A stretch of DNA of 64,000 nucleotides from a virus. The number at the start of each line of letters is the position of its first letter. Position 1 is the stretch's first letter. This document shows, one piece after another, positions 1 through 64,000 of this stretch. Where the stretch lies: positions 1 through 64,000 of IMG/VR virus record IMGVR_UViG_3300035438_001058; one strand, written 5' to 3'. The position numbers were made by a program, and so were the translations under genes. Below the pieces are notes generated by a model. That model searched no databases, was not told where the DNA came from, and saw only the letters and a program-made list of their open reading frames with translations.

Positions 1-2232
1 GCTTGAACTTTCAGTGGGTTGGAAGGAAAAATAGAGAAAGGTAATAAAGCTAAAGTAACTGCTGATGCTGTTGCCAAAGTTAAGGCGCACATTAAAGCGC
101 AATCTTTAGAAGTGGCTAAAGTATTTACACAAGCGGAAGCTGATGTTAACAGTCAAGTTAGAATTCCAGAAGACACTTTATCTCACGCAGCAAAACTTTT
201 AAATTTAAGTTTACCTGAAAAGTTAATTGTTGAAACTTCATCTGCTGAAGAAGTAGCTAAAAATTTAGATATAAGAAACAAAGTAATTGAAAAAGTAGTA
301 GAAAATTTTTATCTAAATTTTGCTATAAATCAATACTCACTTTCACAGATACTATACGGGGACGAAACTTTTTATAAATCTAAAGAAGACCAAACAAAAA
401 GGATTCAAATAGCAACTGCTACAGGAGACACTCTTTTAGTAGATGATAATCATGGAATACCTCGTGATTCCAAAGTAATGGTTGTTGAAGATTTAATTAG
501 AGTTGTAGATGAAGACTTAAGAAATATTCCAGCTGAAGCGTACAGAGCTGATTACGAAGCCTCTGATGCTGAAGGATTTATGCTGCCAGAATTCTACGAT
601 AAGATATCTAGAGCTTACGGGCAAGAAGCTATGACAGACATAGTAATGAAACCTGTTTATTTTTCTATCCAAAATGGCATTCCTGTAGCTATCAAATACT
701 CAGTTAAAGTATTGACGAATGAATTAGTAGATAAATTTCCTCACTTAGCTACTTATAGAGATGCTATGCGAGAAAGAGGAGCTGATCAAATGGTTTTCAA
801 ATCAGCTGTAAAAATCGGAGGTTTAAAAGGAATGGCTAAGTTAGATCAGAAAACAGGTGAGATTATTTCTACATCTGTAAACTCAGAAAACTTCTTAACT
901 TTAAACACTGCCAACTTAAGATTCCAATTAAACCCTGCGCACGATCCTGATGTATCTACAGCTAACCCTTCTCAAATTACAGCTCAAATTAATACTAATG
1001 GGCAAAATCCAAACGAAAGTTTTGAGTTAGCTAATTTAAACGCTGCTTTGTTAAACAGCGGGCTTAGAAGTGTGCAAAGTGATTTAAGATTGTCTGATAA
1101 AGGAACCCCAACAGAATCAACCGCCAGACAACTTCGTGAGACTATAATTAGATACGGAGAATCAAGTAACAATGCTGATGATGTTGTGAGGTTACTACAA
1201 TCCTCAGACCCAGTAACTTTTGATAAAGTTGATTTATCACTACCTTTGATAGCTGGACGTGTTGTGTCCACTATTGCGTCAATGATTTCCAGTGCTACTG
1301 TAGGTTTTAAATTCAAAGGTTCCAAACTAGTATTACAAGCGGATCTTGGAATTCAAAGTATCTATGACAGTGCATCTGGTAAAATGATGAAACGTAAACT
1401 TAATTACAGAGATTCTGAAGGTTATTGCGAAGTTATACTTCCAAGAATGTATGAAAACCATATGCAATTAGGCGACAAGTTAGTCCCTGGGCTTCAGAAT
1501 GGTGTAGTAGGCTTTAGAATACCGTCTACTAACTACCACTCTATGCTTCCATTGAAAGTAGTTGGGTTTTATGACGCACCATCAGGAGCAAAAGCAAACG
1601 TAGTTATAGCCCCTTCTGCTATAGTTTACTATCACGGATCTGACTATGATGTTGATAGTCTATTTATAATGAGAAAGTCTCAATTTAAAGACAAGAATCC
1701 TAAGGGAACTATTACTCCTACAGTAGATTTAAATACTATTTTATCTAAGTATTCCGATAAACATATTATTAATTCGGAGCTAGTAATAACAGCTGATTCA
1801 GTCGTAGGATTTAAAGGCACTAATCCTGCTAAAGCTGATCCTGTTACAGTAGATGGTTTGTTTTTGCACGAATACTTAGAAGGTAAAGTTATTGAAATGT
1901 CAAACCATACGGCAGCTTTATCCAGAACTTTGCTAACTGCTAAAACTCCTAAGGAAAAATCAGCTATAACTACACAACTAACTACTGCTAAAGATGATAT
2001 GTCTGTAATAGAAGATGTTATACAGCAATCTATTAAGAACAGCATAGTAGATTTATACACTACTAATATGTTAGATGTTAAGAATAGAACTGACTTGTTA
2101 ACTCCAATTTCTTTTGAGAATGTAAAGGGACTCAGAAGTGTTACAAAAGAAAAGCTATTGGAACTTTTAAAAGATGCTAATTTTCAAACAGATCTGCAAA
2201 ATGCGGGTATAATACAAAAAATATGTCAATAA
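1..2232 (+). CDS. Virion-packaged DNA-dependent RNA polymerase, catalytic part (5' end lies outside the window; in-frame TGA at 4-6)
   Basis: GFRIPST...YYHGSDYDVDSLF matches the two-barrel RNAP R-x-P and DxDxD catalytic motifs typical of crAss-like phage RNAPs. Frame 1 is open from base 1 apart from TGA at 4-6. Confidence 0.85.
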
Positions 2233-5200
2233 ATTGTTTAATAAATTTTACCACTGTAAATGAAGAGTCAGTCAGTTTTACGGAGGAACAATTTATAAGC
2301 TATGTTGCAGAGAATGGGTTTGGGGGGATGAAAATCCCCTCAGACAATCCATTGGCAAAATTAATAGTAAATAAATTAGATTTTCTTCGGCAGCCAGAAT
2401 CAGTTTCTGAATACTGAGCTAGAATGGCTATCAATAAAAGATTAATTGCGGAAGGAAAACCTACGTTAAATTCTAATACTTTATTAACATCAGCACAAGT
2501 AGACGCAGAATTAAATCCTTCTGGGCAGTTAACTGATTACAACACTCAAAGACAAATACGGTACAACACTTATTCAGGTATAGATCTAACAGGTATATCA
2601 GCAGCCTTTGGTAAAACTTTAGGATATGTTTTTGAAGCAGGGGCAATAGCATCTGTAATAGACGTTAATACTAAGGAAGTTATTGATCTAAATAAAGAAG
2701 AAGATGTCAAAGCTTTTTTAAAAAAATACGGTCAATACAGTATTGAAGCTGTTTTGAAAAACAATAAAAATTTTAAGATTGTTAGCAGGAAGGAGCCTGA
2801 GTTTACTAGTGCAAATCATTTTACAGTTGACAAAGAACCTTATACAGGTCTAAGTAGAAACACAAAGGGTAAATTTAAAAATATATTTGAGACAATTGAC
2901 TCTATTATCAACTTAGCTATTGACAACGTTAAAGAAGGTAAACTACACTTGATGGGTATTACAGGATCTAACGCAAATATATTCTTTTCTTTGTTAGCTA
3001 CAGGTATGCCTTTGAATACGGTAACACTTATAATGAAGAACCCTTTAATAGTAGAGCTAAGTACTAACGGTAAGAAAATAGATAACGCCGCCATTGATGT
3101 TAAAATAGGCGAATTAAAAAAGTCCTTAGAAGAACTTAAAGGTGAAGAGTATGTCAATATGCTATCAAAAAGTAAAGACATTGATACTAAGTTATTAGAA
3201 CAAATTTATTTAGGTGAACTTACTGGGGCTCTCGCCATAGAAGAAACTCTTAAATCTTTGCAGGTGCTTAGAAGTATGGCAGAAGTTGGTAAATATATGT
3301 TTAAAGCTTCTAAAGTATTTAAAGCTCTTATTAAACTTCCGAATAAAAAGTTTGAGATTGACGATACTGTAAATAATATAGAATCTTTAGGAATGTTTAA
3401 AGATGCCGCTGCGTCTGAAGCTGAGGTTAACAGTGAGTGGATAGATATAGCTGCAGAATTCGCGCGTACCAGCAATGACCCAGATATAGCTAGAGTACAA
3501 GCGCAGCAAGATCAAGAATTAGCTTTAAGTTTAGAAGAGTTAGAAGTTAAATCCTCTGCTAATTTAAAAAGGGAAGATCTTAAAACGAATGCCCAAGAGA
3601 AAGTTTCTGAGCTTTCTAAAACTATAAAAGAACTTAAAAGTAGAAAAACTAAAATTAATAAAATATTAGCAGGTGATAATATTTTATCCGAAGAAGAAAA
3701 GGCTATATTAGTAGAAGAACTAGATAAGAACGAATTAGAAGTAATAAGATTAGACAGTATAAGGGCTGATTTAAACAACGGTTTAACTAAAGTATCTAAT
3801 TATATAGCTAAACTAGTACAAACACCAGAAGGAAGCATTTTTGGTACTGAGAAAGCTGCTATACGTGCGGCATATGTTAATTCTGTTTTAAGAAAAACTG
3901 TTACTAGAGGTGTAGAAGGAAGATCAGATAGTCCTTTTACAACTGACACTACAATTTTAAGAATACCACACGTAGCATCTGTTTATAAAGTTCTTTTGAC
4001 CACACAAGGTTTATTGAATAAAACTTTCGCTGTTTACAATCCCACTATAACAAGTTTTATAAAGAATATAGTAGATAATTATAATATCTTTAAACAAGAG
4101 GACTCTACAGAAAATGTAGAAATAATTACCAAAGAATTCGTAAAATTTGTAGGATCTAATCTTACTTTTAAATTAGATGGGGCTGATTTTTCTACTGAAG
4201 TGCCTTATTCAGAATATCCTTTTGTATCCTCTAGAAATAAACAATATTGGGGGAAAGAAGCTTGGGCCCAAAGGTTTTTGGAAAAAGCTAGATTACTAGA
4301 TGATTCTAATGAAATGACAGAAAATAATTTTGTTAAAAATCTAGAGCTTAGCAATAATACTAAAACAGGACTTACTGAAGCTAGGATATTAGCTGATAAA
4401 GTAAAGGACGACGAAGTATTAGCTAGGATACGTAGAGATTTCGCAGCTTTAGCGGTAGATGAAACAGAGATAGCAGAAGGATATACTAGAGCGGACTTTG
4501 CTAGAGATATGTTTAAATACTCCCTTCTTTCATCTACTATGTATTACGAGAGAACTGGTTTTGCTCAAGTATTCCCAGAACATTGGGCAGTAGCGTATTC
4601 AAAATCGCTATCTTCCAGATTAAACGCTGTGCTGCCAAAAGACAGTGCGGCAACTGACATACATTTGGAAATGTTGAAGGACACCTTTATTACCCAGCTA
4701 ATGACTAACAATAGTTCTATGCTGAATTTCTTAAAGGCTAAACCTGAAGTAGTGGCTTCTAAGAAAGTAAACGGGAAAAAAGAAACTCTTTATGAAGGGT
4801 ATGACGAATTAAACAATGTACATTATCATCTAAAGTTTAAAGGGTCCCCTTATGAAGACGGTAAAAGTTCTGAATTTGTATCTCATTACGACAAAGCTGT
4901 ATATAGAGTTATTAAAACCCCGGGAAGTGTGGACACTTTCTATGTAAGAGTAGCTATGGCTCCCAACAGTAAGTTTTACAACTTTACTTTTAATAATTTA
5001 GGAGGTTCTGTACAACATCGGGAGATAACTTCTGGTAAATATTATGTAACACATTTAGACAATGCCAAAGGAAATGTTTTAAAAGCGCAACCTTTAACTA
5101 CTAACTTTTTGCCAGTAGGAACTGAGGTGCTTGCTTACGACCAAATGAATGTAGGTACTGACACTGCAACAGTTTATACGGTAACTAAAGTAAATGTTGA

Positions 5201-5951
5201 GAATGGCTCATATACTCTGAAAAAATCTAGAACTATAGATCTAAAAGATTATACACAAGGCGATAGACTACGTGCTTTTTACGCTAAATTTTCACCTAGA
5301 AAAACAACTAGTACTATAGCTGTTGACGATATAAAAAGAACGATGGCTAATCTAAAGAATGCTTCTAATACGGTGTTCTTAACCAATTCTAGAGAAAACG
5401 TAAGCGGGACATTAACTTTAAATATTCCGGATATTTCTCCAAATACTACGCAGGAAGAGTTAGCAGTAATAGTAGAGGACATACAAAAAGATATAGAAGC
5501 TTTACCTAATAATAAAAATTATTACGTGTCTTCAAAACTATTGGAGCAATTTAACGACTTTTCTTCTAAAAAAGCTATTCTATTAGCCGCTTTGTTTAGA
5601 CAAATAGGTTACAAAGAAAATAATGCTCCTGTAAGTCAAACTAAAGAAGGTTTGTCTGAGAGTATGAAACGAATAACTCTAGGAATATTAACTTTACCAC
5701 AATACAAGTTGCAAAAAGCTGGCAACGATGTGGCTTACACACACTCTGTTAAAAAGGATCGTGCGTTCAGAAACGTGGCAGTAGGGGATATTCTATGGGC
5801 TGTTAAAGATATTTATATGCACGTAACAGCAGTTACTGAAAATGAAGTGCATATGAGGGAATTTAAAAGTGCGGTATTCATGAGCATAGAAAAAGAAAAT
5901 ATAAGTTCAGATGAATTTGAAACAATTTATAACAAACATAATAACTGCTAA
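2223..5951 (+). CDS. Large virion cargo protein, probably the C-terminal part of a split RNAP (about 1242 aa with TGA 2415-2417 read as Trp)
   Basis: ORFs 2223..2417 and 2424..5951 are in the same frame and separated only by TGA-GCT-AGA. The IDSIINLAIDNVKE motif resembles the post-catalytic 'aVD.aKd' region of two-barrel RNAPs. Confidence 0.75.
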
Positions 5952-8900
5952 TGTGCCCAAATAAAAATTCACAAGAATGAAAAGATCTGGTTAGCAGATT
6001 TGGAGAAAAAGTAGCTTACATAAAATACTTTGCTTCAGACGAGATACAAACAGGAGATGAGCTTTCTAATATAAAAGAAAAGATTCGAGAAGCTGTATTA
6101 GGAAATGAAGAGTATTACGCTAAAAAATATGGGACATACCTAAAAGGATATTCAGCTACAAGTAATACTTTAGATGAAATGGTCGAAGCTTTTGCCCTCA
6201 GATTTACAGACTTGTCTCCAGTAATTAAAGGAGATGTAGTAGAAACTAATAAGGGAAATTTCTTATTGTTTCCAGAAGCAGATGCTGATTATGTTAGAAT
6301 GACCAATGTTCCTTCAGCAATGGACACCATGCTGCATGGTTTACAAGCAAAGTATGGCATACCGTTTACAGTTATAAATGATCCCAAACAAAAGTTTGCT
6401 GGCAAATACATAAATCAAGGGGATAAAAAGATGGTAGTGATTAACACTGCTTATGCTGATGAGAACACTCCTTTACACGAATATTATCACCCATTTGTCC
6501 GGTCCCTACTAGTTAGAAATAGACCTACTTTTGATATGCTTTTAAAGAAAGCAAGGTTAGATGGAGATGTTAGGAATGATTTAGAAGAAGTTGTAGTAGA
6601 CTTTTTAACTAAAAGTGCTAAGCAAAAAATAAATCTTAGTTTATTAGATGTTTTCTTTGATTTTATTAAGAAAATGTTAGGTATTAAACCTACCTTGACT
6701 ATTGATAATGCTACCACTTTAAGTGAAGTTATATCTTTAATAAATAAAGGAGAAGGTTTTAAAGAAGAAAGTACTTTAACCAAAGCTTATCAAAGAGCTG
6801 AAGATATGGCTAAAGACTTTAAAAACATGGTAAAAGACCGCAAAAAAGATGTAATAGTAGATTATATAGAAGCTCTTAAGAAGAACAGTAAAAATTATAA
6901 AACTTCTGACAGTAGTAATTTTTACCAAGATGATTCTAATAATGATGTAGCTAAACGTCTGTCTCCTTTTATAGGAGACGAAGACTTTGGGCAGTTCTCA
7001 CTTAAAGGCAAGAATAAAAAATACACTGTACCAGAGTTTAGGTTGAGAGAGTTATTAAGAAAGGCGGGTTTTAATTTGCAAGACAAGCCTTTAAGTACGG
7101 TAACAGAGACGTTTAAACTTGGAGATCAAACCTACACTGTGGCCCAATTATTAGCTGCGGAAGAATTGAAGTATAGTAAATTCCAGAAGTACGGTAAGAT
7201 GGTTCACTCTTTCTTACAGTTTAAACTTGAGACAGATCCAGACGCTAGAGTTAAAGCTAGAGCTGATGCTGTTAAGTATGCTAATGAATATCAAGCTGCT
7301 GGAGGTGAACCTTTTACTACTTTAGAAAATCACCCTAAACTTTCGGAAATTGATAAAAATTTTGAAGCGATATGTAAACGTGCGGGCATAACAATTACAG
7401 TGGATCTTGAGAAAGGAATTACCGCTAAAATGTTAGATAAAGTTCTTCCGGAGGTTATATTAGTATCTGATCTACTTACTGATGAAAATGGTGTGCCAAT
7501 TGGTACCACAGCTGATGGTATTATACAACACTCTAACGGAGAAATTTCCCTAATAGACTGGAAGACTGGTAATATAGTTAGTGATATGGGAACAGCTTAT
7601 TTAATGGCTTACGGAGAGAAGTTTGATTTAGCAGACTCGAAACTAAATAGAGGTTATTTGGAGTTAGCTTTCCGTGCAATGATATTAAAGGAGCAGCATC
7701 CAGACATGGTTTTTAGAAACATCAGAATAGTTAAACTTAATTATGATGGCTCTTCTCAGAATATGAATCTGGATCTAACACCTTTTTTAAATACTATAGG
7801 AGAATATTATAAGGTAAATAAACCTGAGATTTACGCCAAACTTCAATCGAAGAACCTATTGGAGGCAGCTTCATACGAAGGTGTTGGAGAAGATTTAGTA
7901 GGAGTGTATAAGCAAATTCCACAAGGATTGGAATATGCGGAACAAGTTGATTGGTTAAAAACTCAATTAGCAATATTACACGCCAATAAAACTAAAGAAG
8001 AGATTCAAAGAGACCCTGCTGTTCTTAAAAGATCTATTCAATTAACTAACGCAATATTAGAGTTAGAGAAAATTCCTGGAGCTAACTTTAACGAAAACAC
8101 TCCAGACCTTCCTTTTATAGGCAATCTAAAGAACTTTTCTGACATTGCTAATCCAAAGGTACAGACCTTACATAAAGTTTTATTAACAGCTAAAGAAACT
8201 ATACATAAAATAACTGGAGACAGGAATACTGAGCATGATAAATTAATGCTTGCTGTTGAAAAGGATGCTAAAGTAAAACGTAAAAACACAACCTTACAAG
8301 TGTCGGCTTCAGCTCTAGTACTTTACGGCGTAGTGGCGTATTCTTTCTTACCTTTTGCTGGAGGTTTATTACTGTACAAAATAGGTAAAAGAGCTTTTAC
8401 ATCTACAACTAAAGACTTTTACAGCTTTATGTGGAGACAGTCTACTGATGTGGGCCGTCCTGGTTACTATATGAATACTGGAGATACCTACATAGACGGG
8501 CAAGGTAAAGTTCAGAAGATGACTCAAGCTCAAACAGACTACAGGAATTTTATACAGCGTACTATGCGCGAAGATTTTAATAAAATTGCTAATAAAGTCG
8601 TCGGCCAAAAGTTGAGCGGGCAACCCATGTATATGTGGGAAAGACAAGGCTGGCCTTCTGAATTACCAGATGACTTTATGCCTCGCATTCCAAAACCAAC
8701 TGACGAACTTAGAGAAGAAGAAGACTTTACTTCTAATTATTTAGGTTTAAAAACAACTTTATCTAACAGCGCTCGTAAATACATGACATCATTTGTCGAG
8801 GATACTTTTGGTGATCCTGAAGGGACTATTCCTCTTAAGTATTTTAAGCACACAGGCTCTAGTGTAGTTGAAAATGGTATGCACTCTATGCACGCTGAAG

Positions 8901-10528
8901 CCAGTTATAAAAGTTTTATGGCGTCTTTACATTACAAAGATAACATGGACACTGTAAAGGATATGTTTATAGGATTGTCAAATGCTATGAATGAGGAATT
9001 AGATGAGAACCGTAAAGCAAAATATCCTGAGACTGTAAAATGGTTAGATAATCAGTTTTATCCTCAAGTTTTAGGAACATCAAAAGCGGTCACTATTAGC
9101 GCTAAGAAAATGAAGTTTACAGCTGGGGCTCTTACGGAGAAAATAACAGGTATTAAGGAAGGCACACCAATGTTCTTATCACAAGACGCGTTTTTAAGAG
9201 CTGTCAAAACAAGTGTGACTGCTTCTGTCATGGCTTTTAAAGTGTTTAGTCCGTTAAAAAACGCGGCTATGATTGCGACTCAAAACGCATCACAAGCTAC
9301 TCGTAATCTTGTAAATGGTGCTATAGGCAGTATAGTTGGAGTTCCTCCAGATACGTATGAAGGCATATCCCATAAAGCAGCTCATCCTCTATTCGTGGAT
9401 TTTTTATCGAAGAAATTATCTGGGAGACAAGATGAATCTAAACTATGGAACTTAGCTAAGAATTTTGATTTCTTGCCAGAAAGTTTCGGAGATTATGGAG
9501 CACAAGACGAACGGCTAATGTCAAATATGATAAATATAAGCACAATGTCTCACGCTTATGTATTCTACAATCTTGGCGAGACTATGGGGGCTTTGTGGCA
9601 ATTAGCCGGGCTAATGAAAGGTATTAAAGTTAAAGTAGACGGGAAAGAGATAAGTTTATGAGATGCTTATAATGACAAAGGTGAGTGGGCTGCTGGCGTT
9701 AGAGGTGTTGTAGAAGTAGCTCCGGGAGTATTTAAAAATCTAGAAGGATTAGACGTCTTAGAAATAAAGTCTCTGAAAAGAGCCAATGAGAAATTGAATG
9801 GATCTTACAGAAAGGAAGAAAAGACTGCTATGGAAGCTACTGTTATAGGAGAATACGTGTTTCAGTTTAAAAAATATTTTTACCAGTATTGGAAAACACT
9901 TGCGGCTAGCCCATATAAGGATATAACAGTCGGAAAGCACGTTTTAACGGGAGTTCGTCCTGACGGTATGCCTATATACCAATGGCACTCAGATGTCATG
10001 GAGGGGCAATTTAGAGTCTTATACAATGCTATTCTAGCTGGTATGTCCTTAAAGAAAGGATCCTTAAAGCATTACTTAACAGATACATCTATATACGGAG
10101 CTAATACTCTTAAAGGTCATAGAATTAGGGTTTTAGGTAACTCAGTAAACACCTTAATATGGTTCGCAATATTGTTGTCAGCTTTCCACGGATTTCTTGA
10201 CGATGACGAAGAAAAAAGTTTTGTGGGAAGACAACTACAAAAAACTATAGATGACTTAACAAGAGGCTTATCACCAAAAGATTTGATGGGTAACTTAGAG
10301 AAGCCAGTAGTAGCTTCTGAAAAGATATCTAAAGTAGGAGCAGCTACTTGGGATTTTATGACTGAAGGTGTATGGGGGGAAACAAATTCTGCCGGTAATA
10401 GGGTAGGAGCAAAAACTCTCATTAGATCTATTCCAGGGTTTTCTGGAGCAAGACAGATGTTGGATGTAATGGATTCCAGTTTAGGAGAAGATGTGTTTGA
10501 AAGTCCATTTATACCTAATTATAGGTAA
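5951..10528 (+). CDS. Giant virion cargo protein (about 1525 aa) with HExxH zincin-like motif, PD-(D/E)xK-like segment and TM helices; TGA at 5978 and 9659 read as Trp
   Basis: ATG 5951 overlaps the upstream TAA. The frame reads MCPNKNSQE*KDLV... into ORF 6179..9661, then ISL*DAY... into ORF 9794..10528 with no other stop. Motifs: HEYYHPF and ADGII...LIDWKTG. Confidence 0.8.
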
Positions 10529-10549
10529 TTCGCGGAGTAGCGAAAAACG

Positions 10550-10584
10550 AAGGCCTCACCGCGCAATGCAGTGAGGCCTTTTTT
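10550..10584. terminator. Intrinsic terminator between converging transcription arms
   Basis: AAGGCCTCAC / GTGAGGCCTT stem followed by a T-run, with an A-run upstream. Confidence 0.75.
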
Positions 10585-10813
10585 ATTGGAATTCGAATAT
10601 GGTGCTCCCTCTGTTAACAGGAGTTAATGTGTGTGTTATTTTGTTAGCGGTTAGTATTGCAACCATTAGTTCTTTTTTCCCGTAGCCAACTACAATTATA
10701 ATGTAAGGCTTTGGTTTTGATTTTAAAGAGTTTACAAACTCAGTAATTGCTGCTTTAGCTTCCACTCTACTAGAGGAGGCTTTGATTTTGTTAAACATAA
10801 TGTAGTGTATCAT
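10583..10813 (-). CDS. Small hypothetical protein
   Basis: 76-aa ORF ending in TAA. The IIIVVGYG segment is weakly Smr-like. Confidence 0.45.
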   Translation of the reverse strand: MIHYIMFNKIKASSSRVEAKAAITEFVNSLKSKPKPYIIIVVGYGKKELMVAILTANKITHTLTPVNRGSTIFEFQ

Positions 10814-10819
10814 AGGTGC

Positions 10820-10868
10820 AAAAAAAAATCCCCTATCCGATCGTTAAGACCAGATAGGGGATTTTTTT
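10820..10868. terminator. Bidirectional intrinsic terminator
   Basis: A9-TCCCCTATC ... GATAGGGGA-T7 inverted repeat. Confidence 0.75.
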
Positions 10869-11037
10869 GTTTAAACGCTCAATTATATTATAAGCAGTTC
10901 AATGGGTTTGTTTTATCTCTTTCTTATGTGTGTTCGACAAATAACCATTTAATGTGCGCAATTATTGTTAGCGTTTGAGTTTAGATGGCTTTACTACCAT
11001 AGATGGTTTTAACAGCAAGATCACCGCATTTCGAGTG

Positions 11038-11496
11038 CTAATTCGCTTTGGTTCTTTCCAACCTGTAAAGTAAAAAGCATAGTTCCAATGTCTCTTCTTC
11101 AGATAGCCCCTTGTACGCGTGTACTTTACTCCGAAAAAGTTTCAAAATTTCGGCGTGGTTGTAGGTTGCTAGTAAGCGTGTATTGCTTCCACCTGGCGCT
11201 GAGCGCAGTCTTTGAACATAGTCATAGGCTTGGGTCATGAATCGCCCAAAAGAGGGAGTAGAAGAGGCTATAATCTGCCGAATATAATCTCTCTTATCCC
11301 TCTTTCTAGCTTGTATGTGCTGTAAATCTTCACTATCAATGCCAAGAACTTCTAGAGCGAATCCTTCCAAAGTAGGGTGCTCTGCAATTCGTTTAATTAA
11401 ATCTTTGTCGCTCGCCACATTAAACTGCCTCCATATACGACTAGCAGTGTCAATGAATTTAGATTTTTGTGACGTCGTTGTTTGCGATGTATCCAT
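11038..11496 (-). CDS. Hypothetical protein
   Basis: 152-aa ORF in a co-directional operon, overlapping the upstream gene. Confidence 0.6.
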   Translation of the reverse strand: MDTSQTTTSQKSKFIDTASRIWRQFNVASDKDLIKRIAEHPTLEGFALEVLGIDSEDLQHIQARKRDKRDYIRQIIASSTPSFGRFMTQAYDYVQRLRSAPGGSNTRLLATYNHAEILKLFRSKVHAYKGLSEEETLELCFLLYRLERTKAN

Positions 11497-12004
11497 AGGT
11501 TTCTCTTTTGGGAAAAGGACGTGGCCAAACTTCAGCGTTCTCAGGCAGAGAAACGCCTATCTTTTCCTCCCAGTCTTTCCTCCACAAATCGCTGCGTTCG
11601 AAAACTAAGCGATTACCATAACGTGGGTGCATATTACTGAGTGGAAAATGTTTATCCACTATCACTTTATCTGCTTTAGAATACTCTCCAACCAGAATAT
11701 GTTTTACATATCCTGCTAGCGTATCTTTCGGTAATTCGAATACAAACATTCTGTACCCAAGCATAGTAGGTGCGTAATCCTCTACATATGATGGCACTGT
11801 CTTGAAGTAATCCGAGAGTTCCTGCGGCAGATCCTTGTTGTACAACATTAAGATGTGTGAACCTCAGTTCTGGTATTTCTCCGATGTAGCGTCAGCAGAG
11901 TACGTATCTTCATAATACGGCCCAATTAAGTTTGTAGGCGCTTTCTCTTTTAACTCTAGTAGCGGGGATAAGAATGCGGCTGTGATGGAGAATTTAAGTT
12001 TCAT
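11459..12004 (-). CDS. Hypothetical protein (181 aa with TGA 11864-11866 read as Trp)
   Basis: ATG 12004 directly follows the upstream stop at 12009. The frame reads MKLKFSIT...KYQN*GSHILMLYNK into ORF 11459..11848. Confidence 0.7.
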
Positions 12005-12008
12005 AATA

Positions 12009-13046
12009 TTAGGTTCGTGCGTTTTCAAACACGTTTAGTGTAACTTTACCGTTGTTCTCATAAACAGAGCGCGGGTAAACCCATTCGTTGTGTTCAATGT
12101 GCCAAAGATAATCTTCCAGAAGCTGGTCAATTCCTTTGTAATAAGTGTCTTTGTGGAAACCACCCTTTAGCCCGACTTCAATATCGTTCGTGGTAGTTTC
12201 GAATATAATTGCTGGGTTATGTGCAGACACTTTGGTCTCAGCAACTATGAATTTAAAATCTAAAATTTTGTATCCTTCTTGGATGAGGTTATATACAGGC
12301 GACTCAGGTTGCTGAATAGCGTAGTTGTACAAGGCAGCTTGCGTATAATACCCGTACATTAAGTAACTTTCCTTAAAAAGATACACAGATTTTCCAGTAG
12401 TCTTTAAATCAAAAGGATCTATAGTTTTGTCCTTGTGGTTGATTAGTATCCCGTCAAGTAAAGCTTTAAAATCTTGATTTTTATATTGAAAGTAAATTGG
12501 AACTTGATGAAGTCTCTCTTCCCACGTCTTGCTTTTAACGAAGTAGTTCTGAGCATAAGGACTAGCAGTAACTAATTCCACTGCCTTTACAACAGAATCG
12601 TACTCATCTTTTGCCAATACAGTAATGCCTTCAGGGCAGTTGTTAACCGTGTTGTAATAGTCTACATTATCCTTATTACCCCAGAATTTATCTAGCACCC
12701 ACTTGATACTCATTTTGTATCCAGACAACCAGTAAGCTTTCTCAAAGTTCACTACATCTGAATCTGCGGATAGATGGGGAGGTAAGTTTTGTATGAAAGT
12801 GCCCATAGGCCCGTAAGGCTTATAAACAAAGGAAACTCGGTATCTGTGTTCCCACTCTCGAGGAGCCGTTAATAGACAATCCACAGCAGATCCTATTTTA
12901 AATGATGTTTTGTCCTCTCCCTCGAATAGCTCTGGTTTTTCCTTTTTTAGTTGTAGTATTCTTGGGCTTTGTATTGCTTTTAGCAGGCTGTTTGATATCC
13001 TCGTGGAGGCATAATAATTCTTCGTTACTTCAAGTCCGTTTTCCAT
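12009..13046 (-). CDS. PD-(D/E)xK exonuclease (RecE/ExoVIII, DUF3799-like)
   Basis: ISNSLLK, FKIGSAVDCLL, KALLDGI...DLKTT and YGYYTQAALY motifs. Confidence 0.8.
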   Translation of the reverse strand: MENGLEVTKNYYASTRISNSLLKAIQSPRILQLKKEKPELFEGEDKTSFKIGSAVDCLLTAPREWEHRYRVSFVYKPYGPMGTFIQNLPPHLSADSDVVNFEKAYWLSGYKMSIKWVLDKFWGNKDNVDYYNTVNNCPEGITVLAKDEYDSVVKAVELVTASPYAQNYFVKSKTWEERLHQVPIYFQYKNQDFKALLDGILINHKDKTIDPFDLKTTGKSVYLFKESYLMYGYYTQAALYNYAIQQPESPVYNLIQEGYKILDFKFIVAETKVSAHNPAIIFETTTNDIEVGLKGGFHKDTYYKGIDQLLEDYLWHIEHNEWVYPRSVYENNGKVTLNVFENART

Positions 13047-13404
13047 TCTTTCATTTTTTGATTATTTCGATGCTTATTAGCACGTCTTTTTGTGTTGATG
13101 GTAATAATAATAGTCAATCTACATCCTTCTGCATATACTTGAATATCTTCCATCTAAGGTCAAAATCAGGTCTACGAAGGCCTTTAGTTTCTATTATTCA
13201 CCCGTCTCCTATAAAGTCAGGTGTAAATACTATGTTCTGGTAACTTTGTTTTTTAAGTTTTAGAACTTTGCTTTTTCCTATTCGCTCTATTGCCGTTAAT
13301 TTAACGGCAAAGGAAGGGAACAGCTCATATGATTTCTCATATTCAAACTGTAACCCTTCCTTTGTGAGAGCTTCCGCGGCGAAGCGCTCTAAGCCGTTTC
13401 GCAT
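12898..13404 (-). CDS. T7 endonuclease I-like nuclease / resolvase; needs TGA readthrough at 13198 and 13114 (end is 12898 if TGA 13051 and 13030 are also read through)
   Basis: Reads ...FEYEK...FTPDFIGDG*IIETKGLRRPDFDLRWKIFKY. The catalytic E-x-K motif lies after the TGA. Confidence 0.75.
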
Positions 13405-13407
13405 TTC

Positions 13408-14139
13408 TTAAGAGAGTTTGTGTTTAAATTTTGATGCGTTAGCAAGGATGTCCATGTAGCCACGGATTGGGGGAATGTCGGCTTGACGTAGTTTAGTGTC
13501 TACATTCAAGATTTCCAAGTTTCCGTCGCTGTCAAAGGCAATTTCAATTCGAGCGTAATCAAGCCCAAGGTCGTCAACAACATCTTTGATGATCCCTAGA
13601 AAGGGCAGACACATTTCAGAGCCTGGGATGTTGGTACTCAGTACTCCGTTGCGCACAAGGTGCTGACCTCTTGGAAGAGCTTTGCCATGTGCGTTAGGGA
13701 TTACTTGTGCGAAACCGCGCTGAGTAAGGAGCGGGTTAGGGCGCAAAAGCACTGAATGCTCATTAGATGCGTCCATGTGAGTCAAAATGTCAATCAATGA
13801 TGACAGTTCGACAGCAGAACCATTTCTTTGTAGAACTGCGGAACCTTGTTCCAGAAACTCTTCAAATTCCCCCAAATCCAAGGTAGACTTGTAGCTGAAT
13901 TGAGAGTACGGAGTTTGGGGAGGAACGGGATACCCGCTTTGAGCTAGTTTGTTAAACAACAAATCTTTGTTCTCCGTTAGTTCCACAGATTTCTTCGGGT
14001 TGATGTGCACTTTCGACTTGCGAATGATATCATCGCTCAAGGTAGCACTGTTAAAGCAGCCAGAAGCCGCATAAGGTGGTGTAAAAAACATGGACGTAAC
14101 GCCTGGGATGTTTTTCTTGGTTGCTTGATCTACTACCAT
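13408..14139 (-). CDS. ATP-grasp-like protein, probably degenerate
   Basis: INPKKSVELTENKDLLFNKL...GYPVP and LGLDYARIEIAFD...ILNVDT resemble RimK/GshB-type ATP-grasp motifs with altered catalytic residues. Confidence 0.55.
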   Translation of the reverse strand: MVVDQATKKNIPGVTSMFFTPPYAASGCFNSATLSDDIIRKSKVHINPKKSVELTENKDLLFNKLAQSGYPVPPQTPYSQFSYKSTLDLGEFEEFLEQGSAVLQRNGSAVELSSLIDILTHMDASNEHSVLLRPNPLLTQRGFAQVIPNAHGKALPRGQHLVRNGVLSTNIPGSEMCLPFLGIIKDVVDDLGLDYARIEIAFDSDGNLEILNVDTKLRQADIPPIRGYMDILANASKFKHKLS

Positions 14140-14804
14140 TTAACTGGGTGTTTTAAGAACGAATTGATTTGTGTAAAAAATTTCCCCCCGAAAAATCCAG
14201 CGCGAGCTGAAAATGGGGAAGGATGGGCACCTGTAATAATGTGATGTTTACTGTTTGTAATTAAGGTTTTGTGGGTTTGAGCTTTCTTCCCCCATAGCAC
14301 CCACACTATAGAAGAGTTACTTTTATTCAGAGAAGTAATTAACTCCTTAGAAAAGGGGTCCCAAATCGCCAGGTGGGAACCCGGCTTACCCTTTTCCACT
14401 GTAAGCGCCGTGTTTAATAAGAGCACACCTTGGCTAGGGAGGTGCTCAAGATAAGACAACTGGTTTTCACCTGATATTGATGGGGTTTTGGTGTCAGACT
14501 CAATCTCCCTTAAAATATTCCTCAAGGAAGGAGAGGGTTTCCGGCTTTTGGGGTTATCAAAAGCAAGGCCTATGGCGCTGCCAAAATCATGGTACGGATC
14601 TTGCGCTAAAATTACTACACGCACATTCTCATATGGAAGCTCTTTCAAACTTCGAAAAATGTTATGTACGGCAGGAAAGACTACTTCCGTCTCAGCTACT
14701 TTATTCAAATAAGGGACAACGCTACTTTTAAAGTAATCGAAAGCCTTACTAGAATGTACTAGCCAGCTATTGTGCACAAGATGACTTAGGTTATTGTGTT
14801 GCAT
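14133..14804 (-). CDS. ung: Uracil-DNA glycosylase (family 1)
   Basis: VVILAQDPYH, PSLRNI, QGVLLLNTALTV and HPSPFS motifs. Confidence 0.95.
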   Translation of the reverse strand: MQHNNLSHLVHNSWLVHSSKAFDYFKSSVVPYLNKVAETEVVFPAVHNIFRSLKELPYENVRVVILAQDPYHDFGSAIGLAFDNPKSRKPSPSLRNILREIESDTKTPSISGENQLSYLEHLPSQGVLLLNTALTVEKGKPGSHLAIWDPFSKELITSLNKSNSSIVWVLWGKKAQTHKTLITNSKHHIITGAHPSPFSARAGFFGGKFFTQINSFLKHPVKW

Positions 14805-15195
14805 TTGTAAGGGCGGTGTCTCGTACTATGTAAGTTCCTTTAGGCGTGTCTTTGTAAAGCCAAACATGGACAGAGTCCAGACATTCGGAGGCAGATTCAC
14901 AGGACGCAAACGCTCCTCCGATTTGAGAGAAGTATTCTCTTTCAGCGGCGGGAAGTAAAGGGACAGTAATCGGGATGACATACAGCATACGCCCGTCAGA
15001 TTCGGAGAAAGTCTCCACTTCCACAGAGTAAGAATTAAGTCCTTCCTTTTGCAGCTCAATAATTTCGTCAAGTTTCTGAGTTTGAAGTTCCACAGTTTGT
15101 AACATTAAGAAAAATCCCGCAGACATAATAAATCCCCACAAGATTGGGGCAAGTGTGAGTATTACGCTAGGGACAAAATTTTTAAAAGGGGGCAT
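14791..15195 (-). CDS. Membrane-anchored hypothetical protein
   Basis: Hydrophobic N-terminus; overlaps both neighbouring genes. Confidence 0.55.
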   Translation of the reverse strand: MPPFKNFVPSVILTLAPILWGFIMSAGFFLMLQTVELQTQKLDEIIELQKEGLNSYSVEVETFSESDGRMLYVIPITVPLLPAAEREYFSQIGGAFASCESASECLDSVHVWLYKDTPKGTYIVRDTALTNATQ

Positions 15196-16156
15196 TCCCG
15201 GTGTTTTTAAATTGTGATTTTATTAGTTTTTTTATCAGCCTGTATGTCTTACTAGGTTTGTGTGTTTTTTGAAAATCAGAAATGTCCTTATCTGCACAAC
15301 CAGTAGTGATGAACGGTATTCTATGTTTTCTAGCCAAAATGGCTGAAGATGCTAAACCTGCTGGGTCATGATCTAAGAATAAACATACGTACCTGAATCT
15401 ACTTTTCAATATTTTCACGTACATATCTACAACCTTAGAAGCGTCGCCTGAGTCAGAAGTTCCATAAGTCTCACCATTAAAGCAGATTGCTGGGAACCCA
15501 TGTTGCCTAAGTACCATAACATCTTTTATAGAAGATGTAATAAAGCACAGCACTCCTTTCTTCTGTAATTGAAAAAATCCTCCTACGTCTTTACAATTAG
15601 CGTTACCAGCCCACTTCTTAATTTTATCAGCTAATGGTCTGTAAAACTTCATGTGCCCTGAAATAAATTTATAGACAAATATAGGATTAGTTTTTGTACT
15701 TCTCCCTCAAAATGTCTCGTTTCTGTACACACTCTTTGCCAAAAAGCAATACTTGGCTACTATACTCATTGGTATTCAGTACTGTTTCCAATAGTCTTCA
15801 CTAATTTTAATATCTTCAGGTATAAAATCAAAGACTAACTCTTGTACTTCTTTTGCAGCTGCTTGTATTGGCTTCATTTTGGGGATGTCTGCACGAATCC
15901 TATCCATTACTTGTGTGTAAGTTAATCCAAACTTAGTTTCCATAAAACTAACCAGATCATACATTTTACCTATTCCAAAATCATGGAAATACAATTTACC
16001 TACTTTAGACTTTCAAAAACTGCACGTTGGGTGTGAGTCCTTTCTAAGTGGGGATTTGTACATTTTCCCTAACTCTACAACTTCTCCCAGATAATAGGAA
16101 AAAGCAGTTTCTTCTGATACTAACTCTTTTCAGTTTTTAAATTCTGTAGCTTTCAT
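15182..16156 (-). CDS. DNA primase (DnaG-like, Zn-finger plus TOPRIM; 324 aa with TGA at 16130, 16013, 15776 and 15707 read through)
   Basis: One continuous frame from ATG 16156: YKSPLRKDSHPTCSF*K...YFHDFG, then KFYRP, ITSSIKDVM, LDHDPAG, KDISDF. Only TGA codons interrupt it. Confidence 0.85.
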
Positions 16157-16165
16157 TAGAAATAA

Positions 16166-16203
16166 AATAGGGGGTGCGCTTAGAATTTAAACACACCCCC
16201 TGT
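16166..16203 (-). terminator. Intrinsic terminator hairpin
   Basis: GGGGGTG...CACCCCC stem with a T-rich tail on the minus strand. Confidence 0.5.
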
Positions 16204-16209
16204 TAAAGG

Positions 16210-16815
16210 TTACACTAAACTAGTTAAATCTTCTGAAGACATTGCACTACCCACATTCTGAGAAGCCGCACGTTTTCCTTCCATTGCTGCTACAGCTTCT
16301 AATTCTTTTTGCGTGAATGCTAACTTGGTAGGAATGCCTACTTTGTGCTTTTCCACGTAGGTGCCGTACTTGGAGGACATGGTATCAGGATACTTCTGCT
16401 CTTTATAATCAGGCACAACTTTCAGATTAACTTGTGTCCCTTTTTGCTGATTGAGCAAAGCTGCCGCGCTTGTCACAAAGGATTTGTAATCTACAGCACT
16501 AAAAGCTTCCACAATCTCTGGAGATAGTAATTCAGTCATGAGCTGAACTATGTAACTAATATTTCTTGACTCCTCACGTGTTTTAGCATCCTGTATAGTT
16601 TCGTTCCCCAAAGGAGAAGCCCCTGTTGGGGTAAATAGGCGCTTGTGAAGTGTTCTGCCACTTTTGTTTGAGAAATTGATGTCGTACCATGTAGTTTCGG
16701 TAGTTATACCATTAAAGACGACTGATCCGTCGCTGTGGATTCCTACAGGAATTTTAACACCACTTCCCTTGTTGTCTGCCGCCAACTCTGCGGCGAATAG
16801 TTTTGCTTCGTACAT
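16210..16815 (-). CDS. Putative single-stranded DNA-binding / replication accessory protein
   Basis: 201 aa, located between the AAA ATPase and primase, with a low-complexity C-terminal tail. The call rests on position only. Confidence 0.45.
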   Translation of the reverse strand: MYEAKLFAAELAADNKGSGVKIPVGIHSDGSVVFNGITTETTWYDINFSNKSGRTLHKRLFTPTGASPLGNETIQDAKTREESRNISYIVQLMTELLSPEIVEAFSAVDYKSFVTSAAALLNQQKGTQVNLKVVPDYKEQKYPDTMSSKYGTYVEKHKVGIPTKLAFTQKELEAVAAMEGKRAASQNVGSAMSSEDLTSLV

Positions 16816-16836
16816 ATGTTTGTGTTTGTTGTTAGA

Positions 16837-17496
16837 TTAATTCTCAGCTTCTAGTACTGTTTTGCGCACAAATTCTAGATTATTCTCGATCTTTTCATCG
16901 AAAACTCCCATAACGCTGCGTGCTTCCGTTGTCCCATCGTTTTGGGTTATAAGTGAGTATTCCATCTTACCGTCCGCGCCTTTATTGACTTTCGTGTAAA
17001 GGTTGTAAGATAGGAATGCGGATAAATTTATCTTAGTAAGTTTCTTACCATTCGTCATTGTTCGCCAGTGAGTAACTCCGTTTACTTCAAATGGTTCGAT
17101 ATGAGCCATTACAAAAACAACCATGTCCTCTCGCTTAATCTCTCTTATTAGTTTATACAGGTTTCATACATCTGTAGCTAAATCTGCCCATTTATCTCTA
17201 GAAGGAGATTCAAGGATAGCCATTTCTTCTGCAGTCATCATGCCGTTAATTGTGTCTATAACAATGGCATTTACATCAGGCCTAGTCTCAGATACAGCCT
17301 TTATAAGTTTGTATATAGTAGCTGGGTCGTCTGTTTCTGCGTAGTTTTTATTCTCTTTATTAAAGTCAGCTTTCCAACCTTTCCAAGAGAGTCCTTTTTT
17401 GTCGGGCGATATATAATAGGTTTTCTTAGGATCTAAAAATCTAGCCCCAGTTGTTTTTCCAGACGCAGATGGTCCGGATATTTGTACTAATACCAT
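16837..17496 (-). CDS. AAA_24 / Sak4-like ATPase (219 aa with TGA 17164-17166 read as Trp)
   Basis: Walker A GPSASGKTT and Walker B IVIDTI. The frame reads WADLATDV*NLYKLIREIKREDMVVFVMAHIE into ORF 16837..17124. Confidence 0.85.
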
Positions 17497-18485
17497 TATA
17501 TTAAGTTTATTTGTTCTAGTGTTGCGTTCTTAAAATCTTCTACCATTGGGATTATAACTGTTTTACCGAAACGCTCTTTTATAAGATGCCAGTAAACCAT
17601 ATCCCTTTTGGGATCATTTGGTGCTTTTATTGGTAATCCTCTAGGAAATTTATCCCCTTGAGGAGGTCCGTAATACTCCTTTATTCCATTTACATTTGCG
17701 GGTCTATGACTTATCATGACATAGTCAGAACAGTGGTAAATAGACGAAGCTGCAAAAATGTCGTTTCGTGTGGGATAATGGAGTAACGGATTTGATGTTC
17801 TTTCAGGACGTTCTATGTCCCGATTTAATTGTGATAAAACTAAGAATATGCACCTCAATCCTGTGGATGCAAAGTATTTTTTTAATTCGAGAAACACTGT
17901 CATCAACTCGTCAATGATAGATTTCTCTGTTTCCCCGCTTTTCCCCCTAACTAGGGTAGCGTGATCTATGGATATTACTAAGCCCTTGTTTAAACTTAAG
18001 AGATCTCTTTCCATAGCAAACTGTAATATGGTAGCCCGTATTTGCTCAGGTGTTCCAGGATTGTCTACGTAAAATACTGGAGAGTTTTTTCTATCCTCTA
18101 ATATATTCATTACTTCTGAGTAGTCATCATCACTTAATGGTGTATCAGAAGAATAAATATCCTTGAGAGATTTTTTTATTTTAGAGGATACGTACCTAGT
18201 AAGCTGGTCTTCTATAAGCATCTCAAAATCAAAAGACAGAATTTCAAAAGAATCGTCGTTGAGATCTAGAAAATCCCGCTTTATTTGCTCAAGTATAGTT
18301 GATTTACCACCGCCAGATAATGCCGCAATAGTAAAAATTCTATTTCAGTCTATACCATTTAGCAAAGCCTTGTTGAGCTTAGAAAATGAGGTTTTAAGAG
18401 ACTTAATTTCTCCGGTCCTTAGCTTGGTTATATACTCAGCAGTTACGTCCGCACCATGTGATATATGCCTTACATTTAAACTCAT
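17496..18485 (-). CDS. DnaB-like replicative helicase (329 aa with TGA 18345-18347 read as Trp)
   Basis: ATG 18485 overlaps the upstream stop. Reads LKTSFSKLNKALLNGID*NRIFTIAALSGGGKST, then SFDFEM, ISIDH and LSQLNRDIE. Confidence 0.9.
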
Positions 18486-19042
18486 TACATTAATTCATCT
18501 GATGTGAATGTTGTGGGTTGCGGCTCAACATCTAAGTCGGCATACACTTTATCTACTAACCACCTAACTGGACTTTTCATAAACTTCAAGGCGTTATTGA
18601 CACCAAAGTTCTCAAACTTTCTACTATTTACTTCAGACTGTAAGGCTTTTAACACCATCTCAGAAGATGTGGTTTTAGTAGCTTGCAGCCATTCTTTATA
18701 AGTTTCTTCTTTATTTACTCGGATCACCCTTGTTTTAGGATAATGAGAGTGTTTGTCAGACGCTGGGAAACTACGCCAAAACTTTTCAAACTCTTCTGTG
18801 TAGGGAGGTGGTGTACCTCCATCAGTAGTCAAATGAAAAATCAATATTTTCCCAGCGTCTGAAATTTTCTTGGTAGTCGTCTCTAGTAAGTTTCGGGACA
18901 CTAGAGTCTCTACGACTTCTGATTTTAGATATTCTCCTAGAGATGTCAACTCCTCTCGGCTCGCAAGGAGCAGGTACAGCAGCTCTTCTAAGCTCAACAT
19001 CTCTTGCCTGCACCGCTGATATGTATTTAATGTTAATTTCAT
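18485..19042 (-). CDS. Putative replication initiator / helicase loader-like protein
   Basis: FEKFWRSFP and FMKSPVRWL segments resemble phage replisome-organizer C-terminal domains; the gene lies directly upstream of the helicase. Confidence 0.55.
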   Translation of the reverse strand: MKLTLNTYQRCRQEMLSLEELLYLLLASREELTSLGEYLKSEVVETLVSRNLLETTTKKISDAGKILIFHLTTDGGTPPPYTEEFEKFWRSFPASDKHSHYPKTRVIRVNKEETYKEWLQATKTTSSEMVLKALQSEVNSRKFENFGVNNALKFMKSPVRWLVDKVYADLDVEPQPTTFTSDELM

Positions 19043-19334
19043 AAATTATATTTTGGAGCACTATTTTTATGCTTAATTGATTTTCCTTGGCGGACTGCGT
19101 TGATTGTTTTAAAAGCTCGGCCGTTGTGTGCATTATCTCCATAACATCTAGTACGCACCACTCAATGCTTCTATAATAGCACGAAGTTAATACACAACTG
19201 TGGGTGTCTTCAGAAAAGTGCAAGACAAACTTGTAGTGAGTAGTGTCTTTATAAGCTGTTTCATAGATATAATATTTATAAATATCTACGTAATTCCCCT
19301 TAAACAGTTGATGCTGCGAATTTAATTTTTTCAC
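18822..19334 (-). CDS. Hypothetical protein (boundaries uncertain)
   Basis: Fills the 19042-19300 gap but overlaps the next gene by about 220 nt. Confidence 0.35.
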   Translation of the reverse strand: MKKLNSQHQLFKGNYVDIYKYYIYETAYKDTTHYKFVLHFSEDTHSCVLTSCYYRSIEWCVLDVMEIMHTTAELLKQSTQSAKENQLSIKIVLQNIIYEINIKYISAVQARDVELRRAAVPAPCEPRGVDISRRISKIRSRRDSSVPKLTRDDYQENFRRWENIDFSFDY

Positions 19335-19536
19335 TTTTATCTGTGATTATGAACATAACAGCATCTTCAACATCTGTCCACGGACCTTCCTCGCTGTCTC
19401 TAGCAGTACCTACATAACAGATTACATAGTTAAGATTATTAACCTTGACAATGTCGTAACTAAAGAACGCTTTTTTTGTAGGCAACGCGTCAGACCAAAG
19501 TATGTCTTTTTCAAGATATTTGATTTTATGTTCCAC
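19300..19536 (-). CDS. Small hypothetical protein
   Basis: 78-aa ORF with an overlapping operon arrangement. Confidence 0.55.
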   Translation of the reverse strand: MEHKIKYLEKDILWSDALPTKKAFFSYDIVKVNNLNYVICYVGTARDSEEGPWTDVEDAVMFIITDKSEKIKFAASTV

Positions 19537-19768
19537 TTTTTTCGTTAATTATTTGATAAGCTTTTTCTACAGCGTCTTCAAGAGTAGCAAATGGACCTTT
19601 ACTTGTCTTTACTACATACTTTCCAGCAACTGTGTCTTTGCTATAGGAAATTGTCAGCGTGTAAGTTAGCATTTTTCTTCTGCTTTTATAGACATTTAAA
19701 GTGTGCAAAACTTGACCAGACATTATCTCTATTGTTTGAACGTGCTTCTTACTTTTTGGAGTTGGCAT
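19526..19768 (-). CDS. Small hypothetical protein
   Basis: 80-aa ORF with an overlapping operon arrangement. Confidence 0.55.
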   Translation of the reverse strand: MPTPKSKKHVQTIEIMSGQVLHTLNVYKSRRKMLTYTLTISYSKDTVAGKYVVKTSKGPFATLEDAVEKAYQIINEKSGT

Positions 19769-19991
19769 CTAGTATTTTGTCTATACGTGTGAAGCACTCT
19801 TCAACCACACTCTCGATATCTGGATAATATGGACTTTTAAGGACTTCTTCTGTACGCATGACCTGCTTTTCAGAGTGCACAACCCCTATTTTATAATAGA
19901 AAAAAATTTCTTTTCCTATTAAAGATTTGTACACGTGAATTACTGCGTCTAAGTCCTCTTTAATTTCAAATACATACTTCCAAATTTCCAT
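19749..19991 (-). CDS. Small hypothetical protein
   Basis: 80-aa ORF; TAATG stop/start overlap with the upstream gene. Confidence 0.6.
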   Translation of the reverse strand: MEIWKYVFEIKEDLDAVIHVYKSLIGKEIFFYYKIGVVHSEKQVMRTEEVLKSPYYPDIESVVEECFTRIDKILDANSKK

Positions 19992-21139
19992 TACATTTTC
20001 ATTGTTAGCTGTTCTGCATCTGCGTCCATTAACTCTTCGACAATAGTCTCAAATTTTTCGTAATTTAATGGTCCCCAAACAGCTAGAACCCGTCCACTTT
20101 TTTTTCTTTTTTTAATGTGAAAAAGGTTAGGATCTCTAACTCCTTGGGTAAAGTTGTAAATGATATCCCCCACTACTATGGCTGCAAATGCTGGTATATT
20201 AGCACACTCGCAGTAAGCACATACTATTTGACCTTCTTTATTAATGTGCCTTGAAATAGTACTTGATGGTAGAATCATCAAATCTACCGCAAATTCCTCC
20301 AAACATAAATCACAGACATCATCTCTGTACCTACTTACCTTGCCCTGCATAGTTTTATCAGCGGTAAACAATCTGTTGTGCTCAGTAGTATGTAAGAATT
20401 TGTAAGCACATGGACCACATTGATACTCAATGTTTTGTTTTCCGTGAAAATCTGTTCTCATTTTAAACTCATCATTTATCATATAATAAGGCTCTCCACA
20501 AGTAGGGCATACGGCTGTTTGAAAAGTATTGGTGTAGAAATTAGATATACTTTTTTCTGGTAACCTCCCACTTATTTCTTTTATACACGAAGCACAAGTT
20601 AAAATAGTACCTCCATCCACAGTGTAAGGATCGTTTCCACACGGTACCCACATGAAATTAGAAGTTGTTTCTTCTACAACCCCTTGACAGAAGTAACAAT
20701 GCTTAACAGTATATAAAGATATATCTAATTCGTATTCGTACTTTGATTCTAAGTGCGTGAGACTATAATAGCAGTCTGCGGCAAACCTTCCGTCAAATAG
20801 TAGGGAATCAATTTTAGAATTTTTAGCGACGTCTTTGTTGGATAAGGCCTTGTAAAATATGTCCTCTGAATGTCTAGAGTTCAGATTTTTCATAGCTGTA
20901 ATTGCAGAGGAACAATTACTGCAGGTGTGCACACCTTCCAATACATCTATAAATTCGCGTTTTTCGACTTCTGATATTATGGTAAACTCTTCGTTGTCAT
21001 GCAGGGAATCACATAGCACACAAAGCGCGTGGTTATCCCCATAAGGGGCTCTGTACTTTTCAAACCCAACAGGTAAGTAAGCACCTCTAGATCTAATATA
21101 CCGATCTAACTTTGTATTTGATTTATGGTTTCGACTCAT
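19991..21139 (-). CDS. Multi-CxxC (zinc-ribbon-rich) protein
   Basis: Eight CxxC pairs: CVLC, CSNC, CYFC, CASC, CPTC, CGPC, CDLC, CAYC. Confidence 0.7.
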   Translation of the reverse strand: MSRNHKSNTKLDRYIRSRGAYLPVGFEKYRAPYGDNHALCVLCDSLHDNEEFTIISEVEKREFIDVLEGVHTCSNCSSAITAMKNLNSRHSEDIFYKALSNKDVAKNSKIDSLLFDGRFAADCYYSLTHLESKYEYELDISLYTVKHCYFCQGVVEETTSNFMWVPCGNDPYTVDGGTILTCASCIKEISGRLPEKSISNFYTNTFQTAVCPTCGEPYYMINDEFKMRTDFHGKQNIEYQCGPCAYKFLHTTEHNRLFTADKTMQGKVSRYRDDVCDLCLEEFAVDLMILPSSTISRHINKEGQIVCAYCECANIPAFAAIVVGDIIYNFTQGVRDPNLFHIKKRKKSGRVLAVWGPLNYEKFETIVEELMDADAEQLTMKM

Positions 21140-22308
21140 TTTGTAACACTTTTTAATCCAGCCCCAACTGTTTTAGCGTCTACCCAATTCTTTTCGACAG
21201 AGTTCTTGGTGTAAAGATTAATAAATATGGGTTTCATTTTCCCCTCTTTAAATCTTAGAATTCTGCCAGTTTGTTGCGTATTAGTAAGTTTAGTAGATAC
21301 TCCTGATAAGCATATTGCTCCGTCGACATCTGGCAAGTTAACACCTTCGTTTAAAGCGTCAACTGCTATAAGCAAGTTGAAATCACCGTTCTTAAACGCC
21401 TGTAAAACAATTTCTCTACTCTTTAACTTCATCTTAGAGTGGTAAACTCTACCCCCTACTACAGATCTTAAAGCTTCAGCAAATTTAATACTTTTAGTAA
21501 ACAGCAACCACTTTCTATTTGGCTCAAACTTTTCTATTATAGCTTTGGCGACACTAATCTTGGTAAGATTATTGTAAACCACTAATTTTCTTAGTTGCAT
21601 GGCTCCCCAGTATTGTTTGCAGAGCGTCTTTAGTTCCCTATCGTCAGAATACTGTTCAGCCTTAGCCAGATCAAACACGTTACGATATCTAGAAGATAAA
21701 TTAGGATCTTCACTTCGCAACCTGTCCAGCTTTATTAGCGACGTATTAAACACGTTGTCAAATGCCTTGTATTTACCTGCCATTGATTTGTCCATCCCCA
21801 CTTCTAAGTTGTAGATATTGAATTTAGGTAATATACCTTTATCGACAACATCTAATAAACTCTTGGCGTAAACAACTGGCGCTACTATACCTAAAAACTC
21901 TACGTACTCTTCTTCGTCTGGTATTGTTGCTGTTAAGCACAACATAGACGTAGCTTTAATACTTTGAAATACTTTTCTGTATTCAGGAGAAAGAGCTCTA
22001 TGAACTTCATCTATGATCACGAAATCGTATTCAGCGACATATCTGTAAGCAGATTGAATGCAAAGATAATCAACATTATTGTTATCTCCTAATTCTGCGG
22101 CAAATAATTCCCTAAATTGGTGTATAATGGGGATTCTTGAGGTAATGACTAGTGTCTTAGGAGGGACTCTAAAAGACTTAAAAGCCATTACCGCAAGTCT
22201 GGATTTTCCTACCCCGGTAGGTAGTACAACCGTTCCCCATTTACCAGCCTTATCTCAGGCTGTCAACGCTTCATTTTGAAGTGCTGTTACATTTTCTCTT
22301 AGTTTCAT
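21106..22308 (-). CDS. Superfamily 2 (DExH, SSL2/UvsW-like) helicase; TGA at 22255 and probably at 21136 read as Trp
   Basis: ATG 22308 gives LQNEALTA*DKAGKWGTVVLPTGVGKS, then IIDEVH, LTAT, LNEGVNLP and QQTGRILR. Readthrough of the last TGA adds WVETINQIQS before TAG. Confidence 0.9.
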
Positions 22309-22309
22309 C

Positions 22310-23092
22310 TTAGGTGCATGAGGCACAGTGGCCTCTTTCGTTAAAATATTCGTTTGTGCTGTCCAAGGCTTTTAAGCAGCTGGTACATTTGCCTTCACTT
22401 AAGTTGGCCATACAATTAGAGCAAAATGTGGCGTACTTAGTACTAGGAGTAAATTTTGCGTTACATCCTAAGCACGTGGACAATCCCTTAGCTTCTTTAG
22501 TGCAAGATTTGCATAGGGTTCTACCTACTGTGGTAGCTTTTCTGCATTTTGGGCAGATTTTAATGTCTTTACTATCTCTGGTGGCAGAAGTGTGGATCTG
22601 AATTTCTTTATAGCAATCTTTACATTGCCCCCTAGAGTTTAAGTGCGAAACATTTTTACAACTAGAACATTGTTCTGTCTTGTTGGTTTTTGGCATAAAG
22701 TTTCCGCCATAAAAACACTCTGGGCACGCACTAGTGTGCGAGGCATAAACATCACATTCATTCTTACACTTCGAGCATATAAGGGTTGCCTCGCTAGCGC
22801 AAGCCCCACATAGGGTTTCTCGCACAAGGCGGGAATTGCTGGGTATTAACTCGTTATCTTTTTCAAAACAACGTTGACACGCTCCTGCTATATTAACCCA
22901 TTTCTGCTCACCACACTCGTGGCAAACATCTTGGTGAGTTTCGACCCATTCTGCGTGCGTAGGGGCAGTTAGAACGCTAGAAGCAGGGTAACCTTTACAC
23001 TTTCTACAAGTGTTCTTACAATTACTGCATACAGCGTTCTCTAAATAGTGAAAGCAAGATGGGTCTAAGCACTGCCTGCTTTCACTCTCTAG
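22310..23092 (-). CDS. Cys-rich zinc-ribbon extension (260 codons) reached by -1 frameshift from the upstream membrane protein
   Basis: The frame is open from 23101 to 22310 with CxxC motifs throughout, but has no ATG/GTG/TTG before 22825. A slippery A_AAA_AAC sits at 23098-23092. Confidence 0.7.
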   Translation of the reverse strand, partial: LESESRQCLDPSCFHYLENAVCSNCKNTCRKCKGYPASSVLTAPTHAEWVETHQDVCHECGEQKWVNIAGACQRCFEKDNELIPSNSRLVRETLCGACASEATLICSKCKNECDVYASHTSACPECFYGGNFMPKTNKTEQCSSCKNVSHLNSRGQCKDCYKEIQIHTSATRDSKDIKICPKCRKATTVGRTLCKSCTKEAKGLSTCLGCNAKFTPSTKYATFCSNCMANLSEGKCTSCLKALDSTNEYFNERGHCASCT

Positions 23093-23098
23093 TTTTTT
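23047..23098 (-). promoter_or_regulatory. Programmed -1 ribosomal frameshift signal (slippery heptamer plus hairpin)
   Basis: Minus strand: TCA AAA AAC TAG AG, then AGTGAAAGCAGG-(16 nt)-CTTGCTTTCACT, a 12-bp stem starting 5 nt after the heptamer. Confidence 0.75.
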
Positions 23099-24207
23099 GA
23101 TTTAGAGGGTAATGTGATGGCATCTTTGGTCCACCCTTGAAGAGTCTCCCTAATTTGCACCTGTAGCTGGGGTTTAGTGATCCCCTTGTGTGTAGCAGGT
23201 TTACCAGACTCTAAGGTCTTGATACCCATGTTAATCTCCACTATGCCAGCAAAAGCTTTTGTCTTTGCTGCATCATCCATTTTGATGTAGTAAGGAAGAA
23301 TTTTATCCATCCAGACTTGTGGTTTGTCTATCCCTAGAAATTCTAAGGCAGTTGTTATCTGGTCTGTGGCCTTCTTGTTCACCTTTTTCGGATCATTGTC
23401 CTTTTTCTCATCGTCTTTCTTGTCCTCGTCCTTCTTATCTTCTTTCTTATCTTCTTTTTTCTCTTCTTTCTTCTCAGCTGGAACGTCAAACATATCTGTG
23501 TTCAATGCGTGCTGAATTCCCTCTTTTGTTAAGGACAATTTAAGGGCAAGAACGACCTCATAAATTGTCAGAAGCAAGTGAAATGTTGTTATAATGACGC
23601 TACTCATCATAGCGCTATGAAGATTAGCAAAAGGAGAGAAAGTAGGTGGATACCTATTCTCTGCTATTACAGCCGTCAAGAAGGAAGGATGTAAAAATCC
23701 CATCTTCACCTTCATCATTACCCAGAAGCATTCTAATTGACCTGTGTTATGCACAGCGTTGGCCATAGCTAACATATTTACTATTGGAGCGCCGACAGCA
23801 AAGATGAAGGATATTAGAATAATTACTAGGATAGTAGAGCCTAAACCCATTCGCACCCCTATTGGTCTTGGTATAACAAATACGGAAACAAACTCGCCAA
23901 TAGCTTTTGCTAAGCCAAAAGCACCGACAGTACTGATAGCCGCTGCAATTAGGTGAACTGACATTCGCACCGTTACATTTGTCTTTTCGTCTTGCACTGA
24001 ACCTAGTAGTGCTGCTTCTGCTATCAACGCAGATAGTTGTAAACCTATTAGATAGGTAAAGTTGTACTTGATAATTGCTCTAGCTAAAAGAGCTGCAGGT
24101 TCTAATCCCTTTAATTTGGGATCTTTTTGTGCTTGTTTGTACAGGTAATAGGTCAAAAGACCTACGCAAACGAAGAAGGCGACAAATACTATCGTGCTCT
24201 CTATCAT
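23089..24207 (-). CDS. Multi-pass membrane protein with a K/E/D-rich linker
   Basis: About five hydrophobic segments followed by EKKEEKKEDKKEDKKDEDKKDD. Confidence 0.75.
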   Translation of the reverse strand: MIESTIVFVAFFVCVGLLTYYLYKQAQKDPKLKGLEPAALLARAIIKYNFTYLIGLQLSALIAEAALLGSVQDEKTNVTVRMSVHLIAAAISTVGAFGLAKAIGEFVSVFVIPRPIGVRMGLGSTILVIILISFIFAVGAPIVNMLAMANAVHNTGQLECFWVMMKVKMGFLHPSFLTAVIAENRYPPTFSPFANLHSAMMSSVIITTFHLLLTIYEVVLALKLSLTKEGIQHALNTDMFDVPAEKKEEKKEDKKEDKKDEDKKDDEKKDNDPKKVNKKATDQITTALEFLGIDKPQVWMDKILPYYIKMDDAAKTKAFAGIVEINMGIKTLESGKPATHKGITKPQLQVQIRETLQGWTKDAITLPSKSKN

Positions 24208-26099
24208 TATTTATTCCATATTTTAGTTATTACTGCTTTAGCTGGGATATCTAAATGAGTAGTGTATTCTCTAGAAGCATCTAGGCAACACTTCTCTAAT
24301 ATCTTTGCGACAGTGTGTGAGAATTCGTCGGGGCATTCGAGTATTATTTCATCATGCACGAACAGTACGATTTTAAAAGGTATTTTTTTAGCAAATTTTC
24401 TAAGGAGAACTCCAGCCCTCTTACCTATATCGGCAGCGGTTCCTTGTACTGGAATATTCTGTGCCCATCTCTGTATTTTTGAATCCCAGTAACTATAGGC
24501 GTCTCTAATAGCTGGGTGTGGATCAGTGTATGTTAATCTGCACTTCTCCATGTACTTCTTGCACTCTAAATAATCATCAAAGAATGGAACAAATGACTTT
24601 CTACCGCTAACGGGGTTACAAACTACATATCCAAAATTCTTAGCCTCTAATCCTTGGTTGGAAAAGTATGCCTCAAGTTTTGGGAAGCTATCGTAATAAC
24701 CTCTAATAAGAGATTTTGCTCTTGTTATAGGAATATCAAATTGTTCCGAAAGTTTTTTAGCTCCTCCGCCGTAAGCTATCAAGAACCCTATGGACTTGGC
24801 TATACGACGTTCTTCGCTGTCTTTGGTCAAGTTCGGATCATTAAATGCGATCTTAGCAATCTCTAGGTGAAAGTCCGTACCGCTACCGCAAGCTTTGATC
24901 ATGTTTGGGTCTCCAGACTTATCCGCTATTATCCTTGCTTCTTGGTTTGAAAAGTCAGCCACTACAAACGAGTGGCCTTCTTCTGCCATGAAAGCAGATC
25001 TATAGACGTCACCTCTTGAAATATTCTGTAAATTAGGATTAGTGGAAGATATCCTACCTGTACGCATTACCTGCATGAAGGAAGAATGTACCCTTCCAGA
25101 ATAAGGGTTGATGTGCCTTAAAAATTTGTCCCCATAAGAGACTGCCTTTTTCTTGAGCATCTTGTAATCCAAATAAGTCTTGAGTATGCTAAACTTAGCT
25201 TCCTGTTTGAGAAGCACTAGTCTCCCTACACTCTCCTTTATTTCCCCAGTCTTTTTGTCTAGAGTAAGAACATCTACCCCTATTCCTTTCAGGGCGGTTA
25301 CAGCTTGTTTAGGGCTGTCCCAATTTATATCAAATTGGGCAAGTAATTGATCATGCAAACTCTTGGCTTGCTTAGCGACTTCTTGGGCATTACTAAGCCA
25401 CCTATTCCCTTCCAGGAATATTCCGTTTAGCTCCATATCTCCCAAAACCTTAATAAACTCAAACTCGAGTTTTAAGGTACGCTTTAAGTCCAACTCTCTC
25501 GCCTTCTCGACTAATTTCTTTTTTAGTAGAGCCGTGGCTTCCACGTCCATCGCTCCATAATATATTTGTTCTAAGGTAAACGGTGCATCCCCTATAGTGG
25601 AAAAAGAAGTCCGTACCTTTTTAGTAACTGTAGGCGCGAATAGATTGCCTTGGCCGCTGTAATAGGCTCTTACATACCTAGCAACGCATTGCTCGAGTGT
25701 GAAGTGGCCTTTAGGCGCATCTTTACCGCATTCAATAATCTGAGCGGCAATCATAGTATCCCAAAGATTCTCTAATCTTATCCCATAATTACTGGCTATA
25801 ACTTGGTAGTCATACTTGAGATTATGTCCGAGTATGGGCCTATTCGAATCTTGTATGCTTCTAAGTAGGCCTTTAGGGCAATGTTCTCTAGTGTCGATAA
25901 CAACTTGTGTGCCGCCATTCCCAAGTTGGAGCATGATAACCTGACGATCAAACAAATTAGTAAAATCACCAGTAGTCTCCGTATCGAGGCAAATTTCATC
26001 TCAGTCTTTTATTAGGTCCTGAATCTGGTTAAAAGTTATTTGGGAAATATCCCCCTGTTGTATGAGCCATACCCCTGTCGTAGATTGCTGTGTAACCAC
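24207..26099 (-). CDS. polA: Family A DNA polymerase with 3'-5' exonuclease (TGA 26001-26003 read as Trp; GTG 26099 start is tentative)
   Basis: KD*DEICLDTETTG (ExoI), GHNLKYD, TGRISSTNPNLQNI, ADFSNQEARI (motif A), RRIAKSIGFLIAYG (motif B), FVHDEI (motif C). Confidence 0.92.
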
Positions 26100-26280
26100 T
26101 CTTATTTCGTTTAAAGCCCACCACTTGTAAAGTTTCCTTAATGGTAGGGGTTTTAGTTTGTTTTTCCGGTTGTAGCGGCTCTTGCGTTAAGCTTTTCGTC
26201 CGCTTTAATAGCTCGTTTGCTATGATGTTCCCGAACTGTGTTACAAGTGCGGTCATCATAACGGTAAAGAAAGTTCCCAT
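26029..26280 (-). CDS. Small hypothetical protein
   Basis: 83-aa ORF with an A-rich leader downstream of a hairpin. Confidence 0.45.
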   Translation of the reverse strand: MGTFFTVMMTALVTQFGNIIANELLKRTKSLTQEPLQPEKQTKTPTIKETLQVVGFKRNKSGYTAIYDRGMAHTTGGYFPNNF

Positions 26281-26329
26281 AATTTTAATAAAGTGGGAGG
26301 GGTTAGGGCCCCCTCCCTTTCTTTACCAC

Positions 26330-26950
26330 TTATATATTTAAGTGAATATGGTCTCCAGAAGCATTGCTATTAAAGAATACATATTTTTCGGTATTCGAGT
26401 CGCCGAGATATTTCCGAACTCGCGCAGATCCTGGTCTACCTTCTATGTACATTCTAATGTTATGTTCCCGAAGTCATTCAACTCCTTCTTTGGAAACTAA
26501 AAATGAGATTACATCTTCGTTCCATTCCAAATCCACGGCTCTACCGTGAAAATGTTGCGACTTTTTGTTGTAGCCTCTCTTTAAAGAGTTGACACGCGCA
26601 GTTGGCCCTTTGTAGGATGACAACGCATAAATTAACTCCTTGCTGACACTTGTGTCTACTGGTGTGTACAGCATGAAGCCAAAGAAGTTTCCAGTGACAC
26701 ACTCCCCCGTTCTTTTAGATTTCCACCTTTTACCTAAGTATGGGTGTGTTTCTTCTAAACGTTTTAACTTCGCATTAGTTGTGTCTTGTTGAGAAAAAAG
26801 TTTCTCAACTTTCTCCATCAAGCACTTATTCTCACTTTTTAATTCTGTATTGATAGCAAATTGTTTTTGCCAGCCAAATACAGTAATAGTTAAAAGTAAA
26901 AACATTGCTAATGCCATTAAAGGCCTGTACCACTTTTCAGTGTTATTCAT
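26330..26950 (-). CDS. Membrane-anchored M15-family Zn peptidase (endolysin-like; 206 aa with TGA 26474-26476 read as Trp)
   Basis: N-terminal TM helix and coiled coil; NSLKR...SQHFHGRAVD; after the TGA, LREHNIRMYIE...GDHIHLNI-TAA supplies the HxH Zn ligand. Confidence 0.8.
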
Positions 26951-27019
26951 AATATTCTATTAAGTGTTCATTGCCCTCTTATAAAGTGGTTGAGGGTAAT
27001 CCAGCCATCCACAAGGCTG

Positions 27020-27616
27020 TTAAATACTGTCCAGCAGAGCTCTGGGACTCTTAGGCACCATTACTGGCACCGCGTCTTCCCCGTCCCCGCCTTTAAGTAG
27101 GGTAGTAGCCATATTATATATGTCCCCTAATGTTGGTGACACTAAACCCGCTACTCTTTTCTGTCGGTTATGAAAGAACCTTTCATTTACCTCACTATCC
27201 GTTGTTGTATGTCCAAAACACATTTCACCATCTTTACGATAGACGGACCCGCCTAATACTTCAGCGAAGGTAAGGAATGCCGACATACCAATGCCTAGAA
27301 TTCCGTTCTTGCCCTTGCCTTCATCTTGTTTCTTCATATACCAACTCAAAGTCTCTACCCTAAAATACTCCAGCGCCTGATCTTGGGGTGGAATGTTTGG
27401 AGGGAGTTTAGATTCTCTCTTGAAATAAGAGATATTGGCGTTGATACCTCCAGTATCAGGGATCAATAGCACCGATTTAGGGTGATAGTGTTTCTGATCT
27501 GGTGAGATTGTGACTACTTGCCACTCCCTGTCCAGAAAGTAATTCCGGATTTCAAGTGTTCCACAATCTGCGTATGGCTGCATTATTAACAGCCGTTTCT
27601 CAATGTTGGCGTCCAT
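27020..27616 (-). CDS. Class I glutamine amidotransferase / peptidase C26-like protein, catalytic Cys apparently absent
   Basis: LLIPDTGGIN and GILGIGMSA...LGGSV align by eye with the GGxDi and ilGICRGxQ...GG motifs. Confidence 0.45.
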   Translation of the reverse strand: MDANIEKRLLIMQPYADCGTLEIRNYFLDREWQVVTISPDQKHYHPKSVLLIPDTGGINANISYFKRESKLPPNIPPQDQALEYFRVETLSWYMKKQDEGKGKNGILGIGMSAFLTFAEVLGGSVYRKDGEMCFGHTTTDSEVNERFFHNRQKRVAGLVSPTLGDIYNMATTLLKGGDGEDAVPVMVPKSPRALLDSI

Positions 27617-27869
27617 AGTATAAATGTTTTAGGTATTCTAGTATAATACCTTTTACGTGTTTCTGCGTTATTTTTTTGGCTGTACGACTTGCGAAAAAGT
27701 TGCTCGCAACTAAGTACATGGTTTCAAAGTCGCCTACGGCCCCGTGAATAAATAAATCCTTGGGAATGCTGTTGTAAATGTCCCCAATGGTTTCAAATCC
27801 GAGGCTTCTAGCGAAGAAGCCGTTCTGCCCTTTTACGAGCATCCGACTTGTTTTTTCTGTTATGATCAT
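27600..27869 (-). CDS. Hypothetical protein (TGA stop)
   Basis: 89-aa ORF in an overlapping operon. Confidence 0.55.
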   Translation of the reverse strand: MIITEKTSRMLVKGQNGFFARSLGFETIGDIYNSIPKDLFIHGAVGDFETMYLVASNFFASRTAKKITQKHVKGIILEYLKHLYYGRQH

Positions 27870-28248
27870 GCAGCTGGCCTAAAAGGCGTCTTGTGGTTAT
27901 TTGTAGCGCTCTTTTATAAGCGGTGTTTCTTTTCCTGGATTTTACCCGCACATTTAGTGTGGGGCCAGTTACAGTGACTGTATATCCAATACGTCGTGCT
28001 TCTGCAGGATATATTGGGTATATGTCTACCTGCTCACTAACTACGGTATCCAGCTGAAGTAAGTCTTTTTCCAACTGTGTTATTGTAAACGGTCTTCTGT
28101 TTACGTAGATCGTAGTCGTTTTGTCGAGTCTTTCCAGAAAACTCATCATACGATCGCTTATGCGCATTTTTTGACTGTATTTTACGGGCGAGCGATGGTG
28201 GGAATATTTCCCGTATTTGGTGTACTGTGTGGCCGTTAAAGCTTTCAT
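27808..28248 (-). CDS. Basic hypothetical protein
   Basis: 146-aa ORF in an overlapping operon. Confidence 0.5.
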   Translation of the reverse strand: MKALTATQYTKYGKYSHHRSPVKYSQKMRISDRMMSFLERLDKTTTIYVNRRPFTITQLEKDLLQLDTVVSEQVDIYPIYPAEARRIGYTVTVTGPTLNVRVKSRKRNTAYKRALQITTRRLLGQLHDHNRKNKSDARKRAERLLR

Positions 28249-28522
28249 CTCTTTCCATAAAATCTTCGAACATTACCTCAGGAGTTCTGGCAATGCCTAC
28301 TCCGTACAGGATTCCGATCTCAATTTCTGCCCTTCCTACACAATAACGTTCGTGCAGCGTGTGCATTTGTTCCTGTTTTTGAGAAATTCTTTTCAGTCTT
28401 TCTTCTCTTTTGGAACGCATTCGAGGTTCGCGGATTGTTGGTGCAGGTATGTAAAAATCTTCATCCTTGTGTTTGAAGAAGTTTACTACTCTTACATAGT
28501 CGCATTTAGCTTTAATCCTCAT
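28037..28522 (-). CDS. Hypothetical protein
   Basis: Start overlaps the upstream stop; long 3' overlap with the next ORF. Confidence 0.45.
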   Translation of the reverse strand: MRIKAKCDYVRVVNFFKHKDEDFYIPAPTIREPRMRSKREERLKRISQKQEQMHTLHERYCVGRAEIEIGILYGVGIARTPEVMFEDFMERDESFNGHTVHQIREIFPPSLARKIQSKNAHKRSYDEFSGKTRQNDYDLRKQKTVYNNTVGKRLTSAGYRS

Positions 28523-28949
28523 CTATAACCAGTTTTTTTCCTGTTACCAGGGGTTGCCGAATTTTACTTGCCTTTACTCCAAACTTACGAGCAAGGCCTA
28601 ATGCAGTGTCACCTTTTTTTATTACGTATTCCACAGGTATGGGCGTAGTTTTCTGCATACGTTTTTGCGTAGTTACAGAATAGCTCACAATTGCCCCAGA
28701 TTCCATTTTTATGTCCACGTGCACATCACTGGGCCCGGGAGCATTTTCGATCGCGCTCAAGTCAATTACGAGCCTTGTAGGCCCATCCTCGTCGCTTATT
28801 TGAACTGTTGGAGTAGTATCTAGCGCCATTCCTAAGGAATCGGTAGAAACTACGGGGGTTGGCCCGCTATAAACCTCGTCAGAACCGTCACACGATGCTA
28901 AAAGATTTATGATAATTAATAGGCCTAGAATTATATAATATTGCCTCAA
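28512..28949 (-). CDS. LysM-domain lipoprotein
   Basis: Lipoprotein signal ending LLASC; C-terminal YVIKKGDTALGLARKFGV...LVTGKKLVI. Confidence 0.8.
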   Translation of the reverse strand: MRQYYIILGLLIIINLLASCDGSDEVYSGPTPVVSTDSLGMALDTTPTVQISDEDGPTRLVIDLSAIENAPGPSDVHVDIKMESGAIVSYSVTTQKRMQKTTPIPVEYVIKKGDTALGLARKFGVKASKIRQPLVTGKKLVIDED

Positions 28950-29451
28950 AATACTGGGTTTTACTTATTTCCACAGGTTTTCTGTGAGCGGGCATAGTTT
29001 TTGCCCACAAAGATACTACTTTCGCGTGATTCTTTCGCCAAATGGGCGAAGTATTTTTTAAAAGCTCGCGCTCTTTGGGATGAAATATAGCGAAAGCATC
29101 TGTATCCATGTAGTCTACGTAGTTGATTGTTTCTAAATACTGTTTTAGTTTCGTTGGTACTAACTTCAGAACTTCAGTATTTGGTACTGAAGTTCTATCA
29201 AATGCTGCGTGCGGGACGGTTAACTCAGGTACACCTTTATTTATAAGCTGGGCGATTGACTGAATTGTCTTTTCTTCTAGCCCAAGTATGTAATACGGTC
29301 TGATTAATGGTGAGGTGCTAACTAGTTTTAGCACTAAATGCCTTTTCTTATGCAACTCAAAACCATAATCCAACAATGCTGCCTTAGCACTAAAATGCTT
29401 AATAAATACATTTCCTGTACTACTATCATGCTCTATCGTTATTTTTGTCAT
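28888..29451 (-). CDS. Hypothetical protein (TGA stop)
   Basis: ORF 28888..29553; the likely start is ATG 29451 (MTKITIEH). Confidence 0.55.
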   Translation of the reverse strand: MTKITIEHDSSTGNVFIKHFSAKAALLDYGFELHKKRHLVLKLVSTSPLIRPYYILGLEEKTIQSIAQLINKGVPELTVPHAAFDRTSVPNTEVLKLVPTKLKQYLETINYVDYMDTDAFAIFHPKERELLKNTSPIWRKNHAKVVSLWAKTMPAHRKPVEISKTQYFEAILYNSRPINYHKSFSIV

Positions 29452-30055
29452 AAGTCTTGTCTTTCGTTTCCATCTTACTAGGAGCATCCATAAATAAGGT
29501 TGCGGGGTAAGATATAAGTGACCCATCAGGGAATACCACAACAAAGTAGACATCCTCTATTTTTTTAAAGAAGACACGTGTGGATATTACTTCCTTATGA
29601 AATATACCTTGATTTGAGTCATATATAGAATGCAAACTACCAGTTGCCACTATTTTCGCACCTTTCATGGAGTCTAAATAGGTTCTGAGCGACTGATAGT
29701 CCCACGTTATGGAGATGCAAGTCTTTGGGTCGTTGTTGTCTAGAGGAGTCAATGTGTACACTCCATTGTACGCAAAAAATGGATCGTATTTTATACGGCA
29801 TTTTGTGGACGTACGTCTGTGAGTGCACAGATTGTCTTGGCTTAGCCCTGTTATCAGATCTTTATGATCAAAAGGCAAATTTTCTGGGGGCATATACCCC
29901 TCATCTCCCAAGGGAGATATTTTTAGAGGGTAATACCCAAACGGGTAATCGCAATCCATCTTACCAGGATATGCGACTGTTACACGTTTTAATTGAAGAG
30001 AATATTTTGTAAAAATCCCCTCAATATTGATCGGATCGTTTAGCCTGTAATTCAT
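29426..30055 (-). CDS. Hypothetical protein (TGA stop)
   Basis: 209-aa ORF. Confidence 0.6.
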   Translation of the reverse strand: MNYRLNDPINIEGIFTKYSLQLKRVTVAYPGKMDCDYPFGYYPLKISPLGDEGYMPPENLPFDHKDLITGLSQDNLCTHRRTSTKCRIKYDPFFAYNGVYTLTPLDNNDPKTCISITWDYQSLRTYLDSMKGAKIVATGSLHSIYDSNQGIFHKEVISTRVFFKKIEDVYFVVVFPDGSLISYPATLFMDAPSKMETKDKTYDKNNDRA

Positions 30056-30060
30056 AGTTT

Positions 30061-30096
30061 AGGAGAGAGCCGATTTACGCGGCTCTCTCCTTTTTG
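30061..30096. terminator. Hairpin / intrinsic terminator
   Basis: AGGAGAGAGCCG / CGGCTCTCTCCT perfect 12-bp stem. Confidence 0.65.
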
Positions 30097-30097
30097 T

Positions 30098-31456
30098 TTA
30101 GTTTAGTGCTGACGCCAAAAATGTGGCAAAATCGGGATCTTTGCCCCATGAATAGACTTCCCCCAACAGGTAATCTTTGGTAGTATCTGTTGGTAAAGTC
30201 CACACTTTTGTGGGGTACATTGTCTTGAGTGTATCATACAAAGGCCGCCATTGTGTGGGGGCCAATTTGTTGATATGCAGCAAGATCTGCATACGTCCAT
30301 CTCGCAGTAGATCCTGAGACATGGACTCTTCAGTCTGTGTCGCAAGTACTATTGAGACGTTCGAAGCGTCATCCAATCCCTCAGTGGCCGACAACAATGC
30401 TTTGGTCAGTGCAGGATTAAAGCCTGCTTCGTCGATGACCACAACTACGTGTTTTCCCAACTCCGGAAGTCTAGACTTCGCGAGTGGGTTTTCCATCATG
30501 TTGATGAACTGTTGACCAGTCGCTTTAACAACAGTCAATCCAGCTTTACCAGCCATAGAAATGAACAGACGCAAAACGCTGCTCTTACCGGAAGCTGGTT
30601 CGCCGAATAGAGAAAAGCAAAATTTCTGCTTCTTCATTAGTTCCAGGACACTGTCCAAGAACTTCTGAAGTTTAACAGTCTGCTTCTTCTCCGAGGTAAT
30701 CGCTGGGTATGACAGTTGCAACGGCGGCTGCACCGCGTGCATACGAACTGCATCCCAGACAAAAGAGGAGGGGCTTTGTTCTGCATACACGTAAACTGAG
30801 GCTTTTTGTTCCTCAGTTTTTACCAGCGGCTTGTACTCTACAAATAAGTCCTTTACGTGCTTGCGCACGTCTGGAATTATTGTTATTTGACAGCCGTCTT
30901 CACAGTTTGATGGAAGGTACGCCGTTATCCGTGACAGAATGTTGACTTTTCCGTCAGAGTTTAAAGGCACCTCCTCCGCCGTGACATCACAGTTCTCTAA
31001 ACTCCACGGTGAATACTCCGCCTTTAGTATCAACGTGTTGGGACGTGGGTCCTCAAAGTCTCGCCGGGATTTTGCCAGCACCAGAAACATCGAGCTGTCC
31101 TCATAATCCGCGGTGGTCTTCCACTCTTTGGTTACATAATAACCAGAGCTTATAATCCTATCAATAAAAACGTCCGCTAAGACATTTCTAGTAGTGATGG
31201 ATATAGCTTGGTAAAATTTAGATCCATCGAGATTCTGAGCAAGAAACTCAGTGACCTTGTCGTACCCCAACAAGCTCTCCAAGCTCTCAATTCCTCTGAC
31301 GATTTTTCTAAGATTATTAGACACGCTCGCCACTTCAGCGAGGAAAGATTCACCAGTTTCCAAACCTCTGTCGGCTTGTTCTTTGGCGATGTAAGTAAGG
31401 TACATCATCCCTAGAGTTAAGGCGACGACGCAGAAACAAATAACTAACCAAGTCAT
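30098..31456 (-). CDS. Membrane-anchored AAA+ ATPase
   Basis: N-terminal TM helix; Walker A GEPASGKS, Walker B VVVIDE, SRH-like LLRDGR. Confidence 0.8.
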   Translation of the reverse strand: MTWLVICFCVVALTLGMMYLTYIAKEQADRGLETGESFLAEVASVSNNLRKIVRGIESLESLLGYDKVTEFLAQNLDGSKFYQAISITTRNVLADVFIDRIISSGYYVTKEWKTTADYEDSSMFLVLAKSRRDFEDPRPNTLILKAEYSPWSLENCDVTAEEVPLNSDGKVNILSRITAYLPSNCEDGCQITIIPDVRKHVKDLFVEYKPLVKTEEQKASVYVYAEQSPSSFVWDAVRMHAVQPPLQLSYPAITSEKKQTVKLQKFLDSVLELMKKQKFCFSLFGEPASGKSSVLRLFISMAGKAGLTVVKATGQQFINMMENPLAKSRLPELGKHVVVVIDEAGFNPALTKALLSATEGLDDASNVSIVLATQTEESMSQDLLRDGRMQILLHINKLAPTQWRPLYDTLKTMYPTKVWTLPTDTTKDYLLGEVYSWGKDPDFATFLASALN

Positions 31457-31705
31457 AGATTTTGTTTTAAAAAAATAAAGGCCCCCTCAACAAACATCTA
31501 AGCGCTTGCTTTGAGTACTAAACAATATTAACGCCCAAAATCCCGAAACTCAGCCTCCCAGCCAAGCACAGAACCAAGAACATCTACATCATAATTCCCT
31601 AAAGTCTAATTAGAAGAATAGTCGAGGAGGCCATGTTAAGGAGGAAGCGATTGCGGCAATGGTCCGCAACGGCGTACAATATATAACAAGCCCTCCAGTC
31701 GCTCG

Positions 31706-32242
31706 TCACATAGATTTTAAAATCTCTATCCTCTTCCGTAAAGAAGGGATGTATAATTTGTCTTCAGCATATCTAGCCCCTCTGAGGTGGGGGAGATCTT
31801 CAAGTAGCTTCATATACTCCTCATTGTTATGTGGAGTTCTATTCTGCACAGCTGCTAACCTCAACATCATGCTTTGGTATTCCTTGTAATCCAGAATAGA
31901 TAGAATGATGTTCTTGTAGTAAGCGTGGCCGTTTTTCTCACCAGCACAAAACCCCCTCTTATTCAATTTCATGCCAAACATATTATTGTTTTCATGAAAT
32001 ATTTTAGAGGTGCAGAAATTAGTTTCGTGCACCATTTGCGCTGTAACTACTTCAGGAAATTTAATTCCTATACGTTGCAGGTATATGCACCAGCCCTTAT
32101 AAACAAAGGCGGTGTCAATGTCAGTCGTCAATCTCTTTGGCGAGATCGTCGATGTCTCTGTGGACGCCTGAAACCAGATACGTCCCCCCAACAGGATTAC
32201 GCCTGCGAGTATTATTAGGGTTATAACCAGACAGCTTCGCAT
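31706..32242 (-). CDS. Glucosaminidase (GH73-like) lysozyme-fold protein (TGA stop)
   Basis: Signal anchor; VVTAQMVHETN, NNNMFGMK and YAEDKLY motifs. Confidence 0.8.
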   Translation of the reverse strand: MRSCLVITLIILAGVILLGGRIWFQASTETSTISPKRLTTDIDTAFVYKGWCIYLQRIGIKFPEVVTAQMVHETNFCTSKIFHENNNMFGMKLNKRGFCAGEKNGHAYYKNIILSILDYKEYQSMMLRLAAVQNRTPHNNEEYMKLLEDLPHLRGARYAEDKLYIPSLRKRIEILKSM

Positions 32243-32585
32243 GGGCGGTCACTAGTTTAGAGGCTCTGTTAAAAGCCGCGAATATTGCGGGATATCCCCA
32301 TTCAGTCCTGACTGTTGCTCTGAACGATCCGAATATTTCGGATCTTCGTTTTCCATCTTCAGTGATTGGGTTCTCAAGATTCAGCACATGGTTGACCACC
32401 GCCTTTGAATCTGCTGCTAACACGGCTTGCCGCATCCTAGCAGTGATGAAATCCCAAGTTTCCTGCTGCTGTCTCCGGTTCTTAGCCAGAAACTCAACTT
32501 GTTTAGGGCTGAACTCTACGCACATACTGACAATCAGTATGTTTTTCGTGAATTCAACGTTGAAGTGCGTGGAGTACAGTTTCAT
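32121..32585 (-). CDS. Hypothetical protein (TGA stop)
   Basis: ATGA overlap with the upstream gene. Confidence 0.55.
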   Translation of the reverse strand: MKLYSTHFNVEFTKNILIVSMCVEFSPKQVEFLAKNRRQQQETWDFITARMRQAVLAADSKAVVNHVLNLENPITEDGKRRSEIFGSFRATVRTEWGYPAIFAAFNRASKLVTAHAKLSGYNPNNTRRRNPVGGTYLVSGVHRDIDDLAKEIDD

Positions 32586-33217
32586 AGTTGGATTCTTTTT
32601 GGAAACACACGATTTATCTCGGCTAAGATGTCGTTAGCCATTCGGCTGTCTTTCCTGCGAGGTGACCACACGAATATCCCACGTTTATCCCCTTTCCTAC
32701 CGATGGTTCCAGAAACAATGGACCCCTGCTGGTAATCTAGGGACTCTACCAACTCTTGCACTCCGTTTTGGAAGGGGACAAGTTGTGCGGTGCCACTAAA
32801 CCAGTGAACACCGTCTGTGTACAGGATGGGCCTGTTGAGGACTACAATTTGCAGAATCCCATCGACTACTTTTACGTAGGCGGCTTCCACAAGTTGAATA
32901 TCATTGCCTTGAAGACTCCAGGAACTATGTTCCATAGACACGTCGCCGACAATGCAGAAATCATTGGGTCGATATCCTGTCTCCGACACCTTTTCCATCA
33001 ACATATTGCGAATGAGAATATGCTGCATGGGGGTTAAATGTAGAAGAGGCGAAGTCGTCACTCTGTTAGTGCCCTTCCCTCCCGTGTGTATTCGGATGAA
33101 AGTGCGTAACTGAGAGCTTTCGCCCTTGTTGACGACTTGTATTTGTGCTGCGCCAGGCAACTGTATGAAATCACCGTTGTCATACTCCAGGCGACTTCCC
33201 ATTTCGTAAATGTTCAT
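32582..33217 (-). CDS. Hypothetical protein (TGA stop in an ATGA overlap)
   Basis: 211-aa ORF. Confidence 0.6.
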   Translation of the reverse strand: MNIYEMGSRLEYDNGDFIQLPGAAQIQVVNKGESSQLRTFIRIHTGGKGTNRVTTSPLLHLTPMQHILIRNMLMEKVSETGYRPNDFCIVGDVSMEHSSWSLQGNDIQLVEAAYVKVVDGILQIVVLNRPILYTDGVHWFSGTAQLVPFQNGVQELVESLDYQQGSIVSGTIGRKGDKRGIFVWSPRRKDSRMANDILAEINRVFPKRIQL

Positions 33218-33230
33218 AGGTTCAATTTAA

Positions 33231-33260
33231 TAGGGGGAGTATATTTCAACTCCCCCCTGG
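33231..33260 (-). terminator. Hairpin terminator
   Basis: GGGGGAGT / ACTCCCCC stem. Confidence 0.55.
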
Positions 33261-33264
33261 TTAT

Positions 33265-34017
33265 TTATGCTTCAATTTCGATTGATTCTGTTAGCGCCAC
33301 TTTAGCGTCCAACAGTACTGCAGCCTCTTTTACACTGCGAAGTGCAGCTTTGGTGATGCTATCTTTCTGATCTTCCAGTGCTGCGAGTGCAGCCTTAATG
33401 CTCTTTTCAGCAGCGCTGATTGAGTCATAGGCCGTTTGGAGTTCGTCGGCTTTCAGGCCAAACTGTCCGGCAACTGCGGGTAGAGACTCTTCGTAAGCCA
33501 CAGGAAGGGATTCCACCGCTTCTGTGGAAGGCAGCTCGGCCTCTTCCTCTGCAGAGAACAGAGATTCTACCGCTTCTGCGGTTTCTGTCTCCGTCAGTGG
33601 GGTGAACGCTTCTGGGGTCTGGATTGGCCCGAATGTCTCGGCCAGCAGTTCTGCTGCAGATCCGGCTTCAGATCCGGCTTCGGTGGGGTTTCCTCCCAGC
33701 ATTGTTGTGATGAGCGACAACGTCATTTCGACGTCTTCTGCTGGCACCTCAGCGGGGTGGTAAAACGGAAACTCTGGGGAAGCTTGGTAAGCTTCGAGTT
33801 CCGCTTTTTGAAAACCTGCTACTACGCCACTCCAACGTGGAGAGGCAATCAGCTCTTGGTTTTCGTCGGATAGGTCCTCCCCACGCACAAGTTGCGAGAA
33901 AACATCATAGCACAGCAGTTGAACTGCTTCTCCTTCAGGAGTCAGCCCCAACTGTTCGCGCGTTATAGATTTTACAGCCTCAGCTGTCAGATTCAGGAGA
34001 CCAATGGTCTTTGTCAT
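33265..34017 (-). CDS. Acidic Glu/Ala-rich protein with a C-terminal coiled coil
   Basis: ORF 33265..34308; the probable start is ATG 34017 (MTKTIGLL). Confidence 0.65.
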   Translation of the reverse strand: MTKTIGLLNLTAEAVKSITREQLGLTPEGEAVQLLCYDVFSQLVRGEDLSDENQELIASPRWSGVVAGFQKAELEAYQASPEFPFYHPAEVPAEDVEMTLSLITTMLGGNPTEAGSEAGSAAELLAETFGPIQTPEAFTPLTETETAEAVESLFSAEEEAELPSTEAVESLPVAYEESLPAVAGQFGLKADELQTAYDSISAAEKSIKAALAALEDQKDSITKAALRSVKEAAVLLDAKVALTESIEIEA

Positions 34018-34276
34018 GTTGAGAGAATTTATGGTTAAAAAATTTGTGTTCTTCTCCTCTATAAGGAGCAATCCCCCAGGTACATTGTTGTACCTATGTG
34101 CGGTTTCTAAAGCTCTTGTTATGTAGACTTTAGGACCACGCCCTGTAAAATGGTCTGATATCACGCATACTGACGGGATAGCAAGATAGCTACGCGCTGG
34201 CTTGGTGTGGGTAAGACACCAAATACCGGAAGCAGTAGCAAATCCTGGACGCATTTTTTTGCATTTTTCGAAGCAG

Positions 34277-35401
34277 TTAAAGTAACTGAAAATCTCTATC
34301 TGCAACATAATACGCTTGCCCCCCTGAATTTTTACATAGTGTTACCAGCTTTGTATTTTGTTCTTCTATGATAAACGCAGTTATTGGAATTGAAAATTCC
34401 TTTAGATCTACGTCATCTTGCCCATCATTTATAATCACGATCTCTGTACGTTCCGGAAGCTGGATATCATCTAAGAACCCAGTTTCCATTGATTGTCTCA
34501 GTTCTTCTAATACACCACCTATGTATGTAGTCCCCCCATTTGGATCCCTATACTGTTTGGATTTAAAATAGTCGATAGCAGAGGCACTGTCTAGTAATAC
34601 ACATTTATCTCGAGTAGTTTCGAAATAAGACAATAATATCACAGAATTACCCGCCAGTACCATCTCAAATAGACCATCCAGTATTTTTGTTACGCATTGG
34701 ATTTTGTCATCATTGCTCATAGAACCGCTATCATCTAACAGAACTACGAGGTATTGTCGCTCCTCTTCATACTTTAAAGGTAGGGCTATCTCTAGCTTTC
34801 CTTCTGCCATGTTGAAAAAGAACTCGTCATCATCTAAGCACAAAGATTCTTCTGTTAAAAAGTCAATGTGTTCAGATTTCCTATAATACTTTCTAGCTGC
34901 GGCTACTCTTGGTTTGCCGTAAACTAGATTTTTTTCAGTAATTTCGGCTCTTTGCATAACCTCAGAAAATCCTATATCAGGAATATCTTCTGATGCTTCA
35001 AGAGACTCATCCCAGTCGAGTGGTGTAAAGTCTCTAGAACCTTCACCTCCTTTTTTGTCGCCAGTACGCTTCTCTTCTCTCTCCATTTTCTGGAGCATAT
35101 CCTCAAGCTCACCATTTTCTGCTAAGCTGTTTAAGGACGAGTCTGGGTAAGTAGACAACATCTCAGCATATTTCCAGCCGATATCCATAATGTCTGACGT
35201 ATCTTCAGCAATTCTGCTTTCAATAGCACTCAGCCACTTTAAATCTTCGGGTATATCGTAAACCTCTTGGAATACCTCTCTTGATGCTGCTGCAGTTATG
35301 ACAGACATCATACGCAGAGCTCTAGCATTTAGCTCTTTTGCTTGAGGCAGAGCTCTTAACTCATCTACAGAAGGAGGTGCCCATTTATAAGGCTCTATCA
35401 C
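34277..35401 (-). CDS. VWA (MIDAS) domain protein, ViaA-like
   Basis: VVLLDDSGSMS (DxSxS), GGTTYIG and IVIINDGQD motifs. Confidence 0.85.
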   Translation of the reverse strand: MIEPYKWAPPSVDELRALPQAKELNARALRMMSVITAAASREVFQEVYDIPEDLKWLSAIESRIAEDTSDIMDIGWKYAEMLSTYPDSSLNSLAENGELEDMLQKMEREEKRTGDKKGGEGSRDFTPLDWDESLEASEDIPDIGFSEVMQRAEITEKNLVYGKPRVAAARKYYRKSEHIDFLTEESLCLDDDEFFFNMAEGKLEIALPLKYEEERQYLVVLLDDSGSMSNDDKIQCVTKILDGLFEMVLAGNSVILLSYFETTRDKCVLLDSASAIDYFKSKQYRDPNGGTTYIGGVLEELRQSMETGFLDDIQLPERTEIVIINDGQDDVDLKEFSIPITAFIIEEQNTKLVTLCKNSGGQAYYVADRDFQLL

Positions 35402-36393
35402 AGCCTAGGCCTTGATAGGTTCTCAATAGCGTTTTGCTGGAGAGCTTGCGCTTTCTTTACCAGGCCCTTCAATCTGCCAGAGTAAACCCCATCAGTTGGG
35501 ATAACTTTAAGGTTTCTGATCAGTCGTTGAGCCAGAGCGAGCAGTTTTAGATGCTGCTCTACGTTCGTGGTTACTTCCGCCAAGTTGACGGTTTTCTCTA
35601 TCTCCTCGATTTCCGCTATATACGGGAATGAGGCTTCTAGAGCCAACAACTCGTCGTAAACCATCTGCGTCATACCCCTAAAGGTGCGCAGTGCTTGTAG
35701 TCCGCCGATTTCATGAATTCGGCGCATCATCATTACATCTCTAGGGGATACTTCAAATCCCAAATCATGGCACTTTTCTGCGATGCGAGCAACTTGAAGA
35801 TCTGAAAAGCCTCTAGCCTCGAACATGGATTGAAAGTCATTAGCGGTGTAGCTAGGCCACTCAACTTTATGAGTGAACGCAAATCGACCTAACAGGGCAT
35901 TGCGACTCTGGTCCTTCCCTGCCCATTTAAGAGGGTCTACATTTGTGCAAATGATAAGGGTTTGCAACTTATTAGGTTCGCATACCCCGTTAATGCAAAT
36001 GTAACCTCTCTGTAGACCATCTTTTAAGGACAGCAGGAGATCGTCAGGTGCGTCAAATCCTTCTTCAAGGATCGCGTACCGGCTTTTGAGAAACACAGTA
36101 TCTTCAAGCACTGTTTTCCGTTTACCCTCTTCTCTGAGGGTTTTGATGTCTGTGTACCCGACAAAAGGGCTCGCATCCATCTGCTGGGAGCAGGAAGCGA
36201 TGTACGTTTCTCCGTAAAAATTGGGCGTCATTATTTTCAAACAAGCCTCCGCTATGTCTGATTTTGCGTGACCGCCCGGTCCGTGTAGAATTATGTTACT
36301 CTTTGACTTTAGAGCGTAGTAAATCGCTTCTGCAGTCGTCTGAGAGTGAACAAACTGGGACGTGATGGTATTCAAAAATTCTGGTAATTCCAT
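35398..36393 (-). CDS. MoxR/RavA-like AAA+ ATPase (TGA stop in a GTGA overlap)
   Basis: NIILHGPGGHAKS, AILEEGFDA and ALLGRF motifs; adjacent to the VWA gene. Confidence 0.8.
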   Translation of the reverse strand: MELPEFLNTITSQFVHSQTTAEAIYYALKSKSNIILHGPGGHAKSDIAEACLKIMTPNFYGETYIASCSQQMDASPFVGYTDIKTLREEGKRKTVLEDTVFLKSRYAILEEGFDAPDDLLLSLKDGLQRGYICINGVCEPNKLQTLIICTNVDPLKWAGKDQSRNALLGRFAFTHKVEWPSYTANDFQSMFEARGFSDLQVARIAEKCHDLGFEVSPRDVMMMRRIHEIGGLQALRTFRGMTQMVYDELLALEASFPYIAEIEEIEKTVNLAEVTTNVEQHLKLLALAQRLIRNLKVIPTDGVYSGRLKGLVKKAQALQQNAIENLSRPRL

Positions 36394-36431
36394 TTTTTTT
36401 GGAGAGAGGACTTAATGCCTCCCTCCATTTT

Positions 36432-37229
36432 TTAATCATACTTGTGTAAATCGTACGTCTCGATTACCCGCACAATCGTGGCGGCATAATCTGGTGCAGT
36501 TGCATACCCGCATTTTTGAAGCCCCGACGCCCACGACCGATAGTCTTTTGACCAAAACAGCCGCTTGTAACGCTTTGCCTTCAAGAATGCCGAGTGTCTT
36601 TTGTAAGACTCTTCCGCACTCGTGAACTTCAGGAAAAAATCTTTGTGGGTATCATCCGTGTAATTCGAGCAGTGGCCCCTTTTGCAGGCTTTTGAAAAAC
36701 ACTTCAACCCAAAATGGTTGTTGTTCTTCACGGCCAGTGAGGACGTGCCCGCTCTAGACTCTATTAGCCCCTGAGCTAAGGTTATAGAGGCAGGGATTCC
36801 TGTGTTTTTTGCTTCCCGTTGGGCAATCCGAGCGAATTTCGCGATATACGCTGGTGCGTCATATTGCGGGGGCATTGCCGGGGCTTGTGGGTTAGCCGCC
36901 TTCTTTTTGACGGGCTTATAAACCATCTTTTCCGGGGCCTGTACTGCCTCAGGGATTGGTTTTGCCACTGCATAGGCGTACACCAGCCGTGGACTTGGGT
37001 TATCACTCGTCAACGCGGTTACAGCACATCCAATGGTAGCTGTACCTGTCGCAAAGAACAACACAATGCCCACTTTGGTGTGCATATTGACACTCTTAAA
37101 AAACTTTATTTGTATGAGGAACCACTCATGCAGTTCCAAATCCCTCACACTTTTTGTCTTTCTATATGGTTGCAGTTCCATACTAAAAAAATTTTGAGAT
37201 TTAAAAATAGACTTGTATTTGAACATCAA
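36432..37229 (-). CDS. GH73 glucosaminidase / FlgJ-type muramidase with a TM anchor
   Basis: GIPASITLAQGLIES, NNHFGLKC and GLQKCGYATAPDYA motifs. Confidence 0.9.
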   Translation of the reverse strand: MMFKYKSIFKSQNFFSMELQPYRKTKSVRDLELHEWFLIQIKFFKSVNMHTKVGIVLFFATGTATIGCAVTALTSDNPSPRLVYAYAVAKPIPEAVQAPEKMVYKPVKKKAANPQAPAMPPQYDAPAYIAKFARIAQREAKNTGIPASITLAQGLIESRAGTSSLAVKNNNHFGLKCFSKACKRGHCSNYTDDTHKDFFLKFTSAEESYKRHSAFLKAKRYKRLFWSKDYRSWASGLQKCGYATAPDYAATIVRVIETYDLHKYD

Positions 37230-37288
37230 AGACCGCCCTGTGAATCTTTGTCGATGTGCAGTACAAGCCTTTGCCAGGACTTGAGTTG

Positions 37289-37528
37289 TTACTTTTCAAT
37301 ACTCCGCCACTTCTTGCGGATATCCGCCAACTCTTTCCCGAACAAGTCGTCCGAAACTGTTGACTCGGAGTAAAGGGCATCTGCTTTGGCGTTGATCTGG
37401 GCCAGCGCAGACACCTTCAGATTTTCCAAATCCACTACCAGATTAGTGGATTTAGGAGGAGGTCTTAGGCTTCTACCTATAAGAGTCCCCACTATAGCGG
37501 CAGCTAGTACCGCAAACATTGTTTCCAT
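37289..37528 (-). CDS. Small membrane-anchored protein
   Basis: Hydrophobic N-terminus. Confidence 0.55.
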   Translation of the reverse strand: METMFAVLAAAIVGTLIGRSLRPPPKSTNLVVDLENLKVSALAQINAKADALYSESTVSDDLFGKELADIRKKWRSIEK

Positions 37529-38037
37529 AAGTCGTAAAATACTTTTTCGGAAGCACTACCATGAGCGTCTCCAAGATGAGCGAATATTCCCGCTTCAGTA
37601 CATACCCAGTCTTCTATGCCCTCTCTTTTGAGACGGTTAATAAAGGCCAGTCTATATTTAGCGGGAACTTTGTCCACGTATTCTTTCGCACTATTTCTCA
37701 ACACAAATATTGAATTTTGTGCCAAGACGGCGGTTTCCACTCCATTCACCCACTTTGGGTGGGTGTACTCGTGCGCAAACAGCAGAGTAAGAAAATCCTC
37801 TGCTGGAATGTTTCTTTCTTTTTCTCCGTCGTAAGCACAAGTCACTAGACTTCCGTTTACGGTGATTTTTGGCAGCGAAGACCCTTTAGGGGGTTTCACT
37901 ATATTGGTACTAATCTTCCCCCACAAAGAAGGGAATCTGAAAGGGGGTTTGGCGTTTACACACCAACTGCTCCATGCTTTATACACACGGTACAGGTAAA
38001 CCCCCAGCAAGATCGCGCAACCTAGAATTACTTTCAT
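37504..38037 (-). CDS. Membrane-anchored hypothetical protein
   Basis: ORF 37504..38163; the probable start is ATG 38037, which overlaps the upstream TAA. Confidence 0.55.
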   Translation of the reverse strand: MKVILGCAILLGVYLYRVYKAWSSWCVNAKPPFRFPSLWGKISTNIVKPPKGSSLPKITVNGSLVTCAYDGEKERNIPAEDFLTLLFAHEYTHPKWVNGVETAVLAQNSIFVLRNSAKEYVDKVPAKYRLAFINRLKREGIEDWVCTEAGIFAHLGDAHGSASEKVFYDLWKQCLRY

Positions 38038-38222
38038 TATTCCAGGTCTCTGCATCTGCACATTACTGAATCCGTAAGGATCCCATTTGGTTGGGTGTTT
38101 TCCCTTACACACTCCCAAAAAGTCTGGGTGTGGGAGTACTTTTCCCATTTGTCGTACAGCCATAAAGCCGCCACAAATATAGTAGCGACTTTTATGACTT
38201 TAAATAACCGTTGTTTACTCAT
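38037..38222 (-). CDS. Small membrane protein
   Basis: Begins MSKQRLFKVIKVATIFVAALWLY; has an AT-rich leader. Confidence 0.5.
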   Translation of the reverse strand: MSKQRLFKVIKVATIFVAALWLYDKWEKYSHTQTFWECVRENTQPNGILTDSVMCRCRDLE

Positions 38223-38240
38223 ATAAATTGATTTGGTGAG

Positions 38241-38331
38241 TGCCAGCAACAGGAGTCGAACCTGTATTTCATTACACGAACCCTTGAACGGAGAACCGTA
38301 TAATGCGCATTACCGCTAATGCTATGCTGGC
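38241..38331 (-). ncRNA. tRNA-like RNA with an extended 36-nt anticodon arm
   Basis: Acceptor GCCAGCA/TGCTGGC+A; D arm GCAT-TAGCGGTA-ATGC; T arm ACAGG-TTCGACT-CCTGT; anticodon arm CATTATACG-(18 nt)-CGTGTAATG. Confidence 0.75.
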
Positions 38332-38459
38332 TTAAAACCCCCCACCTGCATTCAGGTAGGGGGTAAACCGGCTCTGATAAAGTGTGCCCTTTCGGGGCCT
38401 GTAGTACGCTCACGACTAAACAGTCCAGAATAATCGCGCGACACTTCCAGTTTCCTCTA

Positions 38460-38804
38460 TCAGGCCTTCCCGTGTAAATACTCATCCAACGCCGAATCTT
38501 TATCCGACGCTGGATATGCTAGTGGGTTTAGAGGGTGCGTCTCATGTACCGCTCCATCTTTAAATATCCACCAGCGAGTTTCTTTGACTACTAAAATGTG
38601 CTCTACGCGACATTTTAAGTAGTACTTAAATTCAAACAGTCCCCTCTTCTCCTCTATAATGGAGATGTACTCTGTAACCATATGGTCCAAGAGTTCTGGG
38701 ACACCTGTAATGCCTTTAAGGCAAGATAGAATACCGAACATTGCGGGTATGCTATCCTCCTGCGAGGACTTTATCTTTAGGATTGACCGGAGATGACTAA
38801 TCAT
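38460..38804 (-). CDS. Hypothetical protein (TGA stop)
   Basis: 114-aa ORF. Confidence 0.5.
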   Translation of the reverse strand: MISHLRSILKIKSSQEDSIPAMFGILSCLKGITGVPELLDHMVTEYISIIEEKRGLFEFKYYLKCRVEHILVVKETRWWIFKDGAVHETHPLNPLAYPASDKDSALDEYLHGKA

Positions 38805-38947
38805 CTTTCGGTTTTTTTGCTATTACCTTAACATTGTTGCGCTTTAGGCGCTCAGTGCCAAGGTAAGTGTTACCTAAAGTTGGGCTAAACAGCGGGGTCG
38901 ACCGCTTTTTCGGCTTAGGAAGTGGGGTATAAAAACCCTTGCTTTTC

Positions 38948-39280
38948 CTAACTTTTTCGTTTTCCATACTCGAATTTTTTTCGGGGGTGGAACCCGTTTT
39001 GACGAAAATGCTCTGCCAGGCTCTCTACTATATTGTAGTTCTCGTCTAGCTCGGTAATTACCGTTTTTACTTTTCCGTATCGCCAGATATGCTGGTTCCT
39101 GACGACGGTAATTTTTGAATTTGATAGCTCGTCTACTATCCGAGGGATAGTGTACCCCTGTTCGTGCATATCCTGGATCATGGATACGCAGAGCGACATC
39201 GACGGCGAGTGTGTGGAGAGCCGTAAATTCTCTGCTACAAATCGCAGTGCAAAAGCGGCCCCCTTTTCGAATTCTGTCAT
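38948..39280 (-). CDS. Hypothetical protein
   Basis: ATGA overlap with the upstream gene. Confidence 0.55.
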   Translation of the reverse strand: MTEFEKGAAFALRFVAENLRLSTHSPSMSLCVSMIQDMHEQGYTIPRIVDELSNSKITVVRNQHIWRYGKVKTVITELDENYNIVESLAEHFRQNGFHPRKKFEYGKRKS

Positions 39281-40191
39281 AATCCGAATCTTACGTTTAT
39301 GGATGAAGCCAGATTTTTTATAGGGCTCACACCCCTCTGGCCGTTTTTGATTTCACTGTAGTCTACTAGCCATCCAAACTGAATGGCTTTTTTGTACTTT
39401 ACCTGCAGTAAAGTCTTAATACCAAACCCATTGTAAAATGGATTGGTGGGTAAAAAGAGTTTACTGTTTATGATACTTGTCGCCATGCTAGTAATGTCGT
39501 CAGCGAATGGTATGTGCAGTTTGGATATTTCTGCGTTTACCATTTCTGATACATCAGGTACTAGCCCGACATTGTTTGAGGCATCAAGTGATGTTACCCA
39601 GTAGGGGTAAACATTTCCTGATATCCCCCATTTTTTGTACGGGGACGACTTTAATGAGGGGCTGATAATGTTGTACATATTCAGCTCTACCCTAAGATCA
39701 ACCCTGCCACTAATGAGTGGCTTACTAGCCTCCTCTTTGAGGGCCGCAATTGCGAGCTCCTCTAATAGGTGGCTTCTGTCAGTCAAAAGATCAGCTATTA
39801 AGCCGATTGATTTTGCTGAGTATATACTGGGTTGCTCCATTCTACCTTTACCCCATTGTATAGAGGCTTGGGCGTACGGTATTCCCAGAGTCACAGATTT
39901 GGTAATCTCAAATCCTCTAAAGGATTGAGTTCTTACCCCTGTAAGTGGGTTAATATCCATCAAGATGTTTTCGACACCTATTGGGATATTGAATCCTATC
40001 TGATTTTCGACATCATGAATGTCGCTCTGATTAATCTTGGCATCAAAATACTGTTCTAGATCCACTGTTGAGGTGGAGTAACGGTATTGTATGCCATTGT
40101 TCACATCCACCACACTGTGGCTCAGGAATCTACTAAAGTAGCCCTGAGCCTGTGCGGATGTAGCGATCAGCACTAAAATGACGACCCTCAT
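39277..40191 (-). CDS. Secreted, probable outer-membrane beta-barrel protein (TGA stop)
   Basis: Signal peptide MRVVILVLIATSAQA; amphipathic beta-strand pattern; C-terminus INVRFGL. Confidence 0.6.
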   Translation of the reverse strand: MRVVILVLIATSAQAQGYFSRFLSHSVVDVNNGIQYRYSTSTVDLEQYFDAKINQSDIHDVENQIGFNIPIGVENILMDINPLTGVRTQSFRGFEITKSVTLGIPYAQASIQWGKGRMEQPSIYSAKSIGLIADLLTDRSHLLEELAIAALKEEASKPLISGRVDLRVELNMYNIISPSLKSSPYKKWGISGNVYPYWVTSLDASNNVGLVPDVSEMVNAEISKLHIPFADDITSMATSIINSKLFLPTNPFYNGFGIKTLLQVKYKKAIQFGWLVDYSEIKNGQRGVSPIKNLASSINVRFGL

Positions 40192-40826
40192 TTAATAAGG
40201 GTTATGTCGCCAAAGTATGTCAGGCCATCGGTTGTGATGACCCATATATACACGGCTGGCGGATAATTTGCACCGTCCCAGCCACTAAACTCATCATTGG
40301 TGTAAAAGCCAGAGCGGCTCCACACCTCTGATCCCCAACGGTCGAACACCATCATCTCCTCAATGAGGATACTCTCCTCACTTATTGGATAGATGAAGGC
40401 GTTTATTGTGTCCCCGTTAGGACTGAACGCATTCGGCACCCAAAACTTGGCCTTTTTCTTAGGCCCGACAATTGCTGTATCAATAACAGCTGTGTCGATG
40501 GGTGTATCACAACTAGTGGCAACAACCACCTGATCGTATGCGCCAATGGTGGACTTTCCGTCATCATTGACTAACACGATTCTAGTGTACCACAACGTGC
40601 CTGGCGTTGTGATAATAATCATTGTAGAGTCTTCACCTCCCCCAAACACATGGCCGAAGGGAAGCTCATACTCAGCACTACCTCCCGTTATATCAAACGT
40701 GGAGTACGACCCAGTGGCTGGGTCTGATGTTTCATACAGGTAAAATGGTTCGCCTACGCAAACCTCCTGTTGGGCTGCCACTCCTGTACTCAGTAGCAGC
40801 AGCCCTATTAGGACCCTATAGATCAT
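40188..40826 (-). CDS. Secreted protein with a gliding-motility-associated / T9SS type B C-terminal domain (TGA stop)
   Basis: Signal peptide from ATG 40826; FWVPNAFSPNGDTINA...VFDRWGSEVW...WDG...YIWVI...GDITLIK matches the CHU_C-type pattern. Confidence 0.85.
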   Translation of the reverse strand: MIYRVLIGLLLLSTGVAAQQEVCVGEPFYLYETSDPATGSYSTFDITGGSAEYELPFGHVFGGGEDSTMIIITTPGTLWYTRIVLVNDDGKSTIGAYDQVVVATSCDTPIDTAVIDTAIVGPKKKAKFWVPNAFSPNGDTINAFIYPISEESILIEEMMVFDRWGSEVWSRSGFYTNDEFSGWDGANYPPAVYIWVITTDGLTYFGDITLIK

Positions 40827-41514
40827 TTTTATATAATTTTTTGGGGGTTGTCCCCCGTTTAACATATACCCCAATAGACGCGGAGTGCATACGTGCCGTA
40901 TTAACTACGGACGTAATGTCTACGTCTACTTGGAGCATTGCTCCGATCTTAACACCTGAATCAAACAGGTGCCCTATCCCAACTTTTATTGGGATGATTT
41001 TGCCTGAGTTCCGGTGTAGCGCGTTTTTTTTACGAATCATTGGCATTGCTGCCATCTGATCGTTCGCGCTTTTTAATGAGTTCAGTATTGTGGGGCGTCC
41101 GAACCCCTTATCGTAGACCAGCTTATAGCCGATCTTGAGGGTTACGAACTGATACCCCCCGGACAGGGCGAAATCTTCCCCGAACCCAGCCTCGATTGAG
41201 GCGGATAGGTACTGAAGTGCCGACTTAGAGGTCGACACTTCTGCCCGCAAGAATGCGGGGAAGGTTTCGTAATACGCTTCCGCATTCACCCCGAAAGATG
41301 GGGCGAATATGAAGCGTTTTAGCGACTTTTTGTAGTCGCTGAGCTGGATATTTTTGTCCTCCAGATAGGACACCAGATCGGTATTTTCATACCGGATCTT
41401 GGGGCTCAAGACCCCGAAGCCTGCAGACAAACCGTAGTCGATTTGCTGGGCGTACGTAGCGGTGGTAAGAAGCAGGAGGAAAACTATCCCCCTGCCCTTG
41501 ATTTTGTTATGCAT
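40816..41514 (-). CDS. Secreted, probable outer-membrane beta-barrel protein
   Basis: Signal peptide ending TTATYA-QQ; YGLSAGFG and SIGVYVK strands. Confidence 0.6.
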   Translation of the reverse strand: MHNKIKGRGIVFLLLLTTATYAQQIDYGLSAGFGVLSPKIRYENTDLVSYLEDKNIQLSDYKKSLKRFIFAPSFGVNAEAYYETFPAFLRAEVSTSKSALQYLSASIEAGFGEDFALSGGYQFVTLKIGYKLVYDKGFGRPTILNSLKSANDQMAAMPMIRKKNALHRNSGKIIPIKVGIGHLFDSGVKIGAMLQVDVDITSVVNTARMHSASIGVYVKRGTTPKKLYKNDL

Positions 41515-41515
41515 T

Positions 41516-42190
41516 TTATAGCTTTGGTTGTACGACGAACCCAGTTTCGTCGTTGTGTTTGAAGAGCTCGAATGCTGGGTTCGAGATTTGTTTCCACTCC
41601 CTGCTGTACGTCAGCAGGGAGTATAGTGAGCGTCCATTATGCGCCAGACTAGCTGGTATGTATATTAGGTCTGCTGTCAACCTCCCTTGTGTGAGCGATC
41701 CCCAACCTACACCGCTACCAGTGAAGTGGATGTTGCATCGCAATTCCCCCGACTCGTATATGTACCCAATACGGTCATTATCCTGCGAATTGTTTGCCCA
41801 GAGGGTATATTCCTTTGTTGCTCTGATTACCTCTTTGTCACCAATACCCCACATTTTCATGGAGTCAGCACAAGAGCGCGACACCTTTGCACAGGTCTCG
41901 GTAAGCGACATAAAATATGTCGCCTTGGTTTCTAGCACTTGACTTTTAAACCAAGGCTGTGTGGACAACCACTTTGCCATTGTTGTGGCAGGAATGCTTA
42001 GTGTATGGGCTTTTTTGGGGTGCCAGATAGTGCACAAGTCACTTTTATTAGTGATGTGTACCCATCTGAGTTCATTGTCCTCCACAACACTCCAATCAAG
42101 AAGTTCACACTTCTCTTTTTCGGTTATGAAAAAACTAAAACCGTTGTAGGTGGGACAGACCCTTCGTTTACTTCCCAGGAATTTTTTCAT
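41516..42190 (-). CDS. Hypothetical protein
   Basis: 224-aa ORF with an A-rich leader. Confidence 0.6.
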   Translation of the reverse strand: MKKFLGSKRRVCPTYNGFSFFITEKEKCELLDWSVVEDNELRWVHITNKSDLCTIWHPKKAHTLSIPATTMAKWLSTQPWFKSQVLETKATYFMSLTETCAKVSRSCADSMKMWGIGDKEVIRATKEYTLWANNSQDNDRIGYIYESGELRCNIHFTGSGVGWGSLTQGRLTADLIYIPASLAHNGRSLYSLLTYSREWKQISNPAFELFKHNDETGFVVQPKL

Positions 42191-42248
42191 ACTTTGTTTT
42201 TTAGTTTAAAAGGTTAAAAATCCCCAGGAATTGTGCTATAGTACTTGT

Positions 42249-42306
42249 GGCGGTTTCTAGTGAAACATTGACCATAGTTAGGCGGTTTCTAGTGAAACAT
42301 TGACCA
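42249..42306. repeat. Two perfect 26-bp direct repeats (32-bp period) inside a long inverted repeat
   Basis: GGCGGTTTCTAGTGAAACATTGACCA at 42249-42274 and 42281-42306. Confidence 0.9.
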
Positions 42307-42331
42307 AGTAGTAGCACAACCCTGGGGTTGT

Positions 42332-43132
42332 TTATGCTTTGTAATGTGCTTGTGGTTGTTGCTCACCTTCTATGGTGATGAGTTTTTCGTAGCGGTCAAA
42401 TGCCGCATTGCACAATTGGGTGCGGTGATCTGGATGCACCCAGCAAGGTGCACTCAACACCACTGTTTTGTAGTGCAATCCCATCTCATAGTAGCCGTGG
42501 TGGCCACCATTTAGCAGGTACTGGAGTTGGACGTTTGTAAACTCAGAGATGGTGGCGACCAGCTGGTCGAAATCTTGCAGCACTTTAGCGTGCTTTTGTT
42601 TAAACTCTTTCACTTCTGCGAGAGTTGCACTCTCAATGCTGCGCATTGATGTAAACGGCCCGCCAGCGTACTGCTGGGACCATAGCACCTTTGTGGTGCT
42701 ATGGTTTTTGAATGCGGCAATAAGCCCGTCCATACCAGATGGACGTGGGTCTGCGATGAATTTTTTGACAGCCGTTCCAAGAATTTGCAATTCTTCGTTT
42801 TCTTTTGCCACTTTGGCCGCATAAGCCACCGCCTCAGCGGCGAGCCTTGCTCGATACGCCTTCGCATCCGCCACATCGGCCAGGATTTTTTCCAGGTTAT
42901 TTGGCAAACTTCTGGCCGATGCCCAGAAGTGGTATTCACGGCGGAAGTTCCGCCCTGAGATTAGTACCTGAACTACTTCAGGTAGCTCATTGAATTTTCG
43001 AGTATTCCACTCGCTAGTCGTGATTCTAACTCCTTTAATGGTGAAATGAAAATCACTGCAAAATCGGTTAAATGTCACGGATAGGTGTCCTGCCGTGTAC
43101 GTGAATCGGTCAAACTTGTTCTGATCGCTCAT
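42332..43132 (-). CDS. Hypothetical protein
   Basis: ORF 42332..43192; the probable start is ATG 43132 (MSDQNK). Confidence 0.65.
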   Translation of the reverse strand: MSDQNKFDRFTYTAGHLSVTFNRFCSDFHFTIKGVRITTSEWNTRKFNELPEVVQVLISGRNFRREYHFWASARSLPNNLEKILADVADAKAYRARLAAEAVAYAAKVAKENEELQILGTAVKKFIADPRPSGMDGLIAAFKNHSTTKVLWSQQYAGGPFTSMRSIESATLAEVKEFKQKHAKVLQDFDQLVATISEFTNVQLQYLLNGGHHGYYEMGLHYKTVVLSAPCWVHPDHRTQLCNAAFDRYEKLITIEGEQQPQAHYKA

Positions 43133-43330
43133 TTTTATATTTGAACTTTGGTTTGTTAGACCTTGGTAGTTAGCCCGTTCACTGATGTTCAATCAGCATA
43201 CCCCTTTTTCAGGGTTTTCCATAAATTTGCCTACTCTAGTTTACCCCTTTTCGGCTACCTGGGTAATGGTTACTGTGCTTGTAGAATGAGTGTCTACACT
43301 TAGCTGACTACCTTAGTCAGAGCACTTTTT

Positions 43331-43606
43331 TTACTCGATTATATCCCCCCTTACATGGGACGATATTAGAATCCGCCCTAAAGCGGTTTTACTTGTCAGG
43401 ATTAGAACCTGATTGTCGCACCCGACCAGTGCGATACCTGTCGAGTCCTTACACAGGACGGTGACGGGTTTTACTAGTTTGGAGTAGGCCCGCGATTCAC
43501 GAGCATTTACAACGTCTTCCGCGGGGCGGTTGATGTCATCGTAATCCGCAACTTGCAGCGCAAAGGCTGCGAAGGCTGTGACTACTATAATTATGAAATA
43601 TTTCAT
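43331..43606 (-). CDS. Small secreted or membrane protein
   Basis: Signal-like N-terminus. Confidence 0.6.
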   Translation of the reverse strand: MKYFIIIVVTAFAAFALQVADYDDINRPAEDVVNARESRAYSKLVKPVTVLCKDSTGIALVGCDNQVLILTSKTALGRILISSHVRGDIIE

Positions 43607-43627
43607 ATTTAAATTTTTTAATATTTC

Positions 43628-43978
43628 TCAAAGGCCTCTATATCGAATTGGCCAATGATGAGAAAAGGTAATATCAAGGATTTCCCCCTTTCTAGGAAAA
43701 GGGGAACTAAAGAAGGTGTTAAAATCAAATCCCTCTATGAAGAGGTTGTCGGTAGCGGAGAGGATCTCAAGAACGCATTCGGCGTAATTGAGGGCACTAG
43801 CACGTCCCCAGGGGAAAGCAAAAACAAGGTATGTTTTATATCTTGTTTTGCGGATTGCGTACCCACTTGCGTGGCTTAACACCAATTTTCCCTTGTTGAA
43901 GCTAGGTACTGTGTCTAAGTACCTAGCTTCCACTAATATGTCCTTCATTTTTTTATGGTTAAATTTCGCGTGGCTCAC
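43628..43978 (-). CDS. Hypothetical protein (TGA stop)
   Basis: 116-aa ORF; the start may be the internal MKDIL. Confidence 0.5.
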   Translation of the reverse strand: MSHAKFNHKKMKDILVEARYLDTVPSFNKGKLVLSHASGYAIRKTRYKTYLVFAFPWGRASALNYAECVLEILSATDNLFIEGFDFNTFFSSPFPRKGEILDITFSHHWPIRYRGL

Positions 43979-44285
43979 TATGAGACAATATTTCTGGTAC
44001 CCATTTTAGCCTACTACAAAGTCTATTGTGCAGCGTTCTGCACAATTCAGCTTCTGCCGGGGTTGCTGGGGCAAATTCCTCGCAAATTAATACGAGTTTT
44101 TTTATTCGGTCATTTGATAAATACCTAAAATAATAGGCATCGATAGGGATAAGGCAATCCTCGTCCGAGCAATGCCTCTCGTCGTCTATGTTATAGACGT
44201 ATTCATCAATAAGAGGGTTTTTAAAATTTGCGCAAACTCCTAGCGCTTTAGTTGACACTGTAAGCCTTGAAATGAAATGTCCCAT
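43959..44285 (-). CDS. Hypothetical protein
   Basis: 108-aa ORF with an A-rich leader. Confidence 0.55.
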   Translation of the reverse strand: MGHFISRLTVSTKALGVCANFKNPLIDEYVYNIDDERHCSDEDCLIPIDAYYFRYLSNDRIKKLVLICEEFAPATPAEAELCRTLHNRLCSRLKWVPEILSHSEPREI

Positions 44286-44389
44286 GATTTCGTTTTTTAA
44301 TTTATTAATTCATAGTTCGGCTATTTGCATTGGTTAGGTGCAAATATATTAAAATATAGACACAATGGGGTGGGAGGTTAGTTTTCTGG

Positions 44390-44902
44390 TTAGTTTTCTG
44401 GTTCTGTGACGTTTTCTGGCTTCTCTTCTGGCTTCTCTTCTGGCTTCTCTTCTGGCTTCTCGATTGCACTCAAAGAAACCAATTGATTGTACAAAAAAGT
44501 ATCCGACATCGGATTGATGCAACTTACCGATATCCATTGTATCCGCGCATCTGCGGTTGAAACCTGGAATTTGCATTGTGCTGGCCCTGCATTTAGTTGC
44601 AAGGCAACTTTCAAATGCATCTTGCACGTGTAAGGTATGTTGCCTACTAAAATTTCGGCAGTTCCTGTGCATTGCATCTTCTCTGAAGCAATGGTATATG
44701 TTTTGTCATCGGCACCAACACGAGACTCGATACGAGACGTTGGTAGCCCGCTACATACGTAAGACTTCAGCGTCACCGCCTGTATCGGATCGTTCTGAAC
44801 GAGCGCAAAAAGTTTTTGGTTTACAGAGCCACCACCGCCTGTTGGCGAAGTGATAGCCGCAAAAGCCGCCTTAACGGCTTCAAGTTTAGTTACCTGGAAC
44901 AT
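44390..44902 (-). CDS. Hypothetical protein with a (KPEE)n acidic tail; first gene of the leftward arm
   Basis: 170-aa ORF; 12-bp tandem repeats at about 44415-44460. Confidence 0.7.
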   Translation of the reverse strand: MFQVTKLEAVKAAFAAITSPTGGGGSVNQKLFALVQNDPIQAVTLKSYVCSGLPTSRIESRVGADDKTYTIASEKMQCTGTAEILVGNIPYTCKMHLKVALQLNAGPAQCKFQVSTADARIQWISVSCINPMSDTFLYNQLVSLSAIEKPEEKPEEKPEEKPENVTEPEN

Positions 44903-44990
44903 AATTGAAATGATTTTATAATGTTAAAATGAAAAACGATATGAGTAACCCCCCACCCCATTTGTGCCAACAAAAGCGAAGCGGGGGTAT

Positions 44991-45160
44991 GAAGTTGGGG
45001 GCCTAACTCTTTAACCCGAATATGTAAGTTTGACTCTTTAACACGAATATGTAAGTTGGGGGCCAAGCTCTTTAATAGACATATATATATATATATATAT
45101 AAATGAAGGGGGGGGGTCTTTATATAAATGGGGGGGTATCTTTATTTTAAAGGGGGGCGT
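44991..45160. repeat. Direct-repeat, (AT)n and G-run cluster at the strand-divergence point (candidate origin or genome terminus)
   Basis: ACTCTTTAAC(C/A)CGAATATGTAAGTT at 45006 and 45033; AAGTTGGGGGCC twice; (AT)10 at 45081-45100; several G runs. Confidence 0.7.
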
Positions 45161-45178
45161 ATTTAGTCACTAGAATAC

Positions 45179-45209
45179 TTGCTTTTTCTCTTTTAATGTC
45201 GTATCTTTG
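45179..45209 (+). promoter_or_regulatory. Bacteroidota sigma-70-type promoter
   Basis: TTG-N20-TATCTTTG matches the -33 TTG / -7 TAnnTTTG consensus. Confidence 0.7.
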
Positions 45210-45222
45210 TAAGAAATGTTAT

Positions 45223-45444
45223 ATGGAAAAGATCAATCATCCCACTCACTATCAAGCTGGTAATGACACTTATGAGGTTATAAAGGTTATAGATGCGTGG
45301 GAATTAAATTTCAGTTTAGGGAATGTAGTTAAGTATCTTTATAGGGCTGGTAAGAAGGATAATGTGTTAGAGGATCTGCAAAAAGCCCTCTGGTATCTAC
45401 AAAATGAGATAAAAAACACAGAAAATAAAGTTTTTTTAAAATAA
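45223..45444 (+). CDS. DUF3310-like protein
   Basis: INHPTHY...EVIKVI...FSLGNVVKYLYRAGKK...EDLQKALWYL. Confidence 0.85.
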   Translation: MEKINHPTHYQAGNDTYEVIKVIDAWELNFSLGNVVKYLYRAGKKDNVLEDLQKALWYLQNEIKNTENKVFLK

Positions 45445-45477
45445 ATGAAAATAAATTGAAAATAAATGACAAAAAAC

Positions 45478-45508
45478 TTGCATTTCGCATTTTAATGTTG
45501 TATCTTTG
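45478..45508 (+). promoter_or_regulatory. Bacteroidota sigma-70-type promoter (second copy)
   Basis: TTG-N20-TATCTTTG; shares TTTTAATGTyGTATCTTTGTA with the 45179 copy. Confidence 0.7.
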
Positions 45509-45514
45509 TACTTA

Positions 45515-45940
45515 TTAACGAAGAAGCAATTCTTCCCTTGGAAACACCAATAGCAACCATCTCTGTCCGAAGAGATGTACGACCCTACGACACCACAGCA
45601 AGCACTGACGTAGTCCTGGGTCCAGAAGTCGGATTGCCTACTAAGTTAGTTTAGGGAGTAGGTGCTTTTCTCCGATAGTTGCGCAAATGCGTATCATAAA
45701 TGCGAGAATTACTGTTGATTAATAAGTCGGAAAACTTATTTTTTGGGTCGCCCTTAATTGCGGAGCACTGGCAGTATATTAAGTAGGATTCGTAAACCCC
45801 GACCGGCTCTTTGAGGTAGAGAAGGTTCTTGTCAAAACTTTAAAAAGTGGAGGCAGGGCATTGCTATATCTTAATGTGAACTACATCATCAACCCCCTAC
45901 CCCCTTCCAGGGGAGATTGATTTGAAAAAAATCAATCTAT
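45515..45940 (+). ncRNA. Candidate large structured non-coding RNA
   Basis: ORF-free, downstream of a promoter, with many nested stems (see findings). Confidence 0.55.
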
Positions 45941-45952
45941 AAAATAGAAATT

Positions 45953-46318
45953 ATGATAAAGATTACAACTGATTCCAAACTAGTTTTCTTCCAAAAGATT
46001 CTGGCTGTTATATCTGCTCTGTCTCCAGAGGACAAGCAGCTATCTTCTTCGGAGTTAGATACTCTATCAAGGTTTCTAGCTCTTCCCCGTCAGTATGATT
46101 ACTTTCCATTTACGGCTAAAGCTAGGAAAGAGATATATAGGCAGTACACTCCTAATATGTCAGTGCAGATTGTTTCTGCTAGAGTTACTTCTCTGATATT
46201 AAAAGGTTACCTTATAAGGGATGAAGATAATTTTGTAGATTTCTCCCCACAGATAAAGAAACTAAGGACACTAAATTCATTCGATGTTAAAATACAAGAT
46301 TCACCCACTAATAGCTAA
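45953..46318 (+). CDS. Putative winged-helix DNA-binding protein
   Basis: LSSSELDTL and VTSLILKGYLIR give a MarR-like pattern. Confidence 0.5.
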   Translation: MIKITTDSKLVFFQKILAVISALSPEDKQLSSSELDTLSRFLALPRQYDYFPFTAKARKEIYRQYTPNMSVQIVSARVTSLILKGYLIRDEDNFVDFSPQIKKLRTLNSFDVKIQDSPTNS

Positions 46319-46622
46319 GACAGCTGAAGACCTTAATATGCCTTTAGAGGTGGTAAGTTCAGTGGTATTACATGAGTTTGAAACCATAAAGAATAATATT
46401 GTTAATCCCATCTATCTAGGTTATAGGTTAGAGGATCTAGGTAAATTCTTCTTTAAAAGAAATCAGTATTATTCTGCGGCCTTTAGGTTGTTAATTAGGT
46501 ATAGGAAAGGTACAGTTAATAAGGAATTGCTTCAGAAGTTTATTCAGATGAGGCATTTAGTTAATAAATATTATTTTTTACAAAAGTATAAACGCCGATT
46601 TGGAAGTTGGCACTGGAAATAA
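46284..46622 (+). CDS. HU/IHF-like DNA-binding protein
   Basis: LIAKTAEDLNMPLEVVSSVV...YRLEDLGKF resembles the HU/IHF helix-helix-strand pattern. Confidence 0.55.
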   Translation: MLKYKIHPLIAKTAEDLNMPLEVVSSVVLHEFETIKNNIVNPIYLGYRLEDLGKFFFKRNQYYSAAFRLLIRYRKGTVNKELLQKFIQMRHLVNKYYFLQKYKRRFGSWHWK

Positions 46623-46623
46623 A

Positions 46624-46956
46624 ATGAACAGGAAAATGACAAATAACGCTAATTCTCAGCACGCTCAACAAGCAGCTATGAATCACCAAATGCACACACA
46701 CTCTATTACCGTACTTACTGAGTTGTACAAGAATACGCCAATTGAATCTAATTTAAGGCCAGCACTTGAGGAGGCATTACTAGGATTGCTAGAGCCATTC
46801 TTACCTAGGTTAGCTGCTCCACCAACATTTCAATCAACACTTGAACCAACATTTCAATCAAAAAGTATTCAATCAGAAGGTATTCAATCAGAAGGTGTTG
46901 TCTTAGACACCTATAATCCAGATTACACTTATACAGAATCTAAAATTATTCAGTAA
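46624..46956 (+). CDS. Hypothetical protein
   Basis: ORF 46600..46956; ATG 46624 follows the upstream stop. Confidence 0.55.
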   Translation: MNRKMTNNANSQHAQQAAMNHQMHTHSITVLTELYKNTPIESNLRPALEEALLGLLEPFLPRLAAPPTFQSTLEPTFQSKSIQSEGIQSEGVVLDTYNPDYTYTESKIIQ

Positions 46957-47321
46957 TGGTTTTAACTCAAGATAAAGTACTTATTCAGTTGGATGAACAT
47001 CCAGATCACACTGTGACAGAATCTAATATTTATATCCCACAGTTTATAAATGCTGAGTCAGATGGTGGGCGCCCAATGTCTATTCCTTCTAATCAGAAGT
47101 ATCTAGCTTCAGGTGTTGTGGTTGATTTATCAGATGCGGCTAAAAAGAAGATGGAAGATAACAACACTCCTATTAAGAAAGGAGATAAAGTTTTCGTATC
47201 TACATCGGTAGTTAACCAAGGTTATCATTTTCAACTTAAGAGAGATTCTATAGTTTATGATTTTGATGGTCTAGTACTAATTCCAACTATATTAATAGAG
47301 GCAATATTAAATGAAAAATAA
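46956..47321 (+). CDS. groES: GroES-like co-chaperonin
   Basis: DKVLIQ...TESNIYIP...SGVVV...IKKGDKV...IEAIL pattern. Confidence 0.65.
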   Translation: MVLTQDKVLIQLDEHPDHTVTESNIYIPQFINAESDGGRPMSIPSNQKYLASGVVVDLSDAAKKKMEDNNTPIKKGDKVFVSTSVVNQGYHFQLKRDSIVYDFDGLVLIPTILIEAILNEK

Positions 47322-47694
47322 ACAAAAACCTAATACTCCAAAATCAGAAGTATTAAAAACAATAGAAACCCCAATGGTAGAACAACATATTTTCGATAGT
47401 CTTAATAGCGAGCACTCAAAATTTAAGGAAGAAATATCTATTATTACGAGTGAGCTTGAGGCTGTTAAGAAAGAGAGAGAAGCCTTTCAAAATATAGCTA
47501 ATACAGCGGCTTCTAAGTTGGTAAGTATTGAATCTGCTGTTACTCCTTTTCTTAATAGAAAGTTCAATGTTGTAACAGCTATATATCATTTAAAGGATGT
47601 GGTCGAACTTATTAAACAGATTGTAGAAGCTGTTAAAGAATTCCGTGCTCAGTTTATGGCACCTAACGTTAAACCTGATGATTCTACTAAATAA
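47311..47694 (+). CDS. Coiled-coil hypothetical protein
   Basis: 127-aa ORF. Confidence 0.6.
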   Translation: MKNKQKPNTPKSEVLKTIETPMVEQHIFDSLNSEHSKFKEEISIITSELEAVKKEREAFQNIANTAASKLVSIESAVTPFLNRKFNVVTAIYHLKDVVELIKQIVEAVKEFRAQFMAPNVKPDDSTK

Positions 47695-48172
47695 TTTTGA
47701 TCCTTTTCAAGATTTTTTTAATAGCAATCCACAATTAAAGATCTTATTTAAAGATTATTTAAAAGTTCCTTCTTCCCATATGTGAGGTCTATTTCTATAT
47801 TCTCATCCAGACTCAAAGTTTTTTAATGAGTCTCCAGAAGATAGAAAAGACCTCATATTTAAGGATTATCTTAAGAAAGATAAGACATTTGATTGGGATA
47901 AATATGAGGAGCTATTAAAGAAGATTGAAGTCTCTGTTTTAACTAAAGCTCAAAGAGCCCTTATGAGATGGGAACAGACGTTACATGAACGGGATGATTT
48001 CATAGCTTCTATTCCTTATACTCTCGAGACTTTTGAGGCTAAGGATAAGATGATGGCGATTACCCCAAAGCTTTGAGATCAATATGAAGCTGTATTAGAT
48101 AGGTTGAATAAAGATCAAGGATCTACAATGGGGGACATAGAAGAGTCTCTATCAGAAAAAGGTATTATATAA
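47678..48172 (+). CDS. Hypothetical protein missing from the ORF track (164 aa with TGA 47783 and 48074 read as Trp); possible small terminase
   Basis: MILLNNFDPFQDFFNSNPQL...SSHM*GLFLYSHPDSKFF...TPKL*DQYE...EESLSEKGII-TAA fills the 47694-48183 gap. Confidence 0.75.
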
Positions 48173-48182
48173 TAAGAAGATT

Positions 48183-48464
48183 ATGCATACAGTAAAAAAC
48201 TTAGACAATTTAGATGTTCAGTCAGACGTTAAAATGAGTCGTCTTCAAGCTAACGAACAGATAATTAATCTTATCACTGATTATATGAGAACTTATACGG
48301 ACCAAAGGTTTGGGCAGATACTATATAATTTAGGTGTAGCTACACATTCCGTGTATCATACAATGCCGCAAGAAGGTGAAAGAGCTCAAGTTGGTTACAG
48401 AGATATATTCTTTGAAGAATCTGCTGAGACATTAAAGAAATTAACAATAAAAGATGGGGATTAA
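48183..48464 (+). CDS. Hypothetical phage protein
   Basis: YTDQRFGQIL...DIFFEES is a pattern seen in small phage proteins. Confidence 0.65.
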   Translation: MHTVKNLDNLDVQSDVKMSRLQANEQIINLITDYMRTYTDQRFGQILYNLGVATHSVYHTMPQEGERAQVGYRDIFFEESAETLKKLTIKDGD

Positions 48465-48477
48465 TTTCCCCTACATT

Positions 48478-48757
48478 GGGGGTGCCAGGTATTGATTGCA
48501 CTCATAGGTTTGGTATTACTAGCAAGCAGTCTAAAGACTATAAATTTAAATAATCGACAATAATACTAATGACTTTGGTATCGGACTTCCGTCCTTTTCC
48601 ACAGAAGCAGTTGCTCCTTCTGTTACTCAAGAGCAGCCAGTTTACCAGTACGCATAAGTTTACCACACTAATAGACTATAATATAGGTGTACAGAAGCTT
48701 GTAATTCTAGAATATTAAACGAGTCGTAAGACAGCGGTTCGAATCCGCTCACCTCCA
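48478..48757 (+). ncRNA. ssrA: tmRNA
   Basis: 5' GGGGGTG pairs with 3' CACCTCC-A, including a G3:U Ala identity pair. T arm AGCGG-TTCGAAT-CCGCT. Tag ORF 48556-48657 follows TAAATAATC and ends in YA-TAA. Confidence 0.9.
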
Positions 48758-48772
48758 CTAAAATTAATTATT

Positions 48773-49042
48773 ATGTTTATTTATGTTTATGGATTTCAAA
48801 ATTTAGACGGGAAGTCTAGTACAATAATCCCGTTAGCTATCCTCTCTAGCTCTATAACTGCTTTTAAAGAGTTTGTAGACGATAATACGCCAGAAAGAAA
48901 ATCTTTAATTGAGACAGATACAGGTATGTATTTTACCACGTCTTCTTTTGAAGAGTTAAAAGAAATGATTGATCCGGACACTGATTGGACAAGAGACGCC
49001 CCTGTTCCAGTAGAGCCTCTGCCTTTGAATATGGGACAATAA
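48773..49042 (+). CDS. Hypothetical protein
   Basis: 89-aa ORF. Confidence 0.6.
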   Translation: MFIYVYGFQNLDGKSSTIIPLAILSSSITAFKEFVDDNTPERKSLIETDTGMYFTTSSFEELKEMIDPDTDWTRDAPVPVEPLPLNMGQ

Positions 49043-49099
49043 ATCGCTAACAGTCGTTAGGTCTCGCCCTCCATGTCGTAAGATGTGAGGGGGCAATTC

Positions 49100-49171
49100 G
49101 GGGATATGGGGTAATCGGTAACCGGGAAGTCTTCAAAACTTTAGTTGTCTGTTCGAGTCAGACTGTCCTCG
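49100..49171 (+). tRNA. Opal (UGA) suppressor tRNA, anticodon UCA, probably tRNA-Trp
   Basis: Acceptor GGGGATA/TGTCCTC with discriminator G; anticodon arm GAAGT-CTTCAAA-ACTTT (TCA at 49133-49135); short variable loop; T arm GTCTG-TTCGAGT-CAGAC. Confidence 0.9.
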
Positions 49172-49188
49172 CCCACAAAATTTTTATT

Positions 49189-49554
49189 ATGGAAACTAAA
49201 TCACTTACGTCAATATTGACACTTTTTTTTCAACTGTCTAATGATCTTCATTGGCACCATTTAAATACCAAATCTTTTGCTGAACACAAAGCTTTGGAGT
49301 TTGCGTATGAAAAGATATTAGGTTATAAGGATACAATTGCTGAACAACTTATTCCGTTCGAAGGTAAACTTACGACTATGAAGTTATTATCTATACCTTC
49401 CTCTAAATGCGCAGAACTTCCTACTGATATTGTTATAGCTGCAGAAGCGCTCTGTGAGTTAGCTGAAGCTAAAGGCTACGATAATATAGAGAATTTATCG
49501 GAAGAGATTATAGGGGTTGCAGCCAAACTTAAATATTTATTAAACTTAGTATAA
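49189..49554 (+). CDS. Ferritin/Dps-like four-helix protein (DUF5856-like)
   Basis: LHWHHLNTKSFAEHKAL...DTIAEQ...IENLSEEI...LKYLL. Confidence 0.7.
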   Translation: METKSLTSILTLFFQLSNDLHWHHLNTKSFAEHKALEFAYEKILGYKDTIAEQLIPFEGKLTTMKLLSIPSSKCAELPTDIVIAAEALCELAEAKGYDNIENLSEEIIGVAAKLKYLLNLV

Positions 49555-49555
49555 T

Positions 49556-49696
49556 ATGAAAAATAAATTTTTTACTATAGAAGAACTAATTGCTTTTGGT
49601 AACTATCTCTTGTCTGATAAAAGGGCTGAATTAGTTGATCCTAAAGTACAGAACATGGTACATGATTCTGATCTATTTAATTACTTCATTGACTAA
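49556..49696 (+). CDS. Small hypothetical protein (46 aa)
   Basis: MKNKFFTIEELIAFGNYLLSDKR...VHDSDLFNYFID fills the gap between its neighbours. Confidence 0.6.
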   Translation: MKNKFFTIEELIAFGNYLLSDKRAELVDPKVQNMVHDSDLFNYFID

Positions 49697-49698
49697 TA

Positions 49699-49944
49699 AT
49701 GACTATAAAGGTTAATATTTCTTTCGAACTTTGGCCATATCAACAGTCTTACTCAGTAGAAATACCAGAAGATAAGTTTAAGGAAATGGATAAGTATGTG
49801 GATTCTATAACATCTAATTTAAAGATGTCATTATTATCCCATGTACGTGTCCATCACCCTAATTTATGGTATAAATATTCTCCTTTAGAAGATCAAATAC
49901 TGGCAACTTTAAAAATAGAAAATCACACACACAAAATTAAATAA
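49699..49944 (+). CDS. Hypothetical protein
   Basis: 81-aa ORF; TAATG overlap with groEL. Confidence 0.6.
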   Translation: MTIKVNISFELWPYQQSYSVEIPEDKFKEMDKYVDSITSNLKMSLLSHVRVHHPNLWYKYSPLEDQILATLKIENHTHKIK

Positions 49945-51545
49945 TGACAAAGAATATTCATTTAGAAAAAGAAACACGAGATAAAATGCTGGAAGGTGTT
50001 TTAACTTTGGCACACGCAGTAGGATCTACACTAGGACCAATGGGGTCAAACGTAGTAATTGAGACTCCTTACGGAGCTACCACAGTTACTAAGGATGGAG
50101 TCACTGTAGCTAAACATATTGATTTAGATGATGCTGTGCAAAATTTAGGAGCGCAGATATTAAAACAAGCTGCTTCAAGAACAGCTACTCTTGCTGGCGA
50201 TGGTACAACAACTGCTACTGTAATAGCTGCGTCTTTAGTACAGTCTGCGCATAAATTAATTACTGCGGGTGTGAAGCCTATTGATATTAAAAGAAGGTTA
50301 GAAATTCTCTTATTAGAAGCTCTGAATAAGATTCGGATTCAAGCTAAGAGTGTTGACCTTAATAGGATTAAAGAGATCGCCACTATCTCAGCAAATAATG
50401 ATGAGGAAATGGGGGCTTTAATTCAAGACGCTTACAACCATGTTGGCCCCAATGGAATGATCACTTTAGAGGAATCTAAGACAGGTCTAACTCATTTGGT
50501 TATGGAAGAAGGAGTTTCTATTGACAAAGGATTTGTATCTCCTTATTTTATCACTGATTCTGCAAAAGGAGAATGTATTCTAGAGAATCCATTTATCTTT
50601 ATTACTGATTCTAAAGTTAGATATACTCAAGATATAGTACCTATATTGGAAATTGCTGCTTCTAAATCAAGGCCCCTTCTTATTATAGGAGACGAAGTAG
50701 ATGCTCAAGCTCTTCAGTTGCTCGTACTAAATAAGATGCGCGGGACAATACAAGTATGTGCTATAAATGCCCCTTCTTTTGGGGATAACAGAACAGCGAT
50801 ATTAGAAGATATTGCTGCCCTAACATCTACTACTATTATAACCGCTAAAGCTGGCACTAGGTTAGAGGATACTCCAGAAAGAGCATTAGGAAATGCTCAA
50901 AAAGTTATCATATCAAAGTCGAAGACTATATTAGTAGGACCTAAGAATAACTTAGAGGCTATTGAGTCTAGAGCTGAAGAAATTCGTAACTCTATGGAAT
51001 TGGAGCAAGATCTTTATTTAAAGAATAGACTTCAAAAAAGATTGGCTGATCTTACTGCTAAAGTAGCTGTGCTTCATGTTGGGGGAGCTACTGAAACTGA
51101 ATTAAAAGAACGCAAAGATCGTGTAGATGATGCTCTAAGGGCTACTGCTTGTGCCATACAAAAAGGTTACCTTATTGGCGGCGGTGTAGCTCTAGCTCGT
51201 GTGTCTTCTTTCATAGAGATAAAAGATGCTTTAATAGATCCTATTTTTATAAACGCACTAACATCCCCTCTAAAATTAATAGCTTCAAATGCAGGGCAAA
51301 CAGGAGAAGTAGTTTTAGCTAAAGTTTTATCTTCAGAAGATCTTGATATTGGTTTTAACGCTCGCACGCTCAAGTATTCTAATTTATTAGAGGATGGTGT
51401 AATAGATCCCGCGTTAGTAGTTGAGCAAGCACTCTCAAACGCAGTATCAGCGGCTTCTATGATATTACTTTCTGCTACGGCAATCACAAATAAAGATAGA
51501 AAACCTCCTTTTAATCCAGGTAATATGGAAGATTATGCTGCATAA
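49944..51545 (+). CDS. groEL: Chaperonin GroEL
   Basis: STLGPMG, VTKDGVTVAK, AGDGTTTATV and GGATETELKERKDRVDDAL motifs. Confidence 0.97.
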   Translation: MTKNIHLEKETRDKMLEGVLTLAHAVGSTLGPMGSNVVIETPYGATTVTKDGVTVAKHIDLDDAVQNLGAQILKQAASRTATLAGDGTTTATVIAASLVQSAHKLITAGVKPIDIKRRLEILLLEALNKIRIQAKSVDLNRIKEIATISANNDEEMGALIQDAYNHVGPNGMITLEESKTGLTHLVMEEGVSIDKGFVSPYFITDSAKGECILENPFIFITDSKVRYTQDIVPILEIAASKSRPLLIIGDEVDAQALQLLVLNKMRGTIQVCAINAPSFGDNRTAILEDIAALTSTTIITAKAGTRLEDTPERALGNAQKVIISKSKTILVGPKNNLEAIESRAEEIRNSMELEQDLYLKNRLQKRLADLTAKVAVLHVGGATETELKERKDRVDDALRATACAIQKGYLIGGGVALARVSSFIEIKDALIDPIFINALTSPLKLIASNAGQTGEVVLAKVLSSEDLDIGFNARTLKYSNLLEDGVIDPALVVEQALSNAVSAASMILLSATAITNKDRKPPFNPGNMEDYAA

Positions 51546-53778
51546 TGCACAAAATTTCTTAGTCAAAGATGTGGAAATTCTCCATCCTTTGTCTCAAGAT
51601 TATCGTTCTTATTGAAGAGAACACAAAAGAAGATGTATTGAAGGTTATTGGGTGGGTGGCATTTGGATGCCGCCTGCCCTTTACTATTATGTAAACTTTC
51701 ATACTATAAAACTTAATAAAAGTATTCACACTAATACTAAGTCGTACGGTAGACCTTTGTTACGGGATATTGAGTGGGAATTTTTCTATAATTATTCTGA
51801 AGCGAGAGGTTTCTCAGGTTTTAAGAACGATGATAAGTATTCTTGTCATAGAATACTTTTGAATACTGAAGCTACAGACGATTACTTAATTAAATATTAC
51901 CCAGAGACTGTAAATTCTAAGGGGGAAAGAAAGACTTACGTGCCAGCTAGGACGTATATGCGTCAAGTACATCCTTTTGAATCTTCTCCTTTGTTTCAGA
52001 ACGAGATTAGGAATTTTATGATGTTAGGATCTCGTGGATTTGGTAAATCTTTCTCTGTATCAGGACTCATAGCTCATAATTTCTTATTTGATGGAGCTAC
52101 TGAATACAGCGAGGAAAAGATAATGAATCCGGACGCTGCTGAGATATTAGTAGGGGCGGCCAAATCTGATAGATCCGCAGATATTCTTAAAAAAGTGAAG
52201 GATGCATTTGATTTTTTACCCGGAAAACAGATGGTTAATAATAGGACACATCCATCACCATTCTCTAAACGATTTAGCGGATCTTGAGCAGTTAATTCCA
52301 CTATTGCAGCAGAATATAAACGTAAAACAGAAGGTCAATGAACCACAGTAGGTTCCAGATCTAATATAAAGCACAGATCTTTCAACTCAGATGCTTTTGC
52401 AGCTCAAGGAACCAGGCCCATTTTACTAGTTTTGGAGGAAATAGGTATGTTTCCTAATTTAAAGGAAGTACACGCTAACACAGTGGATAACTTAACTGAC
52501 GGTTACCGTAAGACTGGTATGGCTATGATGTTAGGAACAGGTGGTGACATGGAACAAGGTACTTTAGATGCTTCTGAAATGTTTTACGAGCCTGATAAAT
52601 ATGATATATTGTCTTTTTCTAATGACTGAGAGAGTTCTGGTAACATAGGATACTTTGTTCCAGCGTATTTAGCGCTCAATCAATTTAAAGATGCGCAAGG
52701 AAATACCGACATAGCGGCTGCTAAGAAGGAGATTGATTCTGTTAGGCGCAAGAAACGTGGAAACTCAGGATCTTCAGATGCGTTGAATAAGGAAATGCAG
52801 TATAGACCTATTGTTCCATCTGAAATGTTCTTAACTAAGACAGCTAACATCTTTCCTGCCGCTGAAATTAGGAGAAGGCTTTCAGAAGTGCAGTCATTTG
52901 ATCTGTATAACCAGTCAGAGAAGAAAGTTAATCTATATTTCGACCCAAAATCTCAGTTTAATGGTGTATCTTACAATATAAATGACTCTTTAAACGCCAT
53001 TAGCTCGTTCCCGTACAAGGGAGATGATAGAGAAGGGGCTGTTGTTTTATACGAATTACCTAAGTTTATAGAAGACAAGGTCCCGTCAGATGCCTATATT
53101 ATAGGATGTGACCCATTTAGAGATGATACGAATACAGGAGAATCTTTGGCAGCTATATATGTTATGAAAACCTCTAAATACATATCTAGTATAGGGTATG
53201 ATGAGATAGTAGCCTCGTATATTGGTAGACCATACTTCGGTAAAAATGAGGTAAACGAAACTCTATATAAATTGTCCTTATTTTATGGGGGTGCTAAGAT
53301 TTATTTTGAGAATGCAGTAGGAAATGTAAAAGATTACTTTGAGAAAATCAGAAGACTAGACTTATTAGCTAGGCAACCAGTCACAGTTTTTAATAAGAAA
53401 GCTTCTTATGATTCATCCCCGCAAGTTATTTATGGGTACCCAATGTCTAATGATAAAGTAAAATGAGAAGCGATACAATACTTACGCTCTTGGTTATTGC
53501 AAGAACGTGAAGAAAATAAAAGAAATCTGGATTTAATTATAGATCCAGGCCTACTTCAAGAGTTATTGGCCTTTAATATGAGTATAAATACTGATAGAGT
53601 AATGTCTTTAGTAGGTTGTATAATAGGATTAGAAGAAATAAACAATATCTCGAAAAGAAAGCAAGAGTTTTTGTCTGAAGATAGCGCACTTCAGAAGGAC
53701 ATTAATAGGTTAATTATAAATAATAAACGTTTATTTCAAGATGTTAAATTTCCCAAAGCAACGTCTCTCCTATTCTAA
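51535..53778 (+). CDS. terL: Terminase large subunit (747 aa with TGA at 51613, 52285, 52339, 52627 and 53464 read as Trp)
   Basis: Four track ORFs and the gaps between them form one frame: YRSY*REHKRRCIEGYW, GSRGFGKS (Walker A), LLVLEEIG (Walker B), GTGG, YIIGCDPF (nuclease), NTDRVMS. Confidence 0.92.
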
Positions 53779-56164
53779 AAAATCAGAAGATGATTTTAGA
53801 TGGGCGAGGAAAGTTATGGAATCTTTACTTCAATTTTCTCCAGCACAAAAGAATATAGCTAGTGATTACACTTCAGAGTACGGAAGGAAATTATCTAACT
53901 ATAGGTTGTACAATAATCAACTAGATCAGAAAGATTTTGAGAGAGAATGTAATCCATTAGGATTAGAAGTAGGGCAATTCCAGGATTCAATACAACCTTA
54001 TAATAAGACATATAATAAGATTCAGGTTTTATTAGGTGATGAGTTAAAACGTCCGTTTAATTACAGAGCGGTTTTAGTCAACACTGAGGGCGTGCAGTCT
54101 AAGTTACAGAAGAGAGATTCTTTATATAGAAACTATATATACTCTCAGTTACAAGAAACAGTGAAATCTATAGGTGCCGCTTATGTTCCAGAGTTAGTCG
54201 ATACAATGACAGAGCATATACTACCTCCAGAGGACATTGAAAAATACATGAAGTACTCCTATCGAGAGCGAAGAGAAATCTTAGCTGAGAATATACTCAA
54301 CTATTTAACGAGAAAATTATCCTTAAAAGATAAGAAAAACGATGCTTTCAAGCACGCGTTAATAGCTGGAGAGGAAATCATTTATGTAGGTACTAATAAT
54401 GGTGAGCCTCACCTAGAAGTCATTAATCCCCTAGGAGTGTTTTACCACAAGTCTCCAGAAACAAAGTGGATCCAAGATTCATTATATGCTGGATTTAGGA
54501 CTTATATGACGGTAGGAGAGGTTATGGATAGATACGGTAAGTATCTAACCAAGGCTGAGATTACTAAGCTGGACAATACCACTACAGCAGGAGGAGCTTT
54601 ACCAGACCATAATATGGGCAGTACGCAGTCGTACGGCATACAAGATCAAGATAGGGTTTTATCTAAGATGTATAATTATGACTCAGGATCTTACGGAGAT
54701 TCTCACCACGAGGATATATTAGTACAGCACGTGGAATGGAAGTCCCAGAAAAAAGTAGGCTTTCTAACCATGATAAATGAGTATGGGGAAGAAGAAGAGC
54801 AGATGATATCTGAAGATTTCAAAGTCCCTAATAATGCTATAAAGCAGGTGGAAGTAAAAGACTTTGGTCAAAGATGTGATTATTATTATTGGGAAGAGAA
54901 TGGTATAAAATTCAAATTAGAATGGGACTGGATTCCAGAAGTTTGGACTGGTACAAAGATCAATAACGATATTTATTGCATGATAGGACCTAAAGATCAA
55001 CAATTCAGACCTTTAGATAATCCCAAAGAAGTGTCCCTGGGGTATCACGGAGTAATCTATAATGCTATGAACGCTACCTCTATCTCATTGATGGATAGAA
55101 TGAAGCCTTACCAGTATCTGTACTTTATTGTTATGCATAAGCTTAAAAAAGCTATAGCACAAGACCAAGGTAAAGTATTTCACTTCGATGTTACAATGAT
55201 TGATCCTAAAATAGGATTGGATAAAACCATGTACTATTTAAAGGAGATGAATATAGACTTTTTTAATCCATTAGCTAATGGAGATCAGCCTGGGCAAAAT
55301 CAAAGGGGTAAAGTATCGCACTCTACCGATATGTCTAATATGGCCAATATCAATAACTATATTAATCTACTGCAATCCATTGATCAGCAAATATCAGACG
55401 TAGCAGGTATTAATAGACAACGAGAAGGACAAATTTCTCCTTCAGAAGCGGTGTCTAATACCCAATCAAACCTTCAAATGTCGGCTTTGATTACTGAGAT
55501 TTATTTTCAAGCTCACTCCAAACTATGGGAGAAATGTTTGAATTCAATGATAGCTGTAACCCAACAAGCTTGGAAAGGTAAAAGTATAGCAAAGCAATAC
55601 ATATTAGATGATCAATCAATCGCTACACTAGAGATGAATAATGATGATATTATGGATTGTGAGCTAGGAGTTTTTGTTACGGATTCAGGTAAGGAGTACG
55701 AAATATTCAATGCTCTTATGGGCAAAGCGGAGTCACTTGTACAAGCACAAAAAGCTTCTTTTTCTGATATGATCCGATTATACGAGTCTAACTCAGTAGC
55801 AGAATTAAAGGCTGGTATAGAAAGCTCTGAAGAACTAAGTCAGAGACGACAGCAAGAAGCACAACAAGCTCAAATAGAAGCAGCTCAACAAGCTCAACAA
55901 GCAGAACATGATTTCCAAATGGAGAAATTGGCTATAGAACAAGAGCATGAGTTAATGATAGCTCAGATTGAATCATTTAAATTCCAGAAAGACCAGGATG
56001 CAAATGATAATGGGTTACCAGATCAATTTGAGATTTATAAGTTACGTCAAGACGCTGGTTTTAAAGATCGTAAACTATCCCTAGAAGAAAAAAAGTTAGA
56101 ATTCAATAAGCAGAAAAGCGAAAAAGAGTTACAAATAAAGCGTTCTCAAAACAATAAAAAATAA
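53741..56164 (+). CDS. Portal protein
   Basis: 807 aa, directly after the terminase; FPKQRL start, SLMDRMKPYQYLY and GINRQREG are typical of crAss-like portals. Confidence 0.85.
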   Translation: MLNFPKQRLSYSKKSEDDFRWARKVMESLLQFSPAQKNIASDYTSEYGRKLSNYRLYNNQLDQKDFERECNPLGLEVGQFQDSIQPYNKTYNKIQVLLGDELKRPFNYRAVLVNTEGVQSKLQKRDSLYRNYIYSQLQETVKSIGAAYVPELVDTMTEHILPPEDIEKYMKYSYRERREILAENILNYLTRKLSLKDKKNDAFKHALIAGEEIIYVGTNNGEPHLEVINPLGVFYHKSPETKWIQDSLYAGFRTYMTVGEVMDRYGKYLTKAEITKLDNTTTAGGALPDHNMGSTQSYGIQDQDRVLSKMYNYDSGSYGDSHHEDILVQHVEWKSQKKVGFLTMINEYGEEEEQMISEDFKVPNNAIKQVEVKDFGQRCDYYYWEENGIKFKLEWDWIPEVWTGTKINNDIYCMIGPKDQQFRPLDNPKEVSLGYHGVIYNAMNATSISLMDRMKPYQYLYFIVMHKLKKAIAQDQGKVFHFDVTMIDPKIGLDKTMYYLKEMNIDFFNPLANGDQPGQNQRGKVSHSTDMSNMANINNYINLLQSIDQQISDVAGINRQREGQISPSEAVSNTQSNLQMSALITEIYFQAHSKLWEKCLNSMIAVTQQAWKGKSIAKQYILDDQSIATLEMNNDDIMDCELGVFVTDSGKEYEIFNALMGKAESLVQAQKASFSDMIRLYESNSVAELKAGIESSEELSQRRQQEAQQAQIEAAQQAQQAEHDFQMEKLAIEQEHELMIAQIESFKFQKDQDANDNGLPDQFEIYKLRQDAGFKDRKLSLEEKKLEFNKQKSEKELQIKRSQNNKK

Positions 56165-56231
56165 AACGGCTATTGTAAACTACAAATTTACTTATTAGAC
56201 CTTGTAAAATATATAATATAATATTATTTTT

Positions 56232-57275
56232 ATGATAAATACGAATGATGACTTTTTAGAGCAAATGTTTTCTGATCCTTCAACTACTCCATCAATGCTA
56301 AATGATGATAAAGGTTTTGAAGATTCCCCAGAAATAACTTCTGATGAAACAGAAGAACCAGAAGACGCTCCGGAAGCTCCTAGAGAAGTTTTAGAAGACA
56401 ATGACCCAGTTGTAGAGAATTACGTAAAGTTTCTACAAGAGAATGATCTTATAGAGATACCAGAAGATTACGATTTTCAAGGTACTCCAGATCAAATTCA
56501 GGAAGTATTTGAGTACACTAAAAAAACTAGGTCTGATAAAGCTATACAATCAGTTTTTCAGCAACTTCCAGACGACTTCAAACCACTCCTAGAATACGCG
56601 CTTAGAGGCGGGACTTCTCTGCAGGATTATATGGATACTTTTTCTGATGACTTATCTAACTACGGTTTAGACACTGAAGAAGACCAAAAAGAAATTCTAT
56701 TTAAATACTACAAAGAAACCTCTCCTTATCCAGACGATAAAATTGAGCGGTTGATTTCTCGTTTTAATGATGAGGAAGAACTACGTCTGGAAGCAGCTGA
56801 TGCTTATCAAGAGTTGCTGCAAATACGCGAAGAAAAAAAGAGAGAGCTCATCGTGGAAGCACAGGCTCAAAGAGAAGCGTATAGAGCAGATCTTGAACAA
56901 AAGACTATATCTTTAAACAGAGCTATAGAAGAAACAACTGCTATTCATCCACAAAGAAAAAACAAAGTACGGGCTTTCTTTTTTGATCCCATACAAACAG
57001 CAAACTCTGTTACTACAGGATTTAATGCTACGATAGCTTCTATCTTATCAAATCCAGAACATCAGGCACAACTTGCTGATATACTATTAGATTATAATCA
57101 TAATAATGGTTTTTCCTCTGATAGAATAGAACGACGTGTTAAAACTAAGGCAACTCAAGATTTTAAGACGTTATTGAAAACTAAACTAGATCCAAAACAA
57201 GCTCAAAGATCTTCAACATCTAGAGCACCTCAATCAACTTCCTTTAATTGGGAAGACTATTCACAATCTTTATAA
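56232..57275 (+). CDS. Acidic scaffold-like head assembly protein
   Basis: Acidic N-terminus and coiled coil; located between portal and capsid genes. Confidence 0.65.
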   Translation: MINTNDDFLEQMFSDPSTTPSMLNDDKGFEDSPEITSDETEEPEDAPEAPREVLEDNDPVVENYVKFLQENDLIEIPEDYDFQGTPDQIQEVFEYTKKTRSDKAIQSVFQQLPDDFKPLLEYALRGGTSLQDYMDTFSDDLSNYGLDTEEDQKEILFKYYKETSPYPDDKIERLISRFNDEEELRLEAADAYQELLQIREEKKRELIVEAQAQREAYRADLEQKTISLNRAIEETTAIHPQRKNKVRAFFFDPIQTANSVTTGFNATIASILSNPEHQAQLADILLDYNHNNGFSSDRIERRVKTKATQDFKTLLKTKLDPKQAQRSSTSRAPQSTSFNWEDYSQSL

Positions 57276-57280
57276 TTTAC

Positions 57281-58756
57281 ATGGCTACTCCTCAATCTTC
57301 TTTAATAATCAAACGTTACGACGCTTTTGGCGGTAACTTTATTGATTCTGATTACCTAGCTGCTTCTTACGAGAGCGGCAAACCTACATACCTGCCAGGT
57401 ATGATGATGCAGACATATTCGTCACAGTCACGCTTTATGAATCTGAAACCCCTCTTGAATCTTGTTGGCGTTAGTTCCAACGGAGGAAAAGAGATTGAAT
57501 CTGAAATTGTTCGTTGGTACCTACGTGGCGCAGAAGATCGCGATGCTCGTTCTATTGAAGCTGTAGATATTACCAACACTACACCAGGTCTTAACGGTAC
57601 TACTTTCCGCATTAAATTGGATTTGGATTATTTCCACTTCCCAGATATCCTTACTCCAGAAGATAACGATTTCCCTATTCAAGTAGTGGAAGGAGCAATT
57701 CCAGACGGTACAGGTTACATTTATGTTTGTAAACTTGTTACAGACAACCCACAGCTTTTTGTAGACCCTAATCTTTTACAGGCTGGTCGCACTTTCACTA
57801 AAGTATCTACCGCTGTGCCTTCTGAGTACAACCAATGGTTCGGCACTCAGCAGTATCCAAACGTATTCTTGCTTGAAGCACAACTTGGTTCTTTCGGACA
57901 ATCTTTGCACATCACTGACAAAGCTTGGAGAGACGGTGGTCGTCTTGGAGTTACTTTCCAGCACACTAACGCTGCAGGCGCTACTTCAGAGGTAAACAAA
58001 TTTATCCCTTACGCAGAGAACGTAATGGTAGATGAGTTCTACAAAACTATCGAATGGGCAGCTGTATACGGTAAGAAATCTACCATGTCAGGTCCAGATA
58101 AATATTGGATCAAAACAGGTCACGGTCTTCGTGAGCAACTCAGAGATGGTTGGACTCAGCAATACACTGGAGCTCTTTCTGTAACACTTCTTCAAGATTA
58201 TCTGATGTCCGTATTCTTTGGACGTGCTGATGAGACTAATCGTGATGTAAAAGTAATGACCGGAACTCTCGGTTCAATCTTGTTCCACAATGCTTTGGCA
58301 GCTGTGGCTAACGGATTCCTTACCGTTGATACACACTATGTACGCGATATCAAATCTCCTACATCTACTCCTTGGCTTGCTTATGGCGCAGAGTTCCGTC
58401 GCTATACTGGTCCATCAGGTATCTCCGTAGATTTGATGTTGAATCCAATGTACGATAGTATGCAGTATTGCAAACAATTCCACCCACAGTACCCAGATAT
58501 GCCGATTGATTCCGCTCGTATGACATTCCTTGATTTTGGAGGAATGGGCGTAGACAAGAACATTGAGCTTCTGAAAGTTAAGGACTCTTTCTATTACGGC
58601 TACAAGCCTGGTATGTTGTCCCCATCTGGCCCAATCAAAAATAACGGTATGTTTGGCGAATTAAAAGCTGGTTACGATGTAGCTATCCAAGGTTCTTTCG
58701 GTATTGTTATGCGTGATGTAACCCGTGGTGGTGAACTTATCATGTCTGTAGAGTAA
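57281..58756 (+). CDS. Major capsid protein
   Basis: About 491 aa from ATG 57281 at the canonical position; TGHGLREQL and LNPMYD segments resemble crAss-like MCPs. Confidence 0.85.
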   Translation: MATPQSSLIIKRYDAFGGNFIDSDYLAASYESGKPTYLPGMMMQTYSSQSRFMNLKPLLNLVGVSSNGGKEIESEIVRWYLRGAEDRDARSIEAVDITNTTPGLNGTTFRIKLDLDYFHFPDILTPEDNDFPIQVVEGAIPDGTGYIYVCKLVTDNPQLFVDPNLLQAGRTFTKVSTAVPSEYNQWFGTQQYPNVFLLEAQLGSFGQSLHITDKAWRDGGRLGVTFQHTNAAGATSEVNKFIPYAENVMVDEFYKTIEWAAVYGKKSTMSGPDKYWIKTGHGLREQLRDGWTQQYTGALSVTLLQDYLMSVFFGRADETNRDVKVMTGTLGSILFHNALAAVANGFLTVDTHYVRDIKSPTSTPWLAYGAEFRRYTGPSGISVDLMLNPMYDSMQYCKQFHPQYPDMPIDSARMTFLDFGGMGVDKNIELLKVKDSFYYGYKPGMLSPSGPIKNNGMFGELKAGYDVAIQGSFGIVMRDVTRGGELIMSVE

Positions 58757-59103
58757 TGAATATAGAGCAGCAACTGGGAATCAAGTTGTCTGTACTAGTA
58801 GCAGGTTTAGTAGGAGGCATCGTTTCACTAACTTACGAAGAAAAAATCTCTTTTCAAAGAGCCGTTCTTCTTATAGTAGCTGGTGCCTCTACTGCAGCCT
58901 ATTTACAACCATTAGCTGAACACTATATGAGTATCCCAGAGAATTTCTCCTCTGGTTTAGGATTTGTTTTAGGACTGATTTCCATGAAATTAATAGATTC
59001 CGTAATGATAAACGCTACTCATTTATTAGATAAATATTTGTATGCAAAGCGAAATAATCCCCCTGACACTGACGGCGACAAACGTAGCAGTGACATTGAT
59101 TAG
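58756..59103 (+). CDS. Putative holin
   Basis: Three hydrophobic helices (LVAGLVGGIVSL, LLIVAGASTAAYL, GLGFVLGLISM) and a charged C-tail. Confidence 0.65.
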   Translation: MNIEQQLGIKLSVLVAGLVGGIVSLTYEEKISFQRAVLLIVAGASTAAYLQPLAEHYMSIPENFSSGLGFVLGLISMKLIDSVMINATHLLDKYLYAKRNNPPDTDGDKRSSDID

Positions 59104-59317
59104 CATTGCTGGGATAATACATATTCTCCAGGAAAAATTTATGCAGCCCAAGGCTTTAAAAGAAAAGTCTAAATGTGTATATTATATTCTTAGAGGGTCC
59201 CTAGCATCTTTAGCTGCCGTGCAATTGGTAACTTTATCATTCCCTGTATCTATACCGCTTTTGCTTGTTAATTTATGTACAGCAGCCATATCTACAATAG
59301 TAACAAAAAACTTTTAA
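59042..59317 (+). CDS. Small membrane protein (holin partner?)
   Basis: Two to three TM segments. Confidence 0.55.
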   Translation: MQSEIIPLTLTATNVAVTLISIAGIIHILQEKFMQPKALKEKSKCVYYILRGSLASLAAVQLVTLSFPVSIPLLLVNLCTAAISTIVTKNF

Positions 59318-59364
59318 CAATACGTTGGGAATTCCCAGCGGTCTTCATCTCTTAAAGAAGTAAA

Positions 59365-60351
59365 ATGAGCAAATTAGTATTTATTTATAGTATCCCCAGA
59401 AACACTGCTTCTGGTATATCCGATTGGGTGAGCGATACTTCAGGAGTTAAACTAAAGAAAACAAAAGTTGGACGCGCAAAAGACAAACTTTCTGCGTTAT
59501 ACTCTGATAGAATTGGAGGACTAGCTAACTATATTTCATACAATTATCACACAGATCCAAAGACAGGTAAGCAAACTTTAAATGATAAAGGCGAACCGAT
59601 GTTAATGCAAGAATATTTGGAAAAAAAGTGGAACAAACCTCCAGGTTATTTTACAAACCAAGCTACAACTAGAAATTACAAAGGAGACGGTTCTGACTTT
59701 ACTTATTTCCAACAAACTGTTTGGACATTAGCAGACGGGTGCACCGTATTAGATTTAAATAAAATGGACGATGAGTTAGGATACTATATGTTCCTAGCAT
59801 CTTCTAAAGTAGCTAACTCTGAGCGAGAGTGGAAAGAACACAAGTGGCCAAAAGCTACTCACTACATTGCTTTGGAGAATGAATCTGAGGAGTTGAAATA
59901 CAACAGAACGCAACTTAAAACAAAAGCGTATGCTGCACTACACTCAGTAGATCTCACCGAAGTAGTAAAACGTAAGTTAGTATCTTTGTTAAATTTAGCT
60001 TCTACTAAAGCTAAATTATCTGAGCAACAAGTGCATAATGTGTTAACTGATTATATAGAAGCTTCGTCGTACACAGCCGGGTCTAATATTGAGAAGTTTC
60101 AAAACCTAGTGAATATGTTGAAAACAGCTCCCACAAGAGAGAAGTTTGAGGCAATGTATCTTCTAAAGAATGCGGACGATTTAGGTATTATTATTTCTAA
60201 ACAAGATATATGGACTTGGTTAAATCCAAAAGGATCTCCCCTTACTATAGGTAATAGATACTCTGAGGCAATAGAATTTATTTTAAATCCTAAAAAAGCT
60301 GACGAGATTTTAGAGATTAAACAAAATATCAAAGACAAACAAAATCAATAA
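59365..60351 (+). CDS. Capsid-module protein of unknown function
   Basis: 328 aa, downstream of the MCP as in crAss-like gene order. Confidence 0.6.
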   Translation: MSKLVFIYSIPRNTASGISDWVSDTSGVKLKKTKVGRAKDKLSALYSDRIGGLANYISYNYHTDPKTGKQTLNDKGEPMLMQEYLEKKWNKPPGYFTNQATTRNYKGDGSDFTYFQQTVWTLADGCTVLDLNKMDDELGYYMFLASSKVANSEREWKEHKWPKATHYIALENESEELKYNRTQLKTKAYAALHSVDLTEVVKRKLVSLLNLASTKAKLSEQQVHNVLTDYIEASSYTAGSNIEKFQNLVNMLKTAPTREKFEAMYLLKNADDLGIIISKQDIWTWLNPKGSPLTIGNRYSEAIEFILNPKKADEILEIKQNIKDKQNQ

Positions 60352-60353
60352 TT

Positions 60354-61082
60354 ATGGCAAGTGTTAAGGAATTACATTACCAGTTTAAATTAAACATGGA
60401 TAAGGTAGATAGTCTTAACGGCCCAGATTTCAATACAGCACAAATTGACTGGCTTTTAACAGAAGCGCAATTGGTGTTTATTAAACAACGTATGTCTATG
60501 AGTTCGAATTCAAAACAAAAAGGATTTGAACAATCGCAAAAAAGAATTGATGATTTAGGAACATTAGTTATCAAGTTTCCAAATCAAACGGGTATCACTC
60601 CCTTAAACCCATCTCCAGGAGTTTATGAAGTCTCCTTTAGTTCTTTACTATTTTCATACTTATTTTTAATATCTGCTTGGGCTGATATAACTATATCTCC
60701 AAATTGTACCAAATCAGTTCCACTTAAATTTACGCAGCACGATGATTATAGGACGTCACTAAAAGACCCCTTTAACGAGGCTGGAGAAGAATTTATACCA
60801 TATAATATAGGAAGATCTTCTAGCAGTAATGATGAATCTGTTTATTTATATTCAGATTTTCCAATACAAAAAGTATATCTGGAATATGTTCGGTACCCAT
60901 TAAAAGTATCATCTGGCACCTACAAATATATAGATGGGGTGATTTATCCAGAGCAATCACTACAAACCGCAACTCAAACCCACTCTGAAATTGTGGACAT
61001 CGCCTGCTTACTAGCAGGGATAAGTGCACAAAGTCCGGAGTATATCCAACTTAAGAGTCAAAAACTCTTAATACACGAATAA
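60354..61082 (+). CDS. Head-tail adaptor / ring protein
   Basis: IDWLLTEAQ, GFEQSQKRIDDL and HSEIVDIA resemble crAss-like ring proteins. Confidence 0.65.
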   Translation: MASVKELHYQFKLNMDKVDSLNGPDFNTAQIDWLLTEAQLVFIKQRMSMSSNSKQKGFEQSQKRIDDLGTLVIKFPNQTGITPLNPSPGVYEVSFSSLLFSYLFLISAWADITISPNCTKSVPLKFTQHDDYRTSLKDPFNEAGEEFIPYNIGRSSSSNDESVYLYSDFPIQKVYLEYVRYPLKVSSGTYKYIDGVIYPEQSLQTATQTHSEIVDIACLLAGISAQSPEYIQLKSQKLLIHE

Positions 61083-61086
61083 TATT

Positions 61087-62481
61087 ATGATTAATAATCA
61101 AAAACGTGCCACAGAATCTTTTCTAGTGGCAACTACGGCAGCTACGACTATACCTATTACAGGAACATTAAACGACTCAACAACGTCATCAAGTACGTTT
61201 GGGAATGTAAATTTGGCCAACGGTCAACTTGGTTTAGTAGCTCAAGGAATGTCTGGCACTGTGGCATATAATAGTTTTTTGTCCGCAACTCCGGCGCTCA
61301 CTGGCAGCAATGCTTTTGCAATCTTCCAAGGAAACGAGAACTCAGCTTCTATGACTTCTGCTACAGCTGTGTACCCACTAGCTGTTCGTCCTTACGAAAG
61401 AACCAATGTTATTGATGGCACTAAAGGTCCTATTCTTGTTACAAAACAAGAGTATAGAGCTGCAACCCACAACATCTGGGCTTTAGGTTCTATTAATACT
61501 ACCGGTGCTATAAACGTACTTGATGACACTGAATACCGTTTTTACATGACCTTTGCAGGTCGTAATGTTGACGAACTGTCAAATGGTACAACACAGTCGT
61601 CAGGTTTAAGAGTTTCTTTTACAACTCCCGCAGATCTTTCTACAAATACAGTTACTTATACAAAACCAATTGATTGGATCGCAACTAAACTTGCGTATGA
61701 GATTAACCGCAATTCAAGCGCGTTTACTTTGTCTAGCAAATGGAGAGGAACTAATCCAGTGGTAGCTTTTGCAGTTGGTACATCTGCTACAAACGGTACT
61801 TCGATTGCAGGATTAACAGCTACTGGACAAAATTTGGCAGTATTTACGTATAACGGTACAGATCGTTCTATTTACTTAACTCCTGAGATGGTAGCTTCGT
61901 TGAAAGCGGCAGTTACACCGCCACCAGCAGGAACAACAAATCCTTTTAATTTTACATACATATATAAAGTGGCTGTGAGCGACGCTGGTGTTGCTACTGC
62001 AAACGATACTTTAGGTGTTCTTATAATGGCTTTAGATCGTACTACTTCTTATGTAGATCGTATCCCAGAAGTTAAGGTTAGAATTCGTCCAGGTTTGAAC
62101 GCAGGTTTTAACTATAACACAGTTAGTTTATTAGAACGTTCATTAGCTGACGAAGGTCAAGGTTACTCTCGCCAACTGGATATTCTGTATAAGAATACTG
62201 CTGGCCAACGTAAGTACGCACAACGCCATGTAGTTGATCCTATTATCGAATACCCATCTCCAATTGTTGCGGGTGGTTCGTATGTAGTTTACAACATTAA
62301 TCACGGACGTTCTGAGCAAGTGTCTTCAACTGGAGGTGCAGTGTATTCCCCATACAGGGAGATTATCTGCATTCCAAGATTTAACAGTGTGGGTGCTACT
62401 CATGGCGCAATAGGCCTGCTTGACGCAGCTTTAAATTCTTATTTATCAGCTACAGCTAATCCAACAGTTATAGTAATTTAA
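61087..62481 (+). CDS. Virion structural protein (auxiliary capsid / stabilizer-like)
   Basis: Thr/Ala-rich, 464 aa, in the structural block; contains a GQGY motif. Confidence 0.55.
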   Translation: MINNQKRATESFLVATTAATTIPITGTLNDSTTSSSTFGNVNLANGQLGLVAQGMSGTVAYNSFLSATPALTGSNAFAIFQGNENSASMTSATAVYPLAVRPYERTNVIDGTKGPILVTKQEYRAATHNIWALGSINTTGAINVLDDTEYRFYMTFAGRNVDELSNGTTQSSGLRVSFTTPADLSTNTVTYTKPIDWIATKLAYEINRNSSAFTLSSKWRGTNPVVAFAVGTSATNGTSIAGLTATGQNLAVFTYNGTDRSIYLTPEMVASLKAAVTPPPAGTTNPFNFTYIYKVAVSDAGVATANDTLGVLIMALDRTTSYVDRIPEVKVRIRPGLNAGFNYNTVSLLERSLADEGQGYSRQLDILYKNTAGQRKYAQRHVVDPIIEYPSPIVAGGSYVVYNINHGRSEQVSSTGGAVYSPYREIICIPRFNSVGATHGAIGLLDAALNSYLSATANPTVIVI

Positions 62482-62486
62482 TCAAC

Positions 62487-62520
62487 AAAGGGGAGTAGGA
62501 ACAATCCTACTCCCCTTTTT
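62487..62520 (+). terminator. Intrinsic terminator
   Basis: GGGGAGTAGGA-ACAA-TCCTACTCCCC followed by T5. Confidence 0.85.
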
Positions 62521-62542
62521 CATTACATATAAAGTATAAAAT

Positions 62543-63046
62543 ATGTTAATAAAATATAACGTATCTTCTACCCCTGCTTTGAGAGTAGACAATAAACCTT
62601 TGTATAAAGTTTATACTTCAAACTCAGTAGTGGGAAATGGAACGCAGAGTAGTCCTCTGGCAGTGTTAGGGAAAATAAACGCGAAAGGACTAACAAATGA
62701 TGGATTAGATTATGCTATTTCAGTAGCAAATTTGTCCGGCATTAATTTATTTAGTACGTTAAATAACGGTAAAATACTTTTTTATACTACACTTACTCCT
62801 GTAGGAACAGATGGTGCGCAAACTATTCATAAGCCAACTGGAGTAGTAAACATTGCAGTGGCAGGTTCCTCAATAGTAGTAACTAATAATTTAGTTACTG
62901 CAAACAGTACTGTATTTGCTGTTATACGTACAGCTGATTCTACTGCTGCTATAAAAAATGTAGTTCCTGCAGCAGGATCGTTTACTATTAATTTAACTGC
63001 TGCAGCAACAAGCGCAGTATCTATCGGATTTTTTACAATTAACTAA
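62543..63046 (+). CDS. Fibre or decoration-like structural protein
   Basis: Beta-rich; VGNGTQSSPL and GSFTINLTAAA segments. Confidence 0.55.
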   Translation: MLIKYNVSSTPALRVDNKPLYKVYTSNSVVGNGTQSSPLAVLGKINAKGLTNDGLDYAISVANLSGINLFSTLNNGKILFYTTLTPVGTDGAQTIHKPTGVVNIAVAGSSIVVTNNLVTANSTVFAVIRTADSTAAIKNVVPAAGSFTINLTAAATSAVSIGFFTIN

Positions 63047-63050
63047 TAAC

Positions 63051-63428
63051 ATGAGAAACTTCAAACTTTTTTTAAATAAACAACTCTTTACCACTTCAGG
63101 AACTAATCGTGTAGATCTCCAAAAAGTACTTGGTATAGATTCTAGTATTGATAATAAAACCTTCGTAGGTTTGGGTACAAATACAAATACTCACATTTAC
63201 GGAAATATTAGTACAGGCGCAACTGCTACCACAACCGCAGGAGCTGCTTTTCAAGTAAACAGTACCACAGGAGGATTAGTTGTCCCAGTAATGACGGGAA
63301 CAGAAGCAGTAAGTTATAATACTGCTGGAGCACCAGATGGCGCAATTATCCACGTAACAACTGCTAGCGGTGTGTTTTTATCCGCAGGTTTTTGGGGGAA
63401 AACTGGTGGAAGCTGGGCTAAGTTTTAA
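63051..63428 (+). CDS. Fibre-like structural protein
   Basis: FQVNSTTGGLVVPVMT...PDGAIIH...GFWGKTGGSW resembles a Bacteroidota shufflon/fibre-type segment. Confidence 0.55.
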   Translation: MRNFKLFLNKQLFTTSGTNRVDLQKVLGIDSSIDNKTFVGLGTNTNTHIYGNISTGATATTTAGAAFQVNSTTGGLVVPVMTGTEAVSYNTAGAPDGAIIHVTTASGVFLSAGFWGKTGGSWAKF

Positions 63429-63450
63429 GTTAATATATAAACCCTAGAGA

Positions 63451-64000
63451 ATGCTAACTATTGATAAGATAAAAACTTTAGAAATCCCTTTTAATTCTAC
63501 TAGAAAGAATAATTTTGGGCCAGCAACTCAAGGACTAGCACTGTACAACGATTCGGTAAACTTATACAAGGCAATTTCTTTAGTATTGTCCAATTACGTA
63601 GCGAGTAGTACTACCGCTGTATTTGCACAAAACGCTGTGGGAAGTATAATGACGGATACAGCGTCCGTTAACTTTACATACAATACCGTTACTCCATCTA
63701 TTACAGCAGATGTAATACCAGGAGGAATAAATCACAACAACTTATTAAATTACGTAGCTAATGAACATATAAATCATGCTACAGTAAGTATATTAGCAGG
63801 CGCAGGGTTAACTGGAGGAGGTGATTTAACTTCTTCCAGAACTCTAAACTTGTCTGATTTAATAGTAGCAGAAACTAAGGGAAGTGCCTCAGAGATTCCA
63901 GTTATAACAGCGAATTCTCAAGGAAGAATTACCGGCTGGGTAAATACCCCTATTTCTATAGACACATCTGCTATAACAAATTTAACCGAAACTATTCAAG
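63451..64000 (+). CDS. Tail fibre-like protein (3' end outside the window)
   Basis: Open from ATG 63451 to the window end; AGAGLTGGGDLTSSRTL and IPVITANSQGRIT are fibre-type motifs. Confidence 0.65.
   Translation, partial: MLTIDKIKTLEIPFNSTRKNNFGPATQGLALYNDSVNLYKAISLVLSNYVASSTTAVFAQNAVGSIMTDTASVNFTYNTVTPSITADVIPGGINHNNLLNYVANEHINHATVSILAGAGLTGGGDLTSSRTLNLSDLIVAETKGSASEIPVITANSQGRITGWVNTPISIDTSAITNLTETIQ

Follow-up and report, generated by a model that had tools for sequence, protein, structure and literature searches.

Results

Genome layout and lineage

IMGVR_UViG_3300035438_001058 is an incomplete 85-kb contig of a crAss-like phage from freshwater (lake water), and the window analysed here comprises its positions 1 to 64,000. 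The contig breaks inside a giant polymerase gene and has no terminal repeat, so circularity could not be shown. The Crassvirales markers TerL, portal and major capsid protein matched PHROGs 6681, 6547 and 11589 (E = 1e-67 to 1e-117). The best match of TerL among cultured phages was Cellulophaga phage phi14:2 (37% identical), followed by gut crAss phages, and a search of GenBank phages with the phage DNA gave no near match. The phage belongs to Crassvirales, in a phi14:2-like, freshwater lineage. Four relatives were compared, and PolA was 54-62% identical in the three that aligned. The presence of a CHU_C type IX secretion domain and of Bacteroidota-type promoter boxes on the phage points to the host type, which is probably a Bacteroidota bacterium using the standard code; we know of no TGA reassignment in this phylum.

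The window begins with three giant ORFs on the plus strand (1..10528), in which TGA occurs in frame at 4, 2415, 5978 and 9659, each time opposite TGG or TGA in the relatives G002 and G003. The first (1-2232) encodes the last ~740 aa of a protein of ~4000 aa that is homologous to the virion RNA polymerase gp66 of phi14:2, and positions 1-2229 matched the C-terminal half of gp66 (g066) with E = 1e-20 by tblastn. The contig lacks the N-terminal ~3250 aa, and the portion that it carries showed no DFDxD motif. The other two encode proteins of 1242 aa (2223-5951) and 1525 aa (5951-10528). They are followed on the minus strand by a replication arm of 20 genes (11038..26950, from PHROGs and Trp columns), including those for a nuclease, an exonuclease, a primase, Sak4, a DnaB-like helicase, an SF2 helicase and PolA. 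Every gene of this arm stops with TAA or TAG, and eight of the 20 contain a total of 15 in-frame TGAs (11864, 13198, 13114, 13051, 13030, 16130, 16013, 15776, 15707, 17164, 18345, 22255, 21136, 26001 and 26474). The sequence-only reading had held that the entire replisome depends on readthrough of TGA. This was overstated with 8 of 20 genes affected, but PolA, the primase, two helicases, Sak4 and the nuclease do need it.

On the plus strand, the first recoded gene of the rightward arm (47645..48172, 175 aa) carries TGAs at 47783 and 48074, both opposite TGG in relatives. The large terminase gene (51550..53778, plus strand; PHROG 6681, E = 3e-103) contains five in-frame TGAs (51613, 52285, 52339, 52627 and 53464) together with four TGG, and 58-90 of 98 homologs have Trp at each of these sites. 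A further TGA, at 51460, precedes the position where homologs start TerL. The head module with portal, major capsid protein and other genes (53741..64000 and on to 65235, plus strand) has 33 TGG, no TGA and only TAA or TAG stops, so that either code reads it.

In-frame TGA codons outside the 27.0-44.9 kb block

All 23 TGAs previously listed as sense codons exist, each in frame with a long ORF, and we found three more in the window at 21136, 13051 and 13030. TGA-carrying genes encode replication proteins, terminase, tail proteins and the virion RNA polymerase. Across the contig outside the 27.0-44.9 kb block we counted 166 TGG and 42 TGA, so that ~20% of the Trp codons are TGA. When the 42 in-frame TGA sites of the 85-kb contig were compared with the relatives, 38 could be aligned, and 69 of the 98 aligned cells opposite them (70%) were TGG or TGA, against 274 of 28072 positions (1%) in the background. 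At 24 sites TGG stood opposite in at least one relative; reciprocally, TGAs of the relatives stood opposite TGG of the window. The homolog alignment that had been proposed as a check thus showed Trp enrichment at the TGA columns. The three motifs said to be interrupted by TGAs were confirmed: PDFIGDG[W]IIETKG is a PD-(D/E)xK nuclease motif (TGA at 13198), GID[W]NRIF lies in the DnaB-like helicase (18345) and Y[W]REHKRR in TerL (51613).

The three additional sites, all in the replication arm, were also considered as stops, 21136 because its TGA overlaps the next gene in ATGA. Homologs read on in frame, however: G003 and G004 have TGG at 21136, and the tail that follows 13051 is conserved. We therefore count all three as sense codons. 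A purine follows the sense TGA in 37 of 40 cases (p = 0.002 vs TGG), and we dropped this as a context rule since the bias did not recur in G003 or G002. An organism-wide code 4 of the Mycoplasma type fails, because 11 genes stop at TGA and TGA makes up only 42 of 278 Trp codons overall, while 80-90% would be expected under such a code (Mgcod preprint, 10.1101/2022.06.29.495998). The data support a reading of TGA as Trp outside the block and as a stop codon within it.

A standard-code block of 26 genes

The block itself (27020..44902, 17.9 kb) consists of 26 minus-strand genes with no sense TGA. As the sequence-only reading had stated, none is internally broken (70 TGG and 0 in-frame TGA in 5537 codons), and 11 of the 26 (42%) end in TGA at exactly the coordinates it gave. 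Compared with 166 TGG and 42 TGA elsewhere, this distribution gave p = 3e-6 in a Fisher test, and at the outside rate the chance of finding zero TGA in the block is 1e-7. The four ATGA/GTGA couplings, in which the stop overlaps the start codon of the next gene, were recovered (32582, 35398, 39277 and 40188). The protein ending in GDITLIK*, thought to stop at the natural end of a domain, does so at the end of a CHU_C type IX secretion domain; its Pfam match leaves the last 13 residues of the protein and the last 14 positions of the profile uncovered. Homologs of the block genes might have run on past the terminal TGA; they end at the same aligned residue, with TAA, TAG or TGA. Calling genes with tables 11 and 4 separately per module, also proposed earlier, gave a corresponding split: outside the block table 4 raised coverage by 4-12 points, whereas inside it there was little gain and same-strand overlap rose from 12% to 30%. 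In three of the 11 TGA-ending genes TAG follows at once, against 0 of 15 control stops (p about 0.06); tandem backup stops at distance 1 were not clearly more frequent than in controls and were rejected as a feature of the block.

The recognizable products of the block, all on the minus strand, are a MoxR-like ATPase (35398-36393), a VWA protein (34277-35401), an AAA+ protein (30098-31456), two glucosaminidases (31706-32242 and 36432-37229) and the CHU_C type IX secretion cargo (40188-40874). The remaining products have no function assigned, and most block genes lack a PHROG family match. MoxR homologs are 331-352 aa long, and the closest ones lie on phage-sized contigs of 58-107 kb; a search of IMG/VR for loci related to the MoxR-like protein found none. 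The block also contains a tRNA gene (38241..38331, minus strand; Rfam tRNA 46.7 bits) with 19 extra nucleotides in the anticodon loop. The intron model of ARAGORN (-i) gives Arg(UCG), and the unspliced fold places GUUCAA at the tip of a long arm (z = -4.6).

Boundaries of the block and the divergent control region

On the left, the block is separated from the TGA = Trp replication genes by an intergenic stretch of only 69 nt (26951..27019), which places the predicted sharp boundary near 27 kb (26950/27020) inside one co-directional arm. The same gene pair flanks it in relatives. A contig of run X9, which stems from an independent lake study, runs across it from 26456 to 27301 with 2 differences; among the Logan contigs listed, which are short, only this junction was bridged. 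Four runs from four studies covered 25.9-42.5 kb at similar depth, and 42.5-45.2 kb was variable or thinly covered in some runs. On the right, the block ends at a divergent control region (44903..45510, families D5 and D16) with tandem 25-nt repeats at 45006-45057 and a 38-nt element in two rightward copies (45174-45211 and 45473-45510), which contains Bacteroidota-type promoter boxes, TTG ... TATCTTTG. Across this region the TGA-free zone reaches 47.7 kb and takes in six small rightward genes (45196..47694) that have 0 in-frame TGA, stop with TAA throughout and fit both codes. With only four Trp codons among them, the absence of TGA has no statistical power, and the G003 homolog of 46284-46622 has a TGA at its end. 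Consensus scans for promoters and terminators over 26-45.9 kb found no more promoter-like sites than in shuffles and nothing decisive at the 27-kb boundary, and the strict Bacteroidota -33/-7 pattern occurred at three places only, none informative.

All four relatives carry the block beside PolA with the same boundary, and the synteny holds although their proteins there are only 21-49% identical. Their block-homologous stretches contain 0-2 TGA vs 13-29 TGG, while their replication genes contain 21-26 TGA vs 39-47 TGG. Replication is the most recoded module in all four (~35%, vs 5-10% in the structural arm). The replication genes thus rank with the most heavily recoded, which is clearest in the relatives.

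A candidate opal suppressor tRNA next to a tmRNA

A tRNA gene with anticodon UCA (49100..49171, plus strand) was identified by ARAGORN and matched the Rfam tRNA model with 52.8 bits. Its variable loop is short, the Rfam alignment shows 7+5 stems, and it carries a G1-C72 pair and the discriminator G73; it is probably an opal suppressor charged with Trp. The counterpart in G003 lies in the same place and has A1-U72 and G73. In G002 the tRNA(UCA) differs structurally, with a long arm resembling the tRNA-Sec model, and none was detected in G004, so the decoder is not uniform across the clade. GenBank phages contained no look-alike of the phage tRNA, and no release-factor, TrpRS or other translation genes were found around it. 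About 340 nt upstream lies a phage tmRNA gene with a long non-canonical tag (48478..48760, plus strand), and the pairing of tmRNA and suppressor tRNA is kept in G002. The first recoded rightward gene is upstream of the tRNA(UCA) gene.

Discussion

A proposed model for code conversion during infection

We consider it likely that this phage combines recoding by a suppressor tRNA with a standard-code block of first-expressed genes, where the timing is what we infer from the arrangement of the genome, and that the code would switch during infection. The block and, across the divergent promoters, the six small genes would be translated first, by the unmodified host machinery. Transcription by host RNA polymerase would begin at 45.2-45.5 kb, from the Bacteroidota-type promoters that face rightward, and reach the tmRNA and tRNA(UCA) genes ~3.5 kb downstream. 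The tRNA, charged by the host TrpRS and accumulating, would then compete with release factor 2, and only from that point would PolA, primase, helicases, terminase and tail proteins be produced at full length, so that translation, besides transcription, would delay replication and assembly. Suppression is probably partial, which would account both for TGA at only a fifth of the Trp codons and for its avoidance in the abundant portal and capsid genes. In phi14:2 the corresponding arm is early and is read by the injected RNA polymerase (bioRxiv 10.1101/2020.03.07.982082), which fits the model. There, however, the whole arm, including the replication genes, forms a single class, so the block is not known to be transcribed before the replication genes. 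Further points that weigh against the model are the position of the first recoded rightward gene ahead of the tRNA(UCA) gene, the G1-C72 pair of this tRNA where the G003 tRNA has A1-U72, the failure to find a release-factor or TrpRS gene nearby, and the varied decoders of the clade.

In a more tentative version, which we hold to be less likely than not, the two gene classes of one arm would be set apart in this freshwater clade by the genetic code and not by transcription. By analogy with phi14:2, the injected RNA polymerase would transcribe the whole arm. The standard-code host-takeover genes would be translated at once, and the replication genes would have to wait for the tRNA(UCA), supplied by the rightward operon that the host polymerase transcribes. 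After the switch, readthrough of the TGA stops in the block, several of which overlap the start codon of the next gene, would damp early-gene expression, and the adjacent tmRNA might handle ribosomes that have passed TGA stops of the host.

Alternative explanations

A temporal switch may not be needed if the suppressor is low and roughly constant and TGA acts as an expression dial. In an AT-rich genome, drift from TGG to TGA would be tolerated in low-copy enzymes (replication, terminase) and purged from abundant proteins, and the TGA stops of the block would be leaky but harmless. This would fit the ~20% share of TGA among Trp codons, the 33 TGG and 0 TGA of portal, capsid and their neighbours despite being late genes, the ranking of replication as the most recoded module in all four relatives, and the TAG that immediately follows three of the 11 TGA stops. 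However, that tandem-stop excess is weak, and drift by itself does not account for a single contiguous block in which all 70 Trp codons are TGG while 42% of the genes stop at TGA, nor for the recurrence of this split in the relatives; the block also adjoins the divergent promoters, the expected place of first-expressed genes. We regard a constant suppressor as unlikely. Recent import of the block from a standard-code phage or host, with code adaptation still pending, is suggested by its base composition (GC 0.45 vs 0.33-0.40 elsewhere; GC3 0.47 vs 0.25-0.37 elsewhere) and by its many genes without a PHROG family. It is contradicted by the synteny beside PolA at such low protein identity, by the phage-sized contigs that carry the closest MoxR homologs and by the raised GC of the same block in the relatives, and we give it very little credence.

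The pattern could also be an artefact of a chimeric assembly of two phages, of sequencing errors or of pseudogenes, as the stepwise change in GC at 27 kb and 45 kb might suggest. The independent contig across the 27-kb junction, together with the block and boundary kept in four relatives, excludes misassembly as well as recent acquisition; similar depth in four runs from four studies and TGAs at conserved Trp columns, often TGA in relatives too, likewise contradict an artefact, whose probability is negligible. As for the amino acid, selenocysteine, glycine (code 25) or arginine instead of Trp would be in line with the 'SeC' label that ARAGORN assigned to the tRNA(UCA), from the anticodon only, and with the tRNA-Sec-like form in G002. 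The codons opposite TGA are TGG, however, and not those of Cys, Gly or Arg, and the tRNA of the window has a short variable loop and 7+5 stems in place of the long arm and 8+5 stems of tRNA-Sec, which makes any of these assignments extremely improbable.

Comparison with known recoded phages

Split codes in crAss-like phages have already been published, and the differences here are modest. Genomes with blocks in code 11 and code 4 were described in this group (Yutin 2021, PMC7886860; Borges 2021/22, bioRxiv 10.1101/2021.08.26.457843; Mgcod preprint, 10.1101/2022.06.29.495998), and a model in which standard-code genes come first and recoded genes after the suppressor was proposed for other recoded phages (Borges, bioRxiv 10.1101/2021.08.26.457843). 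The Crassvirales of PMC7886860 and Mgcod likewise have a standard-code block, a block with a stop codon read as an amino acid and a phage suppressor tRNA, and their TGAs stand opposite TGG or TGA in relatives. Unlike the present lake-water phage, however, they are gut phages with recoding mostly in late genes; their replication genes are standard or dual-coded, whereas here they are among the most recoded; their switch tracks a strand switch, whereas the left boundary here lies inside one co-directional arm; and here the standard block truly uses TGA stops (42% of genes).

Agate, Jade and Sapphire (bioRxiv 10.1101/2021.08.26.457843) also read TGA as Trp by a suppressor tRNA, in standard-code hosts and with partial recoding. 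In Agate, by contrast, replication genes keep to the standard code and recoding is strongest in lysis genes, while the phage studied here has two glucosaminidase genes in its standard-code block; Jade carries TrpRS and RF1 genes, which were not found here. The zeta crAss-like phage Lera (PMC12386605) has TGA = Trp in TerL, helicase and RNA polymerase, with ~18% of ORFs containing TGA, and a tRNA-Sup(UCA). Lera, however, comes from the gut, its genome is much larger and holds 26 tRNAs and two suppressor tRNAs, and its recoding mostly affects structural genes. Recoding of replication genes is therefore not new in itself, given the recoded helicase and RNAP of Lera (PMC12386605) and the replication genes described as 'variably' recoded in several clades and 'mostly' so in Lak phages (Borges preprint, bioRxiv 10.1101/2021.08.26.457843).

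Phage phi14:2 (NC_021806; Steigviridae) shares the two-arm layout: one arm carries the polymerase and replication genes, with small genes of unknown function upstream of them, and the other carries the gp66-like virion RNA polymerase and structural genes. It differs in being annotated in the standard code and in encoding PolB, not PolA; a suppressor tRNA is not listed in the part of its annotation examined. The Lak megaphages, whose genomes exceed 500 kb, belong to a different lineage and recode TAG. As in the present phage, the alternative code extends to replication genes, most of which are written in it in Lak phages (Borges preprint, Fig. S5 legend).

In the course of a single infection, recoded phages have to bring a cell that uses the standard code over to their own. 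The clade described here would be a compact case for the study of this conversion, with a single suppressor tRNA, a standard-code block that has sharp limits, and replication genes as the chief class held back. Time-resolved transcriptomics exist for phi14:2, its nearest cultured phage, and freshwater Bacteroidota are often culturable, which makes the model directly testable. For annotation, neither table 11 nor table 4 alone calls the genome correctly.

Genome layout and relatives

The window corresponds to positions 1-64,000 of one linear contig of 85,208 nt. The contig is incomplete and breaks inside a giant gp66-like gene: window positions 1-2232 encode the C-terminal part of a ~4000-aa homolog of the phi14:2 virion RNA polymerase gp66, the gene is interrupted at the contig end (84170-85208), and comparison with G002 and G003, two of four related viral contigs (G001-G004), puts the missing part at ~3250 codons, roughly 10 kb. 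PHROG searches identified a replication set on the minus strand, running from 27 to 11 kb (PD-(D/E)xK nuclease, exonuclease, primase, Sak4, DnaB-like helicase, SF2 helicase and PolA), GroEL at 49944-51545, which has no Trp codon, and, on the plus strand from 51.5 kb onwards, a crAss-type large terminase (TerL), portal and major capsid protein. Among cultured phages, TerL matches Cellulophaga phage phi14:2 best (37% identity), and gut crAss phages come next. Gene order is shared with phi14:2, with small unknown genes and then replication genes in one arm, and packaging, head, tail and virion-polymerase genes in the opposite arm. The sequence is present in public runs from 12 studies, the labelled sources being lake-water, freshwater and crustacean metagenomes; a literature search found no publications on this freshwater phi14:2-like lineage.

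TGA is read as Trp outside a standard-code block

All the in-frame TGA codons listed in the sequence-only reading are present and in frame. Three further sense TGAs, at 21136, 13051 and 13030, bring the totals to 26 in the window and 42 in the contig; TGA 51460 was rejected as a sense codon because homologs start TerL downstream of it. Sense TGAs occur in PolA (codon 33), primase (four) and terminase (five of its nine Trp codons), and also in both helicases, Sak4, the nuclease, and tail and polymerase proteins. In an alignment of 98 full-length TerL homologs, the five TGAs stand opposite Trp in 84, 73, 90, 71 and 58 sequences, and the remainder are mostly aromatic residues. We also compared the relatives as whole contigs (87-100 kb), whose identity to the window is 54% (G001 and G002) or 62% (G003) in PolA and 63-67% in TerL (G002-G004). 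At least one of G002-G004 could be aligned at 38 of the 42 TGA sites, and the 98 aligned cells contained 39 TGG and 30 TGA, while a Trp codon stood opposite only 274 of 28,072 other aligned positions. TGG was found in at least one relative at 24 sites, and reciprocally, TGAs of the relatives stand opposite TGG in the window; one site, 15776, has Lys in all three relatives. The proposed Trp enrichment at TGA columns was thus found, and the alignment of these sites with TGG, TGA and Trp excludes selenocysteine, glycine and pseudogene readings.

In the block at 27.0-44.9 kb, 26 minus-strand genes contain 70 TGG and no in-frame TGA, and 11 of them (42%) stop at TGA. Elsewhere on the contig there are 166 TGG and 42 TGA, and no gene stops at TGA (Fisher's test, p = 3e-6 for codons and p = 5e-7 for stops). 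The claim that TGA is a stop at 27-45 kb is therefore confirmed with strong statistical support. Four TGA stops (32582, 35398, 39277 and 40188) overlap the next start as ATGA or GTGA, and downstream of the stop at 43628 come an AT-rich spacer and then a new ATG that opens a signal-peptide-like sequence. Block homologs in G002 and G003 do not run past the terminal TGA but end with other stops at the same aligned residue. The glucosaminidase with the TGA stop at 31706 and a G003 protein stopping at TAG remain aligned up to the final residue of the former; the glucosaminidase gene at 36432 stops at TAA, and the TGA of its G003 homolog lies two residues beyond. The MoxR-like protein has homologs of 331-352 aa, in keeping with its length in the window. 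Furthermore, gene calling per module showed that changing from table 11 to table 4 raised coding-strand coverage from 0.90 to 0.97 in the replication arm (11038-26950, minus strand) and from 0.82-0.86 to 0.92-0.94 in the rightward arm; at 27-45 kb coverage rose by only 3 points and same-strand ORF overlap increased from 12% to 30%.

Most block products had no match in the PHROG search. The recognisable ones comprise a MoxR-like ATPase, encoded next to a VWA protein, as well as an AAA+ protein, two proteins with glucosaminidase domains and one that carries a CHU_C type IX secretion domain at its C-terminus. The MoxR-like AAA+ ATPase and VWA-domain genes (34277-36393, minus strand) are translationally coupled (GTGA), and the pair is kept across the phage clade on phage-sized contigs.

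The block and its boundary are conserved

All relatives carry syntenic homologs of the block genes upstream of PolA at only 21-49% identity, including the MoxR-like ATPase, VWA protein, a glucosaminidase and the AAA+ protein, and in each of them the code changes between the same pair of genes (homologs of 27020-27616 and 26330-26950). TGA counts in the four relatives were 0, 0, 2 and 0 in the block-homologous stretches (TGG 13-29), 21-26 in the replication genes (TGG 39-47) and 5-11 in the other arm (TGG 86-101). A contig of an independent study bridges the junction (26456-27301) with two differences, and the depth of the block is similar to that of its neighbours in four runs. Misassembly is excluded by this bridging contig, the even depth and the conserved layout. 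Recent import of the block is likewise excluded, despite its higher GC (0.45, against 0.33-0.40 elsewhere), by its synteny at such low identity and because the MoxR-like protein has its closest homologs on phage-sized, not bacterial, contigs.

A probable suppressor tRNA lies next to a tmRNA

ARAGORN and Rfam both identified one canonical tRNA with anticodon UCA (49100-49171, 52.8 bits), whose variable loop is short and whose discriminator base is G73. Bacterial tRNA-Trp has G73 among its identity elements, and its UCA variants are charged with Trp; we infer that this tRNA carries Trp. Its G003 counterpart, missed by ARAGORN, has A1-U72 and G73 and occupies the same genomic place. At the corresponding position, G002 (locus L061, 7644-7737, minus strand) has a 94-nt tRNA(UCA) with a long variable arm, for which the tRNA-Sec model gives the highest score (38.9 bits, threshold 47); G002 nevertheless has its TGAs at Trp columns, and the clade seems to have exchanged one decoder for another. 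A UCA tRNA was not found in G004, nor was a release-factor or TrpRS gene found near tRNA(UCA). A tmRNA (48478-48760, plus strand; Rfam 54.6 bits; predicted 33-residue tag ending YA) lies 340 nt upstream of tRNA(UCA), a pairing also present in G002, and might rescue ribosomes reading through host TGA stops.

A second tRNA gene, inside the block (38241-38331, minus strand; Rfam 46.7 bits), has 19 extra nt in the anticodon loop. The ARAGORN intron model reads it as Arg(UCG); its unspliced fold (z = -4.6) has an anticodon stem of 10 bp tipped by GUUCAA. The early region of G003 also contains a tRNA with an insert, here of 47 nt.

Proposed timing of decoding and the control region

The block adjoins a divergent control region, where a 38-nt element occurs in two copies facing rightward (45174-45211 and 45473-45510) with Bacteroidota-type promoter boxes TTG ... 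TATCTTTG. Together with the CHU_C domain, these boxes point to a Bacteroidota host. The second copy is directly ahead of a ~440-nt ORF-free stretch (45511-45952), and a tandem 25-nt repeat lies at 45006-45057; a comparable place in phi14:2 gives rise to abundant early non-coding RNAs. The rightward host-type promoters precede tRNA(UCA) by ~3.5 kb, and the zone readable by a standard-code ribosome, the block plus six small TGA-free genes across the divergent region, spans 20.7 kb.

The sequence-only reading had proposed a code switch during infection. Its two meanings of TGA, Trp outside the block and stop inside it, are borne out by the alignments and by the codon and stop counts; overall, the interpretation is supported in part. 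The codon partition, tRNA(UCA) and conservation are observed, and the timing, in which the block would be expressed before the recoded genes, is inferred. Standard-code ribosomes would first read the 20.7-kb zone. Once accumulated and charged, tRNA(UCA) would compete with release factor 2, and suppression would then permit full-length PolA, primase, both helicases, Sak4, nuclease, terminase, and tail and polymerase proteins. Partial suppression could account for TGA making up only ~20% of Trp codons outside the block, and also for the portal, capsid and neighbouring head genes (the portal-to-tail stretch, 53741-64000 on the plus strand and on to 65235 of the contig), which have 33 TGG, no TGA, and only TAA or TAG stops. 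This avoidance of TGA in abundant proteins also fits the main rival, in which TGA tunes the output of low-copy proteins like a dial, irrespective of time, but a dial leaves unexplained a contiguous, conserved block that lacks sense TGA and has 42% TGA stops. The injected polymerase of phi14:2 transcribes the complete replicative arm as a single early class (bioRxiv 10.1101/2020.03.07.982082). If the same applies to the present phage, the code would divide a single class of transcription into two of translation.

Comparison with known recoded phages

Crass-like phages that combine code 11 with code 4 or 15 in separate blocks have been published, as have suppressor tRNAs and an early-standard/late-recoded model (PMC7886860; bioRxiv 10.1101/2021.08.26.457843; 10.1101/2022.06.29.495998), so that the split-code arrangement itself is already known. 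The Mgcod preprint also reported TGA aligned with itself or TGG (10.1101/2022.06.29.495998), as in the window. Recoding of replication genes was described as 'variable' across clades and 'mostly' in Lak phages (bioRxiv 10.1101/2021.08.26.457843), and phage Lera has TGA in a helicase and in its RNA polymerase (PMC12386605). Unlike the published split-code phages, the present lineage is freshwater and phi14:2-like, its boundary lies inside one co-directional arm and not at a strand switch, its standard block truly terminates at TGA, and recoding is heaviest in its replication genes, a tendency that is clear in the relatives. This gene-class bias is modestly unusual.

Additional elements in the relatives

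A Pistol ribozyme (63 bits) was detected in one relative (locus L071, 88-148, plus strand) and a type-P3 twister ribozyme (48 bits) in G002 (L061, 16463-16526, plus strand); neither was found in the window. In G001 and G002, the Sak4 gene is in two pieces with a 247-aa ORF inserted (locus L050, 18561-20093), probably a mobile intron or homing-endonuclease insertion.

Follow-up and report, generated by a model that had tools for sequence, protein, structure and literature searches.

A probable programmed −1 ribosomal frameshift joining a membrane protein to a zinc-ribbon array in the replication operon of a freshwater phage

Introduction

How is a cysteine-rich reading frame of 262 codons expressed when its first canonical start codon lies 91 codons past the junction with the gene upstream? 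This question is raised by a locus in the window, i.e., the whole 64,000-nt stretch of viral DNA analysed here (positions 1 to 64,000 of IMG/VR record IMGVR_UViG_3300035438_001058), in which a 372-aa membrane protein ends with the codons TCA AAA AAC TAG and the cysteine-rich frame, referred to below as the tail, opens in the −1 register at the same point. The first-pass annotation of this DNA had proposed that two products, of 372 aa and about 632 aa, are made from the locus. Every comparative test run here supports that proposal, and programmed −1 ribosomal frameshifting, yielding a 372-aa and a 632-aa product, is regarded with good confidence as the likely answer in the light of the sequence comparisons.

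Organization of the locus

The features needed for the argument are given below from upstream to downstream, with their evidence in brackets.

24207..26099, minus strand: context, family A DNA polymerase (PolA) with a 3'-5' exonuclease domain, its listed 5' end being the GTG of the code-4 open frame, which may not be the true start (domain searches)
23089..24207, minus strand: 0-frame membrane-protein ORF, 372 aa (ORF analysis, hydropathy, AF2 secondary structure, homologues)
23102..23104, minus strand: TAA closing the −1 frame, one codon 5' of the heptamer (sequence)
23092..23098, minus strand: slippery heptamer A_AAA_AAC in X_XXY_YYZ phase, codons TCA AAA AAC (sequence; same place in the relatives L002-L005)
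23089..23091, minus strand: 0-frame stop TAG, immediately 3' of the heptamer (sequence)
23047..23086, minus strand: putative stimulatory hairpin, 5 nt past the heptamer (sequence, folding)
22310..23098, minus strand: −1 frame tail ORF, 262 codons plus TAA at 22312-22310 (translation, Cys counts)
22823..22825, minus strand: first canonical start in the tail frame, GTG, 91 codons after the heptamer (ATG/GTG/TTG scan)
21106..22308, minus strand: context, SF2 helicase, ATG at 22308-22306 (domain searches)

The cassette formed by the membrane gene and the tail is flanked by PolA upstream and by the SF2 helicase downstream, and these neighbours agree with its earlier placement in a replication operon rather than in a tail-chaperone locus. 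The stop codon of PolA overlaps the ATG of the membrane gene (TAATG), and the ATG of the helicase starts 1 nt past the TAA of the tail (TAAGATG). PolA carries one in-frame TGA (before the exo I motif, read as Trp) and the helicase carries two. Downstream of the helicase lies a second Cys-rich protein (19991-21139), for which no relation to the tail was detectable.

The membrane protein is polytopic by hydropathy, with about 5-6 hydrophobic helices within residues 1-225, followed first by a linker rich in K, D, and E (229-276) and then by a C-terminal domain (273-360) that is helical in the AF2 secondary structure. Its 13 homologues measure 349-372 aa, and all of them are standalone proteins. 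The tail contains 33 Cys, one Cx4C motif, and 15 CxxC motifs, where more than a dozen had been claimed; by inspection, the spacing of the CxxC pairs is that of Cys4 knuckles, which supports the reading of the tail as a multi-zinc-ribbon array of about eight Cys4 ribbons. The Pfam family DZR (PF12773) gives a weak match to the window tail (17 bits, gathering cut-off 27.3) and is matched by four of seven tail-family members (best E 5.5e-5) in a family of 101 homologues. The AlphaFold2 models are poor (pLDDT 64 for the membrane protein and 62 for the tail), and no usable match for the cassette proteins was found by Foldseek against the PDB or in the ESM Atlas, the PDB sequence search, NCBIfam, or PHROGs, the last of which gave no match to either the membrane part or the tail.

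The frameshift signal

The first-pass annotation had placed the heptamer at 23098-23092 just before the TAG, a 12-bp hairpin at 23086-23047, and the open −1 frame between the TAA at 23104-23102 and position 22310, and all of these elements were recovered at exactly those positions. The hairpin consists of a 5' arm, AGTGAAAGCAGG, at 23086-23075, a 16-nt loop at 23074-23059, and a 3' arm, CTTGCTTTCACT, at 23058-23047 that codes for S-C-F-H-Y of the tail; one of the 12 pairs of its stem is G-U, and the 5-nt spacer between heptamer and hairpin reads UAGAG. The 69-nt fold at this site has a dG of −20.8 kcal/mol and a z of −2.8, equalled by 2 of 200 shuffles, and folding this strong is found in just 4.5% of the 60-nt pieces of the window.

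Because the window is A-rich, in-phase X_XXY_YYZ heptamers are common in its long frames (186 in total), and a lone heptamer at the junction is no more than would be expected by chance. What distinguishes the junction site among these 186 is its combination of properties: it ranks first by −1 open length (262 codons, with 216 for the runner-up), it alone stands within 3 codons of a stop, and only there is a long −1 frame accompanied by downstream folding at −16 kcal/mol or below. The junction matches no Rfam family, and the sequence ahead of the heptamer shows no SD-like element.

Initiation farther upstream in the tail frame is impossible because the TAA at 23104-23102 closes that frame, and the stretch free of start codons, put at about 90 codons in the first-pass annotation, ends only with the GTG at 22825. 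The tail thus lacks a start codon of its own in the window genome, for which reason frameshifting would be its sole route of expression here.

An assembly indel, which had been named beforehand as an outcome that would overturn the proposal, is not the source of the frame break. Contigs of four runs from four independent studies span 23047-23104 without a gap and show the same run of six A (X11, 23012-23272; X3, 23002-23322; X5, 22845-23166; X7, 22992-23142); each carries 0-1 substitutions, the sole one being at 23110, outside the signal.

Proposed mechanism

When ribosomes reach TCA AAA AAC, tRNA-Lys would occupy the P site and tRNA-Asn the A site, while the hairpin 5 nt downstream would resist unwinding, and a fraction of the ribosomes would slip back by one base onto AAA AAA and continue with CUA GAG AGU. 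Ribosomes that do not slip would terminate at the adjoining UAG to give the 372-aa membrane protein; those that slip would produce a protein of 632 aa, comprising the membrane protein and, at its C-terminus, a 260-residue extension made up of some eight Cys4 zinc ribbons and presumably located in the cytoplasm. The efficiency of slippage is probably low to moderate, since A_AAA_AAC is a weaker slippery heptamer in bacteria than A_AAA_AAG.

Conservation in related genomes

The locus was compared at the DNA level between the window and four related phage contigs of ~90-100 kb (L002-L005), and any probabilities quoted are rough, as they are based on five related genomes; the loci of the nearest homologues of tail and membrane protein, namely P0004/P0129 with P0008, P0006/P0128 with P0009, P0023 with P0011, and P0130 with P0014, as well as P0026 and P0039, were left out of this comparison. 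The gene order PolA, membrane protein, Cys-rich protein, helicase is kept in all four relatives, with a membrane-protein identity of 37-59%. The Cys-rich frame is in the −1 register in each of the five genomes and stays open across the junction, extending for 240-283 codons past the heptamer in the relatives. Scans with the tail alignment gave no matches in viral contigs, metagenome contigs, or phage records, a scan of genome contigs with the membrane alignment gave none either, and scans with P0015, P0016, P0122, P0132, and a wider tail alignment returned no contigs beyond those already found.

The first-pass annotation had called for both signal elements to be checked in related genomes. The heptamer recurs throughout, with the −1 phase and the open junction: it is an in-phase A_AAA_AAC in four of the five genomes and A_AAA_AAG in L003, 0-1 codons ahead of a stop that is TAG in every case, even though TAG accounts for only about one third of stops. 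Part of this conservation is explained by the membrane protein's own C-terminal residues, K-N/K-K, which are conserved too. However, the codon before Lys (TCA/ATA/CTA/GCA/TCA, encoding S, I, L, A, and S) has an A in its third position in all five genomes, against a genome-wide frequency of only 0.32; the Lys codon is AAA in all five; and the synonymous sites of the adjacent T-L-P codons are all variable. As judged from these five related genomes, the heptamer is conserved beyond coding need. Furthermore, the linkers between the heptamer and the first Cys codon measure 20, 26, 23, 17, and 23 nt, every one of them 2 mod 3, and therefore indels in the linker appear to have left its register relative to the gene upstream intact.

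Conservation of the hairpin holds in part. A stem 5-8 nt past the heptamer is present in the window, L002, L004, and L005 (dG about −16 to −19 kcal/mol, z −2.0 to −2.8, with −2.0 to −2.5 in the three relatives), whereas L003, the genome with A_AAA_AAG, has none at that spacing, and its only strong stem, of 21 bp, lies 21 nt downstream, which is too far for a classical stimulator. In each case the 3' arm coincides with the codons for C-(P/F)-H. The arms diverge in sequence yet continue to pair: where the window pairs AAA with UUU, the relatives pair GGG with CCC, and GCA:UGC has its counterpart in ACA:UGU in L004; these pairings were read directly from the sequences. A column-wise covariation count on a MAFFT alignment gives 3 compensatory pairs in a 6-pair consensus, and such counts understate the complementarity because the 5' arms do not occupy homologous positions when the coding sequences are aligned.

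Alternative explanations

The explanation that survives best next to frameshifting, although it is considered unlikely, is that two separate proteins are made, the Cys-rich ORF being translated from a non-canonical start (e.g., the AUC at 23101-23099) or by termination-reinitiation, in which case the heptamer would be a by-product of the conserved Lys-Asn C-terminus. The tight and coupled packing of the genes (TAATG between PolA and the membrane gene, TAAGATG between the tail and the helicase) would suit such an arrangement, as would the first tail starts found 14-17 codons past the heptamer in three relatives (GTG in L004, ATG in L002, and TTG in L003) and the distant tail homologues whose called start is an ATG immediately ahead of the first Cys, namely P0026 (MCKVSTC) and P0039 and P0043 (both MVGxPICL). 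From these, the tail may be a separate protein, or be independently initiated, in some lineages. Among the homologues searched, no in-frame fusion of both parts was found, which is consistent with separate proteins and also leaves standing the proposal of the first-pass annotation, which simple in-frame fusions would have contradicted; a candidate by length, P0115 (619 aa), is in fact an unrelated low-complexity protein. The starts in L004, L002, and L003, however, lie inside the first conserved zinc site (CLxxxC...CxxC), which begins upstream of them, and their use would remove one or both of its Cys, while L005 has no canonical start for 139 codons and, from the heptamer up to the first Cys, only an ACG. 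No near-cognate start is common to the five genomes either, as the −1-frame codon before AAA AAA is ATC, CAT, GCT, AGC, and ATC; an independent non-canonical start near 23100, likewise named at the outset as a result that would tell against frameshifting, is thus not conserved. Moreover, separate translation leaves unexplained the 2-mod-3 linkers, the invariant third-position A before Lys, and the spaced hairpin, all of which frameshifting would account for.

A second explanation places the slip in transcription: RNA polymerase would add one A within the A6 run and thereby produce a subpopulation of mRNA with both ORFs in a single frame. The A6 run is present in all five genomes, and the resulting protein would be nearly identical to that from a ribosomal slip (…SKKLESE… and …SKNLESE…, respectively), but a run of six A is short and is not lengthened in any relative, whereas the A or T runs at which productive transcriptional slippage is said to occur in bacteria, in work by Baranov from 2005 cited in PMC4066793, measure about 9 nt. 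Neither the heptamer's phase nor the hairpin 5-8 nt downstream would have a role, and transcriptional slippage is accordingly rated as very improbable; the contigs, which show A6 only, are DNA and so are silent on RNA.

It is also hardly tenable that only a truncated 171-aa product is made from the GTG at 22825, or that the tail gene is decaying, with the upstream 91 codons untranslated. This is exactly the protein that gene callers predict (P0005, 171 aa, beginning at that GTG), and L005 would likewise yield a short product. However, the 91 codons are free of stops, show about 75% protein identity to the closest homologue, P0004, and contain six Cys, all lost from P0005, that are invariant across the seven aligned sequences at identities down to 31%; as invariant Cys imply strong purifying selection, the region is, on this evidence, most probably translated. 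N-terminal truncation by gene callers is to be expected where the true N-terminus has no start codon, and the tail calls P0023 (181 aa), P0024 (185 aa, the tail of L003), and P0025 (163 aa) are cut in the same way as P0005. Finally, readthrough of the TAG in the 0 frame was rejected, since two further TAGs follow within 20 codons and the frame is not conserved, and so was an intrinsic terminator in place of the hairpin, there being no U tract and no minus-strand terminator-like site at the junction.

TGA recoding in the same phage

As judged from its genes, the phage reads TGA as Trp. In the helicase motif EALxA-W, the Trp position is TGA in four genomes and TGG in L003, and this swap is reversed at ANK-W; a tRNA with the anticodon UCA is located at 49099-49175. 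Stop-codon-recoded phages in which TGA is read as Trp with the aid of a phage suppressor tRNA have been surveyed (10.1101/2021.08.26.457843), and the window genome resembles them in combining TGA as Trp with a UCA-anticodon tRNA. The recoding is a separate matter from the junction, in that the membrane gene and the tail contain no TGA in the window, and the frameshift is independent of it.

Significance

The locus is very probably a new and conserved example of a well-known recoding trick, in a freshwater phage. The conserved phage frameshifts known so far are mainly those of tail-chaperone and capsid genes, and literature searches retrieved no description of a membrane/zinc-ribbon frameshift cassette; a conserved frameshift inside a replication operon, through which a membrane protein acquires a large array of zinc ribbons, would broaden the known range of phage recoding. 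It would also correct a systematic annotation error, in which several genomes have the tail cut to 163-185 aa or started within the first of its zinc sites. In addition, the family provides a natural comparison for the tuning of efficiency (a weak heptamer with a hairpin versus a strong heptamer without one), and the fusion of two parts without a known family offers a 'Rosetta stone' hint that they act jointly at the membrane, as well as a starting point for two conserved orphan genes beside the polymerase.

Any role of the fusion in replication, including that of the membrane tether suggested in the first-pass annotation, is purely conjectural. As speculation, with a small chance of being right, the frameshift might set the stoichiometry between the free membrane protein and a zinc-ribbon form that brings phage DNA, or the replisome of co-translated PolA and helicase, to the inner membrane, i.e., a frameshift-dosed replication anchor in ~100-kb TGA-recoded freshwater phages, with heptamer strength and hairpin co-tuned (A_AAA_AAC plus hairpin versus A_AAA_AAG without).

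Comparison with known systems

Frameshifts of similar design are established in insertion sequences. In IS1 (InsA/InsAB') and the IS3 family (OrfA/OrfAB of IS911 and IS150), a −1 shift near the end of the upstream ORF fuses it to a start-less downstream ORF; the IS1 heptamer is A_AAA_AAC, at which frameshifting in bacteria is proven, and the IS3 family uses A_AAA_AAG, a stem-loop often following downstream (PMC4066793). The cassette shares the heptamers, the shift at the end of an ORF, the start-less downstream ORF, and the stem-loop, but it lies in a phage replication operon and would link a zinc-ribbon array to a polytopic membrane protein rather than form a transposase, and no transposase relation was found for its proteins in Pfam, PHROGs, or NCBIfam.

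In the tau/gamma frameshift of Escherichia coli dnaX, the heptamer A_AAA_AAG is followed by a hairpin at about 6 nt and preceded by an SD-like element. The replication-gene context and the hairpin stimulator are common to both systems, and the dnaX heptamer is of the class found in L003; on the other hand, the dnaX shift leads to early termination and a shorter product, whereas the shift in the cassette would yield a much longer fusion, and there is no homology between the two.

Phage lambda makes its tail assembly chaperones gpG and gpGT by a −1 frameshift at G_GGA_AAG, with analogues in tailed phages (PMC5009743). The lambda locus is flanked by the genes for the major tail protein and the tape measure, whereas neither the placement nor the proteins of a tail assembly chaperone were found at the cassette, whose neighbours are PolA and the SF2 helicase; the proteins are unrelated, the heptamer is another, and the extension is large (260 aa) and Cys-rich. 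In both cases, nevertheless, a conserved −1 shift in a dsDNA phage would supply a short and a C-terminally extended product from one mRNA, presumably in a fixed ratio.

A Probable Frameshift Site at the End of the Membrane Gene

The end of the membrane-protein gene is best read as a site of programmed −1 ribosomal slippage, a reading that the sequence makes probable and by which 372-aa and 632-aa products would be made. The minus-strand sequence was re-read, and every coordinate of the first-pass annotation proved correct; the elements are as follows.

24207..23089, minus strand: membrane-protein frame, 372 aa, last codons TCA AAA AAC TAG
23104-23102, minus strand: TAA closing the −1 frame, one codon 5' of the heptamer
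23098-23092, minus strand: heptamer A_AAA_AAC, in X_XXY_YYZ phase
23091-23089, minus strand: 0-frame stop TAG, directly after the heptamer
Between heptamer and hairpin, minus strand: 5-nt spacer UAGAG
23086-23075, minus strand: hairpin 5' arm, AGTGAAAGCAGG
23058-23047, minus strand: hairpin 3' arm, CTTGCTTTCACT
22825-22823, minus strand: GTG, the first ATG/GTG/TTG in the −1 frame, 91 codons 3' of the heptamer
22312-22310, minus strand: terminal TAA of the −1 frame, after 262 open codons

In the proposed mechanism, tRNA-Lys and tRNA-Asn would slip in tandem by −1 on A_AAA_AAC, stimulated by the hairpin; the unslipped product would end at UAG after 372 aa, and the slipped product would be a 632-aa trans-frame protein (...SKN-LESESRQCLDPSC...) with NLESESR as the predicted junction peptide. 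The hairpin has 12 pairs (one G-U) around a 16-nt loop, the 69-nt fold has a dG of −20.8 kcal/mol (z −2.8; equally stable shuffles, 2/200), and a fold as stable as that of the piece 3' of the heptamer is reached by only 4.5% of the window's 60-nt pieces. The tail read in the −1 frame holds 33 Cys, 15 CxxC and one Cx4C.

A single heptamer proves nothing by itself, since 186 in-phase X_XXY_YYZ heptamers occur in long frames of this A-rich window. Among these, none has a longer −1 open frame than this site (262 codons; runner-up, 216), which is also the only one lying within three codons of a stop and the only one that joins a long −1 frame to a downstream fold at or below −16 kcal/mol. The locus is contained in runs from 13 lake or freshwater metagenome studies, and contigs from four of the 13 cross the entire signal without a gap (run X11, 23012-23272; X3, 23002-23322; X5, 22845-23166; X7, 22992-23142), their sole substitution, at 23110, falling outside it. 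The assembly indel that had been raised as a possible origin of the split was thus not found in these four contigs, a test that is blind to rare variants.

Conservation in Related Phages

Four relatives were read as DNA: three came from IMG/VR (L002, L003, L004) and one from an ENA assembly (L005). Their membrane proteins are 37-59% identical to that of the window, and all four keep the order PolA, membrane protein, Cys-rich frame, helicase and second Cys-rich protein.

Ends of the membrane gene in five genomes (last codons; distance from heptamer to first Cys codon; first canonical start codon in the −1 frame and its distance from the heptamer)
Window: TCA AAA AAC TAG; 20 nt; GTG, 91 codons
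L004: ATA AAA AAC TAG; 26 nt; GTG, 14 codons
L005: CTA AAA AAC TAG; 23 nt; TTG, 139 codons
L002: GCA AAA AAC GGA TAG; 17 nt; ATG, 17 codons
L003: TCA AAA AAG GCG TAG; 23 nt; TTG, 15 codons

In all five genomes the Cys-rich frame lies in −1 with an open junction, an in-phase heptamer stands 0-1 codons 5' of the stop, and that stop (23089-23091 in the window and the same place in the relatives) is TAG, although only about a third of these phages' stops are TAG. The residue preceding Lys varies (S, I, L, A, S), and its codon ends in A in 5/5 (genome-wide third-position A, 0.32); the Lys codon is always AAA (usage 67%), the Asn codon is always AAC (usage 41%), and the adjoining Thr-Leu-Pro codons differ at all synonymous sites. 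Such a heptamer codon pattern would arise by chance with a probability of the order of 1e-4, a figure that overstates the case by taking the lineages as independent.

The tail could alternatively begin by non-canonical initiation or reinitiation, which is unlikely. A start codon common to the genomes was not found, and wherever a canonical start exists, the first one comes after the conserved first zinc site, C-L-x3-C-(P/F)-H ... C-x2-C: the L004 GTG (at the GVG position) falls between both Cys of the Cx4C, the L002 ATG comes after both Cys and the L003 TTG after a CxxC. Moreover, the heptamer-to-Cys distances, of four different lengths, are all 2 mod 3, so that the linker, poorly conserved as it is, has undergone indels that hold the tail in its frame relative to the upstream gene, a constraint that would not apply to a gene with its own initiation; initiation leaves this spacing, the codon constraint on the heptamer and the hairpin unexplained. 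A truncated or dying tail gene is the least credible explanation, being contradicted by the invariant Cys of the first 91 codons.

The Downstream Hairpin

Stable stems begin 5-8 nt after the heptamer in L004, L005 and L002 (dG −16 to −19 kcal/mol over 60 nt downstream; z −2.0 to −2.5), and in these genomes, as in the window, the 3' arm lies on the tail's Cys-(Pro/Phe)-His codons.

Hairpin arms (5' arm / 3' arm)
Window: GUGAAAGCA / UGCUUUCAC
L005: GGGGGCAG / CUGCCCCC
L004: GGGACA / UGUCCC
L002: GGGGGCA / UGUCCCC (one G-U)

Read directly, the arms differ between genomes yet remain complementary: where Pro has become Phe in the window (CCC to UUU), the untranslated-looking linker shows the matching change of GGG to AAA, and in L004 UGC to UGU goes with GCA to ACA. 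From a MAFFT alignment, RNAalifold recovered a consensus of only six pairs, three compensatory, because the coding alignment does not place the 5' arms at homologous positions; the structure was retained as its 5' arm shifted. In L003, with heptamer A_AAA_AAG, a stem at the heptamer spacing is absent (z −0.15). A trade-off between a weak heptamer with hairpin and a strong heptamer without is plausible, L003 being its one example.

Separately, a 21-bp stem of L003 (7108-7165; z −3.3; 121-nt fold, −42.7 kcal/mol) starts 21 nt after the heptamer, a spacing too long for a classical frameshift stimulator; it encloses the sole nearby TTG start.

Transcriptional slippage on the A6 run, a very improbable source of the tail, would in its turn give a junction reading KLESESR or LESESR; the run is short, and the phase- and spacing-dependent features disfavour it relative to slippage by the ribosome.

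Membrane and Tail Families

Besides the window's own entry (P0007), 13 homologues of the membrane protein of 349-372 aa were found, none fused to anything, though 632 aa fell inside the searched length range. Searched with a profile, 1.84 billion representatives yielded 101 tail homologues (34 with E <1e-10), likewise without a membrane-tail fusion, so the simple in-frame fusions that the first-pass annotation had set against a frameshift did not appear in either family; P0115 (619 aa), tried as a tail-family fusion, was rejected as an unrelated protein.

Many called tail proteins begin within the profile: P0023 (181 aa), P0024 (185 aa, the call for L003), P0025 (163 aa) and the window's own P0005 (171 aa; 22310-22825, minus strand, GTG start). 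These short calls fit a family in which the true N-terminus is often without a start codon, although some may be contig-end truncations, and together they look like a systematic annotation error. Conversely, P0026/P0122 (MCKVSTC...) and P0039/P0043 (MVGxPICL...) begin with ATG just 5' of the first Cys; they count against a universal frameshift, and in some lineages the tail may exist as a separate protein, which suggests that the two proteins work together, fused or not.

By hydropathy and AF2, about 5-6 hydrophobic helices lie in residues 1-225 of the membrane protein, followed by a disordered linker rich in K/D/E (229-276) and a four-helix C-terminal domain. The protein's C-terminus, (T)LP-x-x-K-N/K, is conserved; the protein had no match in Pfam, PHROGs, NCBIfam, PDB folds or the ESM Atlas. 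The tail is an array of Cys4 knuckles with double-zinc-ribbon matches below threshold; a PDB sequence search gave no solved relative, and its structure model was poor. A cytoplasmic location is putatively assigned to it because reduced cysteines are needed and the linker is charged.

Genome Context and TGA Recoding

The window belongs to an 85-kb virus record, with portal, major head and GroEL-like genes on the plus strand. The site lies in a tightly packed minus-strand operon. PolA, which carries a 3'-5' exonuclease domain (Pfam E 5e-69 and 2e-20), is followed there by the membrane gene and the Cys-rich frame, and these by an SF2 helicase (matches to ResIII and Helicase_C) and the second Cys-rich protein; the PolA TAA overlaps the membrane ATG (TAATG), and the helicase ATG comes 1 nt after the tail TAA.

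19991-21139, minus strand: second Cys-rich protein, 382 aa, conserved 3' of the helicase in 5/5 genomes; neither a family match nor similarity to the frameshift tail was detected
21136-21138, 22237-22239 and 26001-26003, minus strand: TGA sites
48478-48758, plus strand: candidate tmRNA-like gene (ARAGORN), 33-residue tag, adjoining the tRNA
49099-49175, plus strand: tRNA with anticodon UCA
49944-51545, plus strand: GroEL-like chaperonin (phrog_5725, E 2e-138), just upstream of packaging/head genes

By its sequence the phage translates TGA as Trp: several genes are whole only under code 4, and the Trp of the helicase motif EALxA-W is TGA in four genomes and TGG in L003, with ANK-W reversed. PolA and the helicase each require readthrough of an N-terminal in-frame TGA. 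The window's membrane gene and tail are free of TGA, and the frameshift question is therefore independent of the genetic code.

At the helicase end, the "stop" TGA (21138-21136) overlaps the next ATG as ATGA (window 21106-21139, minus strand). It is probably also Trp, because the 10 residues past it are conserved (WVETINQIQS; relatives WITNINELQN and WVTNLNELQS), whereby the helicase would overlap the next gene by about 30 nt. Similarly, in L004 (7911-7958) and L005 (4887-4895) the tail frame meets TGA where the tail ends in other genomes; if Trp, it extends the tail into the helicase gene by 15 residues and 1 residue, respectively.

The operon, as the sole basis, suggests a putative anchoring of replication at the membrane. 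No description of this gene pair and its replication-operon position was found in the open literature searched; the frameshift mechanism itself is textbook.

What the first reader, a model, noticed from the sequence alone, without database searches (positions are those of the whole stretch)
45515..45940. About 400-nt highly structured RNA directly behind a host-type promoter
Seen: an ORF-free interval beginning just after TTG-N20-TATCTTTG (45478-45508). Stems: closing ATAGCAA (45550) / TTGCTAT (45861); CATCTCT-GTCCGA-AGAGATG; GACCC..GGGTC enclosing CTACG/CGTAG; TCGGA..TCCGA enclosing GCCTACT/AGTAGGT; AATAAGT-CGGAAA-ACTTATT; GGTCG..CGACC enclosing TTAATTGC/GCAGTATATTAA; final AGATTGATTT/AAATCAATCT hairpin. 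I do not recognise RNase P, SRP, 6S or group I/II intron signatures. Inference: a novel large ncRNA or a regulatory leader controlling the arm that carries the tmRNA and suppressor tRNA.
Basis: partly seen in the sequence, partly recalled or inferred. Interest (0 to 1): 0.7.

Follow-up and report, generated by a model that had tools for sequence, protein, structure and literature searches.

The report
New large folded RNA in lake phages
The gene-free 430 bases encode a real, intricately folded RNA that matches no catalogued RNA family and sits behind a strong host-type promoter at the head of the late-gene arm of a small group of freshwater crAss-like phages; what it does is still unknown.

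Summary
The flagged stretch is a real RNA gene. It has no open frame under any stop-codon reading and follows a Bacteroidota-type promoter (TTG-N20-TATCTTTG, 45478-45508). Five other lineages of related uncultured freshwater phages carry a homolog at the same place. These phages are crAss-like, read TGA as an amino acid, and carry a tmRNA and a tRNA(UCA).

Compensatory changes support at least seven helices. In the 5' domain 94% of cells pair, 11 of 23 pairs change on both sides, and 0 of 500 shuffles reach this. A long-range helix spans 55-115 nt. G-U pairs place the RNA on the + strand.

No Rfam family matches, even at E up to 10, and the genome has no reverse transcriptase. One lineage has a second, diverged copy behind the same promoter type. 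One of about 600 Bacteroidota genomes has a look-alike of the 5' domain in an integrative element. Two lake metatranscriptomes from one study hold contigs covering only this RNA, which is a weak sign of accumulation.

Function is unknown. I favour a stable trans-acting RNA over a cis-acting operon leader, but only narrowly. This scan has noted uncatalogued RNAs at the same position in gut crAss-like phages; crAss001's is not detectably similar.

The parts
45478..45508 (+). Bacteroidota-type promoter: -33 TTG (45478-45480), 20-nt spacer, -7 TATCTTTG (45501-45508). It is one of only two copies in the 85-kb genome of the extended motif TTTTAATGTYGTATCTTTG.
   Evidence: conserved in L002 and L121
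45514..45938 (+). The structured RNA, about 425 nt. The 5' end is inferred from the promoter and the 3' end from the last conserved hairpin.
   Evidence: G-U pairs fix the strand (invariant G-U at 45628/45676)
45520..45535 (+). Variable 5' hairpin GAAGAA-GCAA-TTCTTC. Relatives have a different hairpin or none here.
45558..45577 (+). H1 hairpin CATCTCT/AGAGATG
   Evidence: 5 of 7 pairs change on both sides
45581..45622 (+). H2: outer helix GACCC/GGGTC and inner helix GACAC(45589-45593)/GT-a-GTC(45610-45615) with a bulged A
   Evidence: 100% of cells paired; 2 of 5 and 3 of 5 pairs change on both sides
45623..45676 (+). Invariant junction CAGAA, then H3: GTCGGA(45628-45633)/TCCGAT(45671-45676), with a variable inner hairpin GCCTACT/AGTAGGT. 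This is the most conserved core (CAGAAGUCGG...CCGAUAG).
   Evidence: it is also the part shared with the paralog and with G149
45710..45776 (+). Central domain closed by the long-range helix Px, TACTGT(45710-45715)/GCAGTA(45771-45776). It encloses hairpin Py, AATAAGT(45721-45727)/ACTTATT(45734-45740), and the conserved GGAGCACTG (45762-45770).
   Evidence: Px: 34 of 36 cells paired, 4 of 6 positions change on both sides. Py: 36 of 36 paired, 6 of 6. The RNA-derived variant has T45723C with A45738G.
45777..45871 (+). 3' domain: TTAAG, AAAC, local hairpins, helix GTTCT(45825-45829)/AGGGC(45855-45859), then the conserved GCTATATCT (45863-45871)
   Evidence: this helix shows one-sided changes only
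45892..45938 (+). Two C-runs, the CCCC/GGGG hairpin (45901-45913) and the terminal hairpin AGATTGATTT(45914-45923)/AAATCAATCT(45929-45938). No U-tract follows.
   Evidence: (4 of 7 pairs of the terminal hairpin change on both sides)
45953..46318 (+). 121-aa ORF that follows the main copy in every lineage. The predicted fold is winged-helix-like with no strong PDB match.

Best explanation
Window 45514-45938 (+) is the gene for a previously uncatalogued three-domain structured RNA of about 425 nt. It belongs to a small clade of freshwater, TGA-recoded, crAss-like phages of Bacteroidota. I am about 0.93 confident of that part. Shown: it lies behind a strong host-type promoter at the strand switch, at the head of the rightward arm (winged-helix ORF, GroES-like, TerS-like, tmRNA, tRNA-UCA, GroEL, packaging and head genes). 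Its helices are kept by compensatory change, while its junctions and some loops are invariant in sequence (CAGAAGUCGG, CCGAUAG, GCACUG, UUAAG, AGGGCA..GCUAUAU). Inferred: host RNA polymerase transcribes it, and the folded RNA outlasts the downstream mRNA. It then acts in trans as a stable RNA that binds a protein, a ribosome component or copies of itself through its invariant unpaired segments, as is thought for the large phage RNAs ROOL and GOLLD. The stated confidence applies to this trans-acting reading, not to the existence of the RNA.
For: Existence and fold: ORF-free in all frames. Homologs occur in five further lineages at the same position. 5' domain: 94% of cells paired, 11 of 23 pairs change on both sides, 0 of 500 shuffles reach this, and slid controls pair at 32-46%. 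Long-range helix Px pairs 34 of 36 cells and Py pairs 36 of 36, with changes on both sides at 4 of 6 and 6 of 6 positions. G+C is 0.41-0.45 against about 0.27-0.37 in the flanks. MFE z-scores are negative in all seven copies. For trans action: in L308, L309 and L314 the RNA is followed by a hairpin, an A/U-rich spacer and a second full promoter before the 121-aa ORF, so there it is a separate unit. Two metatranscriptome runs each hold a single contig (45538-45803 and 45528-45789) inside the RNA and nothing else in 44800-49300; that variant carries a compensatory U-A to C-G change. The 5' domain recurs in a bacterial integrative element that is not at the head of an operon. The size and the invariant junctions go beyond known leaders.
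Against: In the window, L002 and L121, and in the paralog, no promoter or U-tract terminator separates the RNA from the next ORF, which starts 10-15 nt after it. All eight phage copies lie directly behind a promoter, as a cis-acting leader would. The RNA-seq evidence comes from assembled contigs of one study, found by searching with this very stretch, so it shows neither ends, nor strand, nor level. No partner, target or activity is known. The comparative set is small: six distinct main copies, one paralog and one bacterial half-match.
Confidence: 0.5

Rival explanations
1. It is a cis-acting operon leader. The nascent RNA, made first from the arm's promoter, acts on its own transcription complex or transcript. 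It could make RNA polymerase resistant to terminators across the long late arm, as the HK022 put RNAs do, or it could stabilise or gate the downstream mRNA.
For: Every phage copy lies directly behind a host-type promoter at the start of a transcription unit. The L309 lineage has two diverged copies, each behind the same promoter motif and each followed by genes, like putL and putR. In the window group and the paralog the ORF starts 10-15 nt after the RNA with no U-tract terminator. A boxA-like GCUCUUUA/GAGG is present in the window group (the resemblance is from my own recall of boxA and is untested).
Against: Three lineages place a complete second promoter between the RNA and the ORF, so the arm can be expressed without the RNA in its transcript. 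At about 425 nt with ten or more helices, it is several times larger than any known antitermination or leader element. The G149 half-homolog faces a convergent ORF. The boxA-like string is absent from L308, L309 and L314.
Confidence: 0.3
2. It is a catalytic or processing RNA, or an origin or primer transcript. Examples would be a ribozyme that matures the polycistronic tmRNA/tRNA transcript, or a ColE1 RNA II-like primer at the strand-switch origin.
For: The size and the invariant junctions are in the range of ribozymes. It lies at the strand switch, where GC skew turns. The 3' end has C-runs and a G-run. tmRNA and tRNA genes needing processing lie 2.5-3.5 kb downstream.
Against: No RNase P, intron or small-ribozyme model matches, even at E up to 10. 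The AGAAGUCGG/CCGGCUCU pairing that RNAalifold drew like a P4 helix conflicts with the covarying local helix H3 and is absent from L308, L309 and L314. The skew turn is explained by the change of gene orientation. The second copy 7-8 kb away does not fit a single origin.
Confidence: 0.1
3. It is a diverged member of the uncatalogued RNA family that this scan noted earlier in gut crAss-like phages, including crAss001, at the same genomic position.
For: The position is the same: an ORF-free 300-430 nt behind a host-type promoter at the strand switch, at the head of the arm with tRNAs. crAss001 681-998 lies between Gp2(-) and Gp3(+) (scan notes). The phages are related: the nearest cultured relative by the TerS-like protein is Cellulophaga phage phi14:2, which is in the same subfamily as crAss001.
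Against: The 5'-domain model R2, run with filters off, and a full-length nhmmer profile find nothing in crAss001 1-3000 or in the phi14:2 switch region. The reverse search with the crAss001 stretch finds nothing here. Short shared strings (GGUAG, CUGGCA, CUUAAG) fall in different structural contexts.
Confidence: 0.15

Closest known systems
ROOL (RF03087) and GOLLD (RF01998), the large ornate RNAs of phages and prophages (PMC12286853)
   Same: Phage-encoded, several hundred nucleotides long, with many helices and conserved junctions. No protein partner is known. They sit in genome regions holding tRNA-type genes. GOLLD was first found in lake metagenomes, and its expression rises late in infection according to PMC12286853.
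   Different: No Rfam match, even at E up to 10. This RNA is shorter (about 425 nt against 580-800+ nt). It lies 2.5-3.5 kb from the tmRNA and tRNA rather than beside them, and always directly behind a promoter at the strand switch. Multimer formation is untested.
HK022 put RNAs (putL, putR; from my own knowledge, no paper read here)
   Same: Phage RNA elements placed just downstream of promoters. There are two diverged copies per genome in one lineage, at the heads of long operons.
   Different: put is about 65-70 nt with two stem-loops, whereas this RNA is about 425 nt with three domains. Three lineages have a second promoter after it. No antitermination test has been done.
Uncatalogued RNA of about 310 nt in gut crAss-like phages, noted earlier by this scan (for example crAss001 681-998)
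   Same: Same genomic position and promoter type in related phages (Crassvirales).
   Different: No detectable similarity in sequence or in the 5'-domain model.
Bacterial RNase P RNA, type A (RF00010)
   Same: Similar length. There is a loose likeness of CAGAAGUCGG to the CR-I string and of AAACCC..CCGGCUC to CR-V (from my recall).
   Different: No covariance-model match. The would-be P4 pairing is not conserved and conflicts with the covarying helix H3. About 130 nt follow the would-be 3' strand of P4.

Membership tests
RNase P RNA (RF00010, RF00011 and relatives) | Match to the covariance model | tested here: not met
   No hit at gathering score or at E up to 10 in the window, L121, L308, L314, L312 or the paralog
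RNase P RNA (RF00010, RF00011 and relatives) | Long-range P4 pseudoknot between the CR-I and CR-V strings near the 3' end | tested here: not met
   The AGAAGUCGG/CCGGCUCU pairing appears only in the window group and never varies. GUCGG is used in the covarying helix H3. CCGGCUC is absent from L308, L309 and L314.
tmRNA (RF00023) | tRNA-like acceptor and T arm plus a tag reading frame | tested here: not met
   ARAGORN and Rfam find the phage's tmRNA at 48478-48758 and nothing at 45514-45938
Group I or group II intron | Covariance-model match and flanking exons of an interrupted gene on the same strand | tested here: not met
   No Rfam hit. The upstream gene ends at 45444, and a promoter lies between it and the RNA. 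An AAGATATAG-like string occurs only on the minus strand, while the G-U pairs put the RNA on the plus strand.
GOLLD (RF01998) / ROOL (RF03087) | Match to the family covariance model | tested here: not met
   No hit at E up to 10
GOLLD (RF01998) / ROOL (RF03087) | Homo-oligomeric cage assembly | not testable with these tools
   Needs native gels or cryo-EM of the transcript
Retron, DRT or UG27 ncRNA (PMC9226505) | Adjacent reverse transcriptase gene | tested here: not met
   No RVT_1 (PF00078) match anywhere in the 85-kb genome; the controls matched
HK022 put-type antiterminator RNA | Promoter-proximal position at the head of an operon | tested here: met
HK022 put-type antiterminator RNA | Two-stem-loop element of about 70 nt that makes RNA polymerase terminator-resistant in cis | tested here: inconclusive
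   The size and architecture differ (about 425 nt, three domains). The activity cannot be tested here.
The scan's earlier crAss-like late-promoter RNA (crAss001 681-998) | Detectable similarity in sequence or structure | tested here: not met
   R2 with filters off and nhmmer in both directions find nothing. Only the 5'-domain model and sequence profiles were tried.

The most novel reading that the evidence does not exclude
This is a new class of large ornate phage RNA that forms part of the phage's code-switch and translation kit. It would act on the host translation machinery during the late phase, when TGA must be read as an amino acid, for example as a decoy or scaffold for a ribosomal component or release factor 2, or as a ribozyme. 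Its conserved 5' domain (CAGAAGUCGG...CCGAUAG) would be a mobile RNA module shared with bacterial integrative elements.
Probability: 0.15. Interest if true: 0.9.

Novelty: new variant of a known kind. Interest (0 to 1): 0.7.

Why it matters
Large, intricately folded bacterial and phage RNAs are rare. Most classes found so far turned out to be ribozymes, riboswitch-like sensors or, most recently, self-assembling RNA cages.

This one is new at the family level. Its fold is well supported. It sits at a meaningful place: the first thing transcribed from the arm that carries the packaging genes, chaperonins, tmRNA and the opal-suppressor tRNA of phages that switch the meaning of TGA.

Together with the scan's earlier notes on gut crAss-like phages, it suggests a general rule. 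Crassvirales may place a structured RNA directly behind the host-type promoter at the strand switch, even though the RNAs themselves are not alike in sequence. That makes the question of what the late-arm head RNA does in crAss-like phages directly testable.

The paralog and the bacterial half-match offer natural variants for dissecting the conserved 5' module.

Tried and rejected
**Collection scans**
- Exact-pattern scans with conserved blocks gave only the known relative or chance hits in coding DNA. The scans were viral contigs and genome contigs. nhmmer and reading the loci confirmed this.

**Relatives that gave nothing**
- GroEL relatives at 41% identity or less (L123-L129) have no homolog.
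- blastn against GenBank phages found only a promoter-like 52-nt match for the window and nothing for L309.

The more distant relatives known only from protein hits (P0005-P0009, contigs of about 101 kb) therefore could not be fetched.

**Ideas tested and dropped**
- The idea that two AGCACUG loops act as seed sites was dropped, because the motif in H2 is not conserved in L308, L309 or L314.
- An RNAduplex search against the tmRNA and tRNA gave meaningless full-length duplexes.
- A T-box-like sensor of tRNA(UCA) was considered. The conserved UGA in CCCCCUGARCUC reads UAA in L002 and L121, and no T-box model matches.

**Chance model hits**
- The covariance-model hits L318 and L325 lie in coding repeats and are chance.

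**Side checks**
- The fold search of the 121-aa protein gave only weak winged-helix matches.
- RNA runs X19 and X20 have no contigs on the flanking genes or on the tmRNA. I do not count this absence as evidence of absence.

Full report
**What is in the sequence**

The window comes from an 85,208-base IMG/VR virus record. Between the stop of an 82-aa DUF3310 gene (45444) and the ATG of a 121-aa gene (45953), all six frames carry 7-12 stop codons of all three kinds. No reassignment of a stop codon opens a frame. This matters because the phage reads TGA as sense in many genes: summed ORF length rises from 52 kb to 70 kb when TGA is not a stop.

It reads TTG (45478-45480), a 20-nt spacer, then TATCTTTG (45501-45508), which is the Bacteroidota -33/-7 type. 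Its extended form, TTTTAATGTYGTATCTTTG, occurs only twice in the whole genome. One copy is here and the other is 300 nt upstream, in front of the 82-aa gene. G+C is 0.41-0.45 inside the stretch and about 0.27-0.37 on both sides.

**Catalogue searches**

Rfam 15 (4227 families) finds only the phage's tmRNA (48478-48760) and tRNA (49100-49171) in the window at gathering score. At E up to 10 nothing meaningful falls on the stretch, on four homologs or on the paralog. ARAGORN agrees. The genome has no reverse transcriptase, so the RNA is not a retron, DRT or UG27-type ncRNA (PMC9226505).

**Relatives**

Exact-pattern scans mostly gave chance hits. Neighbouring proteins gave the homologs.
- The 121-aa ORF led to L002 (IMG/VR) and L121 (an ENA contig of 100,628 b).
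- The most conserved neighbour is a 175-aa protein with an in-frame TGA. Its phi14:2 homolog, g095, lies immediately upstream of the terminase large subunit, so it is likely a small terminase subunit. It led to L308, L314 and the L309-L313 group.

All carry the RNA at the same place. RNA identity to the window falls from 69% (L002) to 51% (L309). Gene order downstream is conserved: RNA, 121 aa, 112 aa, GroES-like, 127 aa, 175 aa, 93 aa, tmRNA, and further on tRNA(UCA) and GroEL. The upstream side is not conserved.

The nearest cultured relative by the 175-aa protein (35% identity) is Cellulophaga phage phi14:2 (Crassvirales, Steigviridae, Asinivirinae). DNA runs holding the stretch are lake and freshwater metagenomes from many studies. 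These are therefore freshwater crAss-like phages, most likely of Flavobacteriia-type hosts.

**The fold**

A six-sequence alignment of the 5' domain (A7), and a model-guided seven-sequence alignment that includes the paralog (A8), give four helices of 23 pairs.
- 94% of cells are paired.
- 11 pairs change on both sides.
- The covariation score is 0.46-0.48, against 0.17-0.20 in shuffles.
- 0 of 500 shuffles reach the observed values on four of the five measures; further pair types do not exceed the shuffles (247 and 134 of 500).
- Only 32-46% of cells pair when the 3' partners are slid by 1-3 columns.

These helices are H1 (45558-45577), H2 outer (45581-85/45618-22), H2 inner with a bulged A (45589-93/45610-15) and H3 (45628-33/45671-76). 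Between H2 and H3 lies the invariant CAGAA.

In the middle, a long-range helix Px (45710-15/45771-76) closes a domain of 55 to 115 nt. It pairs 34 of 36 cells, with changes on both sides at 4 of 6 positions.

The 3' domain holds several parts:
- the conserved strings UUAAG and AAAUAAAC;
- lineage-specific hairpins;
- a helix GYYCU/AGGGC, which shows one-sided changes only;
- the conserved GCUAUAU;
- two C-runs and a CCCC/GGGG hairpin;
- a terminal hairpin that covaries.

Invariant G-U pairs, such as 45628/45676, would be A-C mismatches on the other strand, so the RNA is on the + strand. MFE z-scores are modest but negative in all seven copies, from -1.1 to -3.1.

Five of the seven hold. The closing stem ATAGCAA/TTGCTAT is specific to the window: 3-4 pairs remain elsewhere, and L309 lacks the 5' strand altogether. 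The GGTCG..CGACC / TTAATTGC..GCAGTATATTAA hairpin is replaced by Px.

**Expression**

Logan contigs of four runs were laid on 44800-49300. The two metatranscriptome runs, which are two samples of one study, each gave exactly one contig inside the RNA: 45538-45803 and 45528-45789, about 97% identical to the window. One of the two (X20) also gave a 35-nt partial piece at 46820-46854, with loose ends on both sides. Neither gave anything on the tmRNA. The DNA runs covered most of the stretch.

The RNA-derived variant carries T45723C together with A45738G, a U-A to C-G swap in hairpin Py. It also carries C45665A, which adds a pair to the inner stem of H3. This is a weak hint that the RNA accumulates. 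Contigs show no ends, strand or level, and the runs were found by searching with this very stretch.

**Leader or free-standing RNA**

In the window, L002 and L121 the layout is promoter, RNA, then the ORF 13-20 nt later, with no U-tract. In L308, L309 and L314 the RNA is instead followed by a hairpin, an A/U-rich spacer and a full copy of the strong promoter (ACTTGAC..TGTTGTATCTTTG), and only then the ORF. In those lineages the arm can be expressed without the RNA in its transcript.

The L309 lineage has a second, diverged copy (35.9 bits with R1, 54.3 bits with R2) 7.4-8.4 kb upstream. It appears on three independent contigs, behind the same promoter motif, and is followed at once by a 56-aa ORF. 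It keeps H1-H3, the junctions, GCACUG with a Px helix (CUACAG/CUGUAG), an 8-bp Py and CCUAUAUCU. It lacks the 3' C-run hairpins.

These facts pull both ways. I put the stable trans-acting reading at 0.5 and the cis-acting leader at 0.3. The readings overlap, so my odds across them do not sum to one.

**A bacterial look-alike**

Models of the 5' domain were run over about 600 Bacteroidota genomes. One credible match appeared, G149:C9:23843-23958, at 29.7 bits with R1, which was built without it. It reads GUAC-GGCUGG...CCAGCC-CAGAAGUCGGA...UCCGAUAG: the junctions are kept and H2 is wholly re-paired.

It lies in an integrative element, in the order tRNA-Ser, tyrosine integrase, HTH_17 excisionase-like gene, then the RNA. 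Only the 5' domain is alike. With a single case this is a lead, not a result. Two weaker model hits lie in coding DNA and are chance.

**Relation to earlier notes of this scan**

Earlier agents reported uncatalogued RNAs of 260-430 nt directly behind host-type promoters at the head of the late-gene and tRNA arm in gut crAss-like phages, including crAss001. I checked crAss001. Positions 681-998 are indeed ORF-free, between Gp2(-) and Gp3(+) and ahead of a tRNA array. However, the R2 model with filters off and nhmmer in both directions find no similarity to the present RNA. The phi14:2 switch region gives none either. The position is shared, but homology is not shown.

**Verdict**

This is a real structured RNA that is new at the family level. 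The kind is known: large phage-borne RNAs of unknown function. Its function is open.

Noticed in passing
window 45179-45209 and 45478-45508: These are two near-identical copies of a strong Bacteroidota-type promoter (TTGC..TTTTAATGTYGTATCTTTG), 300 nt apart, and the only two in the 85-kb genome. The first drives an 82-aa DUF3310 gene and the second drives the RNA. In relatives the same motif sits after the RNA instead.
   Followed up: partly
L317:1230-1617 (-) = G004:C1 about 19,350-19,741; also G583:32360-32474 and G584:21593-21707: The L309 lineage carries a second, diverged copy of the RNA 7.4-8.4 kb upstream of the main one. It lies behind the same promoter motif, is followed directly by a 56-aa ORF with a hydrophobic tail, and lacks the 3' C-run hairpins.
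   Followed up: partly
L324:9844-9959 (-) = G149:C9:23843-23958: A Bacteroidota genome holds a look-alike of the 5' domain (CAGAAGUCGGA...UCCGAUAG with a re-paired H2). It sits in an integrative element beside tRNA-Ser, a tyrosine integrase and an HTH_17 excisionase-like gene. It was the only credible hit in about 600 genomes searched.
   Followed up: partly
window 47645-48172: This 175-aa gene with an in-frame TGA is the best conserved protein of the arm (75-79% identity among relatives). Its homolog in Cellulophaga phage phi14:2 (g095, 35% identity) lies immediately upstream of the terminase large subunit, so it is probably the small terminase subunit.
   Followed up: partly
window 45953-46318: A 121-aa protein follows the main RNA copy in every lineage. 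The AlphaFold model (pLDDT 87) is winged-helix-like. It gives only weak PDB matches (eS19, cullin WHB, DtxR/Fur-type repressors, T4 MotA activation domain).
   Followed up: partly
window 48478-48758 and 49099-49175; L309:5521-5767 and 6593-6686; L314:5550-5810; L121:5539-5866; L308:7418-7511: Each relative carries at least one of the two RNA genes downstream of the RNA: a short tmRNA with an unusually long tag of 30-33 residues ending in YA, and a tRNA with anticodon UCA. L309 and L312 show both within the fetched locus. The tRNA is 72-77 nt in the window but 94 nt with a long extra arm in L308 and L309.
   Followed up: no
L326 (crAss001) 681-998; L315 (phi14:2) 1019-1376: Both cultured relatives have an ORF-free 320-360 nt at the same strand switch. 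In phi14:2, two ORF annotations there were withdrawn in 2020. Neither stretch resembles the RNA studied here.
   Followed up: partly
L308:2900-2990 and L314:2900-2985: In these two relatives the gene just upstream of the RNA ends in a ...GEWF... motif. From memory this resembles T5orf172/GIY-YIG-type homing-endonuclease domains. I did not test it.
   Followed up: no

What the first reader, a model, noticed from the sequence alone, without database searches (positions are those of the whole stretch)
49100..49171. Phage-encoded UCA-anticodon tRNA as the probable master switch
Seen: a complete cloverleaf with loop CTTCAAA (anticodon UCA), a short variable loop and a G73 discriminator. It is the only canonical tRNA found in the window. 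It lies on the rightward arm downstream of two host-type promoters and upstream of the terminase with its five TGAs. Established: G73 is a bacterial tRNA-Trp identity element. Inference: its accumulation licenses synthesis of full-length primase, helicases, PolA, terminase and RNAP in a standard-code host. No release factor or TrpRS gene is recognisable in the window.
Basis: partly seen in the sequence, partly recalled or inferred. Interest (0 to 1): 0.85.

Follow-up and report, generated by a model that had tools for sequence, protein, structure and literature searches.

The report
Phage opal-suppressor tRNA-Trp (UCA)
A freshwater crAss-like phage carries its own tryptophan tRNA that reads the stop codon UGA, and it needs that tRNA to make its terminase and replication enzymes; this kind of code switching is already described in crAss-like phages, so this is a clear new example, not a new mechanism.

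Summary
Window 49100-49171 (+) is a canonical 72-nt tRNA: Rfam 52.8 bits, anticodon UCA, 4-nt variable loop, G73. It is the only canonical tRNA in the 85-kb phage record.

- **Conservation.** Two related phages have a homologue at the same syntenic place. All 20 stem pairs hold across the three sequences, and 11 pairs carry compensatory changes.
- **Ancestry.** A covariance model built from the three hits only tRNA-Trp(CCA) among its 30 best matches in 151 Bacteroidota genomes.
- **TGA means Trp.** All five in-frame TGAs of the terminase align with TGG in relatives. Genome-wide, 54 of 69 aligned partner codons are TGG or TGA, and 8 more are Phe or Tyr.
- **Which genes need it.** Primase, Sak4-like protein, two helicases, PolA and tail genes need read-through. 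Portal and major head protein have no TGA.
- **TGA as stop.** The 27-45 kb module uses TGA as a stop, with back-up stops closer than chance.
- **No helper genes.** No release factor or TrpRS is encoded in the record, which is about 85% complete.

Suppressor tRNAs, TGA→Trp recoding and block-wise dual coding are published for crAss-like phages (Yutin 2021; Borges 2021), so this is a new member of a known kind. The "master switch" timing is plausible but untested. RNAP identity was not confirmed. The first-stage scan also noted the dual coding and the adjacent tmRNA on this same genome.

The parts
49100..49171 (+). tRNA-Trp-derived opal suppressor tRNA: anticodon UCA, G73, 4-nt variable loop
   Evidence: ARAGORN. 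Rfam 52.8 bits. Covariation with L006 and L004 homologues: 100% of cells paired, 11 of 20 pairs compensatory. Model R1 hits only tRNA-Trp(CCA) in its top 30 of 151 Bacteroidota genomes.
49066..49094 (+). Stable hairpin immediately 5' of the tRNA; possible leader, processing or terminator element
   Evidence: Fold -22.1 kcal/mol, z -3.5. L006 has a hairpin at the same place with the same inner sequence AUGUCGnAAGAUGU and a different, complementary outer stem. Function unknown.
48478..48760 (+). Phage tmRNA, 340 nt upstream on the same strand; possible companion of the suppressor
   Evidence: ARAGORN tmRNA with a 33-aa tag. Rfam RF00023 54.6 bits, gathering score 47. Homologue in L006 at 2607-2938, 38 bits; blastn similarity in L003.
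45179..45209 (+). Bacteroidetes-type promoter motif 1 (TTG-N20-TATCTTTG)
   Evidence: Regex scan. Motif only; no transcription data.
45478..45508 (+). Bacteroidetes-type promoter motif 2, a near copy of motif 1
   Evidence: Regex scan.
51535..53778 (+). Large terminase with five in-frame TGAs starting at 51613, 52285, 52339, 52627 and 53464
   Evidence: PHROG 6681, E 3e-103, one stretch across all TGAs. Each TGA aligns with TGG in relatives.
15182..16156 (-). DNA primase with four in-frame TGAs (codons 9, 48, 127, 150)
   Evidence: Translation. PHROG 12622. Partner codons in G003: TGA, TGG, AAG, TAC.
16837..17496 (-). Sak4-like ssDNA annealing protein with one in-frame TGA (codon 111)
   Evidence: PHROG 2872, E 5e-42, match 3-216 spans the TGA. 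G003 has TTT there.
17496..18485 (-). DnaB-like helicase with one in-frame TGA (codon 47)
   Evidence: PHROG 19 match 10-324 spans it. G003 also has TGA there.
21106..22308 (-). SF2-type DNA helicase with in-frame TGAs at codons 18 and 391
   Evidence: PHROG 16 match 6-377. Codon 391 aligns with TGG in G003.
24207..26099 (-). Family A DNA polymerase with one in-frame TGA at 26001-26003 (codon 33 of the long reading)
   Evidence: PHROG 17, E 6e-97. The alignment with G003 runs across the TGA, which pairs with TAT.
47678..48172 (+). 164-aa gene of unknown function with two TGAs, upstream of the tRNA on the same arm
   Evidence: Both TGAs align with TGG in G003 and G004.
27020..44902 (-). Module in which TGA acts as a stop codon
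   Evidence: TGA occurs only at ORF ends in 11 ORFs, often as ATGA or GTGA start/stop overlaps. Three are TGATAG. Back-up TAA/TAG is closer than chance.
53741..64000 (+). Portal, major head protein and neighbouring virion genes with no TGA; the block runs to 65235 of the record
   Evidence: 0 TGA against 33 TGG. Portal PHROG 6547. Major head protein PHROG 11589.

Best explanation
This is a functional phage-encoded opal suppressor. It is a tRNA-Trp of Bacteroidota type whose anticodon has changed from CCA to UCA.

**Proposed mechanism.**
- The tRNA is transcribed from the plus arm of a freshwater crAss-like phage. Transcription possibly starts at the two host-type promoters 3.6-3.9 kb upstream and includes the adjacent tmRNA.
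- The host tryptophanyl-tRNA synthetase charges it, because G73, C35 and A36 are kept.
- It then decodes UGA (and UGG, by wobble) as tryptophan, in competition with host RF2.
- This lets the phage make full-length terminase, primase, Sak4-like protein, two helicases, PolA and several tail or cargo proteins. All of these carry in-frame TGA at tryptophan positions.

**Consequences for the rest of the genome.**
- The 27-45 kb module still ends its genes with TGA and is readable with the host code alone. It carries close back-up stops that limit damage once the suppressor is active.
- The most abundant virion proteins avoid TGA altogether.

**What is shown and what is inferred.** Shown from sequence: the tRNA, its conservation and Trp ancestry, TGA = Trp in the named genes, and TGA = stop in one module. 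Inferred: charging by host TrpRS, expression, competition with RF2, and any timing role.
For: - **tRNA.**
- **Conservation.** Three syntenic homologues pair in all 60 stem cells, with 11 of 20 pairs compensatory; sliding the partner columns by 1-3 drops pairing to 33-52%.
- **Trp ancestry.** All of the 30 best hits of model R1 in 151 Bacteroidota genomes are tRNA-Trp(CCA), at 56-65 bits. They share G73 and the GGUCUxCAAAACC anticodon arm.
- **Terminase.** All five window TGAs align with TGG in relatives. TGA/TGG counts over the aligned reading frames form a series: 0/9, 1/11, 2/11, 2/9, 5/5, 6/5 and 12/3 across relatives.
- **Genome-wide.** Opposite in-frame TGAs, relatives carry TGG 27, TGA 27, Phe or Tyr 8 and other codons 7.
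- **Family matches.** PHROG matches run uninterrupted across TGAs in TerL, the helicases and Sak4.
- **Module with TGA as stop.** 3 of 11 are TGATAG (P 0.004) and 7 of 11 have a back-up stop within 8 codons (P 0.007).
- **No helper genes.** No RF or TrpRS in the record.
- **Host.** crAss-like portal, TerL and major head protein and Bacteroidetes-type promoters point to a standard-code Bacteroidota host.
- **Literature.** The same mechanism is described for crAss-like phages (PMC7886860; bioRxiv 10.1101/2021.08.26.457843).
Against: - No expression, charging or proteomic data exist for this phage, so function is inferred from sequence only.
- The record is about 85% complete, so a synthetase, release factor or further tRNA could lie in the missing part.
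- The closest relatives L002 and L003 have TGAs in TerL but no recognisable intact tRNA(UCA) in the parts held.
- The D stem has a G10·G25 mismatch, and position 9 is G where the host Trp tRNAs have A. The effect on TrpRS recognition is unknown.
- The host is inferred, not identified.
Confidence: 0.85

Rival explanations
1. Temporal master switch. The tRNA is made only after infection starts, and its accumulation is the rate-limiting signal that turns on replication and then packaging.
For: - The 27-45 kb module is readable by the host code alone, while replication, terminase and tail genes need the tRNA.
- The tRNA lies behind host-type promoters, preceded by small ORFs that have no TGA.
- The model is published for other recoded phages (10.1101/2021.08.26.457843).
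Against: - There are no timing data.
- Portal and major head protein, which are late genes, need no suppressor.
- A TGA-containing gene (47678-48172) lies upstream of the tRNA on the same arm.
- A tRNA behind a host promoter could be made from the first minute, which would give little delay.
- Which module is early is inferred, not shown.
Confidence: 0.35
2. Mainly an anti-host weapon. The suppressor causes read-through of host UGA stops and cripples host and defence proteins. Recoding of phage genes is then a secondary, tolerated consequence.
For: - Yutin et al. propose this (PMC7886860).
- The adjacent tmRNA could deal with ribosomes that run off host messages.
- The phage's own TGA-terminated genes carry close back-up stops.
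Against: - Essential conserved enzymes carry TGAs: 5 of 9 Trp codons in TerL and 4 of 6 in the primase. The phage therefore depends on the tRNA for its own proteins.
- No data exist on host effects.
- This reading does not exclude the main explanation.
Confidence: 0.15
3. The host already reads UGA as Trp (code 4), and the phage tRNA merely supplements supply.
For: TGA is used as a sense codon in many genes of the phage and its relatives.
Against: - Eleven ORFs in the 27-45 kb module end in TGA, often as ATGA or GTGA overlaps with the next gene.
- The lineage is crAss-like, with Bacteroidetes-type promoters.
- The 30 best Bacteroidota matches all have anticodon CCA.
- From my own knowledge, no Bacteroidota lineage that uses code 4 is known.
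Confidence: 0.04
4. It is a selenocysteine tRNA, a tRNA for another amino acid, or a dead relic.
For: ARAGORN labels it SeC and draws an 8-bp acceptor stem followed by CCA.
Against: - The variable loop is 4 nt and the D stem 3-4 bp, so there is no Sec-type arm.
- The 8-bp plus CCA reading is not conserved in the homologues.
- TGA aligns with Trp or aromatic residues, not Cys, Sec or Gly.
- Strong compensatory covariation argues against a relic.
Confidence: 0.03

Closest known systems
Suppressor tRNAs of TGA→Trp recoded crAss-like phages (Yutin et al. 2021, PMC7886860)
   Same: - A crAss-like phage encodes its own tRNA(UCA).
- In-frame TGA at Trp positions in TerL and other conserved genes.
- Recoding confined to parts of the genome.
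- Code state changes over short phylogenetic distances.
   Different: - This is a freshwater-lake lineage only about 30% identical in portal to the gut crAss-like phages.
- Replication genes are recoded, while portal and major head protein are TGA-free. The published pattern is recoding 'mostly in late genes'.
- A tmRNA sits next to the tRNA.
Code-change model and modules of alternatively coded phages (Borges et al. 2021, bioRxiv 10.1101/2021.08.26.457843)
   Same: - Standard-code genes plus a suppressor tRNA, followed by translation of recoded genes in a standard-code host.
- TGA→Trp, with host TrpRS proposed to do the charging.
   Different: - Jade phages carry tRNA + TrpRS + RF1 next to the lysis cassette. 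Here no RF or TrpRS is found and the neighbour is a tmRNA.
- In the crAss-like and Agate examples of that paper the replication machinery is in standard code. Here it is recoded.
Bacteroidota chromosomal tRNA-Trp(CCA)
   Same: G73, A36-A37-A38, the GGUCUxCAAAACC anticodon arm, the T-loop and the overall length. The three phage tRNAs, as a covariance model, match it best of all host tRNAs.
   Different: - C34→U.
- The D arm is remodelled (GGGGUAAnnGGUAACCGG with G10·G25) and is invariant among the three phage copies.
- G9 instead of A9.
- The window copy has G1-C72 instead of A1-U72. Identity to host Trp tRNAs is about 53-62%.
tRNA-Trp(UCA) of code-4 organisms (Mycoplasma, Spiroplasma) and E. 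coli trpT-derived opal suppressors (own knowledge)
   Same: A UCA-anticodon Trp tRNA reads UGA and UGG and is charged by TrpRS despite the C34U change.
   Different: Those act in cells that lack RF2, or as laboratory mutants. Here a virus supplies the tRNA to a cell that presumably keeps RF2.

Membership tests
Phage-encoded opal suppressor tRNA (TGA→Trp recoding) | Canonical cloverleaf tRNA with anticodon UCA encoded in the phage genome | tested here: met
   ARAGORN and Rfam 52.8 bits; covariation in three homologues.
Phage-encoded opal suppressor tRNA (TGA→Trp recoding) | In-frame TGA in conserved phage genes at positions where relatives have Trp | tested here: met
   TerL 5 of 5 align with TGG. 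Genome-wide, 54 of 69 partner codons are TGG or TGA and 8 are Phe or Tyr.
Phage-encoded opal suppressor tRNA (TGA→Trp recoding) | Trp identity: descent from tRNA-Trp, G73, C35-A36 | tested here: met
   The top 30 of 30 R1 hits in 151 Bacteroidota genomes are tRNA-Trp(CCA). G73, C35 and A36 are present.
Phage-encoded opal suppressor tRNA (TGA→Trp recoding) | The tRNA is expressed, charged with Trp and inserts Trp at UGA | not testable with these tools
   No RNA run holds the phage. No proteomics is available.
Phage-encoded opal suppressor tRNA (TGA→Trp recoding) | The host uses the standard code (UGA = stop) | tested here: inconclusive
   Indirect only: 11 ORFs of the 27-45 kb module end in TGA, the lineage is crAss-like and the promoters are Bacteroidetes-type. 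The host is not identified.
Block-wise dual-coded phage genome | One genome block uses TGA as a stop and other blocks use it as a sense codon | tested here: met
   In 27-45 kb TGA occurs only at ORF ends. Elsewhere TGA is internal and stops are TAA or TAG.
tRNA-Sec | Long variable arm, 6-bp D stem, 13-bp acceptor/T branch | tested here: not met
   4-nt variable loop and 3-4 bp D stem. The 8-bp acceptor drawn by ARAGORN is not conserved in homologues.
Crassvirales (crAss-like phages) | crAss-type portal, TerL and major head protein | tested here: met
   PHROG 6547, 6681 and 11589. tblastn portal matches to 135 crAss-like records at about 30% identity.
Crassvirales (crAss-like phages) | Giant virion RNA polymerase | tested here: inconclusive
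   The giant ORFs 1-10528 and 76027-85207 give no RNAP match in PHROG or in PDB sequence searches. No fold search was run.

The most novel reading that the evidence does not exclude
The suppressor tRNA and the tmRNA 340 nt upstream form a two-RNA code-change cassette with no protein component. The tRNA makes UGA ambiguous. The phage copes in three ways. It places TGA only in low-copy enzymes (terminase, primase, helicases, tail proteins). It keeps TGA out of high-copy virion proteins. It protects its TGA-terminated genes with tandem back-up stops. The phage tmRNA, with its long atypical tag, frees ribosomes that run off host and phage messages after read-through.
Probability: 0.2. Interest if true: 0.6.

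Novelty: new member of a known kind. Interest (0 to 1): 0.35.

Why it matters
It extends TGA→Trp code switching by a phage-borne tRNA from gut crAss-like phages to a widespread freshwater lineage; DNA of this phage is held by lake, freshwater and crustacean metagenomes of at least 11 studies beyond its likely source samples.

It offers a compact test case:
- one tRNA, with no synthetase or release factor found in the record;
- a graded series of relatives with 0, 2, 5 and 12 TGAs in the terminase;
- one module that still uses TGA as a stop.

Practically, gene calling on this phage with table 11 breaks the terminase, primase, helicases, PolA and tail genes, so annotation pipelines need the dual code.

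Tried and rejected
- **Bacterial origin by pattern.** A scan of the species-representative genomes for the phage-type D arm plus anticodon loop gave 3 hits. None is a tRNA, so no bacterial tRNA with this D arm was found.
- **RNA runs.** No RNA holder is listed, so expression could not be examined. Four DNA runs show no variant inside 49100-49171, but only about 0.6 would be expected, so this is uninformative.
- **Base after the codon.** In this genome a purine follows 42 of 46 sense TGAs against 166 of 243 TGGs (P 0.001). In relatives it is 42 of 58 against 188 of 265. The effect is not replicated, so no context signal is claimed.
- **tRNA in L003 and L002.** ARAGORN, Rfam and model R1 find no intact tRNA(UCA) there. 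A stretch resembling the tRNA's 5' half at L003 3025-3074 abuts a group I intron. In-silico joins scanned with ARAGORN found no spliced tRNA, and no 3' half was located. It is unresolved whether this is a split gene or a decayed one.
- **Metagenome relatives.** Their whole contigs could not be searched for tRNAs.
- **RNAP.** PHROG and PDB sequence searches of the giant ORFs gave nothing RNAP-like.
- **15-mer scan.** CGGTCTTCAAAACCG in viral contigs gave at least 119 hits, near the chance expectation. Of the 78 new loci fetched, 35 have an ARAGORN tRNA(tca). Most of these are 93-100 nt and Sec-like; about 8 are canonical in size. This gives only a rough indication that such suppressors occur elsewhere.
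- **MFE fold.** The tRNA alone does not fold better than shuffles (z -0.1). That is usual for tRNAs and is not counted against it.

Full report
**1. What is there**

ARAGORN finds one tRNA in the window, and in the whole 85,208-bp virus record. It lies at 49099-49175 (+) with anticodon tca. Rfam's tRNA model matches 49100-49171 end to end at 52.8 bits against a gathering score of 29.

Read from the sequence, the gene has these features:
- a 7-bp acceptor stem (GGGGAUA/UGUCCUC, with two G·U pairs);
- U8 and G9;
- a D arm GGGU-AAUCGGUA-ACCG with a G10·G25 mismatch;
- an anticodon arm GAAGU-CUUCAAA-ACUUU, giving U33, anticodon U34-C35-A36 and A37;
- a 4-nt variable loop AGUU;
- a T arm GUCUG-UUCGAGU-CAGAC;
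- discriminator G73.

The tRNA sits in a 146-nt gap between two ORFs. ARAGORN's label 'SeC' is only the standard-code name for this anticodon. Its drawing with an 8-bp acceptor stem followed by CCA depends on flanking bases that the homologues do not share.

**2. The genome around it**

The portal, terminase and major head protein are crAss-type:
- PHROG 6547, 6681 and 11589;
- about 30% portal identity to 135 crAss-like records.

Near-identical DNA of this stretch is held by at least 11 lake, freshwater and crustacean metagenome studies beyond the likely source samples. This is a freshwater crAss-like phage.

The genes fall into two arms:
- a minus-strand arm, 11.0-44.9 kb;
- a plus-strand arm, which starts near 45.9 kb, runs to the end of the record and resumes at 1-10.5 kb of the window.

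The gap between the arms holds two near-identical Bacteroidetes-type promoter motifs on the plus strand, at 45179-45209 and 45478-45508. Downstream on the plus strand come, in order:
- six small ORFs without TGA, then a 164-aa ORF with two TGAs and one more small ORF;
- a tmRNA at 48478-48760;
- one more small ORF;
- the tRNA;
- a Dps-like gene;
- a small ORF of unknown function and a GroEL-like gene;
- the terminase and the portal.

**3. The tRNA is conserved and selected**

Related phages were found through the portal protein. Two of them carry a homologous tRNA(UCA) at the same place upstream of the Dps-like, GroEL and terminase genes:
- L006 at 3330-3400 (portal 71% identical);
- L004 at 3397-3469 (portal 64% identical). 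Rfam detects this copy at 42.9 bits; ARAGORN misses it.

Over the three sequences every one of 60 stem cells is a standard pair. Eleven of 20 pairs carry changes on both sides. None of 500 shuffles reaches that, and sliding the partner columns by 1-3 drops pairing to 33-52%.

The loop CUUCAAA, G73, the AGUU variable loop and the unusual D arm are invariant.

**4. It descends from tRNA-Trp**

A covariance model of the three sequences (R1) was run over 151 Bacteroidota genomes. All 30 of the best hits, at 56-65 bits, are tRNA-Trp(CCA).

Aligned, host and phage tRNAs share:
- G73;
- the GGUCUxCAAAACC anticodon arm with A36-A37-A38;
- the T loop.

L006 and L004 also share A1-U72 with the host tRNAs, whereas the window copy has G1-C72.

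The phage copies differ from the host tRNAs by C34→U, G9 and the remodelled D arm. From my own knowledge of the E. coli and B. subtilis systems, G73 and the anticodon are the main TrpRS determinants, and UCA derivatives of tRNA-Trp are still charged with Trp. Borges et al. make the same argument.

**5. TGA means tryptophan in most of the genome**

*Terminase.* From ATG 51535 the terminase has five in-frame TGAs (codons 27, 251, 269, 365, 644). A single PHROG match runs across all of them. In a 15-sequence alignment each one sits in a column where relatives have TGG.

Across relatives the TGA/TGG counts over the aligned reading frames form a graded series:

| Lineage | TGA/TGG |
|---|---|
| L030 | 0/9 |
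| L039 | 0/12 |
| L007 | 1/11 |
| L004 | 2/11 |
| L003 | 2/9 |
| L006 | 5/5 |
| window | 6/5 |
| L035 | 7/7 |
| L040 | 12/3 |

The L007 TGA lies at the end of its gene. One of the six window TGAs lies upstream of the ATG at 51535; from that ATG the count is 5/4.

*Whole genome.* I fetched four related records in full and restricted the comparison to genes on the coding strand. Opposite this phage's in-frame TGAs the relatives carry TGG 27 times, TGA 27 times, Phe or Tyr codons 8 times and other codons 7 times.

*Genes that need read-through:*
- primase, 4 TGAs;
- Sak4-like protein, 1 TGA, spanned by a PHROG match covering residues 3-216;
- DnaB-like helicase, 1 TGA;
- SF2 helicase, 2 TGAs, one near the C-terminus that aligns with TGG;
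- PolA, 1 TGA near the N-terminus that aligns with Tyr;
- the 164-aa gene at 47678-48172, 2 TGAs;
- many tail or cargo genes.

*Genes that do not.* The block from portal to 65235, which includes the major head protein, has 0 TGA against 33 TGG. With roughly one Trp codon in six written TGA elsewhere, my rough estimate of the chance of zero in 33 is about 0.002. TGA therefore seems to be kept out of the most abundantly made proteins.

**6. One module still uses TGA as a stop**

Between 27 and 45 kb on the minus strand, TGA appears only at ORF ends, in 11 ORFs. It often forms ATGA or GTGA overlaps with the next start codon.

The next in-frame TAA or TAG follows sooner than chance:
- three cases are TGATAG (P 0.004);
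- seven of eleven have a back-up stop within 8 codons (P 0.007).

This fits genes written for the host code that later experience read-through. This module has almost no counterpart in the relative G003.

The genome thus uses two codes, as reported for other crAss-like phages. The first-stage notes on this genome say the same.

**7. What the phage does not carry**

Six-frame HMM searches of the record find no RF-1 or PCRF domain and no class-Ib synthetase. CheckV puts the record at about 85% complete, so the missing part could still hold such a gene.

**8. Mechanism and its limits**

The best reading is a virus-supplied opal suppressor. It is charged by host TrpRS and competes with host RF2. 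It is required for replication enzymes, terminase and tail proteins.

Points that fit the switch model:
- one module is readable with the host code alone;
- the tRNA lies behind host-type promoters.

Points that do not fit, or leave it open:
- nothing shows the order or rate of expression;
- portal and major head protein escape the supposed gate;
- a TGA-bearing gene lies upstream of the tRNA on the same arm.

I rate the switch sub-claim at about 0.35. The RNAP part of the claim is unverified, because the giant ORFs give no RNAP match by sequence.

**9. Comparison with what is known**

- Yutin et al. 2021 (PMC7886860) report 243 crAss-like phages with TAG→Gln or TGA→Trp. They describe phage suppressor tRNAs, recoding limited to parts of the genome, and code changes over short evolutionary distances.
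- Borges et al. 2021 describe the same for eight phage clades. They give the early-standard, late-recoded model and note reliance on host TrpRS.

This finding is a new member of that kind. Its particular features are:
- a freshwater lineage;
- a recoded replication module;
- TGA-free major virion proteins;
- close back-up stops in the module where TGA is a stop;
- a tmRNA as neighbour instead of RF1 and TrpRS.

**10. Verdict**

Novelty is low to moderate: interest 0.35.

Noticed in passing
window 48478-48760 (+): Phage-encoded tmRNA 340 nt upstream of the suppressor tRNA. ARAGORN calls it and Rfam scores it 54.6 bits (gathering score 47). The tRNA-like domain is intact, with G3·U. The predicted tag is 33 aa and ends YQYA, much longer than usual. 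A homologue is present in L006 at 2607-2938 (38 bits) and blastn similarity in L003 at 1719-1952.
   Followed up: partly
window 38241-38331 (-): A second tRNA-like RNA in the module where TGA is a stop. Rfam tRNA 46.7 bits with a 25-nt insert at the anticodon loop. It folds with normal acceptor, D and T arms but a roughly 10-bp extended anticodon stem whose tip contains GUUCAAG (MFE z -4.65). The whole-window gathering scan and ARAGORN both missed it. It cannot decode as a normal tRNA; it may be a decoy or mimic.
   Followed up: partly
L003 3025-3251 (related phage): Where the window has its tRNA, this 73%-portal relative has a stretch resembling the tRNA's 5' half, including TCTTCAAA (3025-3074). 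This runs into a group I intron (Rfam 50.5 bits, 3060-3251), followed by ORFs, the first of which (3268-3780) has an HNH-like motif by eye. No 3' half was found. The suppressor gene may be intron-split or decayed in that lineage, whose TerL still has 2 TGAs.
   Followed up: partly
L040 and L036, about 4066-4170: In a lineage with 12 TGAs and 3 TGGs in TerL, the only UCA-loop candidate is an odd tRNA-like sequence. It has the anticodon arm CUAGU-CUUCAAA-ACUAG, an apparent 6-bp D stem, a long variable region and a non-canonical T loop. ARAGORN and Rfam do not recognise it. It may be a non-canonical suppressor.
   Followed up: partly
window 49066-49094 (+): A stable hairpin ends 5 nt before the tRNA. 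L006 has one at the same place with a conserved inner sequence (AUGUCGnAAGAUGU) and a different, complementary outer stem. It has no U tail. It may be a processing or leader element.
   Followed up: partly
L024 and L026 (contig of L004, G003:C1:6257-6329 and 4136-4267): The 99.9-kb relative also carries a tRNA-Lys(UUU) and a 132-nt tRNA with a 76-nt insert at the anticodon region. The window's phage has neither.
   Followed up: no
L030 326-432: A relative with no TGA in TerL has, about 2.2 kb upstream of TerL, a 107-nt tRNA-like RNA (Rfam 37.4 bits). It has an extended anticodon arm, like the window's 38241-38331 element, and is not a UCA tRNA.
   Followed up: no
window, all in-frame TGAs outside 27-45 kb: A purine follows the sense TGA in 42 of 46 cases, against 68% after TGG (P 0.001). 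Terminal TGAs of the 27-45 kb module are followed by a pyrimidine in 12 of 17. The enrichment is not seen in relatives, so it may be chance or specific to this lineage.
   Followed up: yes
window 49944-51545 (+) and 49189-49554 (+): The phage encodes a GroEL-like chaperonin (PHROG 5725, E 2e-138; no Trp codon at all) and a Dps-like protein (PHROG 858) directly downstream of the tRNA.
   Followed up: no
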